Shown: positions 1-64,000 of the stretch, piece by piece
How positions within the stretch are numbered: the stretch's first letter is position 1
Layout: every line of letters begins with the position of its first letter
IMG/VR virus record: IMGVR_UViG_3300035520_000906
DNA from: an uncultured virus (IMG/VR IMGVR_UViG_3300035520_000906)
Lineage: Duplodnaviria > Heunggongvirae > Uroviricota > Caudoviricetes
Strand: one strand, 5' to 3'
Length of the DNA: 64,000 nucleotides
Position numbers and translations under genes: made by a program
The notes under the pieces: generated by a model
Databases searched by the model: none
Seen by the model: the letters and a program-made list of their open reading frames with translations, nothing else
What the model was told of the DNA's origin: nothing

Positions 1-214
1 CTGATGATTCCATGTCTCCTAGCTGAATCCAGTCTACTGAATAAGTATATCCAGCTACTTCATCGCCTTCGATACTTAATTCTATGGTCACTGAATCTGA
101 TGTATTAAGCAAATCCAATACATCTTTGTTAGTTACTTGTGAATTTCCACAGCCTGCAAAAATCAATACTGCTGTCAACATTGGTAATACTAATCTTAAA
201 TGTTTTGCTTTCAT
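1..214 (-). CDS. Lipoprotein, 3' part outside window
   Basis: Read by hand: GGAGGAA RBS, then MKAKHLRLVLPMLTAVLIFAGCGNSQ (lipobox FAGC); frame stays open to the window edge. Confidence 0.75.
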   Translation of the reverse strand, partial: MKAKHLRLVLPMLTAVLIFAGCGNSQVTNKDVLDLLNTSDSVTIELSIEGDEVAGYTYSVDWIQLGDMESS

Positions 215-592
215 ATCTCTCTTTTCCTCCTGAAACTAAAAATACCAGCCACTTAGCTTAGTACTAAGTAGTTGGTAGTTACGATTGACTTGCTGATTAA
301 ATTGATGAATTACTAAATTGATGACTGACTGATTAACTAGCTTTTTAACTTACTATTCGCATTATTCATACTACTTTGTGCTTTTTAGCTATTTTTAATA
401 AGTCAACTCTCGTTTTTTGAGGGTTTTGTATCTTATTTCTAAATGCCTCTGCATTAAAATTTTAATATTTTAATTAAACATTTATTACCTATATGCCTAA
501 TAAATCAACATATCAAATTGACTTCTCATGCACCGTTACTTTTACATTAAAACAGTAAATGCACTTAAAAATACATTTACTGTTTTAAATTT

Positions 593-1015
593 TTATTTCA
601 TTTCCTCTTTTTCTTTTTGCTGTTTCCAAGCCTTCTTTTTTGCTCTCCAAGCCCGATTTCTTTCTAAGTTCTTTCCACCAATAGGGTTCATACAATTTGG
701 ATTTGCCAGAACTTCTTCTGCCTGCTCTTTACTGAAGAACAGTTCCTTTCCAAAATCACTAGTGTAGAATCTCTTAAGGTTCAAGCCTGCTAAGTCATTT
801 GTTCTTCCAGCCTCAAGAATTTTAAGGTCACATTCTTCATCCGCATTGCCGAGGCATACTTCTTCAATAATTCCCTTATTGACTCTGTCACCACGAATCC
901 AGTATACTGTATTTCCTTCTTTCAATCCTACACTATCTAATGCATTTGCTATTGCATTATCAACTTCTGTTGAGAAATTTAAGCCTATTCTCCGTTCTTC
1001 CATATTTATCTCCAA
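593..1015 (-). CDS. Hypothetical protein
   Basis: 140-aa ORF with a sigmaA-like promoter just upstream; no family recognised. Confidence 0.7.
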   Translation of the reverse strand: MEINMEERRIGLNFSTEVDNAIANALDSVGLKEGNTVYWIRGDRVNKGIIEEVCLGNADEECDLKILEAGRTNDLAGLNLKRFYTSDFGKELFFSKEQAEEVLANPNCMNPIGGKNLERNRAWRAKKKAWKQQKEKEEMK

Positions 1016-1053
1016 TTCTTTCTTTTATCTTTTCCATTCCTTATCATATATAC

Positions 1054-1083
1054 ATTATATCAGAAAAAAATTGAAAAATACAA
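1054..1083 (-). promoter_or_regulatory. SigmaA-type promoter
   Basis: Minus strand reads TTGTAT-18 bp-TATAAT with extended -10 TG, upstream of the 1015 start. Confidence 0.55.
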
Positions 1084-1105
1084 GAAAAATATAAATTTTA
1101 TTTTA

Positions 1106-1531
1106 TTAAACCTTTACATCGTCTTTTAACTCTTTTGTACAAATGTTAAGGTAGTCAATCAAGCTGTTACTCTGTTTCTCTATTAAATCATATTGTATTA
1201 AGTACACTTCTCCGCTTTCATTTATGATTACTTTTCTACTACTGATGCTAAAATTCTCAAGTACAAAGCAATTTGATGGAAAATACTTATTTTCTTTTCT
1301 TGCTTTCAATGTAGCTTTTACAACATTGTCTATTCCCTTTACATTTAATCCTGTCCACTTATGTACTCCAAAGTCAACATATCCAAAGTTCATAAGATAT
1401 TCTTTATATAGCTGTGGAAATCTTATATTTAATGTTTTCTCTGCACTATCAATGTCTGCTCCAGTACAACCATAAGATGTATTGTAAATTGCAATTTCTT
1501 TTATCATTTCAGTTATTGTATTACTTTCCAT
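1106..1531 (-). CDS. SMI1/KNR4 (SUKH) family protein
   Basis: GCTGADIDSAEKTLNIRFPQLYKEYLMNFG is the typical SUKH N-terminal motif; C-terminal NSLIDYL. Confidence 0.85.
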   Translation of the reverse strand: MESNTITEMIKEIAIYNTSYGCTGADIDSAEKTLNIRFPQLYKEYLMNFGYVDFGVHKWTGLNVKGIDNVVKATLKARKENKYFPSNCFVLENFSISSRKVIINESGEVYLIQYDLIEKQSNSLIDYLNICTKELKDDVKV

Positions 1532-1553
1532 CTTTAAATTCCCCTCTACTTAT

Positions 1554-1805
1554 TTAACCGATGTACCAAATATCGTCTTCTATAATTCCATGCTCATCAG
1601 ATGATAAACACTGAATACAGTCATCTTCATCAACATGATGATATGAGTATGAGTTAAATTTATTATCCTTATCACTATCAATGAAATCATCAATACATTT
1701 GTTTGCTTCTTCAGCACTATTAGCTGCTATTAAAGCACTACCACCATAAGGTCCATCCGCATACATTTTGTATACTTTGTATCTTTCTTCCATTTCATTG
1801 TCCAC
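1554..1805 (-). CDS. Small hypothetical protein
   Basis: 83-aa ORF tightly packed in an operon. Confidence 0.65.
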   Translation of the reverse strand: MDNEMEERYKVYKMYADGPYGGSALIAANSAEEANKCIDDFIDSDKDNKFNSYSYHHVDEDDCIQCLSSDEHGIIEDDIWYIG

Positions 1806-1812
1806 CCTTAGT

Positions 1813-2097
1813 TTAATTTGTTTTCTCTAAAAAATCTTTGAAACTTTCATACTCCATTATTGTTCTAGCTTTATTCTCTTCAAATTCTTCAGGATTCGTA
1901 TAAATGATTTTCGTTGATGTTATTGTAAGTTTTTCAGATTCGTTTACAAATTCTATTGTATTTAGTAAAAATTTATTACCACCCGTTTCCTTATGATATG
2001 TAATATCTACTGAACCCTTGACTACATTACTTAATAATGTATCATACTTCCATATTGCTTCGATTCTGTTTGTTATTTTAAATGCATCATCCATCAC
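1813..2097 (-). CDS. Hypothetical protein
   Basis: 94-aa ORF tightly packed, GGAG upstream. Confidence 0.65.
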   Translation of the reverse strand: MMDDAFKITNRIEAIWKYDTLLSNVVKGSVDITYHKETGGNKFLLNTIEFVNESEKLTITSTKIIYTNPEEFEENKARTIMEYESFKDFLEKTN

Positions 2098-2127
2098 TCT
2101 TTATCTACTCCCTTCTTCTTACCTGTT

Positions 2128-2556
2128 TTAATAAAATTTAGTTTGTCTAAATATTTTTCTTATCTGTTCTTTCCATTCATCAGATTGGCATAATCCTAAA
2201 TATTCATTTAAACTATCACAAACTAACATTGGTTTTCTTCCATATCTAAATGCTAGTACTTTATCATCACTGCTAAGTAGTATCATATCATGAAGGTTAC
2301 CTGTGTATTCAAGTACTAAACAATCTGCTGGAAAATCACTTGTATTTGCTCTTTCCTCAAGTGTAATATGTAATGTATTAAGTTTCTTATTGTCACATAT
2401 TCCAAACCACTTGTGATTGTTAAATTCCATTGCTCCAAGTCTTAATATAAATGATTTATATATCTCTGGAAATGTAAATCCCAGTTGTTTCTCTGCTTCA
2501 GCTATTTTTTCTTCATCACATTCATTATAATAGTATGCTGCACCATCAATTCTCAT
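2128..2556 (-). CDS. SMI1/KNR4 (SUKH) family protein
   Basis: CDEEKIAEAEKQLGFTFPEIYKSFILRLG ... DSLNEYL; paralogous to 1106..1531; GGGAGG RBS. Confidence 0.85.
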   Translation of the reverse strand: MRIDGAAYYYNECDEEKIAEAEKQLGFTFPEIYKSFILRLGAMEFNNHKWFGICDNKKLNTLHITLEERANTSDFPADCLVLEYTGNLHDMILLSSDDKVLAFRYGRKPMLVCDSLNEYLGLCQSDEWKEQIRKIFRQTKFY

Positions 2557-2628
2557 CTGTTAACCTCCCAATTATTCTAAAATTTACCTCTTATACTTAT
2601 ATGTTGTATTTCATGTTTATTAACATAA

Positions 2629-2667
2629 GAAAGGGTCAAACACTATATTTCAATGTTTGACCCTTTC
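2629..2667 (-). terminator. Intrinsic terminator hairpin
   Basis: Perfect 14-bp stem GAAAGGGTCAAACA/TGTTTGACCCTTTC downstream of 2697..3377. Confidence 0.7.
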
Positions 2668-2696
2668 ATCTATATGGAGCTACCCCTCTCCCAATT

Positions 2697-3377
2697 TTAA
2701 GTTGTTGCAAATGAACCATTGTAATTCCCAATCACTTCTGTCTCATCTAATTTGTCTGCTGTATTGTCATCTGCTATTGATATGTCTCCTAAAGACATAC
2801 TACTATTTAGCACTCTTTCTACTTCATGCTTGATTGCTAATCTTGTAATGATAAGTTTTGACCTTACTCTGCTGATAATCTTTTCTGCTTTCACAATCTC
2901 CAAAATAGCCTGTACAATTCTATCTTGAAATTTCTTATCTGTAATGTACTCGTAATCTTCATCAAGTATTGCAAAAGCATATCCAATGTCAGTTTCATTT
3001 AATGGAAGTACAATTCCTTCAAACCCTTTGTTTTCCATTAGATACTTACATGTAGTATCCATCTTGTTGTAGTAAACATCCACTAAACCACTCAAGTTGT
3101 CGGTCAATCTTGTCTGTATCATTACACAATCTGGTTTTGAAGTAAATAATATCTCAAGTCTATTACACAGTTTTGTATGTAAAACAATATTATTATCATC
3201 ACTTGATATCTTCGTTACTCTCAATACTTTCTGTGTATTATTGCTTACATCTGATGTTTCCTCTGATGATTCCAAATCTAGGTCTGGATTATTTCCATTT
3301 ATAAGGTTAATAATAGCTAATGTTTTGCTGTCCATATTTGCCATGATGCCCTTCATCCTCCTGTCTCCTGAACTCAA
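2697..3377 (-). CDS. Hypothetical protein
   Basis: 226-aa ORF bounded by hairpins; true start may be the internal MKGIM. Confidence 0.7.
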   Translation of the reverse strand: MSSGDRRMKGIMANMDSKTLAIINLINGNNPDLDLESSEETSDVSNNTQKVLRVTKISSDDNNIVLHTKLCNRLEILFTSKPDCVMIQTRLTDNLSGLVDVYYNKMDTTCKYLMENKGFEGIVLPLNETDIGYAFAILDEDYEYITDKKFQDRIVQAILEIVKAEKIISRVRSKLIITRLAIKHEVERVLNSSMSLGDISIADDNTADKLDETEVIGNYNGSFATT

Positions 3378-3415
3378 AATAAATCTAAAAATTATACCTT
3401 ATATACTTAAATGTT

Positions 3416-3456
3416 AGAGGATTAAGCACCATATAGTTAATAGTACTTAATCCTCT
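3416..3456 (-). terminator. Terminator-like hairpin
   Basis: Stem AGAGGATTAAG/CTTAATCCTCT immediately after the stop of 3467..3922. Confidence 0.6.
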
Positions 3457-3466
3457 TTTTCATTTC

Positions 3467-3922
3467 TTATGCTGTTATTAATTCTAACTGCTCTAGCTGT
3501 TTAGCTATTGCTGTCACTGAGCTACCAATTTCTTTCAGTGATGCTTCATATGTTCCTTTTACTTCTTCAACTGCTTCTTGATACACTAAACCTTTACTAT
3601 TGAATAATATTATTCCTTTTGGATCTATTGTATCATTTATTCTTAAAGATGCTTCATATACTTTAACTGCTGAAACATCTTTTACTTCTTTTGATGGTCT
3701 TAACAATATCTGTGCCATTATACCTTTTTCTACAATGTAAAACACAACTGAATACTTGTTATTCATCTTAGCTTTTACTGCTGTCACATACTTTAACTCT
3801 GTGTCACTGCCATCTTCCTTGAAGTCTCTGTTTTTATCTATTGCTGTTTTTAATTTCTTAACTGTTTCTTTTATACTGTCCTGTTGCCCCATCTTTTCTT
3901 TCTCCTGTATCTTATCTAGCAT
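3467..3922 (-). CDS. Hypothetical protein
   Basis: 151-aa ORF; no family recognised. Confidence 0.7.
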   Translation of the reverse strand: MLDKIQEKEKMGQQDSIKETVKKLKTAIDKNRDFKEDGSDTELKYVTAVKAKMNNKYSVVFYIVEKGIMAQILLRPSKEVKDVSAVKVYEASLRINDTIDPKGIILFNSKGLVYQEAVEEVKGTYEASLKEIGSSVTAIAKQLEQLELITA

Positions 3923-4020
3923 TCTTTTGTCCTAACCTTTCATCTATATTGTCTTATCCAAGCTGCCTGTTTATATTGACACCAAAGATGCTATTCCCTA
4001 TTTTATTCTGTCTTATTTGT

Positions 4021-4242
4021 TCATCTAATTACACTTCCTATTAACCATGCAATTCCAATTAGTACTGCTAATATAGATAAAACACTACTGTTTCTTTTGT
4101 TTAATCCTATGTCAGCTATTCCTAATGTTAAACCAACAGGAAATGTAAAAATGATTATTGATAACACCAATGCTACTAATCCAGTTTCCCTACTGTCTTT
4201 CTTACTTATCATGGATGTATTGTTTATTTTCTCAACGCCCAT
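4021..4242 (-). CDS. Small membrane protein, DUF4190-like
   Basis: GLVALVLSII...VGLTLGI...SILAVLIG two-TM pattern; AAGGAG RBS. Confidence 0.6.
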   Translation of the reverse strand: MGVEKINNTSMISKKDSRETGLVALVLSIIIFTFPVGLTLGIADIGLNKRNSSVLSILAVLIGIAWLIGSVIR

Positions 4243-4333
4243 TATATCATCTCCTTTTTAAATTTTTAAAAATCTACTTCTTAATCATCAAGGAGATAAA
4301 AAAAGGGAACTTGGTTACTGTCTAATTGTCTAC

Positions 4334-4711
4334 TTATTTCAACGTGTATGTAGCTTCTGCTATTATATTGTTGTCACTTTCCAATCTTAGTTTTATTGGC
4401 AAACTTGATATGTTTTGCCATCTTATTTCCAGATCCATTGTTTTTAAACTGTAAAACTGTCCTTTTCCATCTGTTCCATTCTTACTCTCTACTGTTATAA
4501 TTGTTTTAATGAATCTGCTTCCTTTACTTAATCTTGTTATTATTGCAAATAAATTATTGTTTACATATATCTTTACATTATGCCAATCCTCATTAGTAGT
4601 ATTGTTCACATGTAATATATAATTCTGTTTCTTCGTTATTACAAATGTTTCAGTTTCTTTGTTAGTTGTTTTACCTTTTGTATCCTCCATTTCATTCATT
4701 TCATTATTCAT
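4334..4711 (-). CDS. Hypothetical protein (beta-rich)
   Basis: 125-aa ORF, GGGG/GGAGG RBS candidates. Confidence 0.6.
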   Translation of the reverse strand: MNNEMNEMEDTKGKTTNKETETFVITKKQNYILHVNNTTNEDWHNVKIYVNNNLFAIITRLSKGSRFIKTIITVESKNGTDGKGQFYSLKTMDLEIRWQNISSLPIKLRLESDNNIIAEATYTLK

Positions 4712-4759
4712 TTTTTATCCCCCATACTGTTATACTCTTTTTATATACTGTTCTCTGTT

Positions 4760-5052
4760 ACCCTCTCAACTAGTTTTAAAATTTTACTAACTAGTCTCTT
4801 TCTTTATTAGTGTTTAAATTTTTTAGTATAGTTGTTATGTGATTTTTCATATTTGCATCATAGCTTTCACTCAACTAGTTCTTTCTTTTCACTCAACTAG
4901 TTCTTTCTTTTCACTCAACTAGTTTATCTTCTTTATTTGTACTGTTTTATTTTAGTTGTTACTGTTTAAATTTTTTAGTATAGTTGCTATGTGATTTTTC
5001 ATAGTTGCTATGTGATTTTTACTCACTAGTTTAACTTTTTCACTCAACTAGC
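4760..5052. repeat. Intergenic ACTAGT-core repeat cluster (22-bp unit)
   Basis: TTTCACTCAACTAGTTCTTTCT x~2.8 at 4865-4925; ACTAGT at 4769, 4790, 4874, 4896, 4918, 5025 and ACTAGC at 5047; duplicated block TGTTTAAATTTTTTAGTATAGTTGYTATGTGATTTTTCATA. Confidence 0.9.
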
Positions 5053-5172
5053 TTTGTTATAGAAATTTGAAATCTTCTTGAAAATTTCATCTGTATAATT
5101 CATTTTCTACAGTTGTTTACTTCATTTATCCTATATGTTTAATTATTATTAAGGTATATGTTTTATTTTTTA

Positions 5173-5580
5173 TTAGATGAAGTTTTCTTTATACATCTTA
5201 TGTATTTTATCCTCTGTTGACATTGTATCTAATAAACCATCTATATTGTCTTTTGATTTACAATATGCTATATAGATATTATCTACATCTGACTCTCTTA
5301 GTTTGCTTATGTCTTCAATTAAAACATCCCTTGACATATTTGATACAGCTTTGCTCAAAACTTCTCTTTCTTGTATATCCTTATTATATCCCAGTATTGT
5401 ACAATTCAACCACAGTATTCTTAGTCTTTCTATTGGTATTGTTCTTAAATGTAGTTGTTTAAATAAACCTCCATTTGTGCTTGGATCTGAATTTTTTACT
5501 GCATTTTCTTTAGTCATTATGATTGTTGTAATAACTATTGCTGCTATTAAAACAATCAAAGTTGCTAGTAATACTATCAT
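5173..5580 (-). CDS. N-terminally membrane-anchored hypothetical protein
   Basis: Hydrophobic N-terminus MIVLLATLIVLIAAIVITTIIM; GAGGAG RBS. Confidence 0.7.
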   Translation of the reverse strand: MIVLLATLIVLIAAIVITTIIMTKENAVKNSDPSTNGGLFKQLHLRTIPIERLRILWLNCTILGYNKDIQEREVLSKAVSNMSRDVLIEDISKLRESDVDNIYIAYCKSKDNIDGLLDTMSTEDKIHKMYKENFI

Positions 5581-5652
5581 TAGTTGCTCCTCGTACTTTC
5601 TGCATTTGTTATGCTTTAATTTTAAGTTGTTCTTTTATTATTTCCTATATGT

Positions 5653-5922
5653 TTAAAATGGATTATTCAGTTCAAAACTTACACATGTACCTGTACTACA
5701 CTCTTTTCCACCTTTGACTTCTTTAATTATATATGGTATTCTATTATCTCTCATTAGTTTATCAAACAACTCTAATGCTTGCTTTTTATTGTTTGCTATC
5801 ATAACTGTTACACAGTTTCTTCTTTCTCCACAGTTGTATTTATCTACTACATAATAAATTAAATACATTTTACTACTGCCACCATATATTCCATTACTAA
5901 GTATTTGCTCTATTTCTTTCAC
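5653..5922 (-). CDS. Hypothetical protein
   Basis: 89-aa ORF, GTG start after GGAG. Confidence 0.6.
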   Translation of the reverse strand: MKEIEQILSNGIYGGSSKMYLIYYVVDKYNCGERRNCVTVMIANNKKQALELFDKLMRDNRIPYIIKEVKGGKECSTGTCVSFELNNPF

Positions 5923-5940
5923 TGTTATTCTCCATATCTT

Positions 5941-6105
5941 TTAAAGTATCTCTGATGCTTTTAGTCTCTTGACTTTTTCATCTATGCTTTCTTCAGTTGG
6001 TGATGTTTTTAATTTTATCGTACTGTTATTTTTCTGCTGTTTTAGAAACTCTAGGTATTTTGTTTCTTCTCTATACTGTTTTGTGAATACTTCTAGAATG
6101 TTCAT
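5941..6105 (-). CDS. Small hypothetical protein (54 aa, not in ORF track)
   Basis: Read by hand: GGGAG RBS, MNILEVFTKQYREETKYLEF...KASEIL*; fills the gap between neighbours. Confidence 0.55.
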   Translation of the reverse strand: MNILEVFTKQYREETKYLEFLKQQKNNSTIKLKTSPTEESIDEKVKRLKASEIL

Positions 6106-6130
6106 CTACTTTCTCCCTTGCAACTTCTCT

Positions 6131-7126
6131 CTAATAACCTATTGCATTTTCATTTATTGATAAGATTTTGTTTCTTGTTTCATCTGATAAACTATTAATT
6201 CCAAAGGCATTGTCTGCTATAATAGTATTGTCTGATATATTTATATCCTCTAAATCTATACATAAATCAAATGCACTTGTTCCTATACTTATTGATTCAT
6301 TCTCTAAATTTACTTTTCTTAAATAAGTACATGCGAAGAAAGCTTGTGTACTTATGCTCTTTACACTTTCTGGTATTGTTATTTCCTCTATTGATGTACA
6401 AGAAAATGTTGATGGATTTATATTTGTTAAAGATGTTGATAATTGAACTTTCTCTAAACTATTACAATTTAGAAATGCACTATGTCCTAACTTTGTTACG
6501 TTATTTGGAATTACTATTTCTGTTAAATTATAACAATTGCTAAAAGCATATTTTCCTATGTATTCTAAGCTATCTGACAATGTAACATTCTCTAAATGTG
6601 TTAAGTTTATAAATGCATTATCACATGAAATAGATGTTATTCCATCCTCAATTATTATTGTTTTTATCTCAAATCCGTCTGCTTCTGTATAAACCTCTGA
6701 TAAGTCATAACTACTGTTATTATTGTCATTAGAATTAACTGTCTCTGAGGTTGCTTCAATCCATGGGTTTTCTGTTATCTCTCCTGTACCTGTTATTACT
6801 AATGTGTTATCTTTGTAATAATACTCTGCATTTTCTCCACATGAACCGCTGAGTTCTGATTTATCTGTGTTAAAGATTGATGTGATAGTGTCTACAACTG
6901 TTTTACTACCTTTCTCTGTGCTTGTATCTGTATTTTCATTATTGTTAGCAGCAGTTTCTACTTCTTCATTTGTAGCATCTGATATACTATTGCTACTCTC
7001 AATTTCATCTGTGCCTACATTCTCACTTTGTACTGTTTTATTTTCTGTATCTGTTGCTCCACAACCTATTAAAGTTATGCTGAGTGTTAAAATTAGAATT
7101 GTTGTTGCTAAAGTTTTGAGCTTCAT
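6131..7126 (-). CDS. BspA-type leucine-rich-repeat (LRR_5) lipoprotein
   Basis: Lipobox LIGC; repeats such as LEYIGKYAFSNCYNLTEIVIPNNVTKLGHSAFLNCNSLEKV. Confidence 0.9.
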   Translation of the reverse strand: MKLKTLATTILILTLSITLIGCGATDTENKTVQSENVGTDEIESSNSISDATNEEVETAANNNENTDTSTEKGSKTVVDTITSIFNTDKSELSGSCGENAEYYYKDNTLVITGTGEITENPWIEATSETVNSNDNNNSSYDLSEVYTEADGFEIKTIIIEDGITSISCDNAFINLTHLENVTLSDSLEYIGKYAFSNCYNLTEIVIPNNVTKLGHSAFLNCNSLEKVQLSTSLTNINPSTFSCTSIEEITIPESVKSISTQAFFACTYLRKVNLENESISIGTSAFDLCIDLEDINISDNTIIADNAFGINSLSDETRNKILSINENAIGY

Positions 7127-7234
7127 TTATAATCCCCTTGTTTCTACTTTTCTATATTACTGTTTTTTAGTTTTGTTTATCTCCATTTACTGCTGTTTCT
7201 TTTCTTATGATGTTTTACTCTTTTCCACTTGTTC

Positions 7235-7465
7235 CTATCTCTCCACATCGTTGTTTAAGCTCCTATTTTCTAGTGTATTTACTGGTTTCAAGTACTGCAT
7301 TGCTTTGGAAATATCAACTTCATCATTATCACCTAAACTTGATGTGTTGTCAAGTTTTCCTTGAATGATTTGAATTGATTTTGAATGTTTTAGATTATAT
7401 TTTGTTACTGCTATTGTTATTATCGTTAGAAATGATAATTCAATGATTATTACTATTATGCTCAT
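7235..7465 (-). CDS. Small single-TM protein
   Basis: Hydrophobic N-terminus followed by a polar tail. Confidence 0.55.
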   Translation of the reverse strand: MSIIVIIIELSFLTIITIAVTKYNLKHSKSIQIIQGKLDNTSSLGDNDEVDISKAMQYLKPVNTLENRSLNNDVER

Positions 7466-7556
7466 TATTTTCTACTCTTTCTTATTTTTAATAAGGAGGA
7501 AAACAAAAGGATGGATGATATTGTTCAACTTTTTGGTTTGTTTTACTCTTTGGTCT

Positions 7557-7856
7557 TTATGGTAATTGTAAACTTTTGATTGTGTTTCTATATTGTTCAT
7601 AGGTTGATATTGTTTTTGTTGGTGTGTTTGATAATCTATCTATGCATGCTACACTTTTTACTCTTGCTGTTACACTTTTTACTCTTGCTGTTACACTTTT
7701 TACTCTTGCTGTTTCACTATCAACTTCTGTGTTATTGTTATATAATTCTATAACTGCCTCATCCTTGTTAGTTGTTAATTGATAAAATTTGTATATGAGT
7801 AATACTGTGCTGGTTATGAAGAATAGGGTGAAAAAGGTGATTATTAAAATTTGCAT
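7557..7856 (-). CDS. Small single-TM protein with internal TARVKSV x3 repeat
   Basis: Hydrophobic N-terminus, AGGAG RBS. Confidence 0.6.
   Translation of the reverse strand: MQILIITFFTLFFITSTVLLIYKFYQLTTNKDEAVIELYNNNTEVDSETARVKSVTARVKSVTARVKSVACIDRLSNTPTKTISTYEQYRNTIKSLQLP
7651..7713. repeat. 21-bp coding tandem repeat x3
   Basis: ACACTTTTTACTCTTGCTGTT at 7651, 7672, 7693 (exact copies). Confidence 0.95.
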
Positions 7857-7884
7857 TGTATTGATTTCTCCTAACTTTTACTCT

Positions 7885-8046
7885 CTATTCTAATTTGTTG
7901 TGCCACTTGGTAAAGGTTATAGTGTTGATGGATAGGTCAGTATCTGTATAACCTAATCTGGGAAATGTGGATGCTAGTAGGTTACATGTACAAAAGTATA
8001 AACATATTGCTGTTATGATTATTGTTGTGATGATTAAGATTATCAT
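7885..8046 (-). CDS. Small single-TM protein (53 aa, not in ORF track)
   Basis: Read by hand: MIILIITTIIITAICLYFCTCNLLAS...HNKLE*, AAGGA upstream. Confidence 0.5.
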   Translation of the reverse strand: MIILIITTIIITAICLYFCTCNLLASTFPRLGYTDTDLSINTITFTKWHNKLE

Positions 8047-8078
8047 ACTCTCTGTTTTCCTTTCACTTAATTTATGTT

Positions 8079-8801
8079 TTAATTGGCTGTGTTGAGCTTT
8101 ATTATAAAATGTATAAGTTTGTTAAACAATCTACTATTGTTACATATTTTATTTAGGAGTATACTATGATTTCTCATTCGTTCAATGGCTTGTATTTCTC
8201 TGTATGACCTTTTATATACTGTTGTATATAAGTTTAATAAATTAGTATCATTGTTTAATATTTGCAACATTACTTCTTCTTTGGAGTATAAAAGAAATTG
8301 AAGATTGTTTATCTCTGTGGTTCCCTTGTATACTGTGTTAAACTTTTCTAGGAGGTCATATAAAAATCCATGCTTTAGACTGTAATAAATAAATTGTAAT
8401 AAGTGTTTTATATCTGCTAAAGTGACTTTTTCGGTTTCGCTGTTGCTTTCAGCATTGGTTTCACTGGTGTTATTTTCACTGATTTTGAAAACTCCTAGTT
8501 TTGTTTCTGCATCTAATACTTGTTGATATAGTGTTGCTACTTTATTACTTAGCTTGTTACTGAAACTTGGAGTGTTTAAGTATATGCTGTATTGTACTTT
8601 TGATTTATCGTTTAAACTATCTTCAACGTGTATCTTTATTCCATACCAAGCTTGGTCTAATACTACATTTGATGTTTTATCTATATAATTCACTAGCACT
8701 AACATTGAGTCTGTGCTGTCTAGGTTATTTGTTGCTATGTCACCATGATCTGCTACTTGGTATTCTAGGTTATTTATATTTATTTTTGATTTTCTACTCA
8801 T
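8079..8801 (-). CDS. Hypothetical protein carrying the YSKEE array motif (outlying member)
   Basis: EINNLQFLLYSKEEVMLQILNND closely matches array members such as 30145..30936 (KVNNLELLMYTKQEIIEHILLND). Confidence 0.75.
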   Translation of the reverse strand: MSRKSKININNLEYQVADHGDIATNNLDSTDSMLVLVNYIDKTSNVVLDQAWYGIKIHVEDSLNDKSKVQYSIYLNTPSFSNKLSNKVATLYQQVLDAETKLGVFKISENNTSETNAESNSETEKVTLADIKHLLQFIYYSLKHGFLYDLLEKFNTVYKGTTEINNLQFLLYSKEEVMLQILNNDTNLLNLYTTVYKRSYREIQAIERMRNHSILLNKICNNSRLFNKLIHFIIKLNTAN

Positions 8802-8819
8802 GTAATCCTTTCTATTGTG

Positions 8820-9182
8820 CTATTGCTGTTTTGTTTTGGTTTTTGATGTGTGTTTGTCTAGAAATAACTGCAACTTGGTTTTATCAGCTGTTAAACTATC
8901 TCCTATGACTACACTTAATTCCCAACCTGTTGCTAGACCTAATCTTTGTATGTTAGAATTGAGAATTTCAGTTGCTATGGATTTATCTAACTCTGTTCTG
9001 AATACATATGATGGTTTTACTACTCTTAGTTCTAAGTTTTTATTATATTCACAAGCTGCTATTGGTTTATTTCTAGTTGAGTTTTTGTAAATTACTAATG
9101 TTGTTACACCTAACTCATGCTTCTTGTTTGTATTCTCTTTTATAAAGGTTTCTAAAAATTGTTGTACTGTCATGTGATTCAT
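8820..9182 (-). CDS. Hypothetical protein
   Basis: 120-aa ORF, AAGGA RBS. Confidence 0.6.
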   Translation of the reverse strand: MNHMTVQQFLETFIKENTNKKHELGVTTLVIYKNSTRNKPIAACEYNKNLELRVVKPSYVFRTELDKSIATEILNSNIQRLGLATGWELSVVIGDSLTADKTKLQLFLDKHTSKTKTKQQ

Positions 9183-9319
9183 ATTTCCTTTGCTGTTTGA
9201 TTTTCCCTATGCTTTATTTTAATTTAGTTGCTCAAATTTACTTCAATTGCCTTTACAGTTCTTTTTATTTGCTCATATGATTTCTTTTGGTTGCTCATAT
9301 GATTCCTTTTGGTTGACTT

Positions 9320-9580
9320 TCACAGTTCCTCTACTGTGGTTCCTTCTATTTCCTCCAAATTGTCTATTATGATGGCTCGTTCACGTTGCTCTGCTGTTAG
9401 GTGTTCTAGAATGTAAATGATTCTTTTTTCCTCTTCTGGATCAAATGTTACTTTTCTACAAGATGTTAAACTCAAAACTGTTGTTGCTAATAGTATTATT
9501 GCTATTGTTCTTACTATCAATGCTCTATTTCTATGTTTATCTCTGATTCTGATTCTATACTGTTTATTATGCCAAATCAT
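9320..9580 (-). CDS. Small putative lipoprotein
   Basis: Basic N-region, hydrophobic stretch, LSLTSC lipobox-like motif. Confidence 0.55.
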   Translation of the reverse strand: MIWHNKQYRIRIRDKHRNRALIVRTIAIILLATTVLSLTSCRKVTFDPEEEKRIIYILEHLTAEQRERAIIIDNLEEIEGTTVEEL

Positions 9581-10091
9581 TGATGCTGTTCTTGCAATAA
9601 TATACAGTACTTATTCCATTACCACGATCGTTCTCAATCTCTTTTATCAGTTTAAAGTTTAATGTTTCCAAAAGATGTATATGTGTATAATTTGTTGACC
9701 ATGTTCTTGTAATTATATTCTTGTTATATGATATTTCAAAGAGTTTGCTGTACATTTTTCTAGTGATTCCATGATTTCTAAAATCACTATCCACTATTAT
9801 TGTAGTTATGTAGTTTCCTTTTAAATCTTGTTCAATTTGTTTATCTGATATGAATGATATAAAACCAACTGCTCTATTATTTTCTATTGCAAGTATAAAA
9901 CTCTGACTTTTTAACATATCAAAATATAGCAGAGGTTCGTCTGCTTTTGACTGGTCAGTTTTCATATCTTTTTGACATGTACTATTCCTTGCTGAAAGAG
10001 GAGGTACAAAATCATTGTTTGCACTTTTCAATAGTTCCCAAATATCAGTGCTGTATTTTTCATCGAATTGTTCAAGAAATATAATATTCAT
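9567..10091 (-). CDS. GNAT family N-acetyltransferase
   Basis: YITTIIVDSDFRNHGITRKMY is motif A (R-x-x-G); TWSTN..HIHLLETLNF is motif B. Confidence 0.85.
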   Translation of the reverse strand: MNIIFLEQFDEKYSTDIWELLKSANNDFVPPLSARNSTCQKDMKTDQSKADEPLLYFDMLKSQSFILAIENNRAVGFISFISDKQIEQDLKGNYITTIIVDSDFRNHGITRKMYSKLFEISYNKNIITRTWSTNYTHIHLLETLNFKLIKEIENDRGNGISTVYYCKNSINDLA

Positions 10092-10433
10092 GTTTGTACT
10101 ATTTATTACTGTTTATACCTTTCTTAATTTATGTCTAACAAATTTTATGCTATAACAGTTTTAACAACTAGTTCAATAAAAATTTCATACTGTTTATCAT
10201 TATTTTCATTATTGCCCGATTTTTACAAATTTCTTTGTCCGCCACAATTCTTACTAGTTAGAATGTTTTACTAACTTTTTATTGCTCTGTCCAATAATGA
10301 TTATTTACTTACAATTGTTAAAACATTTTTGACATTCTAAAAATCAAAAGTCAAGCATTTTGATGTTTTAAATCACTTATTCTTATCTTTAAAGCTTAAA
10401 GAATGGTATAAACCTACACCAGTGATAGGTGTA

Positions 10434-10988
10434 TTATAAATAGTTCTTGATTATTGTCTCAATAGGAATGTCTGTCCTACCTTTAAGTCTGTGCTCAATT
10501 AACTCATGAATTATCTCTCTTTTTGTTTCTTCATCAAATTCCTTGCCATACTTAATTTTTAATGTGTTATCATTCAAGGCTCCAAATGCACATTCAAAAT
10601 TATAATCTCTTATCCATGAGTAAAATGCTTCTGCACTTACATAAAGTTCCATTTCTCTTACAATTTCGTTACCAGTCATGTAATTACTGTAAAGTATTAA
10701 CATATCCTCGCAATCTTCAATTTTGAACAGACCTAATGAATTTTTAGAATAAATTTTTCTTGAAAGTTGCTGTCTCTCATAAGTATTAACTAGTCTAATA
10801 TTCTCATTTAATACTCTGTCGTTTTCATTGAAAAGCTCTTTGTTAGCTTCTTTCAATCTTTCCAATTCTTCTTTAAGTTCTTCATTTTCAGCCATTAGTT
10901 GTTCATTATCTTTTCTAAGCATAAGGTTCTCTTCTCTTAACCTTAAAAGCTGTAGGTCAACATCATACTGAGTGCTGTTTGTATACAT
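10434..10988 (-). CDS. Coiled-coil hypothetical protein
   Basis: N-terminal heptads LREENLMLRKDNEQLMAENEELKEELERLK; GGAGG RBS. Confidence 0.75.
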   Translation of the reverse strand: MYTNSTQYDVDLQLLRLREENLMLRKDNEQLMAENEELKEELERLKEANKELFNENDRVLNENIRLVNTYERQQLSRKIYSKNSLGLFKIEDCEDMLILYSNYMTGNEIVREMELYVSAEAFYSWIRDYNFECAFGALNDNTLKIKYGKEFDEETKREIIHELIEHRLKGRTDIPIETIIKNYL

Positions 10989-11059
10989 TCTGGTTTCCTC
11001 CCATAAAAATTTTATTTTAAATACATATTGTAATGTTGATATGTATGTTTTTACATAAA

Positions 11060-11090
11060 AATAGGAAGTACTTTTATTGTACTTCCTATT
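11060..11090 (-). terminator. Intrinsic terminator
   Basis: 12-bp stem AATAGGAAGTAC/GTACTTCCTATT followed by T-run on the minus strand. Confidence 0.7.
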
Positions 11091-11108
11091 CTATACTATT
11101 TTAATTGT

Positions 11109-11546
11109 TTATACAAACTTAAATGCTTCCTCTAAATATTCATCAATGTTATGAACTATTCTTCCAGTGTTTAGTATCTTAATTTCAAACGGTTCGTTTC
11201 CAAAATCCATTGTATGCATTAAGTTAATTGTTAAATCCTTACTTTTTGCCACTTCTAAAATATACTTTGCACAATTATTACCACATTTAGATGCATTATA
11301 AATTCTGCTGTCATCAAAATTCATTAGTAGTAGTGTCTTTGTTCCTTCTGACAATAACAAAGGAGTTATCTGTCCAAGTACAGGACTTTGTATACAGTTA
11401 CTGCTAATTACATCTGATTTATCCACTTCCTTAATGATCTTCTTAGCAAAATCTGAATTTATCCAATCATCCTCATATGTGTTGTCAAAATATATTGATG
11501 TGTCCCATATTACTTCATCCATGTCTCAAAAATAAATACTAAGCAT
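11109..11546 (-). pseudogene. DUF4869-family gene with in-frame TGA at codon 7 (intact ORF from Met at 11522)
   Basis: Family motif YFDNTYEDDWI...IKEVDKS...SPVLGQITP..LS.G.KTL; reading from ATG 11546 (AAAGGA RBS) gives MLSIYF*DMDEV. Confidence 0.65.
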
Positions 11547-11572
11547 ATAACCAATATTCCTTTCAAGTGTAT

Positions 11573-11965
11573 CTATTCATACATTGCTCTGACTACATTA
11601 TCCAACTTCATTCTGTATTTCCATGCAGTTGAAACTGAACAATGTGCTTCTCTTGAAATGTGTGGTAAAGAATAAGCATTTACATAGCCTTTTAATACTT
11701 CTTCCATTCTATTATCCGATAGATGACTATATCTTAAAAAGCTATCTTGATTTTCTGAAAAGGTTTTACCACACTTCTTACAGATGTATCTTTGTAAACC
11801 TATTTTCGTTTTACCATGCTTTTTGTATTTTACTGAGTTACATAGCGGACAACTAAGCTCAACTTTAGTATGAATTTTCTTATTTAGCCTTACCAACAGT
11901 TGTTCTTTTTCTTCTGAAGTTAAATTACTTATTAAAGATAGTAATTCTTCATTAGTTAATGCCAT
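11573..11965 (-). mobile_element. IS1595/IS1-like transposase N-terminal remnant (Zn ribbon + HTH, no DDE domain)
   Basis: CPLC...KHGK...QRYICKKCGKTF followed by an HTH-like SLPHISREAHCSVSTAWKYRMKL; stops before any catalytic domain. Confidence 0.7.
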
Positions 11966-11985
11966 TATTAAACCTCCCTTAACTT

Positions 11986-12735
11986 TTACATATATTTAAC
12001 TGTGTTATCATTCAATAGGTAATCTATTCCATCCCTATAAGCATATAACAACTCATTTCCCCAGATGGTTGTATATAAACCTATTGATGTAAAGTTATGA
12101 ATCTCAATGATTGCAGTTCCTTCTTTTCCGACCATTATATCTAATGAATATGACTTTAACCATTTCTCATGAAATGAAATTAAGTTTACTGCCTTCTGTA
12201 TCAACTTTATGTCTGGAAGTAATAATGGGTCTCCATTATATAATGTTATGTTTATAATTTCATTGTTTATCACATAAACTCTGTATTCTGCTTGAATAGC
12301 AAATGGAGAACTCACTTGATAATATCTGTCTTTTGCTAATCCATTCACAATATCATAAAAGCCAAACCATGCTAACTGAGAATAACTCTTAAGTTCACTT
12401 ACATCTTTTATAAACCATTGCCCAGTTTTAGGTAAGTCTTCCCATTTTACTATATTGTAATCTCTCTTAAGAAACTCGTCTGTCTGTAAATACTTTGGAA
12501 TCTCAACAGGAACTTCATGGTCGAAGTTATATAACTTCTGAAGCGTTTTTGTTACAAACTCTATTGTTCCAATAGGTATAACACCTTTCTCTATGTCTGT
12601 TTTATCAATTTCACTCAATGACAATGTTTTATAATCAAATGTATACTTATTTCTTCTAAGTATCTGCTCTGTTATAAGCTTCTCTTCTTCAAGAGTATGT
12701 GAATCTAACATTTCTGATTGTAGTAATACATTCAT
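11986..12735 (-). CDS. ATP-grasp protein (R2K clade / DUF4343-like)
   Basis: IPIGTIEFV, WFIKD, AEYRVYV, YSLDIMV..GTAIIEIHNFTSIGLY pattern. Confidence 0.75.
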   Translation of the reverse strand: MNVLLQSEMLDSHTLEEEKLITEQILRRNKYTFDYKTLSLSEIDKTDIEKGVIPIGTIEFVTKTLQKLYNFDHEVPVEIPKYLQTDEFLKRDYNIVKWEDLPKTGQWFIKDVSELKSYSQLAWFGFYDIVNGLAKDRYYQVSSPFAIQAEYRVYVINNEIINITLYNGDPLLLPDIKLIQKAVNLISFHEKWLKSYSLDIMVGKEGTAIIEIHNFTSIGLYTTIWGNELLYAYRDGIDYLLNDNTVKYM

Positions 12736-12780
12736 AATGTGTTCTCCAATTCTGACTTCTAACTTTCCTAATCTAAATTT

Positions 12781-12809
12781 ATTATATCATATTTTATTGA
12801 AAATTACAA
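12781..12809 (-). promoter_or_regulatory. SigmaA-type promoter
   Basis: Minus strand TTGTAA-17 bp-TATAAT with extended -10 TG, upstream of 12735. Confidence 0.6.
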
Positions 12810-12812
12810 CAT

Positions 12813-13355
12813 TTATTTGTATAATTTTATTACTATCTTATCTTTATTGTCCTTTGCAATCTTTTTAATGTATTCTAATTCTGCTTCTCTTACCTTTGAT
12901 TCTATGTTATGTGAAATAAGTTTTTCGCCAATTATAATTAGCATAATGCTTATCAAAATAGGTATTCCTATATTTATTATATTGTCTAAAATTATTGAAG
13001 ATTTTTCACTATAATCATAGCTATTGTCAACATTTATACAAAATGTTGTTTTGTTAGGCACATTTGATTCAAATAAATATGGTCTGTATGAATATAATAC
13101 CATATTCTCATTATTTACTATGCCTATATAGTCACCATAATAAGCTGTTGTTCCATCGTATGTGTATGATTGAATATCAACTAGTTCTGCCTCAACATCC
13201 ACTGTATTATCTTTAGATTCGCTATAATCTGGTATGTTACTAAATGTAAATGCTATTATTCTAATTGCTAGTATTATTACTGCTACTGCTAGTAAATATG
13301 TTAAGCCGTTTATTACTTTTCTTGAAATGTTTCTCTTATTACTTTTATGTTGCAT
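12813..13355 (-). CDS. Two-TM membrane protein with extracytoplasmic loop
   Basis: Two hydrophobic segments flanking a ~85-aa polar domain. Confidence 0.7.
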   Translation of the reverse strand: MQHKSNKRNISRKVINGLTYLLAVAVIILAIRIIAFTFSNIPDYSESKDNTVDVEAELVDIQSYTYDGTTAYYGDYIGIVNNENMVLYSYRPYLFESNVPNKTTFCINVDNSYDYSEKSSIILDNIINIGIPILISIMLIIIGEKLISHNIESKVREAELEYIKKIAKDNKDKIVIKLYK

Positions 13356-13667
13356 TGTGTTACCTTATTACTTTCTAATTGAACATATCATTTCTCCTAT
13401 ACCACATATTAGAAGTATTATTGATAACATATTTGATACTACTATGCTTATTGTCTCTGATGAAGTATGTATTTAACAAATATTAGATGTAATTACTATT
13501 AAAGCCATTGCTATACATATTATTCCAAATTGTATACATAATATTTTATCTATGATTACTTCTCTATTATCACTTGTCCTTTTATTTTCTCCTTATTGTT
13601 TTTATCTATCCTAAATGTTTAAATAAATATTTTTTTATTCTAAATATTCAACTCCTTTCAAATAAAT

Positions 13668-13705
13668 TAAGGGTGACCACAGTTTATTTAATGCAGTCAC
13701 CCTTA
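13668..13705 (-). terminator. Terminator hairpin
   Basis: Stem TAAGGGTGAC/GTCACCCTTA after the stop at 13711. Confidence 0.6.
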
Positions 13706-13710
13706 GTAGT

Positions 13711-13917
13711 TTATTGCTGTTTCTTAAATATTGAATATGATATAATTAGTATGCCTACAACTACTGCTCCTACAGACCTATAATTTACTCTACCTTGTAT
13801 AATAAACAGTACTCCAAACACAATCATCAGTACTCCAAAACTTGCCAACAGAATTTTAGGAGTTTCTTTTACATTTCTTGGGTCATCATCTATCTCTTCA
13901 TGCCTCTGTGTGTTCAT
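13711..13917 (-). CDS. Small two-TM membrane protein
   Basis: GGGAGG RBS; two hydrophobic helices. Confidence 0.65.
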   Translation of the reverse strand: MNTQRHEEIDDDPRNVKETPKILLASFGVLMIVFGVLFIIQGRVNYRSVGAVVVGILIISYSIFKKQQ

Positions 13918-14374
13918 TGTTATTACCTCCCAGTTTTCTTGTAAGTACTAATATAAACATTGCAAATGCAACTATAATTAGCATGTATCTTACTGCATAT
14001 GATATGTAACTTACTGGTATAATATATGCTAATATTGTTTCAACTATAAATGATGCTACACCAATTATTATTACTTTCTTATCTGATAATGAATTATTTA
14101 TTTTATGATATGTGTTAGTTGCAAAATTTATAAGCATTTGTGCTGTTTTTGGAACATCATCCTTTATACTACATAGTAACATCATTGATATTGTTATGCA
14201 AGCTATCATTATTATAAATGGTATTGAACTTCTGAATAGTCCATACAATGTTCCATCTCCGTAACCAAATATTAAACCTCCATACAATGTACTGAATGTT
14301 GCTACTACAAACAATGTTATAGCTGCTATAAATTGAATGTTATTTTTTAGTTCTTTGATTGATTGTCTTCTCAT
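13898..14374 (-). CDS. Four-TM membrane protein
   Basis: Four hydrophobic segments; ATGA overlap with the upstream gene. Confidence 0.7.
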   Translation of the reverse strand: MRRQSIKELKNNIQFIAAITLFVVATFSTLYGGLIFGYGDGTLYGLFRSSIPFIIMIACITISMMLLCSIKDDVPKTAQMLINFATNTYHKINNSLSDKKVIIIGVASFIVETILAYIIPVSYISYAVRYMLIIVAFAMFILVLTRKLGGNNNEHTEA

Positions 14375-14796
14375 CTCTTGGTTCCCCCCATATAATAAAA
14401 TGTTATTATGTATAATACTGATGTAGTAAGAATAGCTTCAAATGCTATTGTAATATAAGTTTGCTCTATATTTAGTGCTGTCACGAATAATGTTATAACT
14501 GCAACTATGACCATTCCAAATATAAACTTCTCTGATATTTTACTGTATAATGCCTTACTCAATTTAATGAATGGTTTATTAGCTTTATTTATTGCATGCT
14601 TTGACTTCTCTGATATACTATACATAATTAAAGCCTGAATACATTCTAGTATAAGAAGTGCTAATATAAATATTGATAAGTTAGTGTGTTTCATTGTATC
14701 TAATATTATTACATAGTTCAGTACATAAATTATAGCAAGACTTATTATATATGAAACTACATATTCAATACAATATATTTTTTCTCTTACATTCAT
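14371..14796 (-). CDS. Four-TM membrane protein
   Basis: Four hydrophobic segments, same layout as its neighbour. Confidence 0.7.
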   Translation of the reverse strand: MNVREKIYCIEYVVSYIISLAIIYVLNYVIILDTMKHTNLSIFILALLILECIQALIMYSISEKSKHAINKANKPFIKLSKALYSKISEKFIFGMVIVAVITLFVTALNIEQTYITIAFEAILTTSVLYIITFYYMGGTKR

Positions 14797-14871
14797 ACTA
14801 TGTATACTCCATATTTACTAAAAATATTTAATTTTAATCCCAACTATGTATAATGTAGTATTTTTAGACAA

Positions 14872-14903
14872 TTAAACCCTACATACATGTATGTAGGGTT
14901 TAA
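14872..14903. terminator. Perfect 32-bp palindrome, probable terminator
   Basis: TTAAACCCTACATACATGTATGTAGGGTTTAA, 14 bp after the stop at 14918. Confidence 0.6.
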
Positions 14904-14917
14904 GCATTTTTCTTTTA

Positions 14918-16312
14918 TTACATATTGCTACTATAATCCATGTCTATACCGCATAAACCTTGACTATTGAAGTCTAACTCCAATGATGAATATGTATTGT
15001 CTCCATATTCATACCAGCGATATTCTGTAAATCCCTCAGATCCATCTTCTGGTTCATAAGTGTATTCATAATCAGGTTCACCTATTACATCAATTGCATC
15101 TTCAAGTGTAAGGTTCTGTGTTAAATTACTACCAATATCAAATGTAATTACACCATCCTGACCTATTGTTCCACCAACTTCTGAGTTGTATTTATGTATT
15201 GCATCATATGATACATTTAATAATACACAATCTGTAAATGCTTTTGTTTCATCTGTATTATTAGTAAACTGTAATGTTAATGTACCATAATTAGTAGGAT
15301 AGTCTCCTAAACGAAGAAACGTAAAACTGTAATAATCTGGTTCAATCTCAGTATTTTCGTATTCTTCATAATTACCTGTACTAATATATTGCTTAATGTC
15401 TGATAATTTTGTTTCCCCAAATGTCCATTCTTCACCATTAACTACAATATGTATTCCATCATAATTATTAAGGTTAACTGATTCTTTTGCTTCAAAGTTA
15501 CTTCCATTTATTATGTAACTATAATCATTAGTGCTTTCATAATCCTGTGATTCAGATGATACTACAAAATCATCATCTGAGTTATCAGCATCTGCATCAT
15601 ACTCATACTCGTAAAAGCTTGAATCATAATCATTGTTAGATTCAATATCATAAATTCCTGTACCGTTTTCTCCACTGTCTATCTCAACATTTTCATCTTC
15701 TATCAAATTACTAAGAGTTCCCAGTGAAACTATTCCTGTAAACAGTAAAATTATCCACAGTGCTAAACTTATAATACTTATTATAATACCAGCTGTTGCT
15801 TTTCCATTTGATCTGCATTTTGCTTTACCTATAATACTGCAAATTAAAGCAGGGATACCAAGAATAGGCCCACAGCATATAATTGATAAAATTGAAAATA
15901 TTAAACCAACTAATGAAATGGTTGCACCAGGCTGTTTCTGTGGATACATCTGTTGATTCAATGAATACTGATTATATTGGGGTTGCTGCTGTCCATGCAT
16001 TCCATAATTATCTTGGTATCCATTTTGCTGGTATCCATTTTGATACTGTTGCTGTCCATAGTTTTGCTGTTGACCATACTGTGGTTGCTGTATATATCCG
16101 TTATTATACTGCTGATTGTAATTCTGCTGAGTCTGTTGGTTATAAACTCCTTGCTGAGTTTGTTGTCCATATTGCTGTTGCTGAGGTTGCTTGCTCAAGT
16201 TCATTGTTTGATCTTGATTCTGTGTTGGTCTCTGAATCTGCCCTTGTGGTTGACCATACCCCTGTGGATTGGTATTCATACCATTTCCATTTGTACCGTT
16301 ACTGACTTCCAT
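14918..16312 (-). CDS. Membrane protein: Q/N/Y-rich N-terminus, DUF4190-like TM pair, acidic extracellular domain
   Basis: ATISLVGLIFSILSIICCGPILGIPALICSIIG...GKATAGIIISII; GGAGG RBS. Confidence 0.8.
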   Translation of the reverse strand: MEVSNGTNGNGMNTNPQGYGQPQGQIQRPTQNQDQTMNLSKQPQQQQYGQQTQQGVYNQQTQQNYNQQYNNGYIQQPQYGQQQNYGQQQYQNGYQQNGYQDNYGMHGQQQPQYNQYSLNQQMYPQKQPGATISLVGLIFSILSIICCGPILGIPALICSIIGKAKCRSNGKATAGIIISIISLALWIILLFTGIVSLGTLSNLIEDENVEIDSGENGTGIYDIESNNDYDSSFYEYEYDADADNSDDDFVVSSESQDYESTNDYSYIINGSNFEAKESVNLNNYDGIHIVVNGEEWTFGETKLSDIKQYISTGNYEEYENTEIEPDYYSFTFLRLGDYPTNYGTLTLQFTNNTDETKAFTDCVLLNVSYDAIHKYNSEVGGTIGQDGVITFDIGSNLTQNLTLEDAIDVIGEPDYEYTYEPEDGSEGFTEYRWYEYGDNTYSSLELDFNSQGLCGIDMDYSSNM

Positions 16313-16820
16313 GTTTACATTCCTCCATTAAATTTATTTAATAAACTTATTCCTCTGTTTTCAATTATTTCTAATCATATTTTCCTACTAGTCGTTCCCA
16401 TGTTGAATGTTCTCCTTAACAAGATTTTGTGACCTATTTAATTTTTATTATGTATAATCTAAATTTAAAAAATTAGAAATACAATTCATCTTATAAATAG
16501 TGTTACTAAACATGTTTAACATGAAACTTTATGTATATTACAATTATGATGGTCAATTTACTATATTACCACTGATATATTGTTTTATCAATGCTATTAA
16601 GAACTTCTAAAATTTTTAAATTTTTTAAAATACACGCCTTCACTGTAACGTATACCCAATTTTTACCCACTGTTTAGCTTACATGTCTTTCAATTAAGAC
16701 ATGCTATGTATTTGTTTTATCAACAGTTATGTATCAAATTCCAACTTCATGATAAATTAACAACACAAGTTTATAATTTTTAATTTATGCTGTCACTAGC
16801 AATGTATACTAAAATTTTTC

Positions 16821-17420
16821 CTACTGTTTAATACTTTTTACACCAATGCTCATATACTTCATAGATTCCTTTTTAACCTCATCGGACACACCAATATATC
16901 TTAATGTTACATCTTCTGATGAATGATTAAATATATCCATTAGTAATCTTATATCATGATTGTAATAGTAGTGCCAATAACCAAATGTTTTTCTCATACT
17001 ATGACAACCGATATTATCTGTAATTCCTACTGCTCTAGCTGCTTCATTAAGGTCTAAATATATCTGGTATCTCGACAAAGGTAAAGGTTTACCATCTTTA
17101 TCCTTGTTTCTACTTTCAAACATCCAGGCTGAATCATCTCTATCTTTAATGTATTCAGTAATTAAACCGTTAAGCTCATCTGAAATTGGCACACGTACTT
17201 TCTTTCCATACTTCTGTGTTTTCTCTGGTGTCAACTCTACAAACCCTTGCTCACATGACTTTCTGTAAAAGCCAACTTTCTGATGTGTAAAGTCAGTTAC
17301 ACGAATACCTAAATTTATTCCAATCTCAAACATAACATAGTCACGTATATTCTTATTATATAGGTATTCAATCATTTCGTTTAATTTCTTTTTATCCATT
17401 ATAGGTTCTACTCTACTCAT
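16821..17420 (-). CDS. Short tyrosine recombinase/integrase
   Basis: Catalytic residues LGIRVTD (R), EKTQK (K), HSMRKTF (HxxR), FNHSSEDVTLRYIG (H, Y); AGGAGG RBS. Confidence 0.93.
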   Translation of the reverse strand: MSRVEPIMDKKKLNEMIEYLYNKNIRDYVMFEIGINLGIRVTDFTHQKVGFYRKSCEQGFVELTPEKTQKYGKKVRVPISDELNGLITEYIKDRDDSAWMFESRNKDKDGKPLPLSRYQIYLDLNEAARAVGITDNIGCHSMRKTFGYWHYYYNHDIRLLMDIFNHSSEDVTLRYIGVSDEVKKESMKYMSIGVKSIKQ

Positions 17421-17632
17421 TTCATGTTTACCTCCTAAATAATTAAAATAACTACTTCTTATTATTTATAAGTACTATGTTCAACTCAACATTTTGTTTT
17501 TTAGGTCTAATTTTTACCAAAAAATGTTGAATTCATGCTATTTACATTATTAATGTCTACTTAATTTCAAATGTTTAGCTATTTAACTACTATGCTATTG
17601 AAATGTAGTTTTCAAATATATAATGTAGAATC

Positions 17633-17662
17633 AATTCAACAAAATAAAAATTTTGTTGAATT
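17633..17662. promoter_or_regulatory. 12-6-12 inverted repeat, candidate recombinase core site or operator
   Basis: AATTCAACAAAA-TAAAAA-TTTTGTTGAATT; related arms TCAACATTTT (17486) / AAAATGTTGA (17521). Confidence 0.5.
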
Positions 17663-17733
17663 CGAGTCCTCCCTTTAATACACTGTATTATCATAACATA
17701 TAATGTTTATTTTTATAATTCTAAGCACAAAAA

Positions 17734-17762
17734 TAGCAGGTACCACAAATGTGTACCTGCTA
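17734..17762 (-). terminator. Intrinsic terminator
   Basis: Stem TAGCAGGTAC/GTACCTGCTA followed by T5 on the minus strand. Confidence 0.75.
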
Positions 17763-17792
17763 CTATGGTCAAAGGACTTTATTCCCAGTTGA

Positions 17793-18107
17793 TTATTCCT
17801 CAACTACATAGACCAACTGTGCTGCTGAGTAGTTAACACTCCAAGTCACAACCTTAGGCTGATCCTCTTTAGAGATGAGTTCGTTAACAATGTCATCCTG
17901 AGCTTTCTGAAAAGCCTGCTGTGCATCTGCAATCTGTTTCTGACAAGCTGCTACCATTGGACTGCTGATGAACTTGGTATTGTTGTCCATTGCATGCATG
18001 TCCATGAGAGTAGCAAGTACTTCTTTCTTTGAACGAAGGTCACAATCAAGTGCCTGAAGATTACTAGCCTGTTCCTTACTGATTTCCAGTGTGATTTCTT
18101 TGTTCAT
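17793..18107 (-). CDS. Protein resembling the CXXX-repeat peptide modification system accessory protein
   Basis: ~100 aa, helical hairpin then W-S-V-N-Y...L-V-Y C-terminus, adjacent to a CxxxC-repeat gene; resemblance recalled, not searched. Confidence 0.5.
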   Translation of the reverse strand: MNKEITLEISKEQASNLQALDCDLRSKKEVLATLMDMHAMDNNTKFISSPMVAACQKQIADAQQAFQKAQDDIVNELISKEDQPKVVTWSVNYSAAQLVYVVEE

Positions 18108-18182
18108 GTTTTAAATCTCCTTTAAATAAAAATTACTCTAATTATATCTAAATGCATATATTATGGCACTTAAATCAAAATT

Positions 18183-18223
18183 AATTCTAGCACTTATGTA
18201 TTCACTGCACAAGTGCTAGAATT
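18183..18223 (-). terminator. Terminator hairpin
   Basis: 13-bp stem AATTCTAGCACTT/AAGTGCTAGAATT. Confidence 0.65.
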
Positions 18224-18241
18224 TTAAGCTATAACTGATTA

Positions 18242-18278
18242 TTACTCTGTTACTTTACTCTGTTACTTTACTCTGTTA
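18242..18278. repeat. 13-bp tandem repeat x~2.8 spanning a stop codon
   Basis: TTACTCTGTTACT at 18242, 18255 and partial at 18268. Confidence 0.85.
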
Positions 18279-18727
18279 ATTGTACCAGATGTTTTACTTA
18301 CACCGTGTCCGTATATTTTTGCACCACTTGAACCAGTACAACCAGTACAACCATTACAAGTATTTATGCAACTTCCTACACATAATCCAGTACATAAACC
18401 ATTACAAGATGATACCTCTGTTGAATCCCCTGTAATTTGTTCTTTAGACAATTTATCTACCAAATCTAATAGTTCAGCATCAAATGCCTCTGGAAGTGTG
18501 TCTCCCTTGACTACATATCTTAAATCCTTGTAGTCACAAATCTGTAAAAGTAAATCTATTATTTTCTTACCTTGGTCAGCTGTTATTGCACGTCCAGCTT
18601 GTGGAACTTCAGTGAAGTCATATTCATCACTTGCAAACTCTGCTACTGAACCTAAGCCACTTCTTCGAGCTAGTTCAGCTTTTAACTTGGCTTTAAGTTC
18701 AATTACCTGTTCAGCTGTCATTGCCAT
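18263..18727 (-). CDS. Cys-rich CxxxC-repeat protein (putative modification target)
   Basis: C-terminal CNGLCTGLCVGSCINTCNGCTGC (7 Cys, spacing 4,4,4,4,3,3); GGAGG RBS. Confidence 0.75.
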   Translation of the reverse strand: MAMTAEQVIELKAKLKAELARRSGLGSVAEFASDEYDFTEVPQAGRAITADQGKKIIDLLLQICDYKDLRYVVKGDTLPEAFDAELLDLVDKLSKEQITGDSTEVSSCNGLCTGLCVGSCINTCNGCTGCTGSSGAKIYGHGVSKTSGTINRVK

Positions 18728-18748
18728 GATGTTTCACCTCCAGTTTTA

Positions 18749-19030
18749 TTAGCCCCATGTTGCTTTAACTGGAGTCCATTCATTTCCGTTCCAGTATTTC
18801 TGTACACCACCAACTGATGTATCTATCCATGTTTTACTTGTGTCACTAGGTGCCACAGGTCCAACTTCCTGTCCACTCTCAATTTTTGTTTCTTGAATTG
18901 GTGATGCTATTGCATCTACATTACCTAACTTTGCTGCAACAGCTAATCCAGCTGCTATAAATCCAGCCCTCTTAAGAAACTCCAATCTAGTTATATCATT
19001 TTCTTTAATGTTGTCATTACTTACTGCCAT
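18749..19030 (-). CDS. Small protein with Tat-like signal peptide and phage-fibre-like Trp motif
   Basis: AAGGAGG RBS before ATG 19030; ITRLEFLKRAGFIAAGLAVAA...AIA; C-terminal GPVAPSDTSKTWIDTS...KYWNGNEW. Confidence 0.7.
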   Translation of the reverse strand: MAVSNDNIKENDITRLEFLKRAGFIAAGLAVAAKLGNVDAIASPIQETKIESGQEVGPVAPSDTSKTWIDTSVGGVQKYWNGNEWTPVKATWG

Positions 19031-19763
19031 GTCTCTTATCCTCCTTGACAAATTTGCATATAAATATGCTAATCTGATATAATGCTATCATAGGAAGTGC
19101 CACCATTACTTGTGAAACTATATCAGGAGGAGTTATTATTGCTGATGTTATAAATATTAAAACAATTATGTAGTTTCTAATTGCTTTCATTCTATCAGGT
19201 GTTAATATACCTACCTTTGTAAATCCCACACATATCAATGGCATTTCTGCTACAATGCCTATACAGATTTCTAATGTTAAGAATAATGTTATATATTCTT
19301 TGATAGAGACCTGTGCGGTTATGTTGTTTGTTTCCCCTATATCATATAAGAACTTGTAAATAAATGGTAATAATATCTTATATGCAAATAGTGCTCCAAC
19401 TACAAATAATATAAGTGTTACAATTCCATATAAAAACAACCTCATGATTGACTTTTTACTGCTAAATACTGGACAAATAAATGCTGCTATTTCATAAACT
19501 ATAAAAGGTAAACTTACTATAAAAGCAGCTACACCAGATATTCTAACTTGCTGTATCATCACTTCTTGAGGTTGTATATACACAAATTCATATCCTATTG
19601 ACTTACCTAACTCTGTTATTACTTCTAATATCCTAGTACAATTTATATATGCGATTATGAATACTACTATAAAAACGATTAAGACTGTTCTAATTCTATG
19701 TTTTAACTCACTTATATGACCGCTCAGACTCATTTGATTAGGATTCTTATTATTCCTTTTCAT
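19017..19763 (-). CDS. tatC: Twin-arginine translocase subunit TatC
   Basis: MSLSGHISELKHRI, PFIVYEIAAFICP, GIVAEMP, SAIITPPDIVSQVMVALPMIALYQISI; six TM segments. Confidence 0.95.
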   Translation of the reverse strand: MKRNNKNPNQMSLSGHISELKHRIRTVLIVFIVVFIIAYINCTRILEVITELGKSIGYEFVYIQPQEVMIQQVRISGVAAFIVSLPFIVYEIAAFICPVFSSKKSIMRLFLYGIVTLILFVVGALFAYKILLPFIYKFLYDIGETNNITAQVSIKEYITLFLTLEICIGIVAEMPLICVGFTKVGILTPDRMKAIRNYIIVLIFITSAIITPPDIVSQVMVALPMIALYQISIFICKFVKEDKRHGSK

Positions 19764-19803
19764 GATTTAGCTGTCTTTCCTTTAGCTTATTTAGTTTTTA
19801 TAG

Positions 19804-19980
19804 TTAGTTGATTTCTTTGCTAAACTCGTCTGCCATTTCCTCTTTAGCCTGTTCAAATTCCTTCTTTGCTACCCTTATAGAATCCTTACCAGACTTAAAA
19901 AGTTTAGGAATAAGAGTTGAACCGAATAATAAGAGTACAACGACAACTATTATAGCTATCTCTAAAAATCCTATTCTCAT
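19804..19980 (-). CDS. tatA: Twin-arginine translocase TatA/TatE family subunit (58 aa, not in ORF track)
   Basis: Read by hand: MRIGFLEIAIIVVVVLLLFGSTLIPKLFKSGKDSIRVAKKEFEQAKEEM...; LLFG hinge plus amphipathic helix. Confidence 0.85.
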   Translation of the reverse strand: MRIGFLEIAIIVVVVLLLFGSTLIPKLFKSGKDSIRVAKKEFEQAKEEMADEFSKEIN

Positions 19981-20111
19981 AATAATGCCTCACTTTCTTT
20001 GTTACTGTCTAACAATAAGATTTTATTTAGTTGTTGTAAATTTCCGCCCAAATTATTACAATTTTCATTGTTATCCCCCAAATTATTTAATGTTACTTCT
20101 ACCTCTCTTTC

Positions 20112-20405
20112 TTACTTTTCCAAGTTAATTTTAGGTGAAACTTCTTTCTTTATATCTGTTACTGTATCAATGACTTCGTTTTGTAGGTCTTGTACAGGTT
20201 GAACAGCTTCTTTAACTGGTTCAGTTATTGGAGCTACTGCATCCTTAACTGGTTCTACGACTTCTTTCCTTATTTTCTCATTTTCTTCCTTAATAATTAA
20301 AAGAGCTTTACTAATTGTTTTTGCTAAATCTTTTAATTTATCAGGTTTTATGAGAGCTACTGCTACGATTACTATAACAAGTAACTCTGCTAGTCCAATT
20401 CTCAT
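20112..20405 (-). CDS. tatB: Twin-arginine translocase TatB/TatA family subunit
   Basis: MRIGLAELLVIVIVAVALIKPDKLKDLAKTISKAL matches the TatB-type ELL...PxKL pattern; upstream of tatA and tatC. Confidence 0.75.
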   Translation of the reverse strand: MRIGLAELLVIVIVAVALIKPDKLKDLAKTISKALLIIKEENEKIRKEVVEPVKDAVAPITEPVKEAVQPVQDLQNEVIDTVTDIKKEVSPKINLEK

Positions 20406-20472
20406 GCCTTTTCTCCCATAAAAATTTTAAATAACAATTCATTACTAATTCATGCCTTATTTATTGCACTGT

Positions 20473-20994
20473 TTATTTACTCTGTAGTCTATAATATATT
20501 TTCTTATTGTACTGAAACTTTCTATATAGTAGTGTAAATATCATTACATATATTAAAGGCTCTATTATACTTGCTAAAAATATTATTGCTATGCTTGTAT
20601 CTGTATAAATGGTTGCTACTAGCATTAATGACAATAGACTTGTTAAACTTACTGCTATCATTTCAACTGTGTCTAGTTCCCACCATAGCACCAAGTCCAA
20701 CAAGTCTATTACTAACGTTATACCTAACATACCTAATATTAAAATTATCAGAAACAATGCTCCACGTACACTATTATAATTGCTTTCACTCATTATTAGT
20801 GGTGCACTATTATCATTCATTATATCGTTATAATACCAGTTTTCTGTGTAACTTGCAAGTTTAAAACAACCTGCTAATTCAATGATAAGCTTAATTAAAA
20901 TTGATATAATGTGTGAAATCTTTAACAGTTGTTTCGTTAATTTATTATCTAATTTATATTTTTTACAATAATGTCTGATAATATTTTCAATCAT
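20473..20994 (-). CDS. Multi-TM membrane protein
   Basis: About four hydrophobic segments. Confidence 0.65.
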   Translation of the reverse strand: MIENIIRHYCKKYKLDNKLTKQLLKISHIISILIKLIIELAGCFKLASYTENWYYNDIMNDNSAPLIMSESNYNSVRGALFLIILILGMLGITLVIDLLDLVLWWELDTVEMIAVSLTSLLSLMLVATIYTDTSIAIIFLASIIEPLIYVMIFTLLYRKFQYNKKIYYRLQSK

Positions 20995-21011
20995 GATATA
21001 TTCCTATTTAA

Positions 21012-21734
21012 TTAAGCTTCCTCTATAATTTGCATTTCAACTTTTACTGGCATATCAATTGTTTGTTTAGGTCTATACACATTATAATTTCTGCCATCCA
21101 CCCTTATAAAACAACCGCTGTTACTTTGTCTTTCGTTGTTACTATTCTCAATATCCTTGATTGTCATATCTGAGTTAATGTCTGATAATATATCTTTTAT
21201 AAGACCTTTATCATCAGTTGATGTATACACCTTATATAATACAGATGCTACCTCTTTATTTAGCATTTGTTTAGTAGCTTCTATCATAAGGTTCCTAAAC
21301 TTACTATCTGTGATTGTTACACCATTATGTGATAGTGTCTGCTTTATCTCTGCTGCTTCACTACCTTTTGTTATACTCTTGATAATTTTGCTAACTAGTT
21401 CACTATCCATTTTCTCTATGTATTGTTTATTTATCTCAAGTATATACTCAATATCTGACATTGATAAACTGTAACCAGCATTTGTCATTATTGATTTTAT
21501 TTGTTTACTTGACAAACCTAAGCTTGCATACTTACATATATCACATGCTGTCAATATAATGTCAGTATTCTTCTTAATTGCCTCGTCTGATGTGGCTCTC
21601 TGGTACATACCACATACTGCTTGTCTACTCATCTGTATATTATAATCTCTTGCAAGTATATCACTTATAGTTTGGAATGAGCAGTTTCTTTCTTTTAAGT
21701 CCACTATTATTGCCTTAAGCTCTCTCTTATCCAT
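21012..21734 (-). CDS. Putative HTH-containing DNA-binding protein
   Basis: N-terminal CSFQTISDILARDYNIQMSRQAVCGMY is HTH-like; two further similar segments (GLSSKQIKSIM..., GSEAAEIKQTL...). Confidence 0.5.
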   Translation of the reverse strand: MDKRELKAIIVDLKERNCSFQTISDILARDYNIQMSRQAVCGMYQRATSDEAIKKNTDIILTACDICKYASLGLSSKQIKSIMTNAGYSLSMSDIEYILEINKQYIEKMDSELVSKIIKSITKGSEAAEIKQTLSHNGVTITDSKFRNLMIEATKQMLNKEVASVLYKVYTSTDDKGLIKDILSDINSDMTIKDIENSNNERQSNSGCFIRVDGRNYNVYRPKQTIDMPVKVEMQIIEEA

Positions 21735-21856
21735 ATCATGATTACCTCTAACTTTAAATTTAAAAATATTTGTCTATATTATAATCAATGTTTTATTATT
21801 GGATTACTTTTAAAACTTCTGCAATCTAATGTATATTATATGTTGTTATTAAATTA

Positions 21857-21930
21857 AAAACAGAGGTTTATGATTTCACAAGTTTGCAATTTTTAAATAC
21901 CTGTGTTTACCAATCATAGACCTCTGTTTT
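21857..21930 (-). terminator. Long imperfect hairpin
   Basis: AAAACAGAGGTTTATGATT / AATCATAGACCTCTGTTTT after the stop at 21948. Confidence 0.55.
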
Positions 21931-21947
21931 ACCATTTAATTTTAATG

Positions 21948-22487
21948 TTAATCTTGTTTTAACTTAATGATTTCAACTCCCTTATTCTCAAGTAACTCAA
22001 TAATTTTATCATGTTTTATTGTCTTGTGTGAAACCTTAAATTCTATTGTATTCCTTGATTTCTTAGGTTTTTTGTCTTCCTCATTCTGTTTATGCCCCGA
22101 AGTCTTGTTCGTAATTGTTAATTCTTTTACTGGTTCATCAAATATAAACTTAATTGCTTTTTTATCTACTGTATAGTGTTTTGTTTTCTTATCTTTATTT
22201 TTATCTGTAAAGTAAAACTCATATTTATCATTGTTTTCTACAATTGTTACTGTTCCACTATATACTTTGTATTTTAATTCAGCCATAACCACAACAGATA
22301 TAATAATCATTGCTCCAAAGACACATATTACTAAGTATGCTCTATATCCAGTTAAATGATCTGGTTGAATAATAACCATTGCTGCTATAATTATTGCTAG
22401 CTGTACAACCCACCAAATTGCTGGTATTACCTTAGTTGCTACTGATTCTCTACTAAATTTGCACTGTACATTTCCAAGAATTTCCAT
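21948..22487 (-). CDS. Two-TM membrane protein
   Basis: Two N-terminal TM helices and a basic C-terminal domain; GAGGAG RBS. Confidence 0.7.
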   Translation of the reverse strand: MEILGNVQCKFSRESVATKVIPAIWWVVQLAIIIAAMVIIQPDHLTGYRAYLVICVFGAMIIISVVVMAELKYKVYSGTVTIVENNDKYEFYFTDKNKDKKTKHYTVDKKAIKFIFDEPVKELTITNKTSGHKQNEEDKKPKKSRNTIEFKVSHKTIKHDKIIELLENKGVEIIKLKQD

Positions 22488-22513
22488 AAGCTGTCTCCTC
22501 TTTTCTTATGTAA

Positions 22514-22642
22514 TTACACATTAGCTTCAGTGTGCTCTATAAAATCTCCTTGGTTATCTTCCTCTTTACACCCTGTAAGTAACATTGCTGTCATTGCTAA
22601 CATTAGCACCATTACTGTTATTTTACTATGTCTCATTTTCAT
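22514..22642 (-). CDS. Very small lipoprotein (42 aa, not in ORF track)
   Basis: Read by hand: MKMRHSKITVMVLMLAMTAMLLTGCKEEDNQGDFIEHTEANV*; lipobox LTGC. Confidence 0.55.
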   Translation of the reverse strand: MKMRHSKITVMVLMLAMTAMLLTGCKEEDNQGDFIEHTEANV

Positions 22643-22645
22643 CAC

Positions 22646-23374
22646 CTATTTTATTGATGGAAAAATTATCTGTCTTAAACCCTCTTTCGTAAGATATCCT
22701 GGACTATTCTTAGGTTTCTTACTATTATTCATAATCTCTTCTTCAAGGTTCTCTAATAACTTTTCGTTGTCAATTTCCTGATTTTGAAGGCTACTATTTA
22801 AACCATTTGCTTCATTAAAACTCCTAACTAGTTCAGCATTTAACTCTGCAATTTCATCTGCTGTTAAATTATCAGCATCAACGTCAAATTCAATTCTTTC
22901 ATTGTCATCTGGCACATCTTCTTCTGCTGTTTCGTTTACTTCTTCTCTCTTGTTTGTAAACTTAATGTGTTCTGCTATTGTGTCATAAATATTTCCATAC
23001 ATGCTACTCAATCCATCGAGTAGATATCTTATGACTCTTATTTCTGTCTCAAGTTTCTCTGAGTACATCTGTAATGATTTTGATGTATCAGCTAATCTCA
23101 ACTCTGTTGAAATACTTAATGGCTTATCTTTACATACATCTTCAACAGTTGACCCTATGTCATTCAATGTTTCCTCTATACTTGATTGCTGTTTCTCAAG
23201 ATATTTTAAATATCCGTCAATTTCATCTGTATAGCTACTTATAAAATTTTCAATTGAACCAAGATAACCAGTAAATGATTCATCTGTTCTTGCCTGTATA
23301 CTTTTTACACTATCTTCAATCTCAACGAGTTTATTAATTAATTCTGCACTTTTTGATTTATTGGATGCTTCCAT
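22646..23374 (-). CDS. Coiled-coil hypothetical protein
   Basis: 242 aa, helical and acidic; GGGAG RBS. Confidence 0.7.
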   Translation of the reverse strand: MEASNKSKSAELINKLVEIEDSVKSIQARTDESFTGYLGSIENFISSYTDEIDGYLKYLEKQQSSIEETLNDIGSTVEDVCKDKPLSISTELRLADTSKSLQMYSEKLETEIRVIRYLLDGLSSMYGNIYDTIAEHIKFTNKREEVNETAEEDVPDDNERIEFDVDADNLTADEIAELNAELVRSFNEANGLNSSLQNQEIDNEKLLENLEEEIMNNSKKPKNSPGYLTKEGLRQIIFPSIK

Positions 23375-23430
23375 TGTATTCTCCCTTTAACCCTAAATAC
23401 TACAATTAAACACTTATTATATCAACTTGT

Positions 23431-23703
23431 CTATTTTTCGAGTACTGCTAATATTCTATTAAGATCCACTGTTGATATACTAGACTCATATAATATATTT
23501 ACTATACTTACTATTTTATCACAACGTTTAACGCTATCTGCTGATATACTCATCAGCAAGTCACATAAATCTATTATAGAAGACTTAGGTAATGTTACTG
23601 TGTCATCTTCTCTATTATACATTTCTGTTTTGATTGCATCTAGTACTGTTTTAACTTGTTTGTTTGTCTTAGTGGTGTCTGCTATCTGTTCAACCAATGT
23701 CAT
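23431..23703 (-). CDS. Hypothetical protein
   Basis: 90 aa; GGGAGGG RBS. Confidence 0.7.
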   Translation of the reverse strand: MTLVEQIADTTKTNKQVKTVLDAIKTEMYNREDDTVTLPKSSIIDLCDLLMSISADSVKRCDKIVSIVNILYESSISTVDLNRILAVLEK

Positions 23704-23789
23704 TTCTGCACCCTCCCTTTGTACTTTAAAATTTTTACTTTAAAATATCTTTTATGCAGTTTATAATGACACTTATCTTATTGATTGTT

Positions 23790-24143
23790 TTAAGTTAATG
23801 AAACTGTATTTTCATCATGCCCATACTTTTTATTTAATTCAACAAGCTCTTTTCTAAACTGCTCTGAACTCAACAACTGCTCAATCATTTCAACCTTAGA
23901 ATAAACTCCTATATAGTCATCAGAAATTGGTGTTGAGTTATATTTTTCTTCATGTTTATCCCATTTCTTACAATCTATTGTATAATATAGTATAAGACTT
24001 TGTGGTAATTCTTTAAAGTATAAAATTACAAAAAATGTTTTATTCAAGGCTTTTAGTGTTACCTTGTATTTCAAATCCTTTGTTAACCCCAATTCTGCCT
24101 CGCTATTAAACAATACTCCTGCTTTCTTAAATCTTAGTTTCAT
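23790..24143 (-). CDS. YSKEE-motif array protein (single unit)
   Basis: PISDDYIGVYSKVEMIEQLL. Confidence 0.7.
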   Translation of the reverse strand: MKLRFKKAGVLFNSEAELGLTKDLKYKVTLKALNKTFFVILYFKELPQSLILYYTIDCKKWDKHEEKYNSTPISDDYIGVYSKVEMIEQLLSSEQFRKELVELNKKYGHDENTVSLT

Positions 24144-24182
24144 ACTTTCTCCTTTACCTTTGACCTAATCTTATTTTATTTC

Positions 24183-24656
24183 CTACTTTATTTTATAAGG
24201 ATATATAGCATCATTATCTTTGTTATTCCGTTTATTTTCCTCTTGTCTCTTCTTTCTTTCTACAAGTAGTTGATATGAATACTTTGATTTTGTTATAGAT
24301 GGATAAAAGATCCCCTCTTTAGTAATCATGTATTCTATTATATCCTCTTTGTCAAACAACTTTATTAAATCATTCTTTACTTCCACTCTCTCATGTATAA
24401 CAGAACTTAATGTTGACAAACTATATTCGTTGTCAGGTTCAAACTGTGTATCACTGTCAAAAACAACAAACATTTTGTCACCAGTACATTCCACATGTAT
24501 TATTGCATTTACTGTTATTGTTGATATTTCGCTGTCCCCACTATATTCTGCCATTACAATGTATTTATCTGCATCTGACTTTCTCTCAGCTTGTGATAAA
24601 TAAACCAAGTCTGTTAATTTCTTTAACATTATTATTTTTATTTCCCCATCGTTCAT
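24183..24656 (-). CDS. YSKEE-motif array protein (divergent)
   Basis: EVKNDLIKLFDKEDIIEYMI. Confidence 0.65.
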   Translation of the reverse strand: MNDGEIKIIMLKKLTDLVYLSQAERKSDADKYIVMAEYSGDSEISTITVNAIIHVECTGDKMFVVFDSDTQFEPDNEYSLSTLSSVIHERVEVKNDLIKLFDKEDIIEYMITKEGIFYPSITKSKYSYQLLVERKKRQEENKRNNKDNDAIYPYKIK

Positions 24657-24659
24657 AAC

Positions 24660-25586
24660 CTAGTCTTCCTTGAGTTTAGTTCTCATTCTAGTAAGTAAGT
24701 CATCAAATATTCTTGTTTCATTTAATAAGCTTACTGCTAATCTATTTCTTGACTTAATGCTATCTACATCATATTCCCTTGCTATTATTTCCATTTTATC
24801 TGTAAGCTCTACTCTTCTGTCTTTAAGTGCTATTCGCTTACTGTCCATATCTCTTATTGCTACACATTTACATTTACATTCAATGCTAATATAACCTTTA
24901 TATAATTGTTTGTCTCTCAATACTACAGGATAATTGATAACATTTTTAAAACTATAATTAAACTCTGCTGTGATATCTATTACATTATTTAAGTAGTATG
25001 CTTCTGCTTGTACTATTGTTTCAGAAGGTACTCTCTTCATAGAATTTCTATCTATGTTAGGTCTTAAATCATAATCCTCAATATCACTTTGTACATTCTC
25101 TATGTTTATATATTCAACTGCTGTTGTAATATATTTATTTCTGAGTTTTAATAGTGAATTTCCAATTACTTCATCCAATAAACCTTTTCTTTTTATTGCA
25201 TCTGTTATAATTTCCTCTTTGCTCAATAATATAAGTTCTGTGTCTGTCACTTTTACTTCTTTGTCACTGAAATAGATTAATTGCAATAGATACATTATTC
25301 TCATGTTGTTTTTCATCAGTATTAAGTCTGACATTAAATGCTCAAATTGGTTAGCTGATACAATAGAATTTCCAACTCTTGACTTTGATACACAAACACC
25401 ACGTTTGATTGTATTTGTGTCTGTATTAATACTTACTGTTGCTATTAAATCTATTTGTCTCTTTATGTATGTAACAACTATACTAACATAATAAATTTCT
25501 ATGTTATTTGTTACATTTCCATCATGTCCTTCTATTTTCTCTATGCTAATCTCTACTTCTTCATCAAAGAACTTATTATCTTGCAT
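24660..25586 (-). CDS. YSKEE-motif array protein (double unit)
   Basis: KVTDTELILLSKEEIITDAI. Confidence 0.75.
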   Translation of the reverse strand: MQDNKFFDEEVEISIEKIEGHDGNVTNNIEIYYVSIVVTYIKRQIDLIATVSINTDTNTIKRGVCVSKSRVGNSIVSANQFEHLMSDLILMKNNMRIMYLLQLIYFSDKEVKVTDTELILLSKEEIITDAIKRKGLLDEVIGNSLLKLRNKYITTAVEYINIENVQSDIEDYDLRPNIDRNSMKRVPSETIVQAEAYYLNNVIDITAEFNYSFKNVINYPVVLRDKQLYKGYISIECKCKCVAIRDMDSKRIALKDRRVELTDKMEIIAREYDVDSIKSRNRLAVSLLNETRIFDDLLTRMRTKLKED

Positions 25587-25590
25587 GTTA

Positions 25591-25743
25591 TCATTTCCTA
25601 TTTTTGTTGTTCATTAGATGTTCTTTCATTGCCTCGTCTATTGCTTGCTGCTGTCTTAACCAGTCTGCTTCCATTTCCTTATCTAGTTCACTTTGTACAA
25701 ATCCACTAACTGGTTCGTGTGTTTCAAAATTATCCTTGTTCAT
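25591..25743 (-). CDS. Small hypothetical protein (50 aa, not in ORF track), no array motif
   Basis: Read by hand: MNKDNFETHEPVSGFVQSELDKEMEADW...NRK*; ATGA overlap with the upstream stop and AAGGAGG RBS. Confidence 0.55.
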   Translation of the reverse strand: MNKDNFETHEPVSGFVQSELDKEMEADWLRQQQAIDEAMKEHLMNNKNRK

Positions 25744-26150
25744 TTCTTTTTCCTCCTTAGTGTATGTGTCATATCTATGAATATGTCTTTTAGTATTACT
25801 TTATTTATCTGAGATGTAATTGCATTTATTTCTTTTCCTAACATGTTCTCTTTTAATATTAGGTTGTTGATTATCTCATCACCAGAATACATCATTGTTG
25901 ATACTGGATTTATTCTTGTTTTAATTATGTTGTCATTAAACTTATTAAGTTGAAAGGATGAAAAGTCGTAATTTCTTATTGCCATTACATATTTTATCTT
26001 TGTTTCTAATATGTCTTCATCTGTTTTAAATATACTTTCACACATCATACTTAATATGTAGTTTTTATAATTAAAAGATATTAGTATACCGTGTATTTCA
26101 TTGTTTAATGCATCAGCTACTACTGTCAATTTTTGTATTTTATCTTTCAT
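25740..26150 (-). CDS. YSKEE-motif array protein (single unit)
   Basis: RINPVSTMMYSGDEIINNLI. Confidence 0.75.
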   Translation of the reverse strand: MKDKIQKLTVVADALNNEIHGILISFNYKNYILSMMCESIFKTDEDILETKIKYVMAIRNYDFSSFQLNKFNDNIIKTRINPVSTMMYSGDEIINNLILKENMLGKEINAITSQINKVILKDIFIDMTHTLRRKKK

Positions 26151-26158
26151 TTGACTAC

Positions 26159-26563
26159 CTATCTTAAATCTATGTATAATTGTCTTACTCCTATGTATCC
26201 ATTTTTAAACTTCTCATATAGAATGTTACTCTTACATATTTCGTGTTTTACTATTTCCTCTTTTGTATAAACTGTGAAACTTATTGGATTTAATTCAATT
26301 TGTTCATTGACATTGCTTGCATATTCCAATGTTCTATCTTCATTTTTAACTATGTTTTCTATTCTTGTAGATACTAGTGCTATTTCTAATATGCTTTTAT
26401 TATCTTTAGTTATGAATTTTACACAAAATGTAATGTATATTACATAATCTTCATAACATATATCTCTACATCTATATATTATATCTGCTTGATACCAGTC
26501 TTTATGCACTCTTGCTACATTTATATCTATGTGTTTGATTTCTTCTAATAAGTACTTGTCCAT
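26159..26563 (-). CDS. YSKEE-motif array protein (single unit)
   Basis: ELNPISFTVYTKEEIVKHEI. Confidence 0.75.
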   Translation of the reverse strand: MDKYLLEEIKHIDINVARVHKDWYQADIIYRCRDICYEDYVIYITFCVKFITKDNKSILEIALVSTRIENIVKNEDRTLEYASNVNEQIELNPISFTVYTKEEIVKHEICKSNILYEKFKNGYIGVRQLYIDLR

Positions 26564-26582
26564 ATTATTCCATCCACGAATT

Positions 26583-27011
26583 TTATTTATCGCTGTTTTT
26601 ATCTTTCTTGAATATGATTAGTTTACTAGCTACATAGTTTAAAATAATTACAATTATGTTAGACATTAATTTCCAAATCATTTCGTTCCAATGATTTAGG
26701 TCAACTGCTATATACATAATTACTAAATCTATCAAACCAGTTGTTATTCTGCAAGTAAAAAATGTAACTAATTCATATAATACTTTCTTTACTTCCATTG
26801 ACTTACTGTCAAATACAAATAATTTATTCGTAATAAATGCAAATATTACTGATATAAACCATGCTAGTGCTGTACTTATTACATTTGCTATATGTATTTT
26901 GTCATATAATACATAGTATGTTACTAAGTTTATAATTGTTGTCAGTACTCCAAATATTGCATACATTATAAATGACTTATATTTTAGCAACAGTTCCTTA
27001 ATTTTAATCAT
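26583..27011 (-). CDS. gtrA: GtrA/GtcA family membrane protein (putative lipid-linked sugar flippase)
   Basis: YAIFGVLTTIINL...AWFISVIFAFITNKLFVF...KLMSNIIVIILNYVASKLIIFKK; four TM. Confidence 0.9.
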   Translation of the reverse strand: MIKIKELLLKYKSFIMYAIFGVLTTIINLVTYYVLYDKIHIANVISTALAWFISVIFAFITNKLFVFDSKSMEVKKVLYELVTFFTCRITTGLIDLVIMYIAVDLNHWNEMIWKLMSNIIVIILNYVASKLIIFKKDKNSDK

Positions 27012-27396
27012 ATTCTTCTATCCCCTCTTTATCCCCAAGAATATAGACTGTCCTATGTACGTTCCAATTTTTCTTTTCACAGTATTCATCCATTATCTTT
27101 ATTGACTTATCAAATATGTCTGTTTTATTTACTATTTCTTTTATGATTTCCTCCTTGGAGTAAACCATAGTTTCAATGCTAGGTATTTCATAAATATGGT
27201 TACTGCTAAAACAAAAAGTTGTTTTTTTATAATTAACTGATGTTCTGCAACTATAACTATATTCAACTCTATCGTCAAAAAAATAGAAATGCATGTAAAA
27301 TGTTAGTACTCTATGTGAAGGAACTTCATATCCTTGTGTTACTAACATATATGAATTATTTTTTCCTTTTGATATATTGCTGACCACTATTTCCAT
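27004..27396 (-). CDS. YSKEE-motif array protein (single unit)
   Basis: EIPSIETMVYSKEEIIKEIV. Confidence 0.8.
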   Translation of the reverse strand: MEIVVSNISKGKNNSYMLVTQGYEVPSHRVLTFYMHFYFFDDRVEYSYSCRTSVNYKKTTFCFSSNHIYEIPSIETMVYSKEEIIKEIVNKTDIFDKSIKIMDEYCEKKNWNVHRTVYILGDKEGIEEYD

Positions 27397-27477
27397 ATTG
27401 CATACCTACTTAGTTCAATTAAAATAAAATATTTATTTATCATTATTTTAATGCAATATGAAATAAAAGCACCTTTA

Positions 27478-27813
27478 TTATTTCATGTATTCTTCTATTT
27501 TAGACTTGATTTCATCTAATATATTATCATTTTTCAAAATGTGTCTTATGTATTCTTCTTTACTATACAATGCTAGTTCAACTATATTTATGTCTAATAT
27601 TGAATTTACTGTTATACTTCTATCTAATGGTAATAATCTTGAATTGAATTGCCACAGTGGTTCATAATATATTGAGTAAACTAAACGATTTATGTTATTT
27701 CCCAGAGAAAACAAAAATTTGATTTCGAGTGATGTGTCTTCGCCTTTAACTTTTGTTCTTACAATAACTCTGTATTTGTCAATATCTGTATTTTCAAAGC
27801 TACTTATTATCAC
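27478..27813 (-). CDS. YSKEE-motif array protein (single unit)
   Basis: DINIVELALYSKEEYIRHIL. Confidence 0.8.
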   Translation of the reverse strand: MIISSFENTDIDKYRVIVRTKVKGEDTSLEIKFLFSLGNNINRLVYSIYYEPLWQFNSRLLPLDRSITVNSILDINIVELALYSKEEYIRHILKNDNILDEIKSKIEEYMK

Positions 27814-28545
27814 TCAATGAACCTCCACTTTACTACTTAACAAATCAATATCATTTTCAATCTGCTGTGTAGCATCCTCAAATATGTTATTTTTACTAAG
27901 ATAGTCTAGTATCAATTCTGCATAGTCAACAAACTCTTCATGACCTTTTATATCTCTTTCCTTGATTGTACGTTTTAAGTTAATGTACATATATTTTGTT
28001 TTCACATAACCATTATATATAATAGCATATCCATTACTATTACAAAATGGCATGTAGAATGTAAGTACTGCTGTTAATATATTTCCCTTATAGTCACCCT
28101 CAGCATATAGTCTGTATGTCTTATCTTTTGCAAAGTTATATAGTGCTCCTTTAGCAGGCATTATACTTGTCACATCAAACTCTGTATTTGATGCTTTGAA
28201 CTTTTTAAGATTGTTTAACTTAATTGTAGCTTTGTTAATTGCTTCTATTACTATGCTATCATTATCAAGTAGAATTTTTTCTAACAATTCTTTCTTTGAA
28301 TACATCATTAACTCAATGTTTGATATATTAAACTCTGGATATTTGTCTATACTTACCAATACAAAACCAATGGTACTTGCTATTTGTATATATTTACACT
28401 TAATACTATTATTGTCCTCAAAATCAAACTTTAATATAGCTGTACTGTCTCCTACTACATCATCATGTGATAGATGAATTTTAGTTAATGTTTCATTTGA
28501 GTTAAGTTGTATTATATCCAATATATTGAGTTTATCTATTTCCAT
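27814..28545 (-). CDS. YSKEE-motif array protein (double unit)
   Basis: NISNIELMMYSKKELLEKIL. Confidence 0.8.
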   Translation of the reverse strand: MEIDKLNILDIIQLNSNETLTKIHLSHDDVVGDSTAILKFDFEDNNSIKCKYIQIASTIGFVLVSIDKYPEFNISNIELMMYSKKELLEKILLDNDSIVIEAINKATIKLNNLKKFKASNTEFDVTSIMPAKGALYNFAKDKTYRLYAEGDYKGNILTAVLTFYMPFCNSNGYAIIYNGYVKTKYMYINLKRTIKERDIKGHEEFVDYAELILDYLSKNNIFEDATQQIENDIDLLSSKVEVH

Positions 28546-28551
28546 TCTGTT

Positions 28552-29307
28552 TTATTCCTTTGCTCTTATGTCATTTCTAAATTGATGCATTCTTCTTAGT
28601 AAATATTTACTAACCTTTCCATAAATTATGAATGAGTTTATTAGCTCTTCATCAGTGTCTATATTGTGTTCCTCTATAAAATCTTTGTTAATTTGACATG
28701 TTTGCTCATTTATTTGTACTGATTTTAAGTCTGTGTATAGTGCTTCGATTAAACTTGTATGTGATACTTGTATAACTTCATCTTGATTTGTTCTTGACAG
28801 TAGCATGTTGATTGTTACTTTTATATAGTTGCTTGTTATAGTTACTTTGTATACTCCTTCTTTAGTTACTGCTCTTTCTATATTTACCATTGCCGTATCT
28901 ACATCGTTTATAACAACCATGAAATTTGTTATTGTTTTCTCATAAATTCTCATTAGTTCATCATCTAATATTCTATCTTCTAGTATCAATTTTCTTATGT
29001 ATTCTTCTCTGGAGTACATAAGCATTGCTACTATATTTGCTGTTATTTTGTTCTCTTTTAAATCATAACTTTGATGATATCCACCTAATGTAATATCAGA
29101 TGGGTCATTATGCAGTGAACCATAATTATATTTAGTTACTACTCCACCATATGTAATCTCTATATTATTGTCTGTTGTCTCAAACTTTACTTCCATTATA
29201 ATATTTAATGCTGAACTTTTAATATCTGTACTTAACATTACTGTGTACTCATTTTCTGTACACAGTAGTATTCTTTCAATATGGATAATTGGTTTGATTT
29301 TTTCCAT
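28552..29307 (-). CDS. YSKEE-motif array protein (double unit)
   Basis: TANIVAMLMYSREEYIRKLI. Confidence 0.8.
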   Translation of the reverse strand: MEKIKPIIHIERILLCTENEYTVMLSTDIKSSALNIIMEVKFETTDNNIEITYGGVVTKYNYGSLHNDPSDITLGGYHQSYDLKENKITANIVAMLMYSREEYIRKLILEDRILDDELMRIYEKTITNFMVVINDVDTAMVNIERAVTKEGVYKVTITSNYIKVTINMLLSRTNQDEVIQVSHTSLIEALYTDLKSVQINEQTCQINKDFIEEHNIDTDEELINSFIIYGKVSKYLLRRMHQFRNDIRAKE

Positions 29308-30179
29308 GTTTCCTCCAATAAGTCTTGCTCTTTCTGTATTTTAATTTTCAGGTCATCACTTATTTCTGATGGTCTATTATGTTTTCCCAGATATTTTGTG
29401 AATATTTCCTCATGAGCATCTATTACTTTTTCTGCTTGTTCAATAACATTTTTAAAAAGATATCCTTGTTTAATTAATTGCTCTATTACATAAATTCTTT
29501 TATCGCGTGGATTATTCACTGTTATTTCATCTGGAATTGTCACGTATTCTGTACATTGATCCCAGTAATCTTTTTTACTTGCTATGCTATAACCAACTCT
29601 TCCTAGAGTAAAATCATCAAAAGGTGCACAAATGTTTTGTCTTACCCATGCTCCCTCTCTATAATTTACAACTTTACCACGCTTTCCTATAAGTCTTATA
29701 TCATTATATAACTCTCTTATTATTGCTCCTTTATAACTTCCCTGTATGCTTACACCAAATTCTGTATAGTCTTTATTTTTTATGTATATGTAGTCTATAT
29801 ACACACTTGTTTTACTTATCTTAAACATCTTTCTGTAAAGTTGTTTTCTTACATGTCTCTCAGCTTTTCTTAAGTATACACTATTTAGTAGCTTGTTTTG
29901 TATTATTTCTTCTTTGCTATAAACAAGTAAATCCATATCAGTTATATCTTCTATACAAGGTGTAATTGAAATCTTAGATGCTTGATCTCTAGACTTTCCA
30001 GCTAAGAATGTTTTATATGTATACAATAGTCTATTGTTTGTTACATCAAGTTTCACTTTTATTTTACTATGTATATTTATATTTTTAACTGCTGCATTAT
30101 TATATATTGTACTATACATGTAAACTGTGTATTCATTTCCATTATCATTTGATATTCTTATTTTTCTTTCCAGTGACAT
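29238..30179 (-). CDS. YSKEE-motif array protein (double unit)
   Basis: DITDMDLLVYSKEEIIQNKL. Confidence 0.8.
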   Translation of the reverse strand: MSLERKIRISNDNGNEYTVYMYSTIYNNAAVKNINIHSKIKVKLDVTNNRLLYTYKTFLAGKSRDQASKISITPCIEDITDMDLLVYSKEEIIQNKLLNSVYLRKAERHVRKQLYRKMFKISKTSVYIDYIYIKNKDYTEFGVSIQGSYKGAIIRELYNDIRLIGKRGKVVNYREGAWVRQNICAPFDDFTLGRVGYSIASKKDYWDQCTEYVTIPDEITVNNPRDKRIYVIEQLIKQGYLFKNVIEQAEKVIDAHEEIFTKYLGKHNRPSEISDDLKIKIQKEQDLLEETWKKSNQLSILKEYYCVQKMSTQ

Positions 30180-30936
30180 TGTGTCTCCTTAGTTTATCTG
30201 GCCAGTTATCTACTGCTTTCTCCATTTCAATTACTGACTCATTATATAAATATCCTCGTTTTAATAACTTTTCTATTGTCAATGACATTTTATGTAACTT
30301 GTCTCTTTCAATGAGTTCATCAGGTACTTCCACTTCTGTAAGTGTGCACCCATCACCGAAATCAGTATATTTACCTTGTTTGTCAAGCACTGTCACTTCA
30401 TTTAGGTATTTTAATTTTCTGAATTTATTATCTGTGAATATTATTGGAACTATCTTACTTTGAATTGCGTATCCCTTGTATAAACCTATGAGGTATGCCA
30501 TGTATTGCTTTGCTGGTTTATTCTTATAAATTCTGAACTCTTTTATGTTTGCTATAAAGAATGTTGTGTTATGTATCTTGAAACTTCTATTTTGTTTGTA
30601 TCTTTTATATACCTTTCTTACATTTTTAGATATTGTTTTATCATTAAGTAATATGTGCTCAATTATTTCTTGCTTTGTGTACATTAACAATTCTAAATTG
30701 TTAACTTTAACTTCTCTAGGTTGTTCCAAAATAAATGACTTTTCCCATACTGTTCCCATATGTGTTTTAGACTTATATACTAATGATGTATCTCCATTTT
30801 TATCAGTAACAAATTTTACTCTTGATATTGTTACCACTTGTCCCTTGTAGTTGTTAGAAACTAGCATGTCTATTATCTTTGCTATGTAAAATTCATCATG
30901 ACAATATATGTCTATTGTTCTTCTATAATCTTCCAA
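30145..30936 (-). CDS. YSKEE-motif array protein (double unit)
   Basis: KVNNLELLMYTKQEIIEHILLND. Confidence 0.8.
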   Translation of the reverse strand: MEDYRRTIDIYCHDEFYIAKIIDMLVSNNYKGQVVTISRVKFVTDKNGDTSLVYKSKTHMGTVWEKSFILEQPREVKVNNLELLMYTKQEIIEHILLNDKTISKNVRKVYKRYKQNRSFKIHNTTFFIANIKEFRIYKNKPAKQYMAYLIGLYKGYAIQSKIVPIIFTDNKFRKLKYLNEVTVLDKQGKYTDFGDGCTLTEVEVPDELIERDKLHKMSLTIEKLLKRGYLYNESVIEMEKAVDNWPDKLRRHNVTGKKNKNIK

Positions 30937-30938
30937 CT

Positions 30939-31694
30939 TTATGTCCTCTTAATGTTTTCTGATGTTTTCCACTCTTCAGCTTTCTTGTCCATCTCTGCTT
31001 CCATCTGTGTTATAGCTTCTTTAAAAAGTAATTGCTGTTTTAATGCCTGTTCAACTACCTTATATCTGTTTTTCTCTTTTGGGTCTATCTTGACTTTTAC
31101 TGTTTTGTACTTACCATCTCCAAACTCATAGAAGCCTCCTTTTCTACCTACTACTATCACACCATCTATATATGTTATGCTAGCTAAACCATTGGAAAAC
31201 CTTATTCTTGTATGAGTGTTTTGAACTGTATTTCCTCTGTATTTACCAATTATATACACTGCTGTTACTGTTCCATTATAATCATTATTCATATAATCTT
31301 TAAATATATTATCAATCCAGAAGGTTGTATTACTTATTTTGAAACTATGTGTCTTTTTATATTTAATGTATACTTTGTAAATATCAGCTGTTATATCTTC
31401 ATCGTTTAACAGTATATCTGTTATTATTTCGTCTTTTGTATACATTAAAAGTGATAAATCATTTATAGGTACTGTTTTATATCTACTTGCTACATATACT
31501 GGTTTCCATTTTACTGCTGACCTTACTTTATATTTATAAACTAATGTTGTTTTATTGTTATCATCTATGTTAAAATGTAAATGTACAAATGTTGATACCG
31601 CTATATTATGCCCAACATGATCCCACATATCAGCTTCATAATAATTTTCTTTTTTAGCCCTTTGAATGTTAATGCTACGCTTACTATTTACCAT
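30939..31694 (-). CDS. YSKEE-motif array protein (double unit)
   Basis: PINDLSLLMYTKDEIITDILLND. Confidence 0.8.
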   Translation of the reverse strand: MVNSKRSINIQRAKKENYYEADMWDHVGHNIAVSTFVHLHFNIDDNNKTTLVYKYKVRSAVKWKPVYVASRYKTVPINDLSLLMYTKDEIITDILLNDEDITADIYKVYIKYKKTHSFKISNTTFWIDNIFKDYMNNDYNGTVTAVYIIGKYRGNTVQNTHTRIRFSNGLASITYIDGVIVVGRKGGFYEFGDGKYKTVKVKIDPKEKNRYKVVEQALKQQLLFKEAITQMEAEMDKKAEEWKTSENIKRT

Positions 31695-31720
31695 AGTTTA
31701 TCTCCCACCAAATACTATCT

Positions 31721-32467
31721 TTAATTATTATCTATCATGTTTTCTAATTCCAGCATATCTGAATCATTCACTATATACCCTTGTCTAACTAATTTCTCCA
31801 TTGCGTCCATTAGTTCTTTTGGCAAAGACTTTGCATTAACTCTTATACTACTTGGAAGTGCTATTATCTTTTTACGAGCATATCCTTTTATACAACCATT
31901 GTAGCTTCTAAATTTCGTATTGCAATCCACTAATCTTACTATTTGTATTTCGTCATCAAGTAAATATATTGTGCTTTCTATGGAAATATCATCGCTTTTG
32001 TATCTTCCCATTATTCGTGCATATACTGTTGTATCTGCTACTCTTCCCATACTAGCTGTTGTTGCTACTCTAACAGTTGACTTACTTATCTGAAATTCAT
32101 TTGTTTCTATAAACTCTTTATATGCATTTGATATTTCTCTCTGTATTTCCTTATTGGAATTAACTGCCTTTTTTATAATATCCTCTCGTGTATATAATAT
32201 AGATTCAATGTTATCTGCATAAATATATCTGTAATTTGTATCTACCTTATGTATAGGCTTAGTTGCACCATCTATATCTATTCGTAGCGTATACTTAATC
32301 ACAATGTTATCTTCATTAACTAAGTAATTTGTTATGAGTGTAGTAGTTACTATATCAGGATGTAATCTTTCACTATAATATTCGTCTTCTATGGTTACTA
32401 CATAAGTATCATCATTATTATCTTTCATAGGTGAAATGCATATTTCCCTATTATACTCTGTTTCCAT
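31721..32467 (-). CDS. YSKEE-motif array protein (double unit)
   Basis: YADNIESILYTREDIIKKAV. Confidence 0.8.
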   Translation of the reverse strand: METEYNREICISPMKDNNDDTYVVTIEDEYYSERLHPDIVTTTLITNYLVNEDNIVIKYTLRIDIDGATKPIHKVDTNYRYIYADNIESILYTREDIIKKAVNSNKEIQREISNAYKEFIETNEFQISKSTVRVATTASMGRVADTTVYARIMGRYKSDDISIESTIYLLDDEIQIVRLVDCNTKFRSYNGCIKGYARKKIIALPSSIRVNAKSLPKELMDAMEKLVRQGYIVNDSDMLELENMIDNN

Positions 32468-32470
32468 CCT

Positions 32471-33328
32471 TTACACTCCTTGTTGAAGTCTACTTTCATA
32501 TGTTTCTATCTTCTTCTTTATCTGTAATGCAACCTGGTCTAATAAACAGCTCTGTCTAAGCATCTGTTCTATTGCTTCTTTAGATCTAACACTTGGATAT
32601 TTTTCCAATATATTAAGTGGAACCTCAGCCTTGATAGTGTTATCTCCATATTCTTTATCATCATCTTTCTTATGCTTTATTCTAAAATCATAGCAGTAAT
32701 GTACTGTTCTTGAATGCTTACCAGTAAACCATATCTGACCACCTACTGATGCATAATATCCCTTATATTTACAGTTTATGTATAAATTTCCATGCAAAGT
32801 TGGTGTACTAAAGTTTAAGTTAGTATCTAGACTTTTATATACTATATTAGTCATCTGTTCTATCCAAAAAGCCACACTTTCTACCTTAAATGTATGTGTT
32901 CTCTTATATCTTTGATATATTCTTATTACTTCATTCTTCAAGTATTCATCATTTTCTATTGCTTTACCAATTAGTTCTTGTGCCTCATATAACATAAATG
33001 CAATACTATCTAAAGTAATTGAATGTATTTTATTTTCAATTTTATAAGTACTTTTATGCAGAGTACTATAATACATACCGTTAGTTACTTCTATATTGTA
33101 TTTATATTCTATGACTGTTTCATTGTTTTTATCCAGTTGCAATCTAGCTTTTATTCTAGTGAGTATTTCTATATCTTCAAGTGTAAATGGGTCTATGCTA
33201 AATGTGTCTATCACATAAACTTGATATGCATCTGTTCCATCTTTTTCCTTGTATGGATTTACTGAGTAAATTTCCCTTATATGTTTCATTGTATACCTCT
33301 TATCTATTCTGTGTAGATTCGTAATCAT
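32471..33328 (-). CDS. YSKEE-motif array protein (double unit)
   Basis: TLDSIAFMLYEAQELIGKAIEND; true start may be internal MKHIRE. Confidence 0.75.
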   Translation of the reverse strand: MITNLHRIDKRYTMKHIREIYSVNPYKEKDGTDAYQVYVIDTFSIDPFTLEDIEILTRIKARLQLDKNNETVIEYKYNIEVTNGMYYSTLHKSTYKIENKIHSITLDSIAFMLYEAQELIGKAIENDEYLKNEVIRIYQRYKRTHTFKVESVAFWIEQMTNIVYKSLDTNLNFSTPTLHGNLYINCKYKGYYASVGGQIWFTGKHSRTVHYCYDFRIKHKKDDDKEYGDNTIKAEVPLNILEKYPSVRSKEAIEQMLRQSCLLDQVALQIKKKIETYESRLQQGV

Positions 33329-33728
33329 GATATACTTTCAGCACCATTTTATCCATGTGCTTTACCATTTTAGGATGATAAATTGCTCTTTCAATTAGTT
33401 CCGTTTTATTATAAAGCATTATTTCTGTATCTGACAAAGTTATTGTATATCTATGTAATAAATTTGTAAATGAGATTAATTCTTTAATAGTAAGTGTTTC
33501 ATGATAATGACTCCCCAGAACATTAAATATGAACCCTACTGGCTTACATGTTACTTTGTTTCTTTTACCAAGCTTTAAATTTACTGAAAAATGAATCATT
33601 GATGACGAATCTTTATATTCTGCATCAACTGCTATGATTATGTTCTCATTTTTTGTGTTTCCCATACTCATTAAGTCCATTATTGTATAATCTATGTTAT
33701 TTGATGAAATAAAATGCTTGTAATCCAT
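33300..33728 (-). CDS. YSKEE-motif array protein (single unit)
   Basis: TLSDTEIMLYNKTELIERAI. Confidence 0.8.
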   Translation of the reverse strand: MDYKHFISSNNIDYTIMDLMSMGNTKNENIIIAVDAEYKDSSSMIHFSVNLKLGKRNKVTCKPVGFIFNVLGSHYHETLTIKELISFTNLLHRYTITLSDTEIMLYNKTELIERAIYHPKMVKHMDKMVLKVYHDYESTQNR

Positions 33729-33789
33729 GATTTACCTCAATTCTACTCTTTTCCTACCAATTATATATTTTTGTCTATTTTATAGAACA

Positions 33790-33826
33790 AAACAGTAGAT
33801 ATGCTGTTTAATCATATCTACTGTTT
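33790..33826 (-). terminator. Intrinsic terminator inside the array
   Basis: 14-bp stem AAACAGTAGATATG/CATATCTACTGTTT. Confidence 0.7.
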
Positions 33827-33836
33827 ATCTTACTGT

Positions 33837-34202
33837 TTAATGAATATTTGCATAATTTCTTATTTCTTCAACTATGATACCTTTTATATCTTTCATGTAG
33901 TTATCTTCTAAAAACTTTGTTATTATTTCTTCTTTTGAATAAACCATAAACCACTCGTTAGGTATCTCTGTTTTTATTGTTATAATTTCCTTAAGTTTAT
34001 TCATCGAGGATGCAAATACTTTCCTTCCAGACATACCTATTGTTGCATGTGTATTTTCGTATATTAAATATGTTCTGTAATCATCTTCTCTTGTTTCAAA
34101 TCTAAGCCATATTGATAATGCTGCTATGTACTCCCAATCATTGAATCCACAGCTTCCTCTCTGATTGATTCTTGCACAATATAAGTTTTTCATTCTGTAC
34201 AC
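33837..34202 (-). CDS. YSKEE-motif array protein (single unit)
   Basis: EIPNEWFMVYSKEEIITKFL. Confidence 0.75.
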   Translation of the reverse strand: MYRMKNLYCARINQRGSCGFNDWEYIAALSIWLRFETREDDYRTYLIYENTHATIGMSGRKVFASSMNKLKEIITIKTEIPNEWFMVYSKEEIITKFLEDNYMKDIKGIIVEEIRNYANIH

Positions 34203-34266
34203 TATGTTTTATTTCTATGCCAGTTAATACCATTTATATTATTCACCAACTTTCAGCATTGTTATA

Positions 34267-34725
34267 TTAAAATATTCTTTTGTAGTACTTTAATTCCTTA
34301 TTGGTTATTTTATTTATCTTATAGATTTCTTGCCAAAATACATCGTCTACTATGTGATATTTTAAGATTGCTCGTTTACTTATATCTGCCTTTGTATACA
34401 TCATAAACTCTACATCACTTATCTCTAATGTATTTATTTTACGATATAGTTTTGTTTTTCCAACTAAGCTATTGTATACTTTGTAATGATAATATAACAC
34501 ATTACTATCTTCTCTTGTTGGAAATGTTATTGATATAAACACTGAAATATGTGAACCCTGAATCCATTTATCTGCTAATACAAAATATGTATTGCCTCTG
34601 TTTGCTACTTCATCTACTCTTATACCAATATCTGATGGGTTTTTACTTGATTGCTTTGCACTATTTATTCTTTGCAAGATTTTCTTTCTGTGTCGCTGTT
34701 TAATCTCATTGATTATATTAAACAT
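34267..34725 (-). CDS. YSKEE-motif array protein (single unit, YHIVD subtype)
   Basis: EISDVEFMMYTKADISKRAILKYHIVDDVF. Confidence 0.8.
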   Translation of the reverse strand: MFNIINEIKQRHRKKILQRINSAKQSSKNPSDIGIRVDEVANRGNTYFVLADKWIQGSHISVFISITFPTREDSNVLYYHYKVYNSLVGKTKLYRKINTLEISDVEFMMYTKADISKRAILKYHIVDDVFWQEIYKINKITNKELKYYKRIF

Positions 34726-34743
34726 TTTCTTTTCTACTGCTCA

Positions 34744-35484
34744 TTATACAAATTCTAGTTGTCCTAGTTCACTGGTTACCTCAATCATTTCTTGCTTTAT
34801 TAAATTATCTAGTATGTGATAATCTTGAAGTAATCGTCCACATAACTGTGAATTACTTTTATTAAACTCTATCTTAGGTATTTCTATTTCAAATATATCG
34901 TCTGGCTTCTTTGTTTTAGCTGTAAAATAATTAAACAATTCATACTTATATTTAACAACTTTGCTACCATCACTTGGAAACTCAAATATTATATTCAATC
35001 TTATACGTGTATTCATGTACTTCTTGACAAGGTTAACTAAATACATATGACTTGTCAGTACACTTATCTGCGAATCTATTCCAGCTTGTAAGCAGTTTCT
35101 AATATTCATAGGTTCATCACATTCTTTTAATACTGTTTCTATCCTACTTGCAGCTTGTTTAACTAACTTTTCTAATGTTATTTTCTGTGTTACTAAGTAT
35201 TTGAAATATTCTGTATGTGAATATACCATTTTTGCTAAACCACTGTCATCATCTTCTAGTGTATCTATACTTATTATCTCTGGTAATGATTCAAAAGTTT
35301 GAAGCATATTTCCTACCATTAAATTAAAACTATAAGTGTACTCAATCGTATTGTCAGCTGTGTTATATAAAATACCTATGAGTGTATTGATTGGTTTTGA
35401 CTCATATGTGATACAATATAATGTTTTTATAAAGTCTGAACCACAAAAATATAGGTCTACCTGTCTATATTCCACTGAATCCAT
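34744..35484 (-). CDS. YSKEE-motif array protein (double unit, YHIVD subtype)
   Basis: GLAKMVYSHTEYFKYLV ... LLQDYHILDNLI. Confidence 0.8.
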   Translation of the reverse strand: MDSVEYRQVDLYFCGSDFIKTLYCITYESKPINTLIGILYNTADNTIEYTYSFNLMVGNMLQTFESLPEIISIDTLEDDDSGLAKMVYSHTEYFKYLVTQKITLEKLVKQAASRIETVLKECDEPMNIRNCLQAGIDSQISVLTSHMYLVNLVKKYMNTRIRLNIIFEFPSDGSKVVKYKYELFNYFTAKTKKPDDIFEIEIPKIEFNKSNSQLCGRLLQDYHILDNLIKQEMIEVTSELGQLEFV

Positions 35485-36310
35485 TATTTTCTCCTAATTG
35501 ACTAAATACCTCGTCTATCTGATCCATTTTATTTACAAATGACTTGTATACATCTTCTAATTGCTCTATTACCTTTTCAAATGGTTTGTCTACTATATGA
35601 TACATATAAACCAATTTTGTGCATATTGTTTCTTTTGACTGTGTTAGAAGTTCAAAAACTCCTATGTCTATTTCATTTATATCTGATTTTTCTGCTTTAT
35701 CTAATATGAATGGAATACGAATATCATAGTAGTATTTTATAAGTCCACTGTTTTTATTAGCTGGAAATATGATATGTAAGTTCAGACTTGCTGTTAACCC
35801 ATACATTCTATAACGTATTGACACGCTATATTCGTTATGTTTCTCTTCTATACTTAGTCCATACTCTAAATTTAATGGGTTACTATTTAAGTATTTGCTT
35901 ATACTAAAATCCCTATTTCCTCTGGTTCTGTCCATTATGTCTGATAATAAACTTATGACTTTGTTTTCTAATTCTTTAATGTTTATTTTATTTTTTATTA
36001 AGTAGTCTAAGTATTCTTCCGATGAATACATCATTTTTACTAAGTCACTTTGTTCATCTTCTATTGTTGAAATATCAATACTCTCTGGTATAGAATCAAA
36101 AACTGTTAAGCTATCAACACAATAACTATAAGGAACAAAAAATGAGTATCTGTAATCTATTCTGTTAAACTCTTTGTTATAATAGAATATCAGTTTAAAA
36201 TTAACGTATAGTTTTGTATATCCTTTGAATGATACTCTATAACTTAAAGTTGTTGTTTCACCATTCTCTGTTGCATACATATCTAATTGTTCAACTTCAC
36301 TATGTTCCAT
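35465..36310 (-). CDS. YSKEE-motif array protein (double unit, YHIVD subtype)
   Basis: DLVKMMYSSEEYLDYLI ... NPLNL ... YHIVDKPF. Confidence 0.8.
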   Translation of the reverse strand: MEHSEVEQLDMYATENGETTTLSYRVSFKGYTKLYVNFKLIFYYNKEFNRIDYRYSFFVPYSYCVDSLTVFDSIPESIDISTIEDEQSDLVKMMYSSEEYLDYLIKNKINIKELENKVISLLSDIMDRTRGNRDFSISKYLNSNPLNLEYGLSIEEKHNEYSVSIRYRMYGLTASLNLHIIFPANKNSGLIKYYYDIRIPFILDKAEKSDINEIDIGVFELLTQSKETICTKLVYMYHIVDKPFEKVIEQLEDVYKSFVNKMDQIDEVFSQLGENNGFSGI

Positions 36311-36319
36311 GCTATTTTA

Positions 36320-37081
36320 TTATTCCTTTGCCATTTCTGTTTTAAATGTCTTATCTACTATATGATATATGTTTATCAGTCTCATACATAATGTTTTTCT
36401 ATTAAACTGCATTTCAAGTTCACTTAATTTTATTTCTCTGAACTTGTAACACTTTGTTCTTTCTCTTGTTCGTGTATTATATATTTCGTACTTGTATTTT
36501 ATACTTTCACTTCTGTTGTCTGGAAATACAATAGTGAGTTGCATTTGTATTGGATGATATCCATTCATTACATATACTGGCACACTATATACATTTTCAT
36601 GTGATGTAATGTCATAAGCACTGTTCATTTGTATATTTAATGGATTTATTCCTAGATATTTCTTGTAACTGAAGTTTTTATCCTCACGCGACTTATCTAA
36701 TATATCTGATATTAAATTTACTACTTTGTTAACTTCACTATCTAAATTTAACTTAGTATTTACCAAGTGTTCCAAATATTCATCACTTGAGTAAACTAAC
36801 ATCTTTAGTAAGTCTTCTTCTGTTTCTGTTGTGGATAAGTCAATTATCTTTGTAGGGGATATGTATGTCATATCTGTGCTGTTAAATAATCTTATTATAT
36901 GTATATTGTAATTATATTCAAGTGTGTTATTACCTGTATTATGATGTGTCTCTATTGTGAAGAATGCTGAGTGTTCATAATCATAATGATTCTCATCCCA
37001 AAATACAACCATGTATTTTAACTTAAGTACACCAGGTGTCCGCCTATTTTTAGTTATTTGTTTAATACTTTTGATTTGCAC
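36320..37081 (-). CDS. YSKEE-motif array protein (double unit, YHIVD subtype)
   Basis: LLKMLVYSSDEYLEHLV ... GINPLNI ... YHIVDKTF. Confidence 0.8.
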   Translation of the reverse strand: MQIKSIKQITKNRRTPGVLKLKYMVVFWDENHYDYEHSAFFTIETHHNTGNNTLEYNYNIHIIRLFNSTDMTYISPTKIIDLSTTETEEDLLKMLVYSSDEYLEHLVNTKLNLDSEVNKVVNLISDILDKSREDKNFSYKKYLGINPLNIQMNSAYDITSHENVYSVPVYVMNGYHPIQMQLTIVFPDNRSESIKYKYEIYNTRTRERTKCYKFREIKLSELEMQFNRKTLCMRLINIYHIVDKTFKTEMAKE

Positions 37082-37094
37082 TTCTGTTCTACCC

Positions 37095-37862
37095 CTAGTT
37101 GTTGTCTAAATTATCTATCATGTTCATCTCTTCTTTAAACACTTGGTCTACAATGTGATATGATTTAATGAGTTTAAACATAATATCCATGTCATCCTCC
37201 CAACACTCTATTGGACTTAGCTTTATTGAGTGTTTATCATCAAAATGTCTATAAATATTGTTATTGTCTATATGACTATTATACACATTGTAGCTGTATT
37301 CTACTAATTCTCTATTGTTTGAAAAGCTTACTTCCAGTTTTACCCTTATAGCATTGTTCTTATACTCTTTATGTATCAATAATTTACATGTATTGTTTGT
37401 ATAAAAACCATCTATGTCAATTGTTAAATCTAATGGATTTAGTCCAAAATGTTTATCAAACTCATCTCTAGTTAAGCATTTGTTTTCTAACATTAAATTA
37501 GCTGTTTCTGTTATTATATCTATTGCATTACTCTTTATTCTTTCCAAGTTTATCTTATTTTTTACTAGGTACTCCATATATTCTTTCTGTGAATACATCA
37601 TTCTTACTAATGATTTTTCATCTTTAACTGATTTATCTAATCTTATAACCTGTGGTATTGAGTTATATTCTAAGTGTTCTTCACATTTTAAATAGTCTAT
37701 ATAGAATCCATAGCTATATTCTACTGTATTTTTATCTTCAACATATATTATCTTTACAGACAATACTGAGTACATGTATTTATATTTAATGTAATAGTTT
37801 AAAAATATTGCATTATCATAATTATCATCTGCATTTATTAATTGAACTATTTCAGCTTTCAA
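37095..37862 (-). CDS. YSKEE-motif array protein (double unit, YHIVD subtype)
   Basis: SLVRMMYSQKEYMEYLV ... GLNPLDL ... YHIVDQVF. Confidence 0.8.
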   Translation of the reverse strand: MKAEIVQLINADDNYDNAIFLNYYIKYKYMYSVLSVKIIYVEDKNTVEYSYGFYIDYLKCEEHLEYNSIPQVIRLDKSVKDEKSLVRMMYSQKEYMEYLVKNKINLERIKSNAIDIITETANLMLENKCLTRDEFDKHFGLNPLDLTIDIDGFYTNNTCKLLIHKEYKNNAIRVKLEVSFSNNRELVEYSYNVYNSHIDNNNIYRHFDDKHSIKLSPIECWEDDMDIMFKLIKSYHIVDQVFKEEMNMIDNLDNN

Positions 37863-38698
37863 CTGTTTTCACCTATACTCTTTGTTTTATTTAAAAATTC
37901 GTTTGCTTTTGCTATCTCCTGTCTAAACACATCATCGACTATATGGTATACTTCCACAAGTCTATTACATATTCTTTCATAGCTGTGTCTTCGTAACTCA
38001 AATAAAGTAAATCTTACCTCATGTTGCTCATTAAAAATTCTGTATTGAAATTCTTTATCTATGAATTTGTTGTATATTTTGTATGTATAGTACACTTTTA
38101 GTCTGTCATCTACTGGAAATATAAATTTAATTTCCATTAGTATTGTTTTACCCTTATAGTACTTACTGACTTCTAATAAGTATGAATTTGTTTTCAGGTC
38201 TTCTACTATTTTTGATGCATTTTTTCTCAAACTTAAATTAAGAGGATTTTGTATATCACATTTAAGTTGACTTTCTGTATGATATATTTCTGCTTCCACT
38301 TGGTCCAATGCTACAGCCTTTAAGTAATTTAGGTTTATCTTATTTTTTACCAAATACTTAAAATATTCAGCCTTAGTATACATTAGTTTTGCTACATTGC
38401 ACTGTTCATCCTCTATTATGCTTAAACTGATTGTTTGTGGTATAGCAGTACCAACTGTTATTGAATCATTCATATCTCCATCTTCTGCTACCGAATACCA
38501 ATAGGAATGCTCTATTACATTATCCTCCAAGTTAAGTATAAATATTATGCCTATGTGTACTAACCAATCACCGTAGTACAATCTATATCCTAACTCCAAC
38601 TGATCTTCTGTGTAGTTGAATACTTCATTAGGTTTTAAATCACTTGGGTTTATTTCTGTTATAATCTCTTTTAAAGCTTCCATAGTTTCCTGTCCCAT
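37859..38698 (-). CDS. YSKEE-motif array protein (double unit, YHIVD subtype)
   Basis: NVAKLMYTKAEYFKYLV ... NPLNL ... YHIVDDVF. Confidence 0.8.
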   Translation of the reverse strand: MGQETMEALKEIITEINPSDLKPNEVFNYTEDQLELGYRLYYGDWLVHIGIIFILNLEDNVIEHSYWYSVAEDGDMNDSITVGTAIPQTISLSIIEDEQCNVAKLMYTKAEYFKYLVKNKINLNYLKAVALDQVEAEIYHTESQLKCDIQNPLNLSLRKNASKIVEDLKTNSYLLEVSKYYKGKTILMEIKFIFPVDDRLKVYYTYKIYNKFIDKEFQYRIFNEQHEVRFTLFELRRHSYERICNRLVEVYHIVDDVFRQEIAKANEFLNKTKSIGENS

Positions 38699-39312
38699 TT
38701 CTTTAATCTTTTCTGAAATCTTCTCTCTTCTGACCTATTGTTTAAATACTCTTTCAGCTGTTTTCTATTAAATCCAATCGTGTATAGCTGTTTTATTATC
38801 TTGTCTATTTGATACTTTCTATTGTTTTGTTGCATTAATTTTCTTGAGTACTCTTGAAGTGCTGAGTTAATTGCACCTTCATTATCATGTTTTGTTATTA
38901 AACTTGATAGCTTCTTTGCTGTTTTATCTGCTGTACTTATAATATCTTCTAAGTAACAGTCCACAATATAATCAAAATATTCATCAGCTGTCCTAGTCTG
39001 CTTTGCTACATCAGCTAAACCTCTCTTGTCTAACCAAATTCCATGTGTAATTGAGCTACCTTCAAACTCTAAACCACAACCATTTACTGTATAGTCACAC
39101 CTATAATCCATGATTCTTCTATCTTTTAAATATGTAATTACAACAGTAAAATTCTTAATTCTATGATCTCTTACTACATCATACTTTAATTCCTTACAAA
39201 AATTTAGTGAATCTATATATTTTTGCTTGTCAAGTAGCATAATATCTACGTTTTCTTTACCAGTATGTTTGTGTTCAACAATTCCTATAAGATTGATATT
39301 TTTAGTTTTCAT
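38671..39312 (-). CDS. Array protein with degenerate motif
   Basis: ADVAKQTRTADEYFDYIV. Confidence 0.65.
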   Translation of the reverse strand: MKTKNINLIGIVEHKHTGKENVDIMLLDKQKYIDSLNFCKELKYDVVRDHRIKNFTVVITYLKDRRIMDYRCDYTVNGCGLEFEGSSITHGIWLDKRGLADVAKQTRTADEYFDYIVDCYLEDIISTADKTAKKLSSLITKHDNEGAINSALQEYSRKLMQQNNRKYQIDKIIKQLYTIGFNRKQLKEYLNNRSEERRFQKRLKKWDRKLWKL

Positions 39313-39421
39313 GTTTTATCCTCTTTGTTAATAACTCTAAGTTGTCTGCTATAAGCACTCCCATCTCTCTCTTTTCCTATCTATATCCTTATATACTAAT
39401 ATGTTGTACTCAATTATATTG

Positions 39422-40597
39422 TTATAATCTTGATGGCTTTATTCCTTTTATTATTATCTTACAATTCTCAATATCTCTCTCCAACTTATTTACATCAAGT
39501 GTCATAGCATCAAAATTCTGTTCAACATTATCATCATATTTGTCCAATATATTTATTATTAAAGCTAATACTTGTGTAGCTATCTCACTAAGTATATCCA
39601 TGTTTTCGTCTAATAAACCCTCTATATAATCTATGTTACATGCAAGGTCTATTGAGTCATATAATGCTTTATATGTGTCTAACTTGGCTGTACTATTATT
39701 AAATTCTTGCATATCTAACTTAATAAAGTGTATGTTCAAAATTCTTGGAATAGGTGTATTTAATCGAGCTGAAAATGCTAGAGTATTTCTATAGTCTCTT
39801 TCATAACATGAAACTATTATACTGAAACTTTCTAGCCTACTGTCTATATCACTAATGTTACTTGTTTTAATAAATATTGAGTTTACTATTCTTCTGCTTT
39901 TTACTAAGTTTACTTTAAATGGATATTTACTACTATCATATGTAGTTGCATTTAATTTGCCCTTTTCATATTTGTCATCTATCTTATTATTAAAGTCAAT
40001 AGCTTCCTTTCTTTCTGTTTTTTCTAACTCTACTAATTCATCTTTTATTGTGTCTTTAATTTTATTTAAGTCCGATATATCTATAATTTGTCTAGGATTA
40101 TTTGCATATTTAAAAGGTACTATTCCTCTACACTTTATCTCACCGTTATGTATGTCAGTTGTTACTATATTGAGTAACCGTCTAACTTTGTCATAGTCAG
40201 TAGTTATGTCTAATATTACATAAACTAAGTTTATTAACTCTTCTGCTTTTTTATTAAAAAAATCTATGTTCTGCTGTACTATGTGTTCTGTATACTCCCA
40301 CCAAGTATACATCATTTTCGCTAATTCTATTTCTTCAATCTTTAATTCGTTTTGGTCAATATCCATAGAATATAATGTTGTTAGACATCTGTCTTTATAC
40401 TCAGGTATATTTATATATGATTCTAAATTTATATTAATTATATAACCTGGCATATATCTATGTTCATTGCGAGCTATTCTAAGCCTAAAGTTATCTATTC
40501 TTGAATCTATTGCTACCTCATACTTAATTACTGATGGTTTAAAGTCAAGTTCTTCATTTATACTTAAACCTTTGAATTTTATATTGGGCTTCTCCAT
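39422..40597 (-). CDS. YSKEE-motif array protein (long, 391 aa)
   Basis: ELAKMMYTWWEYTEHIV; C-terminal half resembles 40619..41266 (LD..EF...T....TYK.LY ... GIKP). Confidence 0.75.
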   Translation of the reverse strand: MEKPNIKFKGLSINEELDFKPSVIKYEVAIDSRIDNFRLRIARNEHRYMPGYIININLESYINIPEYKDRCLTTLYSMDIDQNELKIEEIELAKMMYTWWEYTEHIVQQNIDFFNKKAEELINLVYVILDITTDYDKVRRLLNIVTTDIHNGEIKCRGIVPFKYANNPRQIIDISDLNKIKDTIKDELVELEKTERKEAIDFNNKIDDKYEKGKLNATTYDSSKYPFKVNLVKSRRIVNSIFIKTSNISDIDSRLESFSIIVSCYERDYRNTLAFSARLNTPIPRILNIHFIKLDMQEFNNSTAKLDTYKALYDSIDLACNIDYIEGLLDENMDILSEIATQVLALIINILDKYDDNVEQNFDAMTLDVNKLERDIENCKIIIKGIKPSRL

Positions 40598-40618
40598 GAT
40601 TACTACACCTCCTAACTG

Positions 40619-41266
40619 TTAAAATGTTCTACCATAATATGACTTTATTGCAAATAAAGGTTTTTGTAAGTTTCTATCATAGTATGGTTTTATCCCATCT
40701 ACTGTTATCTCGTTCCATCTTATGTTTACAGCAAAATCCTCTAATTTATTTGCTACCTCTTGTATATATAACCTTATATCTTCTCTACCTATCATATCTG
40801 AGTATCCATTTACTATGTCAACTATTTCTCTTAGTATTGGTATCATAATATGTTTAAATGTTTCTATGTTTGAATTTAGTAGTTTTGCTAAATATTCTTC
40901 ACTTCTTTCTAATTCCTTTTCACTATAAAGTAATTTGTATGTTGCTACTTCATCTGTGCAACTATCAAACTCCTCTAAGTCAAGTGCACCAAAATATAGA
41001 TCTATCTTTCTCTCCCAATCGTCTACTATTCCATTAAGCTTACCAAGGTCTAATGAGAAGTGTAAAGCTACTTCTGCTCTTGCATCAAATTTGGATGAAA
41101 ATAAGTTTACATCTATATCAAGGTCTGGTATCTTCTTAGATAGATTTTTTATATTGCAAGTTACATGACTTTCTGACATGTTAGTTTCTTTGAATGGAGT
41201 TAATTCTATTCTATGCTCAAACTCTCTATACTCCATTGGACTTATGTTTAAACTGTACTGTTCCAT
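40619..41266 (-). CDS. YSKEE-motif array protein (divergent)
   Basis: VATYKLLYSEKELERSEEYLAKLL. Confidence 0.7.
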   Translation of the reverse strand: MEQYSLNISPMEYREFEHRIELTPFKETNMSESHVTCNIKNLSKKIPDLDIDVNLFSSKFDARAEVALHFSLDLGKLNGIVDDWERKIDLYFGALDLEEFDSCTDEVATYKLLYSEKELERSEEYLAKLLNSNIETFKHIMIPILREIVDIVNGYSDMIGREDIRLYIQEVANKLEDFAVNIRWNEITVDGIKPYYDRNLQKPLFAIKSYYGRTF

Positions 41267-41303
41267 GATTTATTTACTCCCTGTATTATCTATCTTTTTC
41301 ATT

Positions 41304-42197
41304 TTACTCCGATGTATATGTGCCATTATCTATTTCTCTCATTTTTTCTTCAAATATAGAATCTACTATTCCATACTGTTCAATTAGTCTATCCGTCAAA
41401 ACTGATGTATTAAATATTGAAGTTTCTAGTTTACTTAGTTTAATATTTTTAACTTCGCCAGCTAATGAAAAGTAATTACTTAATTTATTATATGTTAAAG
41501 GTGCATAATTTAAACTACTTTCATCACCTTTAATAAACTCTAGTAAAACATACTGTCTTATTACATAATCTCTGTATATTTTAGTAACTCCAACTGTATA
41601 TAATTTATTGTTAGCTGATACTCTTGTGTATCCTTCTATGTTCTCTAACCCACCTACTCTATTGCATCCTATATTAATTATATGATATTTATTATAGTCA
41701 ATAAATCCGTTTGCTTTTACAGCGTATTTTCTACAATTATTATGTGCAAAGAATATATAATCACCGTAACTGTTAGTTTCACAACACTTTTTTAGATAGT
41801 CTGTTGCCCTGTCTAACACTTCTGATATGTACTCTATTTTTTCTCCTATATTTCCTTTCTGTTCTATGACTCTTCTTATATAATCTTCTGGAGAATACAT
41901 CATCTTTGCCAGTGTTTCATTATAATCATTTATATCAACATTAATTATCTCTGGTAACATACAATAGCTTAAATAGATTCTGTCTGTGTCAACTAATACT
42001 TCAAATATAAACTCTATTGTACTTTTATCATTATTACTATGTACAAATATACCTATTCTTATAGGATCCTCTTCGTATTTTCCTTCGTAACCCAGTAAAA
42101 GTCCTATGCCATCACAGTAATCTTTGTATAAACTATTATGTGTTCCTACATAATGAAACTCTGTAATCTTCATAATTTTACAATTTTCCTCATACAT
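41304..42197 (-). CDS. YSKEE-motif array protein (double unit)
   Basis: TLAKMMYSPEDYIRRVIEQKGNI ... YGIVDSIF. Confidence 0.8.
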   Translation of the reverse strand: MYEENCKIMKITEFHYVGTHNSLYKDYCDGIGLLLGYEGKYEEDPIRIGIFVHSNNDKSTIEFIFEVLVDTDRIYLSYCMLPEIINVDINDYNETLAKMMYSPEDYIRRVIEQKGNIGEKIEYISEVLDRATDYLKKCCETNSYGDYIFFAHNNCRKYAVKANGFIDYNKYHIINIGCNRVGGLENIEGYTRVSANNKLYTVGVTKIYRDYVIRQYVLLEFIKGDESSLNYAPLTYNKLSNYFSLAGEVKNIKLSKLETSIFNTSVLTDRLIEQYGIVDSIFEEKMREIDNGTYTSE

Positions 42198-42987
42198 ATA
42201 GCTGTTTGTCTATTGCATCCATTTGTTTAATAAACTCTTCATCTACGATGTGATAATCTGTTACTAGCTTGTCCAATAAATTTGTTAATGTAAATATCTC
42301 AACATATAAGTTAGGTATTGTAAGTATCTTTATATTACTGTGTGCTACTTGTCCACCCTCTGATTCACTATTTATTATATGTGTATTTGTTGAGTACATA
42401 AAGTCTGTTACTTCTTTTTTCTCTACAATATCAACTGTTGTGAATGTTTCTATTTTGTATTCTTTATAGTTCTTATATGCTGATACAATATATTTTCCTG
42501 CAAATGACCTTATATTTCCTATGTCTACATATAAGTCCAATGGATTAATACCTAAATATTTATCTGCACTTATGTTTAAAGTATCACTTATAATACCATA
42601 CATTATGCATTTCTTAATTTCCTCATCAGCTTTATCCAGTGCAAATCCTATGTTTTCTATCTTTTCCTGTATCTTTCCTCTTGTCTTTATTATGTAGTGT
42701 ATATAATCTTTGAGCGGATACATCATTTTTACTATGTTTTCTTCATCACTAGTGTTGCCAATCTCTATTGTTTCTGGAATTGAAAAATAATCTATTACTA
42801 CACCAGCAGTTTTTCTGTATACTTGTATCAAATAATCTATTTTGTTTTCATTATAATAGACTGTTATTACAGTAAAATCCAGTTTTATATCCTTATAATT
42901 CCCAGTATATGTTGCTGGTAATAAAAGTCCATATCCATTATAACCTCTATCATATGCTCCAATAAATTTTATATCTGTGATCGGCAC
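42190..42987 (-). CDS. YSKEE-motif array protein (double unit)
   Basis: NIVKMMYPLKDYIHYIIKTRGKI ... GINPLDL ... YHIVDEEF. Confidence 0.8.
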   Translation of the reverse strand: MPITDIKFIGAYDRGYNGYGLLLPATYTGNYKDIKLDFTVITVYYNENKIDYLIQVYRKTAGVVIDYFSIPETIEIGNTSDEENIVKMMYPLKDYIHYIIKTRGKIQEKIENIGFALDKADEEIKKCIMYGIISDTLNISADKYLGINPLDLYVDIGNIRSFAGKYIVSAYKNYKEYKIETFTTVDIVEKKEVTDFMYSTNTHIINSESEGGQVAHSNIKILTIPNLYVEIFTLTNLLDKLVTDYHIVDEEFIKQMDAIDKQLYV

Positions 42988-43847
42988 TACTTTTCCTCCA
43001 GGATTCTATCACAATAATTCATTTGTTTCTGATAAATCTCATCTGCTACACCATATACTTCTATCAATCGTTCAAATATATCTCCATCTGTGAATCTATG
43101 TCTTTCAATATTTTTCAGAGTAATATATAAATTTTCGTCTGATATTAAGTTATCATACATATCAATTTCAGAAGTATATTCATATTTTATTATAACTTTA
43201 TCAGTTGTTTCTTCTAATATTTTAAATGTAAAATTAGCAATTATTTTAATACCTTTATATATTTTATATGTTGGTACTTCATAAATTTCATTATCTTCAA
43301 AATACTTATCATAGTCTATCTCTATTTGTAGCTTATTTGTATCATCAAATTTGAACATGTCTATGAAGTAATCATCCCTTGTGTTCCTTCCACCCTCAAA
43401 TTTAGTTACTGTTTCTGATGGTTTATTTTCTGCTATACATCTGTCTATCTCTATTTCTGCTGAATGTATTATTGAACAAACTTTGTCTAATTTTGCTTGA
43501 ATGTTTCCTCTTTTTTCTATGATGTATCTAATATAATCTGAAAAACTATACATCATTTTAAGTAGTAGTTCTTCGTCTTCATTATTGTTCAGTATAAGTG
43601 TTTCTGGTTTTGTACAGTACATCCAGCTTGACCACTTCCATTTCAAAGTTGCACCAAACATAAAATCCAGTGATTTGTCTTCTTTATGATAAAGTGTATC
43701 TACTCTAAATGATATTGGTTGATTATCATAGCTGCCTTCATAATTTATTGATACGCTTTTTCCATACCTACAATCTATTGATGCTGTTCCGTTACCATAT
43801 TTTCCACTAGGTACTACGCTTACTAATGTTAAGTCTTCAAATTTCAT
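42987..43847 (-). CDS. YSKEE-motif array protein (double unit)
   Basis: LLLKMMYSFSDYIRYIIEKRGNI ... YGVADEIY. Confidence 0.8.
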   Translation of the reverse strand: MKFEDLTLVSVVPSGKYGNGTASIDCRYGKSVSINYEGSYDNQPISFRVDTLYHKEDKSLDFMFGATLKWKWSSWMYCTKPETLILNNNEDEELLLKMMYSFSDYIRYIIEKRGNIQAKLDKVCSIIHSAEIEIDRCIAENKPSETVTKFEGGRNTRDDYFIDMFKFDDTNKLQIEIDYDKYFEDNEIYEVPTYKIYKGIKIIANFTFKILEETTDKVIIKYEYTSEIDMYDNLISDENLYITLKNIERHRFTDGDIFERLIEVYGVADEIYQKQMNYCDRILEEK

Positions 43848-43853
43848 CCTTGA

Positions 43854-44216
43854 TTATTTCCTCTTATAGTGCTCACATTTATACTCGTACAATCTTTTGC
43901 ACATATTTTCCATTTCAATTTTAATGATACATTCGTTTAATATCTCTGTTATTAAGCTTTCTCCATCGTATATCATTAATTTTAATGGTAAGTCTTTTAT
44001 CTTAATTGTTTTTTCAGGTGTATCTCCTTTAATCTCAGGTGTTGATATTATAAACCCACTTATCTTATAAGAAACTGATTCTGTCTCTGCATGTATAGCA
44101 AGTGCAACTGCTATACTTATCAATGATTTATTATATTCAAATATAATAATCGACTTATGTTTTCCAGTTTCTTCAGATGATACTTCATCTTGCATTACAC
44201 AGTATTTGTCTGTCAC
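43854..44216 (-). CDS. YSKEE-motif array protein (single unit, divergent)
   Basis: DLPLKLMIYDGESLITEIL. Confidence 0.7.
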   Translation of the reverse strand: MTDKYCVMQDEVSSEETGKHKSIIIFEYNKSLISIAVALAIHAETESVSYKISGFIISTPEIKGDTPEKTIKIKDLPLKLMIYDGESLITEILNECIIKIEMENMCKRLYEYKCEHYKRK

Positions 44217-44923
44217 TGCTTGTTTTCCTCCAATGTTGTGAATGCTTTCACAAATATTCCATCTAGTAAGTCTTTTAATATTACTAGATTAAACACAAGT
44301 TCATTATAATCAAGTGATTGTTGCTGTTGATTATTTAATATGTATGAATAATCATAGCTGTGATTACTTAATCTAAACTCTTGTTTATTGTTTAATGTTT
44401 TACATGTACAATCATAATCTACTATTAGCTTCTGCTTACTTTTATCATGATTGAAATGAAAGTTTGCTTCTAAATCTAATGCAATCTCATTATGTGCTAC
44501 CGCTGCTAATATTTTACAGTTTGTTCCATTTATTATTTTATCTGACAATCTAATTCTAAATCTCTTAGGATTACTACTGCACATGTATTCTAATCTAAGT
44601 TCTATGTCTTCAAATATCTGTTGCTCAAATATTAAATTTCTTATGATTTCTTCCTTTGTATATAATGACAATGTATCTGTGCTAATATCTGGAATTATTT
44701 GCATATCAGTTTCAAATACACTTTTATTTTCTAGTTTATCTATGAGTGTAAAATTACCTCTATAACTTATTGATATTATATCATCTGTTATAATAAACTT
44801 AAACTCTGTTTCGAATATTTTGTCAAATTGATTACTACTGCTTGTTAATTTTACATCGAAGTCATCTTCTGTAATGTTCGAGTAATACCTGTCTATTGAT
44901 ATGTTTGTATTCTCTTTATTCAT
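44213..44923 (-). CDS. YSKEE-motif array protein (double unit)
   Basis: DISTDTLSLYTKEEIIRNLI. Confidence 0.8.
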   Translation of the reverse strand: MNKENTNISIDRYYSNITEDDFDVKLTSSSNQFDKIFETEFKFIITDDIISISYRGNFTLIDKLENKSVFETDMQIIPDISTDTLSLYTKEEIIRNLIFEQQIFEDIELRLEYMCSSNPKRFRIRLSDKIINGTNCKILAAVAHNEIALDLEANFHFNHDKSKQKLIVDYDCTCKTLNNKQEFRLSNHSYDYSYILNNQQQQSLDYNELVFNLVILKDLLDGIFVKAFTTLEENKQ

Positions 44924-45026
44924 TGTATAACCTCTTTTTAGTATTGTATATCTATTAAAATTTTTACTAATTACTTATCATACAAAACTGTTTGTTACAT
45001 TGTTACCTAATGTTTTGTATTTATCA

Positions 45027-45551
45027 ACTAGTCTATTATATTCTATGTATTATTAATTTTTCTAACTAGTATACCAAATACATCATAGTTGTTATTTGAA
45101 TTTTTCTCACTAGTCAGTTTTTTATAGTATTTATGTCTATGAAATTTAGATGCTATTTTAATTTTACTAACTAGTATATTGAAAATACTATATTCGCTAT
45201 TTGAATTTTTCTCACTAGTCAGTTTTCTCACTATCTGAATGTTTTGTGTTAGTTATATATGCTATGTTTGAATTACTATTGTTGACTATACATCATACTG
45301 ATACTATTGTAATACATACTGTTTTTTCGTGATTATTAGTATGTATTACTTTATTACTATAATGATATAATTTGAAATGACTTTTTAGTTTTCATCACTA
45401 GTATATCAAAAATTATATAGTTGCTTCTCTAATTTTTCTCACTAGTTAATTTTTTACACTAATTATGTTTTGAATTTTGATATGCATTTGTATATTTTCT
45501 CACTAGTATATTGAAAACTATATAGTTGTTATGCAATTTTTTCTCACTAGT
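45027..45551. repeat. Intergenic phased ACTAGT-core repeats
   Basis: ACTAGT at 45027, 45065, 45109, 45170, 45214, 45397, 45441, 45502, 45546 (spacings 38,44,61,44,183,44,61,44). Confidence 0.9.
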
Positions 45552-45567
45552 ATATTTTTCTTATTTT

Positions 45568-45933
45568 CTACTGTAATATACAATTATTAGTTACTGCATT
45601 TACTTTTTCTACTGCTTCATCTAATATGCAGTCTAATTCTCTATCTGTATTTACCATTTTGTTTACAAGCTCTTTCTTTGAATAAACTGCCAATTCAGTG
45701 TCAGACAACTTTGTCTCTGCTGTACCAAACATATTATCTAAGCCCTTATGATTTATAAGTACTCTAAATTTACATTCTAATACTGTTGTATTATTCTCTT
45801 CTTTAAAGTAAAACTGTCCAAACAATTCGATTACTACATGACCTTTTCTGTCTACTACCTCTGATATTACAAAACTCTTACCCCCGTCATCTACTCTTAT
45901 CACGTATTCATATTTTCCCTCTGTCTTATTCAC
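45568..45933 (-). CDS. YSKEE-motif array protein (single unit)
   Basis: KLSDTELAVYSKKELVNKMV. Confidence 0.8.
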   Translation of the reverse strand: MNKTEGKYEYVIRVDDGGKSFVISEVVDRKGHVVIELFGQFYFKEENNTTVLECKFRVLINHKGLDNMFGTAETKLSDTELAVYSKKELVNKMVNTDRELDCILDEAVEKVNAVTNNCILQ

Positions 45934-46311
45934 TTATTTTCTAACCTCCAATTCTTCTTTTACCTGTTCTATTAGTGAATCAAATTGTTCATCAAATATT
46001 CTTTGTTTGTTGACTATCTTGTCTATCAGTTCTTCCTTTGTGTATAATGCTAATTCAGTATATAATACTTGTATACTTCCATCATTCTTATGTGTTTTAA
46101 GCTGTGAATTTACTAATACTAAAAATTCATAATGATACCTAAATAATGCACTATTGTTTAGATTTTCAAAATATACTGTTGATGTAAATTCAATGAAGCA
46201 ACTTCTATCTACTGAAACGCCAGCAGATACAATAAAATGACCATTTTGTCCCTGTACTATTCTATATGTTAAATCAGCTGCTTTCATACTGTTTACTTCC
46301 TTTATTAACAT
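45934..46311 (-). CDS. YSKEE-motif array protein (single unit)
   Basis: QVLYTELALYTKEELIDKIV; likely start MKAADL at 46287. Confidence 0.8.
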   Translation of the reverse strand: MLIKEVNSMKAADLTYRIVQGQNGHFIVSAGVSVDRSCFIEFTSTVYFENLNNSALFRYHYEFLVLVNSQLKTHKNDGSIQVLYTELALYTKEELIDKIVNKQRIFDEQFDSLIEQVKEELEVRK

Positions 46312-46646
46312 TATAAATTTCGTTCATCTAACAAATTGTTTATCTGTTTATCTAATACTCTATCCTTGTTTACTAACTTTTTAACTAGTTCTTTCTTTGA
46401 ATAAAGAGCTAACTCCACATCTGATACTTGCAAAACACCTGCTGCTCTATTGCTGATTACTGAAGGTTCTAGTGATTGTAATAAGATTCCATATGATAAT
46501 ACAATATCTTTATCTATTTCCTTAAACTCTAAGTTTAAGTTTATATACAATAAACTTGTGTTGTCACTACCTTGATAAAAAGCTTGCATGTGAAACAAAT
46601 TTTTATCCATAAAGTTCAATTTAAAATTTATATCTTCTGCTTTCAT
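46311..46646 (-). CDS. YSKEE-motif array protein (single unit)
   Basis: QVSDVELALYSKKELVKKLV. Confidence 0.8.
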   Translation of the reverse strand: MKAEDINFKLNFMDKNLFHMQAFYQGSDNTSLLYINLNLEFKEIDKDIVLSYGILLQSLEPSVISNRAAGVLQVSDVELALYSKKELVKKLVNKDRVLDKQINNLLDERNL

Positions 46647-46671
46647 TATTTATGCCCTCTATATTTATTAT

Positions 46672-47151
46672 CTAAAATACTCCAAACTCATATGTGTATC
46701 CTTTTTCGTTACAATATTTTTCTACTTTGCTAAATTCATCTTTTACATGTAAACTGAAATCTGAAAAGTTAATTTTGTCATATATTATACGTTGCATTAA
46801 ATCAAATTTTGAGTATAACAGTAATTCTATGTTGTTTATTTCTAGTTTATTCTTTAATACTTTTGCATGCCTACAAAATTCATTGAACTTATCTATATCT
46901 TCAAAGTCTAATCCAACTCCAAGATAGTTTGGGTCTGTTAAGTATACTGTGTATTTTATTATTGACTTGTTTTCATTGCTATCTGAGAACTCAAATCTCA
47001 CATAAAACTTTGCAGGAAATTTATCACCAGTGCATGTATTTGATATATTTATATTTTGTACATAATATATTCTTACTATGTATATAAATACATTGTCTGC
47101 TAGCTTTCTTTTATAATTTATATCAACCTTTGCACTGTATTCCTGCTTCAT
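46672..47151 (-). CDS. YSKEE-motif array protein (single unit)
   Basis: EINNIELLLYSKFDLMQRII. Confidence 0.8.
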   Translation of the reverse strand: MKQEYSAKVDINYKRKLADNVFIYIVRIYYVQNINISNTCTGDKFPAKFYVRFEFSDSNENKSIIKYTVYLTDPNYLGVGLDFEDIDKFNEFCRHAKVLKNKLEINNIELLLYSKFDLMQRIIYDKINFSDFSLHVKDEFSKVEKYCNEKGYTYEFGVF

Positions 47152-47155
47152 ATGG

Positions 47156-47602
47156 TTATTTATATTCCTCCCCTACGTACACTGGTATTATATACTTTTT
47201 TACTATATTAGTTACCAACTCTTCTTTTGTATACAACATAGCTTCAATGTCACTTATTTTTGTCTGTCCACTAACATTTCTATCTGACTTCTTTAAAGAT
47301 AATAAATTAAGTGTATATGCATCATAGGTTACTATTGTGTTATATTTATCAAATAGCTTATGTTTATCTGTAAACTTTACTTGTCCATATAATTCTAATG
47401 TGAAAAGTCTAAAGATGTCATCAGTGTCATCAATATAATATGATGATTCAGTGCTCTCATATGTTATGTATGCTTCAAAATTATACAGCATATCTCCAGG
47501 TTTTAATTTGGATCTTAATAAAATACCTTTTGTAACTTTATTTATATTTAGTACTTCTACATTAGTTGGTTTGTATAATACTGGTTTTGTTTTGTATCTC
47601 AT
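47156..47602 (-). CDS. YSKEE-motif array protein (single unit)
   Basis: KISDIEAMLYTKEELVTNIV. Confidence 0.8.
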   Translation of the reverse strand: MRYKTKPVLYKPTNVEVLNINKVTKGILLRSKLKPGDMLYNFEAYITYESTESSYYIDDTDDIFRLFTLELYGQVKFTDKHKLFDKYNTIVTYDAYTLNLLSLKKSDRNVSGQTKISDIEAMLYTKEELVTNIVKKYIIPVYVGEEYK

Positions 47603-48286
47603 TTAGTTAGACTCTTTCTCCATAAGATAATTCTTAATCTCTGGGAGTATCCAAATCTCAATTATACGTTTCATATTAGCTTCAAGTGTGATATCCTTCA
47701 ATTTCCATCCGTATAAGCTATATTCCTTACTGTCTTTTGTAAATGTCTCCAATTTCTCATTATCTTTACTAAATTCTGCTGTATATTCATATGTAATAAA
47801 TGGTTTATCTAATTTAGTATTTGCTATATTAAATGATACTGTTAAGTCTATTGCTATTCCGTTATGTTGAGTGGTTATTTTATATGTTTTATTATCATCA
47901 TCTACTGTGTCTATGCTTCTTATTATATAGTTATTTATAGATTCTTTATCGTTAAACATTTCTATTATACTGTTCAATAAATTATTCTTATTGAACAGAT
48001 ACTCAACTAACTCTGGTCCATCATACATTAATGCTTCGAGAGCTGTTGCCTCCATAGTGTTTAACTCTAAGTAATACTCTTTTTCTATTACATCTTCAGT
48101 GTGTTCTTTCTTATCTTTAATAAGCATTACTTCACCATAGTATTCTATCTTGTTATATTCTTTTTGGCTCGTTGTTACATCTAAAAATATAGTATTACCA
48201 TTATATTTAGTGTCTGTCTCTAATGTCATTCTGCCTCTATAAATTCCTTTTCCTACATTTGCAGTCATTCTTAATGTTTTTTCCAT
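47603..48286 (-). CDS. YSKEE-motif array protein (double unit)
   Basis: EATALEALMYDGPELVEYLF; alignable by eye with 48308..49018. Confidence 0.75.
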   Translation of the reverse strand: MEKTLRMTANVGKGIYRGRMTLETDTKYNGNTIFLDVTTSQKEYNKIEYYGEVMLIKDKKEHTEDVIEKEYYLELNTMEATALEALMYDGPELVEYLFNKNNLLNSIIEMFNDKESINNYIIRSIDTVDDDNKTYKITTQHNGIAIDLTVSFNIANTKLDKPFITYEYTAEFSKDNEKLETFTKDSKEYSLYGWKLKDITLEANMKRIIEIWILPEIKNYLMEKESN

Positions 48287-48307
48287 ACTATCTCCCTCAA
48301 TCTTTGT

Positions 48308-49018
48308 TTATGGTCGTGTACTCATTACAACTTCGTTTTGAATAAAACCATTATCTATGTATGCCTGTATACTTGGAATGATAAATACTTCAAATATATG
48401 TCTTAATCTGTCATTTACACTGTACAGTCCTACCTGTTCCTCTGACATATAAAATTCTTTATTATCAATTTTATGCGTACTTAGTAACTTTCCGTTTTCT
48501 TTAATCTCTGCTATGTACCCATAACAAATTGTTCTGTCATCTGAATAAAATTTACTTGTATCATAATATGATACAATATCTATCCCCATTCCTTTATAAT
48601 ATGTTACTATCCTACATGTTGCTGTATTTTCATCAATCATGTGGTTTTCTTTCATTTCATATCTATTTATTGTATCAGTTTCAAAAAGCTTCATAAACTT
48701 ACTTATCATGTACTCATCATCCAATGCACGTTTAATCAGTTCTTCTCTGCTATAAACTGTTCTTTCTAAGTCTGATATAGGTACTCTTGTTGGATGAATA
48801 AAGTACTCTTTTAATATATTATCTGCATTTTGACCAGTAGCTGTTTTATCCAATAATGATACTTGTCCATGATATCTTATATCAGATTCATTAATTTGAG
48901 CAATAAGGTCAAATACTACAATATATCCGCAAACATAAATATATGGTCGTATCTTTACTCTATATTTATCAGGTCCAAGATACTTATTTGCGCTTACTGT
49001 GACTTTACTAAAGCTCAT
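48308..49018 (-). CDS. YSKEE-motif array protein (double unit; first gene of the array)
   Basis: PISDLERTVYSREELIKRAL; AAGGAGG RBS. Confidence 0.8.
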   Translation of the reverse strand: MSFSKVTVSANKYLGPDKYRVKIRPYIYVCGYIVVFDLIAQINESDIRYHGQVSLLDKTATGQNADNILKEYFIHPTRVPISDLERTVYSREELIKRALDDEYMISKFMKLFETDTINRYEMKENHMIDENTATCRIVTYYKGMGIDIVSYYDTSKFYSDDRTICYGYIAEIKENGKLLSTHKIDNKEFYMSEEQVGLYSVNDRLRHIFEVFIIPSIQAYIDNGFIQNEVVMSTRP

Positions 49019-49212
49019 TCCTTTACCTCCTTAAAATTTAACTTTATTAAAATATAAATATGTATTTTTTCTAGTATCAACTAGTCTGATTTTTAAAAAT
49101 TTCCATATTTTAATGTCTTATAACATATAAAATTGTTTTCATTAATTTATAATTGAACATATTATTTTATAAATATTGCTGATTTAGTAAATTTTTATTA
49201 TATTACAAAATA

Positions 49213-49252
49213 AGGAGTGAATAAACTGATGTTGCTATGCTTATTCACTCCT
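49213..49252 (-). terminator. Intrinsic terminator
   Basis: 12-bp stem AGGAGTGAATAA/TTATTCACTCCT after the J-domain gene. Confidence 0.7.
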
Positions 49253-49261
49253 ATTTAATGG

Positions 49262-49882
49262 TTACTCTTCTTTTTCTTCTTGTCTAATCTTCTTAGTTAT
49301 TTTAACATCTACTGTTATATTATGCTTTAATGGCACTCTCATTGAAACTGATTGGCTTGTAAACTTTATTTCTCTGCTAAAGTCTTCTACTTTTATATTT
49401 ACTACTTCAGTAGCAGTAATATCCTCAACGAATATCTCACAGTTTACAATGTAATTATCTGATATTGACCAATGCTGAATACTCTGAAAATCCTTACTTA
49501 ATCCATTGTGAATGATTGAAACATCAGAAATAATAATAGCATCATACTTTTGTATGTCTTTACTATTAAATACTCTCTTGTTTTCTCCAGTTCCTACTGT
49601 TATTGTTCCACCATCATATAAATTTATTAACTTACTTATTGGAATTATAATTGTATATTTCTCTTGTTTAGTATTTACTATATTGTATTTCTTAATATTA
49701 TCTAATGCTTCCTTGATTATATCAAGTGCAAGTGATACTTCTTTTGCTTTTCTATCATCGCCGTTACAATTATCTGGATGATATTTAATCATTAGTTTCT
49801 TGTATTTCTTTTTAATAGTATCGCTTGTTTCAACACTTATATCTTCAACACTAAATAGTTCCAATGCTTTTTCTAAGTTCAT
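49262..49882 (-). CDS. J-domain (DnaJ-type) protein
   Basis: N-terminal IKKKYKKLMIKYHPD J-domain with HPD motif; unrelated C-terminal domain. Confidence 0.85.
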   Translation of the reverse strand: MNLEKALELFSVEDISVETSDTIKKKYKKLMIKYHPDNCNGDDRKAKEVSLALDIIKEALDNIKKYNIVNTKQEKYTIIIPISKLINLYDGGTITVGTGENKRVFNSKDIQKYDAIIISDVSIIHNGLSKDFQSIQHWSISDNYIVNCEIFVEDITATEVVNIKVEDFSREIKFTSQSVSMRVPLKHNITVDVKITKKIRQEEKEE

Positions 49883-49953
49883 ATCTGTACTTTCCTTTTT
49901 ATCATTGTTAATTAAAAATCTACTTTTTATACTGACATGATGTTTTTATTGTT

Positions 49954-52908
49954 TTATAAATTATTGTATAGGTCGTAAGCTGTTGTATTAATTACATAAT
50001 AATCCATTGCAAGCCATGTTAAGAAATTAAACCATTTCTTTGTATCTGAATCAAGTTGTTCTTCAGTAACACCAGCTGCTTTGTATGCATACTCTCGCAT
50101 ACTCATTTCTCCATCTGTAAGTAGTTTCTCACATAGGTTCATTCCCCAACTTGGTATATGTTTATACTCAACACTGATATAGTCATTTGTTTTTACAGAA
50201 TCCAGATTACTCTCGCCGTTTGTCAGTATTGATATGATTTCACTAGTTGCATCTTTGAGTTCATTTGCAGCTTCAATGCAATCTTTCAAATTACTGCTTG
50301 TGTTTAACTTATTTTCTATAAGTTTACTTATCTCTTCATCTGTTAAACCTGTATTGTTTGAACCTTCTTGATATATGTATATCTTATCCCCATTGAAGTA
50401 TAACCCAGTTGGTGAGTAAAATACCAAATATCTATGCCCTACTTCATTATCTAGTAGTACATCTCCAGGAATTGAATTGTCTGTTGAACCTATTATTATA
50501 AGATTATCATCTGATTCTCCTGTTTCACTATCAATATACTTGTCTGTTGTTATTTCATAGCTGTCATCAAATATATGCATCAAATCACATTGATATGCTA
50601 TAAAGTCTTGACACTCTTTGTTATATCCTAAACTATCTGCTGCTTGAATTAAGTTTCTTCTGACACTTACAAATGAGTCTGTGTCTATACCTAACATCAA
50701 TGATTGCATCCATACCTGCGCTTCTTCATCTTTTGTCCAATAGCCACTATTGTACATTTCATATGCTAAGTGACCAATCAAAATAGCTTGCTGATGTCCA
50801 TCTGCGTCGTCAAATCCCTCTTCATCGTAATATTCATATGTTTTACCAAATAAAGCTTCCACTATTTCTGACTGCTTAAGTACAGTTAAATCTCTTATTG
50901 CTATATCTGTATCTTTCCCTATTTCCTCTCCATCTATTTTATAATCTGCTTTTATTTTATTACTGCCCATTACAAAATTATTAAATATCAAAGCTGACAT
51001 TACATCAGCATATGCTTCACTGATTGCAGTTGAGTATTTTCCACCAGATACTGCTAAATCAGCTTTGCTGTTATTGTATATTGCATGTGTATATTCATGA
51101 CCAAGAACTGTTGGGTCACTAGCCATTGAGTTTACAAAAGTATTAGTTATGCCAATGTACATTCTTTCAGATACTTGATTCCAAGCAGCATTTGTATTAA
51201 GGTTTCCTACTTTGTATTTATCACCCATATTCAATCCTAAAATGTATACGTCACTTATATTAGTTGCTGCTGATATTTTTGAACCCTTACCATCATAGGA
51301 TACTATTCCAAATGTATTATTGTAAAAATCATATGCTTGTTGTAATGCGTATAATGTTTCAACCTCTACTGCATCTTCTTTATCAAATTCTGATGTGCCA
51401 GATACAATCCATTCACATGCTCCTATACCACATAATGATACATCTGTAAACTGTTTACTAGTTATTAACCCTTTAAATGTAAAGTCACTTGATTCTATAG
51501 AACGCATAATTTCTATATTTCTATCAGGATCTATCAATGTGTATCCACCAAAGCTAACTGATAAGGAACCAATAGTATTGATAGTACTATTAAACTCGTC
51601 TGTTCCAGATATTTCTGCTCTTGATTCTGTAATATTGATTGCTGAATAGCTACTGTCATCAGTCATTGATACAACTTCAAGTGTATTTTTATCTATATAT
51701 GCTGTTGCTGTGCTATAATAACTAAAGTAAATAGTTACTTTTTCATAGTATTTATTATCTACTATACATGTTCCTTCATCTGAATATGCAAATTCATCTG
51801 TACCTAAGTAACTAATTAAAATGTCATAGTAATCTTCTGAGTTTATCTCTACATCAGAACTCATTGTATCTGTAATATTTTCTGTGACTTCATTTACAAT
51901 TTTTATAGGCTTAAATGTAATATTATCTACACACACTAACACATAATTATCTGTTATAACTATATCATTATAGCTGGCTGAAATTGTGTACTGTGTAATA
52001 TCATTTGTTGAGAATGTTGAATATGAATTAAGTGTTATGTTACTATCTATCCCTAATGTATCTTTATATAAATCTACTAGACTCACTGCATCTTTTTCAT
52101 TGTATACAACTACACTTCCAAAGTCTCCATAGATATATGCAATACTGTTATCTTCTCTTTTAGCGATTTGTATATTAGTTTCACATGTATTATTTTCAAC
52201 AGATGCTATATCTATTATATCATCTGTGCTATATACTTGTTCTTCATCTGTTTCAATTATACAATCATATGTTATTTCTGATTTTGCAAAGAATGTTTTA
52301 TAAACTGCTGTTAATTCAACACTTCTATTACTGTTTACACTATTAACTGTTACATGACCATCATCTGATATAGTTACTGCATTACTGTTAGTTTCCCAGC
52401 TGATATTGTACTCCTTATCATCATCGTCTGTAAATGTTGTTAGTAGGTCAAAATCATTCTTAATACTCTGTTTTGTATCATCTTCACTAAGTTCAAATGG
52501 ATAATTCATGTGGTCTGTGAAGAATTTATCTTGTTTATCTTGTATAATCTTATGTGTCACTTTATAAGCTACTATGATTATTATAATAAATAATAAGAAT
52601 TTTAAAAATCTATGCTTTTTCTTTGGTTTTGCATACTGAGGTTGCTGTATATTATAATATGCTTGTTGATTTTGGTTATACTGCTGATTATATTGTTGCT
52701 GCTGATTATTGTAATATCCTTGCTGTGTATAAACACTCTGCTGTTGGTTTTGATTATATTGTTGCTGACCGTTATATTGTCTCTGGTTGTTTTGATTATT
52801 TTGGTTATATTGCTGATTATTATACTGTCTCTGATTATTTTGATTGCTATATTGCTGTTGATTATTGTTATAGTGTTGCTGACCCGATGTGTAATCTTCA
52901 TTATTCAT
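49954..52908 (-). CDS. Membrane-anchored M4 (thermolysin-family) zinc metallopeptidase
   Basis: NAAW, DPTVLGHEYTHA (HExxH), STAISEAYAD (third ligand E), DGHQQA; Q/N-rich N-terminus, one TM, Ig-like segment. Confidence 0.85.
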   Translation of the reverse strand: MNNEDYTSGQQHYNNNQQQYSNQNNQRQYNNQQYNQNNQNNQRQYNGQQQYNQNQQQSVYTQQGYYNNQQQQYNQQYNQNQQAYYNIQQPQYAKPKKKHRFLKFLLFIIIIIVAYKVTHKIIQDKQDKFFTDHMNYPFELSEDDTKQSIKNDFDLLTTFTDDDDKEYNISWETNSNAVTISDDGHVTVNSVNSNRSVELTAVYKTFFAKSEITYDCIIETDEEQVYSTDDIIDIASVENNTCETNIQIAKREDNSIAYIYGDFGSVVVYNEKDAVSLVDLYKDTLGIDSNITLNSYSTFSTNDITQYTISASYNDIVITDNYVLVCVDNITFKPIKIVNEVTENITDTMSSDVEINSEDYYDILISYLGTDEFAYSDEGTCIVDNKYYEKVTIYFSYYSTATAYIDKNTLEVVSMTDDSSYSAINITESRAEISGTDEFNSTINTIGSLSVSFGGYTLIDPDRNIEIMRSIESSDFTFKGLITSKQFTDVSLCGIGACEWIVSGTSEFDKEDAVEVETLYALQQAYDFYNNTFGIVSYDGKGSKISAATNISDVYILGLNMGDKYKVGNLNTNAAWNQVSERMYIGITNTFVNSMASDPTVLGHEYTHAIYNNSKADLAVSGGKYSTAISEAYADVMSALIFNNFVMGSNKIKADYKIDGEEIGKDTDIAIRDLTVLKQSEIVEALFGKTYEYYDEEGFDDADGHQQAILIGHLAYEMYNSGYWTKDEEAQVWMQSLMLGIDTDSFVSVRRNLIQAADSLGYNKECQDFIAYQCDLMHIFDDSYEITTDKYIDSETGESDDNLIIIGSTDNSIPGDVLLDNEVGHRYLVFYSPTGLYFNGDKIYIYQEGSNNTGLTDEEISKLIENKLNTSSNLKDCIEAANELKDATSEIISILTNGESNLDSVKTNDYISVEYKHIPSWGMNLCEKLLTDGEMSMREYAYKAAGVTEEQLDSDTKKWFNFLTWLAMDYYVINTTAYDLYNNL

Positions 52909-52986
52909 AGCTTCTTCTCCAAATCTTTATCTTTGTTTTGTTGATGTTGTGTGTTTTTAGTTATGTTATCCCTTTTTATAATAATA

Positions 52987-53026
52987 GGCTTTGGAGTTCT
53001 ACTATTAAGTACTAAACTCCAAAGCC
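52987..53026 (-). terminator. Terminator hairpin
   Basis: 12-bp stem GGCTTTGGAGTT/AACTCCAAAGCC after ftsH. Confidence 0.7.
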
Positions 53027-53033
53027 CATATGT

Positions 53034-54860
53034 TTAAACCAATTCTGTTTTTGTATTATGTTTCTCTTCGATTGCTTTATCAAGCATTTCAAGTGTTGGT
53101 TGAACTATTGTTTTCTGCTCTATCAACATATCCCTCAAAGCTAACAATCTTTCTTTGTTGTTTATCAAAGTTTCTGTAACTTCCTTATCAAGTTTACTAA
53201 GGATTATTTTACATTTATCCTTTGTTTCATTCTGAATTTCCTTTGACACACCCATTTCTATAAGTGTATTTTCATTTGATAGATTATTGTTATCAAATGC
53301 AAAAGATGAAATCATATTGTAAACATTTCTTGTTGCCACTTCTATATCGTTGCAACAACCTTGTGTATGCTCACCGTATGTTATTTCTTCTGCACACTTT
53401 CCAGCTAAGAGCATCTTGATTTCATTTATATAATCACTCTCAAATCTGAACTTCTGATCTCCTCTTATATCTAGGTCAGTCATTGTAACTCCACCCATGC
53501 CTGAACTATAAGGAATATTAGAAACTTTTGAAATAGGATTGTTCTGTAACAGACTTACTAATGTATGTCCTGCTTCATGTACAGAAGCTATTTCTTCATC
53601 ATGTTTTGATGAGTGATTCTTTGCTACACCATCTGTATGCAACTGCATTATAGCTTCATCAATGTCTCTGTACTGAAGTATTCCCCCTCTTCCATCTTCG
53701 AGTGAAATATAAACTGCACTGTTAAGTGCCTCTTCTACTTCAGCACCACTTAAACCAACCATAAGTTTACTTACTTTTTCAAGTGTTACACCTTCATCAA
53801 TTTGCTTGTTTGATAAATAAAATTCTACAAGCTCATCTCTATCATCCTTATTGTCTGGAATTCCAACATAGAAGTGTCTATCAAATCTACCAGGTCTTGT
53901 TAATGCACTATCAAGATCTTCTTTTCTATTTGTTGCTCCAATTACTAATATTCCATTAGCATCATTAAGTCCATCCATTCTTTGTAACAGAGCATTTAAT
54001 GTTTGGTTATGGTCTTGACTTGCACCATCTCCGCCTCTTCTTCGTCTACCTACACAATCAATTTCATCTATAAAGATGATACATGGAGCATTAACTGCTG
54101 CTAATTCAAATAAACTTCTTATTCTTCCTGCACCAACTCCAACAAATACTTCGTCAAAGTCAGAACCACTGCAACTTATAAATGCAACTCCTGCTTCTTT
54201 TGCAATAGCCTTTGCTAATAAAGTTTTACCAACTCCAGGAGGTCCAAAGAATAACATTCCTTTACATGGTCTAGCTCCTAATCTTCCAAGTTCTCTCCAG
54301 TTTCTCAACTGTAAAATTATATATTGAACTTCTTGTTTTGTTCTTCCCATACCCTTTACATCATTAAAGGTTGTATGATTATTCTCGCTCTTAACAAGTG
54401 TAAACATCTTAGTGCTTGCACCCATTATTGTATTTGCTAAGTAAACAGCTAACATTGCTACTATAATCATCATAGGCAATGTACTTAATATAGTTAATAT
54501 AGAATCAAATGTAGATTCTTTCTGAATTGCTACGTCTACACCTTTTTCCATAATCTCTTGTAAAAAAGTATCACTGTTTGGATTTATTGTCTCATATGTT
54601 TTACCATCTGTTGAATGTATATAAATAATTCCATCTGTCTTATTTAGTGTGATATCTTTGACTTCACCATCTTCTATCATTGTATAAAATTCATTAAGTG
54701 TGATATCACCTACTTGTTCTCTTGAATCTTTAATTCCACTAATGACAGCAATTATTATATATACTATGAATATAATGATAATACATATTCTTTTAAAGTT
54801 TACTACTCTTTTCTTCTTATGAGGCTTATTTTTAAGCTGTTGCTTATTTAACTTAGCCAC
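53034..54860 (-). CDS. ftsH: ATP-dependent zinc metalloprotease FtsH (divergent)
   Basis: Two TM, Walker A GPPGVGKT, pore FVGVG, Walker B IIFIDEID, SRH ATNR..DLDSALTRPGRFDR, HEAGH. Confidence 0.95.
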   Translation of the reverse strand: MAKLNKQQLKNKPHKKKRVVNFKRICIIIIFIVYIIIAVISGIKDSREQVGDITLNEFYTMIEDGEVKDITLNKTDGIIYIHSTDGKTYETINPNSDTFLQEIMEKGVDVAIQKESTFDSILTILSTLPMMIIVAMLAVYLANTIMGASTKMFTLVKSENNHTTFNDVKGMGRTKQEVQYIILQLRNWRELGRLGARPCKGMLFFGPPGVGKTLLAKAIAKEAGVAFISCSGSDFDEVFVGVGAGRIRSLFELAAVNAPCIIFIDEIDCVGRRRRGGDGASQDHNQTLNALLQRMDGLNDANGILVIGATNRKEDLDSALTRPGRFDRHFYVGIPDNKDDRDELVEFYLSNKQIDEGVTLEKVSKLMVGLSGAEVEEALNSAVYISLEDGRGGILQYRDIDEAIMQLHTDGVAKNHSSKHDEEIASVHEAGHTLVSLLQNNPISKVSNIPYSSGMGGVTMTDLDIRGDQKFRFESDYINEIKMLLAGKCAEEITYGEHTQGCCNDIEVATRNVYNMISSFAFDNNNLSNENTLIEMGVSKEIQNETKDKCKIILSKLDKEVTETLINNKERLLALRDMLIEQKTIVQPTLEMLDKAIEEKHNTKTELV

Positions 54861-54894
54861 TGTTGTTATCCTCCAATTTCATTATTTTTAAAGT

Positions 54895-54941
54895 ATATTA
54901 AGGAGATTCCACTTATTTATTATTGGTAATCTCCTTAATAT
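54895..54941 (-). terminator. Terminator hairpin
   Basis: 14-bp stem ATATTAAGGAGATT/AATCTCCTTAATAT. Confidence 0.65.
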
Positions 54942-54955
54942 TAGTTGTTTACAAC

Positions 54956-56641
54956 TTATTCTTCAGTTGTTTCCACTGTCTCAGTCGTTTCAGTTGTGTC
55001 TGAACTAATTATATCTGATGCATCTATTTCTAATTCCTCAACATCGTCATAGTAATCAGATAAATCCCAACCCTGTGCCTCTGCATAAGATGCCATTACT
55101 GTGTTAACATCAGTAATTAAGTTTGTTGTTAATGTTGTAAATGTTGTTCCATCTTCATCAGCTTCAGGATCATATGAATACCAGTCAGTATCAAGTGACC
55201 AACTGTCTACATAATCAAATCCTTGAAGTACCCAGTTTGTATATTCGGTACCATCCATAACAAACATGCAATAGCTGTAAGATGATAACACATCATCTGT
55301 TAAGTAGAATACCATTATAACATGTGGCTCCCACTCTTCAGTTTCTGTTGTTGCTTCTGTCTCTGTGCTTTCCTCTGTTGATTCCTCATCAGTTTCATCT
55401 GTTGTATCATCTGCTGAAAGTGCTTCAATCATTGCATCAACCATTACGTCTGCAAATTCATCACTCATGCTAGAATAAAGTAACTTAACTGCATCTCTAC
55501 CAACAAGGTCAACTCTATACTCTTCATCAGTTGTTTCACTATCATCAGAGTCTAATGTCATTTTATAAAGTGTAACTCCATCATTTCCAACTGCTTGAAT
55601 TGCATTGTTCATAATAGCTACAATCTCTGTATCCTCTCCAACTGAAAGAGATTCTTCTTCAGAACTATATTTATAAACCTTTCCAGTATTTAAAAATATT
55701 TCTGTGTATAAGTTATCTGAATCCTGTGTGAATATTTCACCGTTATCGTTGTACAGATAATAACTATATGTTGAATCACCAGTTTGTACCTGTGCATATG
55801 TGTTATTATTAATGATTGCATCTGTAAATAAAGCTACTTTATCTTGTACAGCTTTAATTTCATCTGCATCTGAAATGATAACACTATCATATTCATAAGT
55901 TGTTATACCAGTTACTACTGTTGTATCATCATCACTGGTTGTATCCTCATCACTTGATGTATCATCACTGGATACATCAATATCTGTTGTATCATTGCCT
56001 GATGATAACTTATCAATAGCTGTCATAACAGTTACTTTAAGAAGAATATATCCAATAAGAATACCAGCTACTAAACCGAGTAAAAGCCATAATCCTTCAT
56101 TCATGCTGAACTTGAATTTTTTGTTTGACTTATTATCAGTATCATCTGATTTTACTTCTTTTTTATCTTCTTTCTCTTCTTTATCAGATGCTGGCTCATC
56201 AGTTTCCTTAGCTGCTTTCTTTTCTTTAAGAGCTTCTGACTTCTTTGCCTGTTTGGATTTTTTGCTAGGCTTCTTATCTTCCTTCTTAGGCTCTTCCTCT
56301 GTTTCAGCTTCTGCTTCGGATTCTTCTTCAGATGATGCTTCCTCTTCTTCAGATGATGCTTCCTCTTCCGCTGTTGTAGTTTCTTCGGAATCTTCTGTTT
56401 CTTCGGATTTTTTCTCTGTTGTCTCTACTGTCTCAGTTGATTCAGCTTCTTCTGTTTCTGTATCTTCAACTTCACTTGTTGCTTCCACTTTTTCTTCTTC
56501 AGCAGCTTCTTCTGCTGGTGCAGCTTCTTCTGCTACTTCAGGTGCTTCTGTTTTTTCAGGTGTTTCTGTTGTTGCTTCTGTTACTTCGGTATTTACTTTT
56601 TCAAGTTTATCTTCTTTTACAGACGCCTTTTTGTTGCTCAT
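54956..56641 (-). CDS. Highly acidic single-TM membrane protein
   Basis: E/T-rich N-terminus, TM GLWLLLGLVAGILIGYILL, D/E/T-rich external domain. Confidence 0.8.
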   Translation of the reverse strand: MSNKKASVKEDKLEKVNTEVTEATTETPEKTEAPEVAEEAAPAEEAAEEEKVEATSEVEDTETEEAESTETVETTEKKSEETEDSEETTTAEEEASSEEEEASSEEESEAEAETEEEPKKEDKKPSKKSKQAKKSEALKEKKAAKETDEPASDKEEKEDKKEVKSDDTDNKSNKKFKFSMNEGLWLLLGLVAGILIGYILLKVTVMTAIDKLSSGNDTTDIDVSSDDTSSDEDTTSDDDTTVVTGITTYEYDSVIISDADEIKAVQDKVALFTDAIINNNTYAQVQTGDSTYSYYLYNDNGEIFTQDSDNLYTEIFLNTGKVYKYSSEEESLSVGEDTEIVAIMNNAIQAVGNDGVTLYKMTLDSDDSETTDEEYRVDLVGRDAVKLLYSSMSDEFADVMVDAMIEALSADDTTDETDEESTEESTETEATTETEEWEPHVIMVFYLTDDVLSSYSYCMFVMDGTEYTNWVLQGFDYVDSWSLDTDWYSYDPEADEDGTTFTTLTTNLITDVNTVMASYAEAQGWDLSDYYDDVEELEIDASDIISSDTTETTETVETTEE

Positions 56642-56737
56642 CTAAATTTCCTACCTTTCTTTAAAAATCACTATCCTATATGGTAATGTATTTTGTAGTA
56701 TATCTCCCTTTTTACCATTGTTATTAAACATACTAAA

Positions 56738-56965
56738 CTATGATTGTGCTTCTACTTGGACACTGCTAGTTGTTGTAATTTCTTCTGTTGAAATATTCAT
56801 AGAACCAACGAATACTACATACCCTATAATGATACCTACTAAAAAACCAACGAGGAACCATGCAAAGTCTTTCATAGAAAACATCTTACCTTTAGTTTCT
56901 GCTGTTTCTTCAACCTTATTCGCTTCTTCAGCCACTTCAGTGTCCTCCCCCATCACAATAATCAA
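56738..56965 (-). CDS. Small single-TM protein sharing its TM motif with 54956..56641
   Basis: FSMKDFAWFLVGFLVGIIIGYVVF; likely start MGEDTE at 56953. Confidence 0.65.
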   Translation of the reverse strand: MIIVMGEDTEVAEEANKVEETAETKGKMFSMKDFAWFLVGFLVGIIIGYVVFVGSMNISTEEITTTSSVQVEAQS

Positions 56966-57016
56966 AATAAAAATCTTTTATCTACAAATACAGGTCACTA
57001 AACATGCACCTCAATT

Positions 57017-58069
57017 TTACTTTGTGCTATCTTTGTATGTTACCACCATGTTTCCTCCAAGCCACACAGCACTTGATGTAGCTTCATCCATGGTATTGAA
57101 ATTTTTATTATATCTGTACATTTCAGCACTCATCTCGTCTGCTTTATTAAGAATATATGCTTCAGGTACATTCATACTAATGGGACTTCCAAATTCTTTC
57201 TGTCCATGATGTGCTAGTATTAGATGTTTTAACAGTGCTACTGCTTCTAACTCAAAATCTAATTGGTCTTGTGGCTTTTCAGGTGTTTGCTCATTTACTT
57301 CATTGATTGTGTATGTTTGGTACCCAAGTCTAAGTCTATATGCTTCTATGTCTATCAATGAAACACACATTGTTATATGTGTTTCTAATGCTGATTCTTT
57401 ACTATATGACGTTGACCCACTATTTCTGTCTACATCTAATTCTAATGTTTTTGCTATATCATGCAGTAATGCACCAGATAATAATAGTGGTTTATTTATA
57501 AAGTTTGGTCCATATTTAGCATCCCAATAGTCAGCCAGTATATCACATTGGTCTATAACTTCTGCTGTATGAACTATTAAGCCACCTAATACGTTATGAT
57601 GCATACCGCTAGCTGCTGTCCAAATACAGAAATCTGACCAATGATTCACTAATATATTGTATACTAAATCCTTATATACTGATTCAGAAATTATTGAAAG
57701 AGCTGATTGAATTGTTTCCTGAGCCTCATCCATTCCTTCTGCCCATTCTACAAAATTAGCTGGGTCTTCATTATAAACATCAAAGTTGTATATTGTGCAA
57801 CTGTATCCAGTAGGACTTTTTGCATATGGCTTAATATCTATTGCCCCACAATATACTCCACCATTGTGCATCATCTGAATTTCACTGTCACTTGCTCCAA
57901 ACTTCTTAGCATCAATTTTGAACTCTTTATCACACATATTAAATGCTATGAACTTTGTTTTTCCATCTTTTTGAAGTCTAACATCAACATCTCTCGCTAA
58001 AAATATCCCAAACACTCTGTTATTTATATTAGCTTGAAAGTCAATGTCTTTTACATGTATGTATTCCAT
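57017..58069 (-). CDS. yhaM: YhaM/Cbf1-family OB-fold + HD-domain 3'-5' exoribonuclease
   Basis: AASGMHHNVLGGLIVHT, LLHDIAK, ILAHHGQKEFGSP...PEAYILNKADEMSA; N-terminal OB-like region. Confidence 0.85.
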   Translation of the reverse strand: MEYIHVKDIDFQANINNRVFGIFLARDVDVRLQKDGKTKFIAFNMCDKEFKIDAKKFGASDSEIQMMHNGGVYCGAIDIKPYAKSPTGYSCTIYNFDVYNEDPANFVEWAEGMDEAQETIQSALSIISESVYKDLVYNILVNHWSDFCIWTAASGMHHNVLGGLIVHTAEVIDQCDILADYWDAKYGPNFINKPLLLSGALLHDIAKTLELDVDRNSGSTSYSKESALETHITMCVSLIDIEAYRLRLGYQTYTINEVNEQTPEKPQDQLDFELEAVALLKHLILAHHGQKEFGSPISMNVPEAYILNKADEMSAEMYRYNKNFNTMDEATSSAVWLGGNMVVTYKDSTK

Positions 58070-58273
58070 AATATTCCTAATGCCTCCAAATATGTCTATT
58101 GTTTAGACCCAATAATTTTAAAATACTAATTCTCATATTACCAATGTTAATAATAAGGCAGTTATTAACTTTTGTAATGTATATTAAATAAAATAATGAT
58201 TTTTAATTATAAAATAATAATTTGCAATTATCTATCCATATGTCTTATGTATAGGTATACTTATTCATATTTA

Positions 58274-58361
58274 GTGTATAAATCCTATTAACTTGTTCAA
58301 AAATGCCCAACTTTTCAACAATCTTATCCACTTATCCACAATCAGAACCAAACATTTGTTC
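58274..58361. promoter_or_regulatory. DnaA-box cluster with adjacent LexA(Cheo)-like box
   Basis: TTATCCACA 58332-58340 (perfect), TTATCCACT 58324, TTTTCAACA 58312, reverse TTATACACT 58274; AAAC-ATTT-GTTC 58350-58361. Confidence 0.5.
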
Positions 58362-58529
58362 TATTCAAATTCTTACAAAATTTTTTAACTGGACTGTATA
58401 TTAAAATTTTGACCACTGATTACTATAATTTTGACCCTATGTATAGGAATTTTGTTGTGAAGTTATACTTAATAGTATTTTTTAATCACTAACCTATCAC
58501 ACAACTTTTATTTTTTCGTTTAATGCCAC

Positions 58530-58565
58530 AAAAATAGGGCATGCATCTCTGCACGCCCTATTTTA
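58530..58565 (-). terminator. Intrinsic (bidirectional-type) terminator
   Basis: AAAAATAGGGC...GCCCTATTTTT. Confidence 0.75.
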
Positions 58566-58575
58566 GGTTTAATTT

Positions 58576-59922
58576 TTATTTATCTTTGGTCACTTTATCC
58601 ATAATAAACTTGCCTGCACCACCAATTATTGCTGTTCCTGCCCAGACTCCTACAACTCCTAATCCAAGTACAGTGAACAGTGATGTTTTTAATAAATTGA
58701 CGTGTTTTGTATCGAAAAGTGCATCTTTTGCACTACCAAATGACATCTTCATTAAGTTCTTTTCAACATTTTTTACAGAATGTAACTTTCCCTTTGTCAT
58801 CTTATCTTTTCTTGGGTTTATTACATCACACTTGTACTGAAGTTCTGTTTTAAGTTTAGCCTTATTAAGTGCTGCTTCATATTCATCTGCATGCTTTGAA
58901 AAATCACCACGTTTCCATTCTAGTTTAGTGACTTTACCATCTGTTATTCTTATCACTTGAAGATGTGGAGCCTCTTTAAACACTTCCCATATGTTTTCAC
59001 AATTAAATCCATATGCCATATATAGTCTATTCTCTGCTTCATCATCAAGTGCTAGTATTCTTAACATTGGTAGTTCCTTAAATAGGGTATGAAATTCTAG
59101 AATGTCATACACTGTTATTCCGAAATTGTCATCCTCAAAATCAGAGGGATCAACTTCCTTTCCCATTACTCTGATTACACCGCCACATATACCAAACTGT
59201 GTTATCATTGATGCTGTATTAGGTTTAATTGCCTCTCTTATTAATGTTTGCCACATTATTTTATACATATAAGATGTTCCAGTTTCTGATTCAAATAATA
59301 ATTTCTTACGTCTTTGTATGAAATGTATACCTGTTGTTTTAGGTATTACCAGCTTATCTTTGGTTATCTTAAATGCATTTCCTTGTTGACTCGCTCTTAC
59401 ATTATTTACATGGTTGCCATTTTCATCTATAGTAAATGATGCTTCCTCCACTGGCACATCTTCATCAATCTGAGCACTTTTACTTACTTGTGTTCTATTT
59501 CCGTTACTATCATGTTCATCTGGTACATTATTAGTGTTCCACTTAGATACATCAACCTGTCTTTGCTTTCTCTGTTCAGCCTCATTAGATTCTACAGCCC
59601 TATTATATAATTCTTCAGCTGCCTGCTTGTTAGCTGTGTCTGCATCAACATTATTATTGGCTCTCTGTTTCTTAAACTCTTTAAATAAGTCTTCCATGCT
59701 ACTACTAAATTCTTCATTAGACATGTTTTCATATTTATTACTTTGTGCTGTCTGCTCTGGCTGAGCAGGAGTTCCCATAGGATCAAACTCCTGCTCAGGT
59801 TCAGACTGTGTTGCAGTTGCACTAGCTTGTGTATTATTCTTACTTTTTGTATCATGCACTAAATTGTTTATCATGCTTAAGAGTTCTTCATTAGATACAT
59901 TTGAATTGTTGTTTGTATTCAT
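58576..59922 (-). CDS. Hypothetical protein with C-terminal membrane anchor
   Basis: 448 aa, low-complexity N-half, C-terminal hydrophobic Gly-rich segment; abuts the ATPase gene. Confidence 0.75.
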   Translation of the reverse strand: MNTNNNSNVSNEELLSMINNLVHDTKSKNNTQASATATQSEPEQEFDPMGTPAQPEQTAQSNKYENMSNEEFSSSMEDLFKEFKKQRANNNVDADTANKQAAEELYNRAVESNEAEQRKQRQVDVSKWNTNNVPDEHDSNGNRTQVSKSAQIDEDVPVEEASFTIDENGNHVNNVRASQQGNAFKITKDKLVIPKTTGIHFIQRRKKLLFESETGTSYMYKIMWQTLIREAIKPNTASMITQFGICGGVIRVMGKEVDPSDFEDDNFGITVYDILEFHTLFKELPMLRILALDDEAENRLYMAYGFNCENIWEVFKEAPHLQVIRITDGKVTKLEWKRGDFSKHADEYEAALNKAKLKTELQYKCDVINPRKDKMTKGKLHSVKNVEKNLMKMSFGSAKDALFDTKHVNLLKTSLFTVLGLGVVGVWAGTAIIGGAGKFIMDKVTKDK

Positions 59923-59923
59923 T

Positions 59924-62900
59924 TTACATTACCCCCATACTCTCAAGTGCCTTATTCTGGAATTTTATCATGTCATCTGCTGATAAGTTCTCTCTTAAAG
60001 CAATGTCTGCTGCATATCTCAGTGCTCTTCCACCAACACTATTAGTTACATTTAATTGTTCAAGTAATTTTGTTTGAACATCTATTAGCTGCTCAAGGCT
60101 AAGATTATTCTGCATACATACATCTGCTGACAACTTAAGTGCCCTTACACTTAAATCTTGAGTTTCTGGTTGCTGTACTTGCTGTGGTGATTGATTCTCC
60201 ATATTAACATCAAAAGTATCATTATTAGCAGTAGGTGCTCCACCACTTCTTGAAACCCCAATGTATTTATTCAACCATTCTCTCATTTTATTAGTACTAG
60301 GTACATCATAGTAATTCATCTCTCCAGAGTTCAATGCATCCATGTATCCAAGTAGTATTGAGAAGTTAGCACTTCTTGGTGAACCGCTGTTCAACTGCTG
60401 ATATGCATTCCTTACTACTGTTGCCTGATTTATACCTAGTTTATTTGTTATATAAATATAGTTACTTATTATTGCTGTTACGCTTAATAAACCTTTATTT
60501 GAATCTCTTCCTGTGTCGCTATAATCATAATCATTATTTATTAGTAATCTTTCAAAGTTATATTTATTATTGTTAGGTTGTTCTGCTTGTTTATCATTGT
60601 ATATTCCATAAAAGAATTTTTGAAGTACCCCATCCTGTATGTTCATACCTATAATATGTGATGTAGGACCTATAGTTCTGTTCTTATTAGGATTTGCTCT
60701 TCTATTATTGTCTGTATTACCTGTTGTAGGTGTAACAGCTCCCATACTATGTGCACTTGAGCCTGCTGCATATGTATTGCTGCCACTTTCAACTGCACCA
60801 ACACTATGTGCACTGGAACCTGCACTAAAGTTACCTTGACTTTGTGTTGATGTATTTTGTGTTGATGCACCAAAAATATTTTGTGAGTTGTCTTGTGCTG
60901 TTGCTGATGATGGTGTTGCTCCATTAGATGCCCCCATATTTATAATGTCACTTGCATCATCATTATTTGCTTCTCCACTTTCTTCATCATGTATTAATCC
61001 ATCATCACTACCTTGTGCACCATTCTCTATATAATCATATATAGTCATATCATTATTAAGTGCATTGGTTAATTGTCCAGTTGTAAACATAGAATCACTT
61101 TTTGCTGAATACATGTATGCTTCAACACTGTTATATGGATACTGTTTTCCATCTTTATTATCGCCAACAATACCAAGCATATTTAGTACTATCCATACTT
61201 CTCTATATCCAGCTCCTAATACTTGTTTGATGTCAAAGTCATCACTGGAATATTTTCCTATGTATTCCATAAGTCCAGGAAATCCAACTAATGGGTTAGC
61301 ATCTCCAACTTGATAACCAAGTGAAAGTGCAGCCTCGTTTTCAGATGTTACTATCATGTCACTATCTATTACATCTTGTTTAACATCTGGGTTTGTAATA
61401 TTTTTCAACAATGATCCAGAATACTGTCCACCTTTACCAGTATCAACATTAAAGTCAGCATCATTCAATACCATAGTGGTTTTCATAATGACTGTGTTAT
61501 CTTCTGTTGGTGTATTACTTGTAGATAAACCGAAATATCCTGTGCCTATCATTCCAACACCAGGTATACTTTTAGCAAGTCCATACTGGCTGCCACCTAC
61601 TGTTCCTCTACCAAGAAACTTAGCTGAACATTTTAGCATCATGTTCTGGAAAGGTCCCTTCCAGTCGCTTGCATTTGGTTGCTGTCCAAGTATTAATGCA
61701 CCCATGTTTCCTAATCCACCGTTTGTGTTAAGGAATGTTGTGGCTGCTGAACCTACAGATGAATATAATGCAGCCAGCTTGACTAGATATTTATGTTCTG
61801 CTGATTCTTCTGCTTTACCCTTTGGTTTATACTTATCTCTCAAGGTATTTAATATTTTACTGGTGTCTTCTATTGACTTGCTACATTGTTGAGCCTCATC
61901 TAGTACAAAGAACATTTTATGCTTCTTGGACAACTTACCTGATACTCTTGCTGCACCAATAAGATTCATTACTTGCACACCTTTAACATATGGTATTGCA
62001 TGCAGTTCACCTGCTAATGCATCACCTAATGATTTTGGTGACCCATATCCTGCTACATAGTTTCTTACAGGCACTACATCTTCGAGTTTAGATGTCTGTC
62101 CGTCTATTGCTAGTGTCCTTACACCATACTTTCTCTCAAGTTTCCAAAATGCTCCAGCCATATCAGGCTTGTAGTCTAGATATACTACTGGACATTTTGC
62201 AGCTAACATAGATGCTAATAAACTCATTGTTAGAACACCCTTACCAGAACGAGTTCCTGCTACAACACCTATTGATACGTATGAATTATTATCTAGGTTA
62301 AATTCAACTGGATTCCCACTTAAGTCTGTTCCTACTATTGTATGTGATAAGTCTATTGATCCTCCAGATTGTATAACTTTGCCTAGTGTCTTATATGCAA
62401 AGTTTATCTCGCCTCTGTACTTATCCTTGTTAGTTACTACAAGTGACTGAAGTACTCCACCTTTTATGTCGTCACCCATAATCTCATATTCACTTAAATC
62501 CTTATTTAATGGATTTGAATTTATAATTGTCTTTGTTAATTCTACAAGTTTATTATTTTTACTTAATGATGTACTGTATGCTGTTATTCTAAATGCTTTT
62601 TCTACATCAAATTCGTTCACCATAAATATTGTTGTGTACAATTCTTGTATGGATGTCATTGCAGTTTTTAATACAGCATCATTATTACTATTTATTCTCT
62701 TTAGTAAAGCTAAAATTGTTGGTTTGAACTCAACATTAAGTTTTGACTTAAACTCACTCCATGTTTTCGCTCTTTTCAGTAATCCTGTCTCTTTATCTCT
62801 GTAAACTCCCATAGAGTTTCTTACTTGAATATGTGGAGCATAATTATATTCAAGTGTTCCATCACTATGCATCCATCCAGCTTTGATATCCATTCCATCA

Positions 62901-64000
62901 TCACCAACTTTTGGAGCTTCTCTTATGTCTTGCCCAGCAAGATTTCTTATTGCTTCATACATTGGTGCTATGAATATTCTTATCTTTTTAAGCTCATGTA
63001 CTTTTACACCAGTACCTGTATCAGCACTACCTACTGACATTATGCTGTATTTCTTTGTTTCATTGTTATAAAACATAACACCTTTTGGTGGATTTTGAAA
63101 TAATGGTCCATATATTTTTGAGTATATGTTCATTATATTTGATATTGTATTATTTACATAGTACTCAAGTTCATCATCTGGTAGTCTATCTTCTTCTGTT
63201 AGATCATCTGCTGTACCAGATACTTTGCCATCTTTAAGTTCTTTCTGTCTCTTTTCTTCCTTTTCCTGTTCTTTTTTCTCTATTTCTTGTTGTGACTCTA
63301 CTTCATTTCCGTTTTCATCTAATAATAATCCACCATCTTCATTGGATGCTCCATCATATTTTTCGGATGTGTCTGAAGGTGATATTTCATTTCCATTTTC
63401 ATCAAGTACAAAGTCACCTGCATCCCCAGTTGCGTCTTCAGAAGTTTCCTCAGTTGTTTCCTCTGAACCTACTTCGTTACCGTTTTCATCAAGTATGATG
63501 CCCTCATCATCAGAAAAATCAGATTCTTCTGTTGTCTCAGATTCTTCTGTTGTTTCAGTCTCATCTGTTGCTTCTGTTTCTTCTTGTGACGATTCATCTA
63601 ATGCTTCTGCTGTTGTTGCTTCTTGTGCTGGTTGCTCAGCTGAAAAGTCATCCATTACAGGTGCTGCTTCTTCTACTTGTGTTGGTTGTTCAGTAGATTC
63701 CTTCTCCAAACTTACTGATGGAGCTACTGGTGTCTCTTCTTGTGCTGGCTCATCAAAAAGTTTAGCTGTAAGATTTTTAATCTCATCAGTAGAATCTGGT
63801 ATACTAGCTGCATCTGTTAACTCAACTGCTTCTTTCTCTGTTATGGTCTTCATACCAAATGTTTTAATTGCATTTGATATGTCATTACCTTTGATTGTAT
63901 CAGCTACCTGTATACCATGTTCAGGCATCCATGAATGTAATTCTGAATACATTTTCTTGAATGCATTAGTATCTCTATTTCCACCGTTATTCTTAACTAC
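59924..64000 (-). CDS. Very large FtsK/HerA-superfamily P-loop ATPase (VirD4/TraG-like), 5' end outside window
   Basis: Walker A AGTRSGKG, VVYLDYK, Walker B FFVLDEAQ, LILGQ; the frame is open from 63952 to 64000 (VVKNNGGNRDTNAFKKMYSE). Confidence 0.75.
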   Translation of the reverse strand, partial: VVKNNGGNRDTNAFKKMYSELHSWMPEHGIQVADTIKGNDISNAIKTFGMKTITEKEAVELTDAASIPDSTDEIKNLTAKLFDEPAQEETPVAPSVSLEKESTEQPTQVEEAAPVMDDFSAEQPAQEATTAEALDESSQEETEATDETETTEESETTEESDFSDDEGIILDENGNEVGSEETTEETSEDATGDAGDFVLDENGNEISPSDTSEKYDGASNEDGGLLLDENGNEVESQQEIEKKEQEKEEKRQKELKDGKVSGTADDLTEEDRLPDDELEYYVNNTISNIMNIYSKIYGPLFQNPPKGVMFYNNETKKYSIMSVGSADTGTGVKVHELKKIRIFIAPMYEAIRNLAGQDIREAPKVGDDGMDIKAGWMHSDGTLEYNYAPHIQVRNSMGVYRDKETGLLKRAKTWSEFKSKLNVEFKPTILALLKRINSNNDAVLKTAMTSIQELYTTIFMVNEFDVEKAFRITAYSTSLSKNNKLVELTKTIINSNPLNKDLSEYEIMGDDIKGGVLQSLVVTNKDKYRGEINFAYKTLGKVIQSGGSIDLSHTIVGTDLSGNPVEFNLDNNSYVSIGVVAGTRSGKGVLTMSLLASMLAAKCPVVYLDYKPDMAGAFWKLERKYGVRTLAIDGQTSKLEDVVPVRNYVAGYGSPKSLGDALAGELHAIPYVKGVQVMNLIGAARVSGKLSKKHKMFFVLDEAQQCSKSIEDTSKILNTLRDKYKPKGKAEESAEHKYLVKLAALYSSVGSAATTFLNTNGGLGNMGALILGQQPNASDWKGPFQNMMLKCSAKFLGRGTVGGSQYGLAKSIPGVGMIGTGYFGLSTSNTPTEDNTVIMKTTMVLNDADFNVDTGKGGQYSGSLLKNITNPDVKQDVIDSDMIVTSENEAALSLGYQVGDANPLVGFPGLMEYIGKYSSDDFDIKQVLGAGYREVWIVLNMLGIVGDNKDGKQYPYNSVEAYMYSAKSDSMFTTGQLTNALNNDMTIYDYIENGAQGSDDGLIHDEESGEANNDDASDIINMGASNGATPSSATAQDNSQNIFGASTQNTSTQSQGNFSAGSSAHSVGAVESGSNTYAAGSSAHSMGAVTPTTGNTDNNRRANPNKNRTIGPTSHIIGMNIQDGVLQKFFYGIYNDKQAEQPNNNKYNFERLLINNDYDYSDTGRDSNKGLLSVTAIISNYIYITNKLGINQATVVRNAYQQLNSGSPRSANFSILLGYMDALNSGEMNYYDVPSTNKMREWLNKYIGVSRSGGAPTANNDTFDVNMENQSPQQVQQPETQDLSVRALKLSADVCMQNNLSLEQLIDVQTKLLEQLNVTNSVGGRALRYAADIALRENLSADDMIKFQNKALESMGVM

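Follow-up and report, generated by a model that had tools for sequence, protein, structure and literature searches.

The stretch of DNA analysed here, called the window, is 64,000 nucleotides long. On its minus strand, at 17793..20405, six genes encode a Tat translocase, a small protein with a Tat-like signal, and a Cys-repeat protein with its accessory partner. Our confidence is evenly balanced on the reading that this locus is a CXXX-repeat modification cassette that gained a non-canonical Tat translocase of its own. Two of its features would be new: a TatC whose receptor site is altered and paired with a signal lacking the second arginine, and the placing of that signal on a separate 93-aa protein, the putative mature part of which is the tip of a phage tail fibre.

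The module and its relatives

The preliminary description of this locus had named a tatB-like gene, tatA, tatC, a signal-bearing gene, a Cys-repeat gene and an accessory gene, and all six are present where it had placed them and are what it had called them, with family scores for the tat genes. The tatB-like gene (20112..20405) encodes 97 amino acids of the TatA/B family; an N-terminal transmembrane helix leads through a proline hinge (LIKPDKL) into an extended amphipathic tail. It scores 17.3 bits against PF02416 (E 0.0028), under the cut-off of 21, and its top NCBIfam match is the tatB model TIGR01410 (27.9 bits, E 2.6e-6), also under the cut-off, here 56.5; its orthologue on the metagenome contig L073 is 58% identical and lies at the same place, adjoining tatA. 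The Tat systems of Firmicutes usually consist of TatAC only. The 58-aa tatA product (19804..19980) matches PF02416 with E 5.4e-7 and 29.2 bits, over the cut-off of 21, stays under all NCBIfam equivalog cut-offs, and is 72-76% identical to its L073 orthologue. The tatC gene (19017..19763) encodes 248 amino acids and has the clearest scores: 169.2 bits and E 1.3e-49 for PF00902 (cut-off 25.1), and 163 bits for TIGR00945 (cut-off 132.7). Residues 11-244 align with the solved Aquifex TatC, 4b4a, with E 2.1e-34.

These three are real genes under purifying selection. Comparing the window with L073, pN is lower than pS in all six genes of the module. For the four genes in which dS is finite, dN/dS is 0.20 (tatB-like), 0.22 (tatC), 0.29 (the 93-aa gene, which we call the carrier) and 0.17 (Cys-repeat gene), values to be read with synonymous sites near saturation.

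The module is collinear with L073 and with a second metagenome contig, L074, at about 70% DNA identity, and, judged from sequence, the six-gene arrangement is not a matter of chance. The order in L073 is tatB-like, tatA, tatC, carrier, Cys-repeat gene, a 98-aa gene, a maturase gene and the 104-aa accessory gene; the overlap between tatC and the carrier is conserved together with the gene order. L074 keeps this order, but tatB-like and tatA are gone and tatC has lost its first 136 codons. The Lachnospiraceae MAG L158 has tatA, tatC, a 590-aa gene, the carrier, the Cys-repeat gene, two small genes and a maturase gene. The maturases of L073, L074 and L158 are all of the TIGR04115 type. Carrier and TatC are found together as DNA in only four loci, namely the window, L073, L074 (with its truncated tatC) and L158, and in 4/4 the Cys-repeat gene directly follows the carrier. 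Equal sizes of the longest contigs suggest that a TatC, a carrier and a Cys-repeat homologue also lie together on an 18,734-bp contig, and that TatC and Cys-repeat homologues probably share contigs of 40,964 bp and 4,641 bp. The preliminary description would have been refuted by absence of the linkage from every other genome; L073 and L158 keep it, as does L074 in part.

A parallel exists in a mostly Bacteroidales lineage, where tatA and tatC share a cluster with CXXX-repeat genes that have RR signals. The CXXX-repeat ORFs themselves carry canonical RR signals in 38 of 40 such loci. A tatC lies in the cluster in 24 of the 40, at 1.4-3.6 kb downstream of the maturase and on the same strand, or in 20 of 32 when only those are counted whose flank extends 3.6 kb or more. 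This Tat linkage is independent of that of the window lineage. The idea, first proposed for the window, that a modified Cys-rich product has a Tat route of its own receives strong comparative support from L073, from part of L074, from L158 and from this parallel.

Carriage by a phage or plasmid, also assumed at the outset, fared less well: none of the 78 window proteins scanned belongs to a phage structural family (PHROG), no Tat-linked relative was found in IMG/VR, and the L158 locus adjoins rnf genes. DNA matches of the window to phage or plasmid records do not exceed stretches of about 100 bp, and the window contains no tRNA gene. The stretch, from a gut Firmicute, is mobile-looking. A transposase-like ORF is present; the likeness of a 1342-aa protein to HerA/FtsK/VirB4-type ATPases comes solely from Atlas features (0.93) and a Pfam match with E 0.072. 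A 199-aa tyrosine recombinase (16821..17420, minus strand; PF00589, E 3.4e-19; phrog_216 integrase, E 1e-49) has a 69% identical orthologue in the corresponding position of L074 and none in L073; it adjoins the module. Upstream, on the minus strand, come two conserved genes (20473..21734): the one at 20473-20994 encodes a multi-pass membrane protein of 173 aa, the one at 21012-21734 a protein of 240 aa. Their orthologues stand in the same order in L073, at 33% and 44% identity, and the 240-aa protein is also found in L074 (47%); neither has a significant match in Pfam or PHROG.

The TatC receptor site and the one-arginine signal

According to a cryo-EM report (PMC13323110), a water molecule links the first arginine of the twin-arginine signal to E15 of TatC, this arginine is stacked beneath F94, and the second arginine forms a salt bridge with E103. 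The window TatC keeps H16, E19 and F95, which correspond to H12, E15 and F94 of E. coli; the three are present in 9/9 TatCs of its clade, and in 111, 111 and 108 of 111 other homologues. At the equivalent of E103 it has Lys104, not Glu. This column contains Lys in eight and Gln in one of the nine clade members; in the other 111 homologues it contains Glu (106), Gln (4) or His (1), and the in-cluster TatCs of the Bacteroidales have Glu in 25/25. As aligned, the window TatC has kept the residues for the first arginine and the phenylalanine of the signal, and has replaced the glutamate that pairs with the second arginine. Neither its loop PVFSSKKSIMR nor the same loop of the L158 TatC contains an acidic residue. 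The variant clade is monophyletic, and no internal branch of the tree is longer than the one that sets it apart.

The carrier (18749..19030, minus strand) has 93 amino acids, a Tat-like signal followed by a mature part of 51. Its ATG lies within the 3' end of tatC, with an overlap of 14 nt, and a Shine-Dalgarno sequence, AAGGAGG, stands 9 nt ahead of it, still inside tatC; the two genes are translationally coupled. The signal contains a single Arg, in T-R-L-E-F-L-K-R, where a twin arginine would read S/T-R-R-x-F-L-K; behind it come a hydrophobic core rich in Gly and Ala, a c-region with a Lys, and the cleavage motif A-I-A, core and motif being recognised by reading the sequence. Of the Tat-like signal reported in the preliminary description, frame, core and AxA site are present, and the twin arginine is absent. 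The coordinated change in the receptor site had been missed there.

At E <= 0.001 the carrier family comprises 146 representatives, a good many of which have 75-104 aa and the signal. The five closest carriers all retain the first Arg (5/5); the residue after it is L, L, K, G and G. Among 31 small carriers, Arg15 occurs in 31, F18 in 30, the S/T in 30, the Leu in 28 and a Lys or Arg at position 20 in 27; the residue after Arg15 is K in 16, A in 5, L in 4, R in 2, and S, T, M or E in one each. There is no simple charge-swap rule: this second position is Lys in 16/31 carriers, and the TatC residue in the window clade is Lys as well. An acidic residue after the second position also occurs in canonical RR signals of Bacteroidales, such as SRREFFK.

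We propose that the variant TatC and the one-arginine signal may be a co-evolved, largely private receptor-signal pair; with such a pair, the element could export its cargo without relying on the Tat system of the host. Other explanations address the same data. The defining second Arg being missing, the 93-aa protein might leave through Sec or stay anchored in the membrane, the TatC-like protein having some other role. We find this hardly credible: a conserved [ST]-R-x-[DE]-F-L-K block is foreign to Sec signals, whereas the Phe and the Leu of that block, and a basic residue at position 20, persist here at the frequencies given above, and the c-region Lys, a putative feature of Sec avoidance, is kept in the five closest carriers.

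Alternatively, the Tat genes might be a decaying or inactive remnant, in which signal binding is disabled by the loss of E103, the signal sequence has undergone drift and export no longer takes place. According to PMC13323110, E. coli TatC with E103A neither transports nor binds, and haloarchaeal TatCt consists of two fused TatC units without F94 and E103, sites that are considered inactive in the excerpt of PMC13673990; the variant TatC could therefore be plainly defective. The maturase has been lost in the window, and the tatB-like gene, tatA and half of tatC in L074, as relaxed selection would produce. Several observations speak against this. The variant TatC is found in nine intact clusters, 59-82% identical with 76 invariant columns, the dN/dS values of tatC and carrier are low, and drift would not preserve the Arg, Phe and Leu of the motif in 31, 30 and 28 of 31 carriers. 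Moreover, L158, a second and very divergent TatC lineage, shows the same loss beside the same type of cargo, and its variant TatC is the only PF00902 match of that genome. A remnant seems to us quite unlikely.

Still less do we believe, and we rate it very unlikely, that this is a general-purpose translocase for other cargo of host or element, placed near the CXXX module by accident. The in-cluster TatCs of Segatella copri and Prevotella merdae are the sole TatCs of their genomes and may serve housekeeping cargo, and the window is a 64-kb part of a 141,860-bp contig. However, the carrier has the only Tat-like signal, RR or single-R, among the window ORFs, the tatC/carrier overlap and the gene order are kept in L073, and the receptor change should disfavour ordinary RR cargo.

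Fibre tips, Cys repeats and the missing maturase

The 51-aa mature part of the carrier corresponds to the tip, WIDT..GG..KYWNG..W..K..WG, in which phage tail fibres end at their C-terminus, and by this motif it is homologous to the fibre tip that precedes CXXX-repeat genes in phages. In phage loci the CXXX module lies downstream of tail-fibre genes: ORFs upstream of the Cys-repeat gene match the tail-fibre families phrog_7037 (1.7e-28) and phrog_26419 (1.4e-19). The upstream ORF ends in W[GSAQ] in 17 of 74 loci and has the full tip motif in nine. In the tip-bearing loci, the N-domain of the Cys-repeat protein is nearest to that of the window, with 42-76% identity as against mostly 32-40% elsewhere; tip motif and N-domain subfamily co-vary across phage loci. 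No Tat gene was found within about 8 kb of this Cys-repeat family in any of 72 phage-type and genome loci, so the usual role of the module clearly needs no export.

The Cys-repeat protein of the window (18263..18727, minus strand) has 154 amino acids: a conserved N-domain of 105 aa without a signal peptide, then a core of seven cysteines in the pattern C-x3-C-x3-C-x3-C-x3-C-x2-C-x2-C. Over 22 homologues, C108, C112, C116, C120 and C124 are invariant and all seven core cysteines invariant or nearly so. The protein has no match to the target models TIGR04114, TIGR04117 and PF27846; its homologues P0014 and P0015 carry PF27846 (tSAM_targ_Cxxx_rpt), and the second Cys protein of locus L029 matches TIGR04114 with 32.4 bits (cut-off 20). 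The accessory protein (17793..18107, minus strand; 104 aa) accompanies the Cys-repeat protein in 67 of the 74 loci related to this one. It has no direct match in NCBIfam, and a single-sequence hhalign comparison with TIGR04116, the CXXX repeat peptide modification system protein, gives a probability of 14.7%; its profile, aligned to that of 45 Bacteroidales-type TIGR04116 homologues, reaches 88.2% with E 3e-6 over 95 columns, by which it is probably a remote relative. Its AF2 model (pLDDT 89.6) has a beta-strand, a helical hairpin and a beta-hairpin, a fold without a match in the PDB. The Cys module has a described counterpart, as it matches the CXXX repeat peptide modification system curated in NCBIfam.

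Collinearity with the relatives breaks in the 155-bp spacer between the two genes (18108..18262), which contains an inverted repeat with 11-bp arms. At this site the relatives have about 2 kb more, with a 98-aa gene (L073) or a 130-aa frame (L074) and a radical SAM/SPASM maturase; the L073 maturase scores 433.5 bits against TIGR04115, over the cut-off of 350. A maturase of this type adjoins the Cys-repeat gene in 72 of 74 related loci. A tblastn search with two maturases found none in the 64-kb window, and the window has no TIGR04119 gene either. The maturase gene has been deleted here, which would leave a product that lacks the modification or receives it in trans, or else a cassette on its way to decay. 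The thioether product suggested earlier cannot come from the window locus alone, which lacks the radical SAM maturase of the relatives.

Where a maturase is available, the signal-less Cys-repeat protein would be cross-linked by it in the cytoplasm, most likely through thioethers, given the kinship of the maturase to those of PapB, SCIFF and QhpD. The N-domain of the matured protein could then dock on the fibre-tip domain of the carrier, and the protein leave the cell folded, as a hitchhiker. We rate this sequence of cross-linking, docking and exit somewhat below even. The piggy-backing on the signal-bearing partner that it includes, already suggested in the preliminary description, is plausible: the mature part of that partner is the fibre tip that precedes the Cys-repeat gene in phages.

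It may be that Tat exports the 93-aa fibre-tip protein alone, that the Cys-repeat protein stays in the cytoplasm or is released otherwise, and that the two are neighbours through descent from a phage fibre/CXXX arrangement. The carrier alone has the signal and the coupling to tatC, and to it alone the change in the receptor relates; its family is large, and binding between the two proteins is putative, the AF2 model of the Cys-repeat protein being poor (pLDDT 50). We consider export of the carrier alone unlikely, in view of three observations: the Cys-repeat gene directly follows the carrier wherever the DNA is at hand, the tip motif co-varies with the N-domain subfamily, and the Bacteroidales-type Cys-repeat proteins, with their own signals, are Tat cargo, which makes Cys-repeat export a common theme.

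Returning to the docked complex, its role outside would be at the cell surface, where tip and Cys-repeat protein might for example occupy a phage receptor (superinfection exclusion) or act as an adhesin; this is speculative. The broadest conjecture, which we hold to be doubtful, is that of a natural single-arginine Tat pathway. TatCs without E103 would have co-evolved with signals without the second Arg into an orthogonal channel, brought by mobile or island cassettes and exporting a cross-linked complex of fibre tip and CXXX repeat, in which a domesticated receptor-binding tip keeps related phages from the receptor or has an adhesin function. If the single-arginine reading is true, an orthogonal Tat export channel travels with these cassettes.

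Comparison with known systems

The nearest known system is the CXXX repeat peptide modification system of NCBIfam, with targets TIGR04114/TIGR04117, maturase TIGR04115, small protein TIGR04116 and second maturase TIGR04119; our literature search found no experimental work on it. The window shares with it a target with a run of Cys-x-x-x and a small partner that is probably a remote relative of TIGR04116, and the three relatives share its TIGR04115 maturase; its mostly Bacteroidales form is likewise tied to Tat. Unlike that system, the window has neither the maturase nor TIGR04119, its target has a 105-aa N-domain of phage type and no signal, and the signal is on a separate protein.

As in canonical TatABC or TatAC systems, there is a full-length TatC with the equivalents of H12, E15 and F94, one TatA and one TatB-like protein, and the cargo signal shows the frame S/T-R-x-x-F-L-K, followed by a core of mild hydrophobicity and by an AxA site. 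The differences are the Lys or Gln in place of Glu in TatCs of the window clade, and a cargo without the second Arg. In the part of a recent Tat review at hand, no element-borne Tat system, of phage, plasmid or virus, is named.

The haloarchaeal TatCt, as described in the excerpt cited above, is also a natural TatC without the E103 glutamate; there, F94 and E103 are both lost and the partner is a second TatC with an intact site, whereas the window TatC keeps F94 and adjoins a matching cargo, and the L158 genome shows no second TatC.

HXS antiphage systems offer another analogy: in the available part of PMC13128918, HxsA, with its HxS repeats, is matured by a radical SAM enzyme, exported to the periplasm and blocks the entry of phage DNA. 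In both cases a repeat protein would be matured by a radical SAM/SPASM enzyme in the cytoplasm and then exported, export being a prediction for the window system, and CXXX maturases have weak matches to HxsB (TIGR03978). The repeats differ, however, Cys against His-x-Ser, HxsA has its own signal peptide, and that part of the report names neither the pathway of its export nor any Tat genes.

In hitchhiker co-export through Tat, reportedly described by Rodrigue et al. in 1999, a signal-less subunit travels on a signal-bearing partner. Here too, a small signal-bearing protein is encoded beside a signal-less one that needs cytoplasmic maturation, but the carrier is a 51-aa phage-fibre tip instead of an enzyme subunit, and the pairing is putative. 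Finally, phages of the T4 type pair a tail fibre with a downstream adhesin or assembly protein (gp37/gp38). The Cys-repeat gene right after a tipped fibre gene, in 17 of 74 loci, resembles such pairs in gene order, with the difference that in the window a signal peptide takes the place of the fibre body.

The Tat genes and the cysteine-repeat gene

The interval 17793-20405 contains six co-oriented genes on the minus strand, the same six that the preliminary description had placed there. By sequence criteria the identity of tatC (19017-19763) is unambiguous: the protein scores 169.2 bits with Pfam TatC (cut-off 25.1) and 163 bits with TIGR00945 (cut-off 132.7), and its residues 11-244 align with the solved Aquifex TatC. 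The tatA gene encodes 58 amino acids and reaches 29.2 bits with PF02416 (cut-off 21). The tatB-like gene, of 97 amino acids, stays under the Pfam cut-off with 17.3 bits, TatB being its top NCBIfam row; it adjoins tatA in one relative too. The gene of the 93-aa protein (18749-19030), which we call the carrier, starts at an ATG at 19030 that lies within the 3' end of tatC, with a Shine-Dalgarno-like AAGGAGG 9 nt before it; the 93-aa reading proposed earlier is therefore right, and tatC and the carrier are translationally coupled. Downstream come, in order, the gene of the 154-aa Cys-repeat protein (18263-18727), a 155-bp spacer, the gene of a 104-aa protein (17793-18107) and a 199-aa tyrosine recombinase.

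The TatC of the window falls within a clade made up of nine clusters that share 59-82% identity, the other homologues listed being at most 44% identical. In a tree of 120 sequences this clade is monophyletic, and no internal branch is longer than its stem (0.61, support 0.994). A profile of the clade finds two metagenome loci, L073 and L074, and has no match in IMG/VR or GTDB genomes. In L073, which comes from a contig of 245,760 bp, the order is: a 240-aa gene, a membrane protein, tatB-like, tatA, tatC, the carrier, the Cys-repeat gene, a 98-aa gene, a TIGR04115 maturase (433.5 bits) and the 104-aa gene. The order in L074 is the same, but through a deletion (9862-10351) the start of the membrane-protein gene (about 19 codons) now runs into tatC at its codon 137, with tatB-like, tatA and one half of tatC lost and the carrier, Cys-repeat and 104-aa genes intact. 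In L074 the maturase frame is interrupted near 12717. Both loci are collinear with the window at about 70% DNA identity; some 2 kb of theirs, holding the small gene and the maturase, are missing from the window, and no maturase was found elsewhere within its 64 kb.

When the window is compared with L073, pN is lower than pS for each of the six genes. The dN/dS ratio is 0.17-0.29 for the tatB-like, tatC, carrier and Cys-repeat genes, with synonymous sites near saturation, and is not computable for tatA and the 104-aa gene (pS 0.83).

A third locus, L158, lies beside rnf genes in a Lachnospiraceae MAG. Its order runs from tatA and a highly diverged tatC through a 590-aa gene, the carrier and the Cys-repeat gene to two small genes and the maturase. 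The linkage of tatC with a Cys-repeat gene, which had been noticed in the window alone, thus recurs in L073, L074 and L158, and in the Bacteroidales clusters discussed below. Scans of IMG/VR with the single TatC or Cys-repeat protein gave no Tat-linked relative; the carrier profile had no match there either, and an alignment of three carriers found none. Among deposited phages, tblastn with the Cys-repeat protein found no match, and with TatC found 14 records, all below 35% identity, among them MT837480.1 and MT837203.1, discussed below, and two Salmonella contigs.

Directly downstream of the module, L073 encodes a 295-aa HExxH protein (14097-14984; Pfam ATLF domain, E 3.9e-10), and a 269-aa HExxH protein was recognised by eye in L074 (15463-16269). 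In the window, a 464-aa protein (14918-16312, minus strand) is rich in Gln/Asn in its N-terminal region, has a DUF4190 membrane segment and ends in an acidic domain; L073 and L074 have counterparts of 32-34% identity, likewise downstream of the module.

CXXX-repeat systems of phage tails and of Bacteroidales

There are 21 homologues of the 154-aa protein, and all share with it a conserved N-domain of 105 amino acids and an invariant C-x3-C core. A profile of these homologues recovers 63 IMG/VR loci and 9 genome loci, to which two later loci were added. In 72 of these 74 loci, a radical SAM/SPASM enzyme lies directly downstream of the Cys-repeat gene, and a relative of the 104-aa protein is present in 67. 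The enzyme is of TIGR04115 ('radical SAM peptide maturase, CXXX-repeat target family'), with scores of 511.9 and 652.2 bits (cut-off 350), and has the thioether-forming PapB, SCIFF and QhpD maturases as second-ranking rows. The 104-aa protein would be a remote relative of TIGR04116, the 'CXXX repeat peptide modification system protein': the profile-profile comparison gives 88% (E 3e-6), and the single sequence only 14.7%. Its AF2 model is confident (pLDDT 89.6); Foldseek gave no PDB match for it at E <= 0.001, and no PqqD-type recognition domain is among the matches listed. For the Cys-repeat protein, the model is of low confidence (pLDDT 50).

In the phage loci, baseplate and tail-fibre genes lie upstream of the Cys-repeat gene. 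The ORF immediately before it ends in W[GSAQ] in 17/74 loci, and in the full tip motif WIDT..GG..KYWNG..W..K..WG in 9/74; the loci with such a fibre-tip ORF are those whose Cys-repeat N-domain is nearest to that of the window. The Cys-repeat module thus appears to be of a known kind and, in phages, to go with the tail genes. No Tat gene was found by tblastn and profile within about 8 kb in any of the 72 phage-type or genome loci. One phage contig with the fibre, CXXX and maturase module, L001, also carries a TubZ-like tubulin (11663-12715; PF00091 E 1.5e-13, TubZ_C_3 E 1.5e-8).

A second, independent association with Tat is found in MT837480.1 (L076), where a Cys-repeat protein with its own canonical signal, SRREFFK, is followed by TIGR04115, TIGR04119, TIGR04116, tatA and tatC. 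Scanning species genomes with the maturase profile yields 80 loci. The group of this type, with at least 59% identity to its maturase, contains 40 loci, MT837480.1 counted, and is mostly Bacteroidales. An ORF with an RR signal and CXXX repeats is present in 38 of them, and a co-oriented tatC follows at 1.4-3.6 kb in 24 (20/32 where the flank is sufficient); neither tatC nor an RR signal was found in any of the remaining 41 maturase loci. Several loci, mostly of Bacteroidales, have two to five RR-signal CXXX-repeat genes each, five being reached in L093. The Segatella copri HDE04 chromosome (L110), Prevotella merdae (L080) and the L158 genome each have no PF00902 hit other than the in-cluster TatC: the export of CXXX-repeat proteins may be part of the purpose of Tat in gut anaerobes.

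MT837480.1 and MT837203.1 (L077) were deposited from a faecal virome as 'Bacteriophage sp.'; both look bacterial. The maturase of the former shares 82-89% identity with maturases from Prevotella/Segatella chromosomal loci, and the latter, in which nrdD and nrdG accompany a CCA-adding-enzyme-like gene and a standard tatC, looks like Bacteroidales chromosomal DNA.

The CXXX-repeat radical SAM system is uncharacterised and widespread, being common beside the tail fibres of gut phages and in Bacteroidales chromosomes. Full-text literature searches found no experimental work on it or on TIGR04115, and nothing relevant joining radical SAM with tail fibres or with twin-arginine. A paper on RiPP mining in Bacteroidales has no mention of TatC, twin-arginine, CXXX or Cys-rich/cysteine-rich; Haft and Basu 2011 and the NCBIfam notes may already contain the Tat link of the Bacteroidales form. 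The tie with Tat would place the action of the CXXX-repeat products outside the cytoplasm, and points to ways of assaying them.

The receptor site and the one-arginine signal

The Tat pathway is regarded as defined by a handshake between twin arginines in the signal and residue E103 of TatC. According to a cryo-EM study (PMC13323110), the first signal Arg reaches E15 via water and stacks under F94, and the second forms a salt bridge with E103, the E103A change being inactive in E. coli. The equivalents of H12, E15 and F94 are kept in all nine TatCs of the window clade. At the E103 column, this clade has Lys in eight and Gln in one, Lys104 being the residue of the window; 111 other homologues have Glu (106), Gln (4) or His (1), and Glu is found in 25/25 Bacteroidales in-cluster TatCs. 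The equivalent loop of the L158 TatC is without an acidic residue.

The signals have changed as well. The five closest carriers read TRLEFLKR, TRLEFLKK, SRKQFLEK and SRGEFLKR (twice), with the first Arg in 5/5 and the second in none. An exhaustive search of the carrier family gives 146 representatives at E <= 0.001. From these, 31 small proteins of 75-104 aa whose match starts at the signal were aligned, leaving out fibre-like proteins that match in the tip only, six longer signal-bearing ones, and proteins over 200 aa. Arg15 is present in 31/31, Phe in 30 and Leu in 28; the second signal position is K in 16, A in 5, L in 4, R in 2, and S, T, M and E in one each. Read by eye, the six longer carriers have R, E, K, K, K and K at this position. 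These comparisons argue that the TatC receptor and the carrier signal changed together.

No other Tat-like signal, RR or single-R, was found among the ORFs of the window. The N-terminus of TatA, MRIGFLE, fits the single-R pattern, and was considered as a second cargo; this stretch is the start of the tatA transmembrane segment, and the candidate was rejected. A charge swap between Lys104 of TatC and the Glu after the Arg was also dropped, since the same acidic residue occurs in the canonical, mostly Bacteroidales, RR signals; the many carriers with Lys at the second position counter it too.

The simplest account of the locus would be a CXXX-repeat cassette equipped with its own, private Tat channel. 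Two observations at the receptor site speak against such a channel: the loss of E103 is inactivating in E. coli (PMC13323110), and the E103-less sites of the haloarchaeal TatCt are read as dead (PMC13673990). Moreover, the two changed positions, the E103 column and the second Arg, follow no simple charge rule. A natural lineage that lacks both halves of the handshake, with the cargo gene beside that of the receptor, is a ready-made test of Tat specificity, and the one-arginine pair could be an orthogonal export channel for folded proteins.

The element and the proposed cassette

The preliminary description had taken the Tat genes to be element-borne. None of the 78 window proteins scanned has a phage structural PHROG, IMG/VR holds no Tat-linked relative, and L158 looks chromosomal; the phage or plasmid nature of the element is therefore unproven, and a conjugative element or genomic island is at least as likely. 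The original interpretation is supported in part: the Tat linkage is conserved in relatives, and among the weaker points are this carriage and the missing maturase. Throughout its 64 kb the window is read from a single strand, with a G+C content of 26-35%, and no tRNA was found in it. Short integrase or tatC stretches are its only similarity to deposited phages and plasmids. A 1342-aa protein (59924-63952, minus strand) has no family above threshold, FtsK_SpoIIIE (Pfam) reaching only E 0.072; its nearest clusters by Atlas features are ATPases of the HerA/FtsK/VirB4/TraG type (0.93), a weak resemblance that is a lead towards a conjugative rather than a viral element. The places where a 2026 Tat review mentions phages, plasmids or viruses name no phage- or plasmid-borne Tat system.

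Other genes of the window, all on the minus strand, deserve mention. Three paralogous arrays of 9, 6 and 4 members, with 20-70% identity, occupy about 20 kb (27004-46646), and no member has a Pfam or PHROG match. Three successive genes at 49262-54860 encode an FtsH-like AAA protease (608 aa), a protein of 984 aa that has a thermolysin M4 domain, and a third protein with a DnaJ domain; the first matches phrog_30773 (E 7e-94), so phage relatives exist. Two SUKH/SMI1-KNR4 proteins (1106-1531 and 2128-2556), of an immunity-type family, lie near a BspA-type LRR protein (6131-7126), a GNAT, an R2K ATP-grasp and an InsA-like zinc-ribbon ORF.

In the proposed cassette, the carrier and the Cys-repeat protein would leave the cell together as a folded complex, the carrier providing the signal in a hitchhiker step; export of the pair in this form would explain the use of Tat rather than Sec. 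The private channel faces two further difficulties: carrier and TatC are paired as DNA in four loci only, and parts of the cassette are being lost, the window being without a maturase and L074 without a working Tat.

A comparison can be made with HXS, described in PMC13128918 as a radical SAM-matured repeat protein that is exported and blocks phage DNA entry: it is a useful analogy, and no evidence for a function of the CXXX cassette. In the mostly Bacteroidales form, a standard signal is on the cargo itself and TatC is standard; in the Firmicute form of the window, the Cys-repeat protein is signal-less and keeps the phage-type N-domain, and the signal is on the separate 93-aa carrier, the mature part of which corresponds to the fibre tip found ahead of the Cys-repeat gene in phages. 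The parts appear to be of known kinds, and what would be new is the split arrangement, with the signal on a carrier that derives from a fibre tip, together with the concerted loss of the second Arg and of TatC E103.

Follow-up and report, generated by a model that had tools for sequence, protein, structure and literature searches.

Thirty-seven highly diverged copies of one small protein in a 25-kb tandem array on a large, AT-rich mobile element: a probable set of binding proteins on one scaffold

In a metagenome-derived mobile element that is large and AT-rich, a 25-kb stretch (positions 23790-49018) holds 37 highly diverged copies of one small protein, probably a group of binding proteins that share a scaffold. 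We consider a diversified set of cytosolic binders that serve host takeover or anti-defence to be the best explanation, with a probability of about 40%. The element is at least 142 kb in size and AT-rich, and is probably a mobile element of a gut Firmicute; the window, that is, the whole stretch of DNA analysed, comprises 64,000 nucleotides. The mobile-element context includes a tyrosine recombinase, an IS-type zinc ribbon, two SUKH proteins, GtrA, the element's own TatA/TatC, FtsH and a J-protein. The window contains neither relaxase nor oriT, and neither capsid nor terminase; no toxin domain was found in it either. The 'VirD4-like ATPase' of the original prediction is at best a look-alike of the HerA/FtsK/TraG superfamily, from language-model features only.

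The minus strand of the stretch contains 40 non-nested ORFs of at least 50 aa. One of them (45043-45231, 62 aa) is probably no gene, because it lies inside a repeat-filled gap and merely reads through the repeats, which leaves 39 credible genes. Alignment to the family HMM finds a shared motif in 37 of the 40 ORFs, all but this gap ORF, the GtrA gene and a 50-aa ORF, and so confirms the predicted 37 of 39 credible genes with their two exceptions. Every gene lies on the same strand, and all 37 family ORFs are intact and densely packed, 17 with one module and 20 with two (Table 1). The limits first given for the array hold for these 37 genes, but a 38th member lies outside them. Genes had also been said to abut or overlap; this is borne out by a coding share of 96.6% (the GtrA gene overlaps the upstream family member by 8 nt), apart from one real gap. 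In the gap, words like ACTAGTGAGAAAA occur nine times on the minus strand, and 193 nt are duplicated; the gap is probably a regulatory region dividing the array into two transcription units, and its folding as ssDNA is no better than that of shuffles (z 0.0).

Table 1. Array genes and associated features, by position in the window
Feature	Position	Strand	Length	Modules and motif	Orthologue (identity) or other relation	Basis
Member no. 38	8079..8801	-	240 aa	long insertion, LLYSKEEV, Tyr 172		HMM, E 2.6e-14
Member	23790..24143	-	117 aa	one, GVYSKVEM, Tyr 81	P0038 (84%)	iterated HMM
Probable member	24183..24656	-	157 aa	one, KLFDKEDI		borderline HMM; hhalign E 0.0012, 30 columns
Member	24660..25586	-	308 aa	two, ILLSKEEI		iterated HMM
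Non-member ORF	25591..25743	-	50 aa		abuts neighbours	
Member	25740..26150	-	136 aa	one, MMYSGDEI	P0032 (62%)	iterated HMM
Member	26159..26563	-	134 aa	one, TVYTKEEI		iterated HMM
GtrA-like membrane protein	26583..27011	-			within array	Pfam PF04138, E 1.3e-23; PHROG 2224
Member	27004..27396	-	130 aa	one, MVYSKEEI		iterated HMM
Member	27478..27813	-	111 aa	one, ALYSKEEY	P0030 (38%)	iterated HMM
Member	27814..28545	-	243 aa	two, MMYSKKEL		iterated HMM
Member	28552..29307	-	251 aa	two, LMYSREEY	P0024 (41%)	iterated HMM
Member	29238..30179	-	313 aa	two, LVYSKEEI		iterated HMM
Member	30145..30936	-	263 aa	two, LMYTKQEI		iterated HMM
Member	30939..31694	-	251 aa	two, LMYTKDEI	neighbour 30145-30936 (35%)	iterated HMM
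Member	31721..32467	-	248 aa	two, ILYTREDI	P0027 (55%)	iterated HMM
Member	32471..33328	-	285 aa	two, MLYEAQEL		iterated HMM
Member	33300..33728	-	142 aa	one, MLYNKTEL		iterated HMM
Member	33837..34202	-	121 aa	one, MVYSKEEI		iterated HMM
Member	34267..34725	-	152 aa	one, C-type	P0036 (41%)	iterated HMM
Member, subgroup B	34744..35484	-	246 aa	two, MVYSHTEY ... YHILD	P0029 (34%)	iterated HMM
Member, subgroup B	35465..36310	-	281 aa	two	P0017 (55%)	iterated HMM
Member, subgroup B	36320..37081	-	253 aa	two		iterated HMM
Member, subgroup B	37095..37862	-	255 aa	two	P0011 (44%)	iterated HMM
Member, subgroup B	37859..38698	-	279 aa	two		iterated HMM
Member	38671..39312	-	213 aa	one, degenerate QTRTADEY, basic helical tail		subgroup-B HMM
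Member	39422..40597	-	391 aa	N-module MMYTWWEY confirmed		hhalign vs subgroup B
Probable member	40619..41266	-	215 aa	LLYSEKEL		phmmer and BLAST to 39422-40597
Member, subgroup B	41304..42197	-	297 aa	two		iterated HMM
Member	42190..42987	-	265 aa	two, MMYPLKDY		iterated HMM
Member	42987..43847	-	286 aa	two	P0006 and P0043 (45%)	iterated HMM
Member	43854..44216	-	120 aa	one, MIYDGESL		iterated HMM
Member	44213..44923	-	236 aa	two	first gene downstream of gap	iterated HMM
Only sizeable non-coding gap	44924..45568	-	645 bp			
Member	45568..45933	-	121 aa	one, AVYSKKEL		iterated HMM
Member	45934..46311	-	125 aa	one, ALYTKEEL		iterated HMM
Member	46311..46646	-	111 aa	one	modelled as single module	
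Member	46672..47151	-	159 aa	one, LLYSKFDL	P0041 (41%)	iterated HMM
Member	47156..47602	-	148 aa	one, MLYTKEEL	P0037 (39%)	iterated HMM
Member	47603..48286	-	227 aa	two, LMYDGPEL	P0042 (50%)	iterated HMM
Member, first gene of array	48308..49018	-	236 aa	two, TVYSREEL		iterated HMM
J-domain protein	49262..49882	-			directly upstream of array	Pfam DnaJ, E 9.5e-8

By profile statistics, 35 array genes are firm members and two are probable, in addition to the one outside. All-against-all phmmer (E<1e-3) joins 29 proteins in one component. With an iterated HMM the number is 34, of which 33 lie in the region and one is 8079-8801, and none of 1,780 shuffled decoys scored E<0.001. The protein 38671-39312 was joined via the subgroup-B HMM (E 7.6e-6, 22 bits; best decoy 9.9 bits) and 39422-40597 via hhalign (85% probability, E 6e-6, 78 columns). 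The probable members are 24183-24656, whose HMM E value of 0.005-0.008 equals the level of the best decoy, and 40619-41266, for which the family evidence is the motif and a likeness to the C-terminal half of 39422-40597 alone (E 7e-11 by phmmer and BLAST), the hhalign comparison with the family module giving E 0.046 over 24 columns. The protein 34267-34725 carries both MMYTKADI and YHIVDDVF and thus bridges the two module types, matching the C-module of subgroup B at E 4.6e-20. These comparisons indicate that the array is one real, deeply diverged paralogue family.

The family has no match in Pfam, PHROGs, NCBIfam, PADLOC or PDB sequences, in keeping with the initial impression that it is no described one. 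At E<=0.01, the 37 members gave no Pfam hits save three weak sub-threshold ones (TetR, Alp7A C-terminal/DUF1216 and GD_N), none of which is an immunity family, and Pfam, PHROGs and further family searches gave no match to a known family of anti-defence, immunity or defence proteins. Among 1.84 billion representative proteins, only 42 matched the family: 29 from the same element and 13 one-to-one orthologues on short metagenome contigs. For 13 different members, a separate orthologue thus exists outside the element (34-84% identity, median 44%), the best-conserved member being 23790-24143. Judged by these searches, the family is previously undescribed.

Identity between paralogues reaches 36% at most. 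The closest paralogue is no more than two genes away in 23 of the 38 members, as against a mean of 10% and a maximum of 29% in 2,000 random draws, which points to a tandem origin. Copies differ in net charge, in loops and above all in the open sheet face; along the strands, residues of a hydrophobic face alternate with those of a variable one. The pI spans 4.7-9.8 (below 6 in 24/38, above 8 in 10/38), and Tyr content is 6.9% versus 4.6% elsewhere in the window. Between orthologues, identity is 60% in the strand core, 56% in the exposed helix and 44% in the exposed strand. The predicted variable surface is thus supported, and so is a conserved scaffold; exposed strands are least conserved. Earlier claims of no signal peptide, transmembrane segment or catalytic motif also hold: the highest 19-residue Kyte-Doolittle mean in any member is 1.75, with no membrane-like segment (a mean of at least 2.0 occurs in 23 of the 51 other proteins of the window), and the family alignment has no conserved catalytic residues. 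Met1 is the sole invariant column and Tyr 82 the only other nearly invariant residue, which, together with the lack of membrane-like segments, argues against an enzyme or a secreted protein.

AlphaFold models, built on alignments almost wholly of this element's own paralogues, were obtained for a single module (46311-46646; pLDDT 89.0, pTM 0.77) and a two-module protein (37095-37862; pLDDT 87.3, pTM 0.83). In the predicted module, a capped pair of helices, one short and one long, backs an antiparallel sheet of five strands. N- and C-module profiles match each other (hhalign, 91% probability, E 1.2e-6, 100 columns), which indicates that the 20 two-module genes arose by internal duplication; in C-type modules the Tyr is absent but the fold is retained. 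The best fold match is the actin-capping-protein dimerisation domain 4akr_D (Z 8.7, rmsd 3.4, 100/110 residues), followed for capping protein by 7a0h_B (Z 7.5), and many levivirus coats match at Z 5.0-5.7; yet Z near 8 is typical of unrelated models according to the structure-comparison tool's own note, and Foldseek gave no match at E<=0.001 (best E 5e-3). The modelled module therefore resembles these proteins only weakly. Like it, the CapZ alpha/beta C-terminal dimerisation domain and levivirus coats have a five-stranded antiparallel sheet with C-terminal helices across it, and they act as two-fold pairs whose joint sheet has ten strands, a parallel to the two-module genes. The scores are moderate, identity is 7-13%, and no sequence relation was found, so that the likeness is one of fold. 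Matches to PsiB, AcrIF24, TriTu immunity protein and type III chaperones (Z 4.9-5.7) are at the level of this common arrangement.

The motif, h-Y-[S/T]-K-E-E-h, has its Tyr at residue 79-124 within the array, in line with the 70-110 or so preceding residues first described. The strict regex matches 15/38 family proteins, 0/51 other window proteins and 1/760 shuffled family sequences, and the motif, like the HMM, stands clear of shuffles. Its best-kept positions are Tyr (35/38), S/T/D/N (36/38), E/D (37/38) and a hydrophobic residue (38/38), that is, N', N-cap, N3 and N4 of a helix; in between, N1 is Lys in 21/38 and N2 Glu in only 17/38. In both models, Tyr and Ser stand immediately before the helix and are themselves not helical. 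As this fits a helix N-capping box with a hydrophobic staple, the motif is more likely a structural folding signature than a docking site. A report on GSTs (PMC3319563) describes the same capping pattern as a folding motif: a local h-S-x-x-[D/E]-h starts the core helix, is required for folding and, as here, is the best-kept feature of a very diverged group. GSTs are unrelated in fold and family, and the comparison concerns the purpose of the motif only.

The main rival, which we regard as unlikely, is a polyimmunity array in which each paralogue neutralises another variant of one fast-diversifying interbacterial toxin family, such as toxins that gut Firmicutes deliver to one another; the element would then shield its host from many competitors. 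Proteins that confer immunity tend to be small, cytosolic, non-enzymatic and alpha+beta, and to be encoded in co-directional arrays on mobile elements. The SUKH (SMI1/KNR4) superfamily is known for immunity proteins, and the two in the window match Pfam at E 1e-10 to 6e-11; the weak fold match to the TriTu immunity protein also points this way. The preprint on rAID-1/AID orphan-immunity clusters of gut Bacteroidales (10.1101/471110) describes, as in the array, long co-directional runs of genes for small cytosolic proteins, carried by mobile DNA of gut bacteria, up to 31 genes and >16 kb, with GC below the surroundings as a further likeness. In the same text, these clusters have an XerD-like recombinase on the 5' side, intergenic sequences that recur and immunity proteins of many unrelated families, whereas the array is a single family without repeated intergenic sites or a recombinase 5' of it. 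Further points against immunity are the lack of Pfam immunity matches and of a toxin domain, and the fact that the TriTu match lies within the range of the common arrangement.

Quite unlikely is the docking model originally proposed, in which the helix motif would join all members to one partner (FtsH, the J-protein with DnaK, or a large ATPase) and the variable part would select cargo. In its favour, the motif is the best-kept feature, and its Ser comes from both codon boxes (15 TCN, 6 AGY; the four codons first cited, AGC, AGT, TCA and TCC, are all correct), which shows that selection acts on the protein. Directly upstream on the same strand are genes for a J-protein, an M4-type peptidase and FtsH. 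The exposed helix is better kept than the exposed strand between orthologues (p 0.016), a small point for docking that leaves room for a shared partner. The 'constant docking module', however, is not supported as stated: the kept positions are exactly those of the capping box and staple, the outward-facing N1 and N2 vary, and C-type modules retain the fold without Tyr.

Self-assembly or nucleic-acid binding, whereby modules would pair via their sheets to build structures or to act as RNA/DNA-binding regulators, appears very unlikely. It would suit the capping-protein and levivirus matches, two-module proteins that look like fused pairs in the model, weak Foldseek rows to PUR and Whirly repeats, and the basic members; but the fold scores are those given above, most members are acidic, and a need for 37 diverged copies is hard to explain. 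That the copies are decaying or neutral duplicates, currently functionless, is suggested by their very low identity but is scarcely credible, given 37/37 intact, tightly packed ORFs, 13 members with orthologues retained in related elements, a preserved hydrophobic core pattern and capping motif, and confident AlphaFold models (pLDDT 89, 87).

We return to a repertoire of binders. Paralogues at most 36% identical, retained orthologues, intact ORFs and dense coding speak for age and retention. One bacterial comparison is with the anti-defence islands that conjugative plasmids carry in their leading region, described in PMC11541004, which are likewise same-strand clusters of small genes with many family-less members. 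There they are defined relative to oriT and have ssDNA promoters, whereas the window lacks oriT and relaxase, and they carry ArdA, PsiB, SSB, anti-CRISPRs and methyltransferases, no such family being found in the window. Known islands comprise many unrelated genes with fast turnover, and a single family kept one-to-one between related elements counts against an anti-defence role. Further points against the binder reading are that none of the known families for anti-defence, immunity or defence matched, and that there is room for a shared partner.

The poxvirus Bcl-2-like proteins and African swine fever virus MGF360/505 are also tandem, non-enzymatic paralogues with a common fold and very low identity, each thought to meet a different host factor. 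These are families of animal viruses with known host targets, whereas the array lies on a bacterial element and is unrelated in sequence; the likeness is an analogy of organisation, not membership. On the binder reading, one small scaffold protein, cytosolic and non-enzymatic, would have expanded in tandem long ago within this lineage, and the resulting genes would be co-expressed from long co-directional operons, one or two in number. Every product would bind, and then block or redirect, a different cell protein, and jointly they may form a host-takeover or anti-defence repertoire, as with the one-fold multigene families of large eukaryotic DNA viruses.

Every credible gene in the 64-kb window is encoded on the minus strand. 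Between 23790 and 49018, where the coding share is 96.6% and the GC content is 26-29% (compared with 30-35% upstream of the array), there are 40 non-nested minus-strand ORFs of at least 50 aa, and alignment to the family HMM places the motif recognized by the original prediction in 37 of them. The range first proposed holds these 37 members, but one further member lies outside it, at 8079-8801. The genes had also been described as abutting or overlapping, which is correct for most neighbors (gaps are mostly 0-40 nt), with the single exception of a 645-bp gap at 44924-45568. With its 37 genes in 25 kb, the array takes up about 18% of a contig that is at least 142 kb long. To our knowledge, single-family tandem expansions of this scale are rare in bacterial mobile elements, and this array is among the larger ones that we are aware of. 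The GtrA-like membrane protein stands alone within the array; because its gene overlaps the upstream family gene by 8 nt, the two are probably co-expressed. No GtrB-like partner for it was found in the window.

Single-sequence phmmer (E<1e-3) joins 29 proteins into one component, and an iterated HMM recruits 34, while 0 of 1,780 composition-matched shuffles reach E<0.001. When an HMM of the N-module is built with the four weakest candidates left out, the lowest score among core members is 37.8 bits, versus 13.9 for the best decoy. The protein at 38671-39312 is recruited by a subgroup HMM (E 7.6e-6) and that at 39422-40597 by hhalign (85%, E 6e-6, 78 columns); 24183-24656 is a borderline member, and the only ties of 40619-41266 are the motif and its resemblance to the C-terminal half of 39422-40597. 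The motif exceeds chance, since a strict regular expression matches 15 of 38 members and 1 of 760 shuffles of member sequences, but none of the 51 other proteins in the window. The serine codons reported earlier were read correctly: the conserved Ser is encoded by 15 TCN and 6 AGY codons, that is, from both codon boxes, and conservation therefore acts on the protein.

At the DNA level, all but one of the 20 largest of 55 repeat families in the array map inside genes. The largest coincide with the codons for the helix motif, and the exception sits in the 645-bp gap. The array repeats are only faint echoes of motif codons and give no sign of recent duplication or gene conversion. A 13-mer, ACTAGTGAGAAAA (up to 2 mismatches), occurs in 14 copies, versus 5.8 expected and a maximum of 12 in 100 shuffles. 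Nine of these copies lie in the gap (45058-45551, minus strand), which also contains a 193-nt duplication, and those at 4783, 5018 and 16380 (minus) are intergenic, upstream of genes starting at 4711 and 16312. This word may be the element's own promoter or operator sequence. The ssDNA fold of the gap (plus strand) is no better than shuffles (z 0.0), promoter and terminator scans gave counts equal to shuffles in this AT-rich DNA, and tRNA and Rfam searches across the window returned no match. No sequencing runs containing 34001-44000, RNA runs included, were listed.

As originally anticipated, no described family matches: in Pfam, neither the 37 array members nor 8079-8801 have a match above the curated cut-off. 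At E<=0.01, Pfam gives only faint matches below threshold, namely TetR for 31721-32467, both Alp7A C-terminal and DUF1216 for 38671-39312, and GD_N for 47603-48286. No match was found for family members in PHROGs, for the 3 members tested in NCBIfam, for the 10 tested in PADLOC, or, at E<=10, when PDB sequences were searched with the profile. Searching 1.84 billion representative proteins with the profile (E<=0.001) gave 42 matches of 54-313 aa, with no fusion with another domain seen. Among them, 29 are the window's own proteins (>=99.5% identity), located on a 141,860-bp contig, and 13 are external, each being a clear orthologue of a different window paralog (34-84% identity, median 44%) on a contig of 1-19 kb. 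No family DNA was detected in IMG/VR, searched with one member and with two small alignments, or in metagenome contigs (two scans) and genome contigs; tblastn of one member against phage and plasmid records gave no match. A word-indexed protein search returned only four of the window's own proteins with the family alignment, and only the query itself with 39422-40597. Literature searches on tandem paralog arrays with anti-defence in phages, and on the motif string, gave nothing relevant. Judged by these comparisons, the family is new, absent from every curated library and known only from this element and its close relatives.

No two window paralogs are more than 36% identical, and the closest paralog is no more than two genes away for 23 of 38 members, compared with a mean of 10% and a maximum of 29% in 2,000 random draws. 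Because closest paralogs are neighbors, paralog identity is low and orthologues correspond one to one, the array arose by tandem duplication before the split from the related element(s) and has been kept copy by copy. Two of the orthologues, P0043 (of 42987-43847) and P0011 (of 37095-37862), each lie on a 6,299-bp contig, and the corresponding span in the window is 6.75 kb, with six genes in between. If the two share one contig, the related element would be missing at least one of these six genes, as 6,299 bp is shorter than 6.75 kb.

The array genes comprise 17 one-module genes (111-215 aa) and 20 long genes (227-391 aa). The profile of the N-terminal modules and that of the C-terminal parts of the long genes match over the whole module (hhalign 91%, E 1.2e-6, 100 columns). 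Internal duplication therefore accounts for the long genes, which brings the array to a total of up to 57 modules. The gene at 34267-34725, a single C-type module that still has the N-type motif, bridges both types. AlphaFold2 models were obtained for the single module 46311-46646 (pLDDT 89.0, pTM 0.77) and for the two-module protein 37095-37862 (pLDDT 87.3, pTM 0.83), which repeats the single-module pattern twice; the alignments under both models consist almost wholly of the element's own paralogs. In the predicted shape, helices lie on one side of a sheet whose other face is open. Two known examples of this shape act as two-fold pairs, an arrangement that the two-module genes mirror. Homodimer prediction of the single module scored 0.00 and gave no verdict, neither for nor against pairing.

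Foldseek comparison of the models with PDB and BFVD gave no match at E<=0.001, and ESM Atlas look-alikes of a two-module member included no usable match. With an exhaustive aligner, the best match to the single module was the actin capping protein dimerisation domain (4akr_D, Z 8.7, rmsd 3.4, 100 of 110 residues), for a tool whose own note gives a best Z of 7-8 as typical in the absence of a true match; the second, 7a0h_B, is the same domain (Z 7.5). Below these, at Z of about 5-6.5, is a mixed group of levivirus coats (many, Z 5.0-5.7), DR_1245, type III chaperones, FP domains, PsiB, AcrIF24 and the TriTu immunity protein. DR_1245 reaches Z 6.0-6.8, and SycN-YscB, SicP and AvrPphF ORF1 reach Z 4.6-4.9. 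Type III secretion chaperone-like and YbjN-like proteins have the order alpha-beta3-alpha-beta2-alpha; the family module is predicted to run beta5 and then helices. The Z values can reflect a common arrangement, and we use them for shape description only.

The strands alternate, with one hydrophobic face and one variable face. Between the 13 orthologue pairs, identity is 44% in exposed strand (32 columns), 49% in loop (25 columns), 56% in exposed helix (18 columns), 60% in strand core (12 columns) and 64% in helix core (9 columns); p is 0.016 for exposed strand against exposed helix and 0.009 for exposed strand against strand core. Isoelectric points range from 4.7 to 9.8, with 24 of the 38 members acidic. 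This range discards the idea of DNA mimics, which are uniformly acidic proteins. Tyrosine makes up 6.9% of the family, versus 4.6% of other window proteins. The motif Tyr is the only nearly invariant residue, so the family lacks a catalytic signature, and membrane-like segments are absent from every member; both points agree with the first description of the array. Strongly hydrophobic segments are present in 23 of the 51 non-family window proteins, in contrast to the fully cytosolic array.

The window belongs to a large mobile element, probably of a gut Firmicute, and its main features are listed in the table. The SUKH superfamily, represented by two proteins, is usually read as toxin immunity. 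The element has a Tat export set of its own (18263-20405). Two further genes adjoin the Tat genes: one encodes a 100-aa protein whose N-terminus resembles a Tat signal (18749-19051), the other a 154-aa protein with a Cys-rich CxGxC-type run at its end (18263-18727). Acidic low-complexity membrane proteins at 54956-56641 and 56738-56965 form a related pair (phmmer link), and a small membrane-protein ORF (7557-7856) contains three exact tandem copies of the 7-residue unit ARVKSVT. The 1,342-aa P-loop protein has no Pfam match; its language-model look-alikes belong to the HerA/FtsK/TraG group (score 0.92-0.94, a lead only). Its homologues at 45-70% identity are on contigs of 146-721 kb, and distant ones occur in gut Clostridia and Bacilli MAGs (25-29%) and on a 284-kb IMG/VR record (32%). 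At one locus with a distant relative, L002, a ParA gene adjoins, and this locus shares its gene order around the ATPase with another, L003. The protein looks like an uncharacterised branch of HerA/FtsK/TraG ATPases marking a group of very large elements. A family search in five incomplete, distantly related records with distant ATPase relatives (four MAGs and the 284-kb viral record) gave no match, and no relaxase or oriT was found within the 64-kb window.

Features of the window and of the single-module model (genes on the minus strand)
Feature	Position	Remarks
Two SUKH (SMI1/KNR4) proteins	1106-1531, 2128-2556	Small ORFs without assignment between them
BspA-type LRR lipoprotein; GNAT acetyltransferase; R2K ATP-grasp protein; DUF4869; IS-type zinc ribbon		
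Tyrosine recombinase	16821-17420	199 aa, little more than the catalytic domain; Pfam Phage_integrase residues 7-179; PHROG 216 E 2e-49
TatC	19017-19763	
Two TatA-like genes	19804-19980, 20112-20405	
50-aa ORF, without motif	25591-25743	ORF call
GtrA-like membrane protein, without motif	26583-27011	Pfam E 1.3e-23
62-aa ORF, without motif	45043-45231	ORF call; mere read-through of repeats in the 645-bp gap
46311-46646 model, strands	residues 9-12, 17-25, 32-44, 47-58, 66-73	AlphaFold2
46311-46646 model, helices	residues 76-81, 84-94, 99-109	AlphaFold2
J-domain protein	49262-49882	5' neighbor of the array
Membrane-anchored M4-type peptidase; YhaM-like HD protein		
Divergent FtsH		<=36.6% identity to plasmid and phage records
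1,342-aa P-loop protein	59924-63952, window end	Walker-type motifs read from sequence

The array is a real and unusual feature with a confidently predicted fold. We favor, at a probability of roughly 40%, the reading that it encodes a repertoire of binding proteins, each with a different cell protein as its target. Several observations support this reading: the tandem origin, the deep divergence with copy-by-copy retention, the rigid, non-enzymatic, cytosolic scaffold, the variable open face and charge, the co-directional tight packing, and the mobile-element setting. Large eukaryotic DNA viruses, such as poxviruses and ASFV, carry multigene families, which the array resembles in organisation. 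A more specific proposal, possible but tentative, is that it is their counterpart on a bacterial mobile element, in which one previously unseen two-layer scaffold has spread through 37 genes as up to 57 diversified modules, each disabling a different host defence or stress protein; pairing of single modules in varying combinations might add to this. If so, about one-sixth of the element would be a ready-made library of new inhibitors with a common designable fold.

The main rival, which we regard as rather unlikely, is a polyimmunity array directed against a diversifying toxin family. A small cytosolic array of this kind has its logic in common with rAID-1 clusters, which have a XerD-like tyrosine recombinase at the array 5' end, repeated intergenic sequences and known immunity families (10.1101/471110). 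Here, in contrast, the 5' neighbor is a J-domain protein, the only tyrosine recombinase of the window lies 6.4 kb past the array 3' end, the largest repeats are intragenic apart from the repeat family in the gap, and no member has a Pfam immunity-family match; neither mixed families nor any toxin was found. Another comparison is with plasmid leading-region anti-defence islands, which lie next to oriT on the strand transferred first and contain known anti-defence genes and ssDNA promoters (PMC11541004). No ArdA, PsiB, SSB, KlcA or anti-CRISPR families were found by Pfam in the window or by PADLOC in 10 members, and the gap has no ssDNA fold beyond that of shuffles.

In the original prediction, the motif was a constant docking module that plugs into a shared partner. 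The models bear on this directly. In both, the long helix is immediately preceded by two non-helical residues, Tyr and Ser, and the DSSP helix starts one residue past Ser. Across 38 modules, position 0 (N') is Tyr in 35, +1 (N-cap) is S/T/D/N in 36, +2 (N1) is Lys in 21, +3 (N2) is Glu in 17, +4 (N3) is E/D in 37 and +5 (N4) is hydrophobic in all 38. This h, N-cap, x, x, acid, h order at a helix start is the pattern of an N-capping box with a hydrophobic staple, and the short preceding helix opens with a second [S/N/T/D]-x-x-[E/D] box at positions -7 to -4. The positions kept are those of the box and staple, while N1 and N2 vary, which weakens the case for a docking module. For this reason, we read 'YSKEE' as a structural signature of the fold, a reading made from the helix boundaries of the models. 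The motif Tyr may do something beyond capping, since C-type modules keep the acidic cap without it. Although the helix surface is better kept than the strand surface between orthologues, as docking would have it, the capping pattern makes this explanation improbable. For method, the lesson is that in a diverged family even the most conspicuous short motif can reflect folding rather than mark a functional site.

Self-assembly or nucleic-acid binding, which takes its whole case from the fold resemblance, would be slightly less probable still. Neutral decay of duplicates is very improbable, as the ORFs are intact and the orthologues retained.

In short, the array is of an already known kind, namely a lineage-specific multigene expansion on a mobile element, and what is new is the protein family itself. 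If its members do bind cell proteins, they would amount to a large natural set of variants, with differing surfaces, on a single small scaffold whose fold is predicted with confidence. Such a set would be a source of new inhibitors for the defence or toxin proteins of bacteria and would serve as a natural experiment on how a single fold diversifies.
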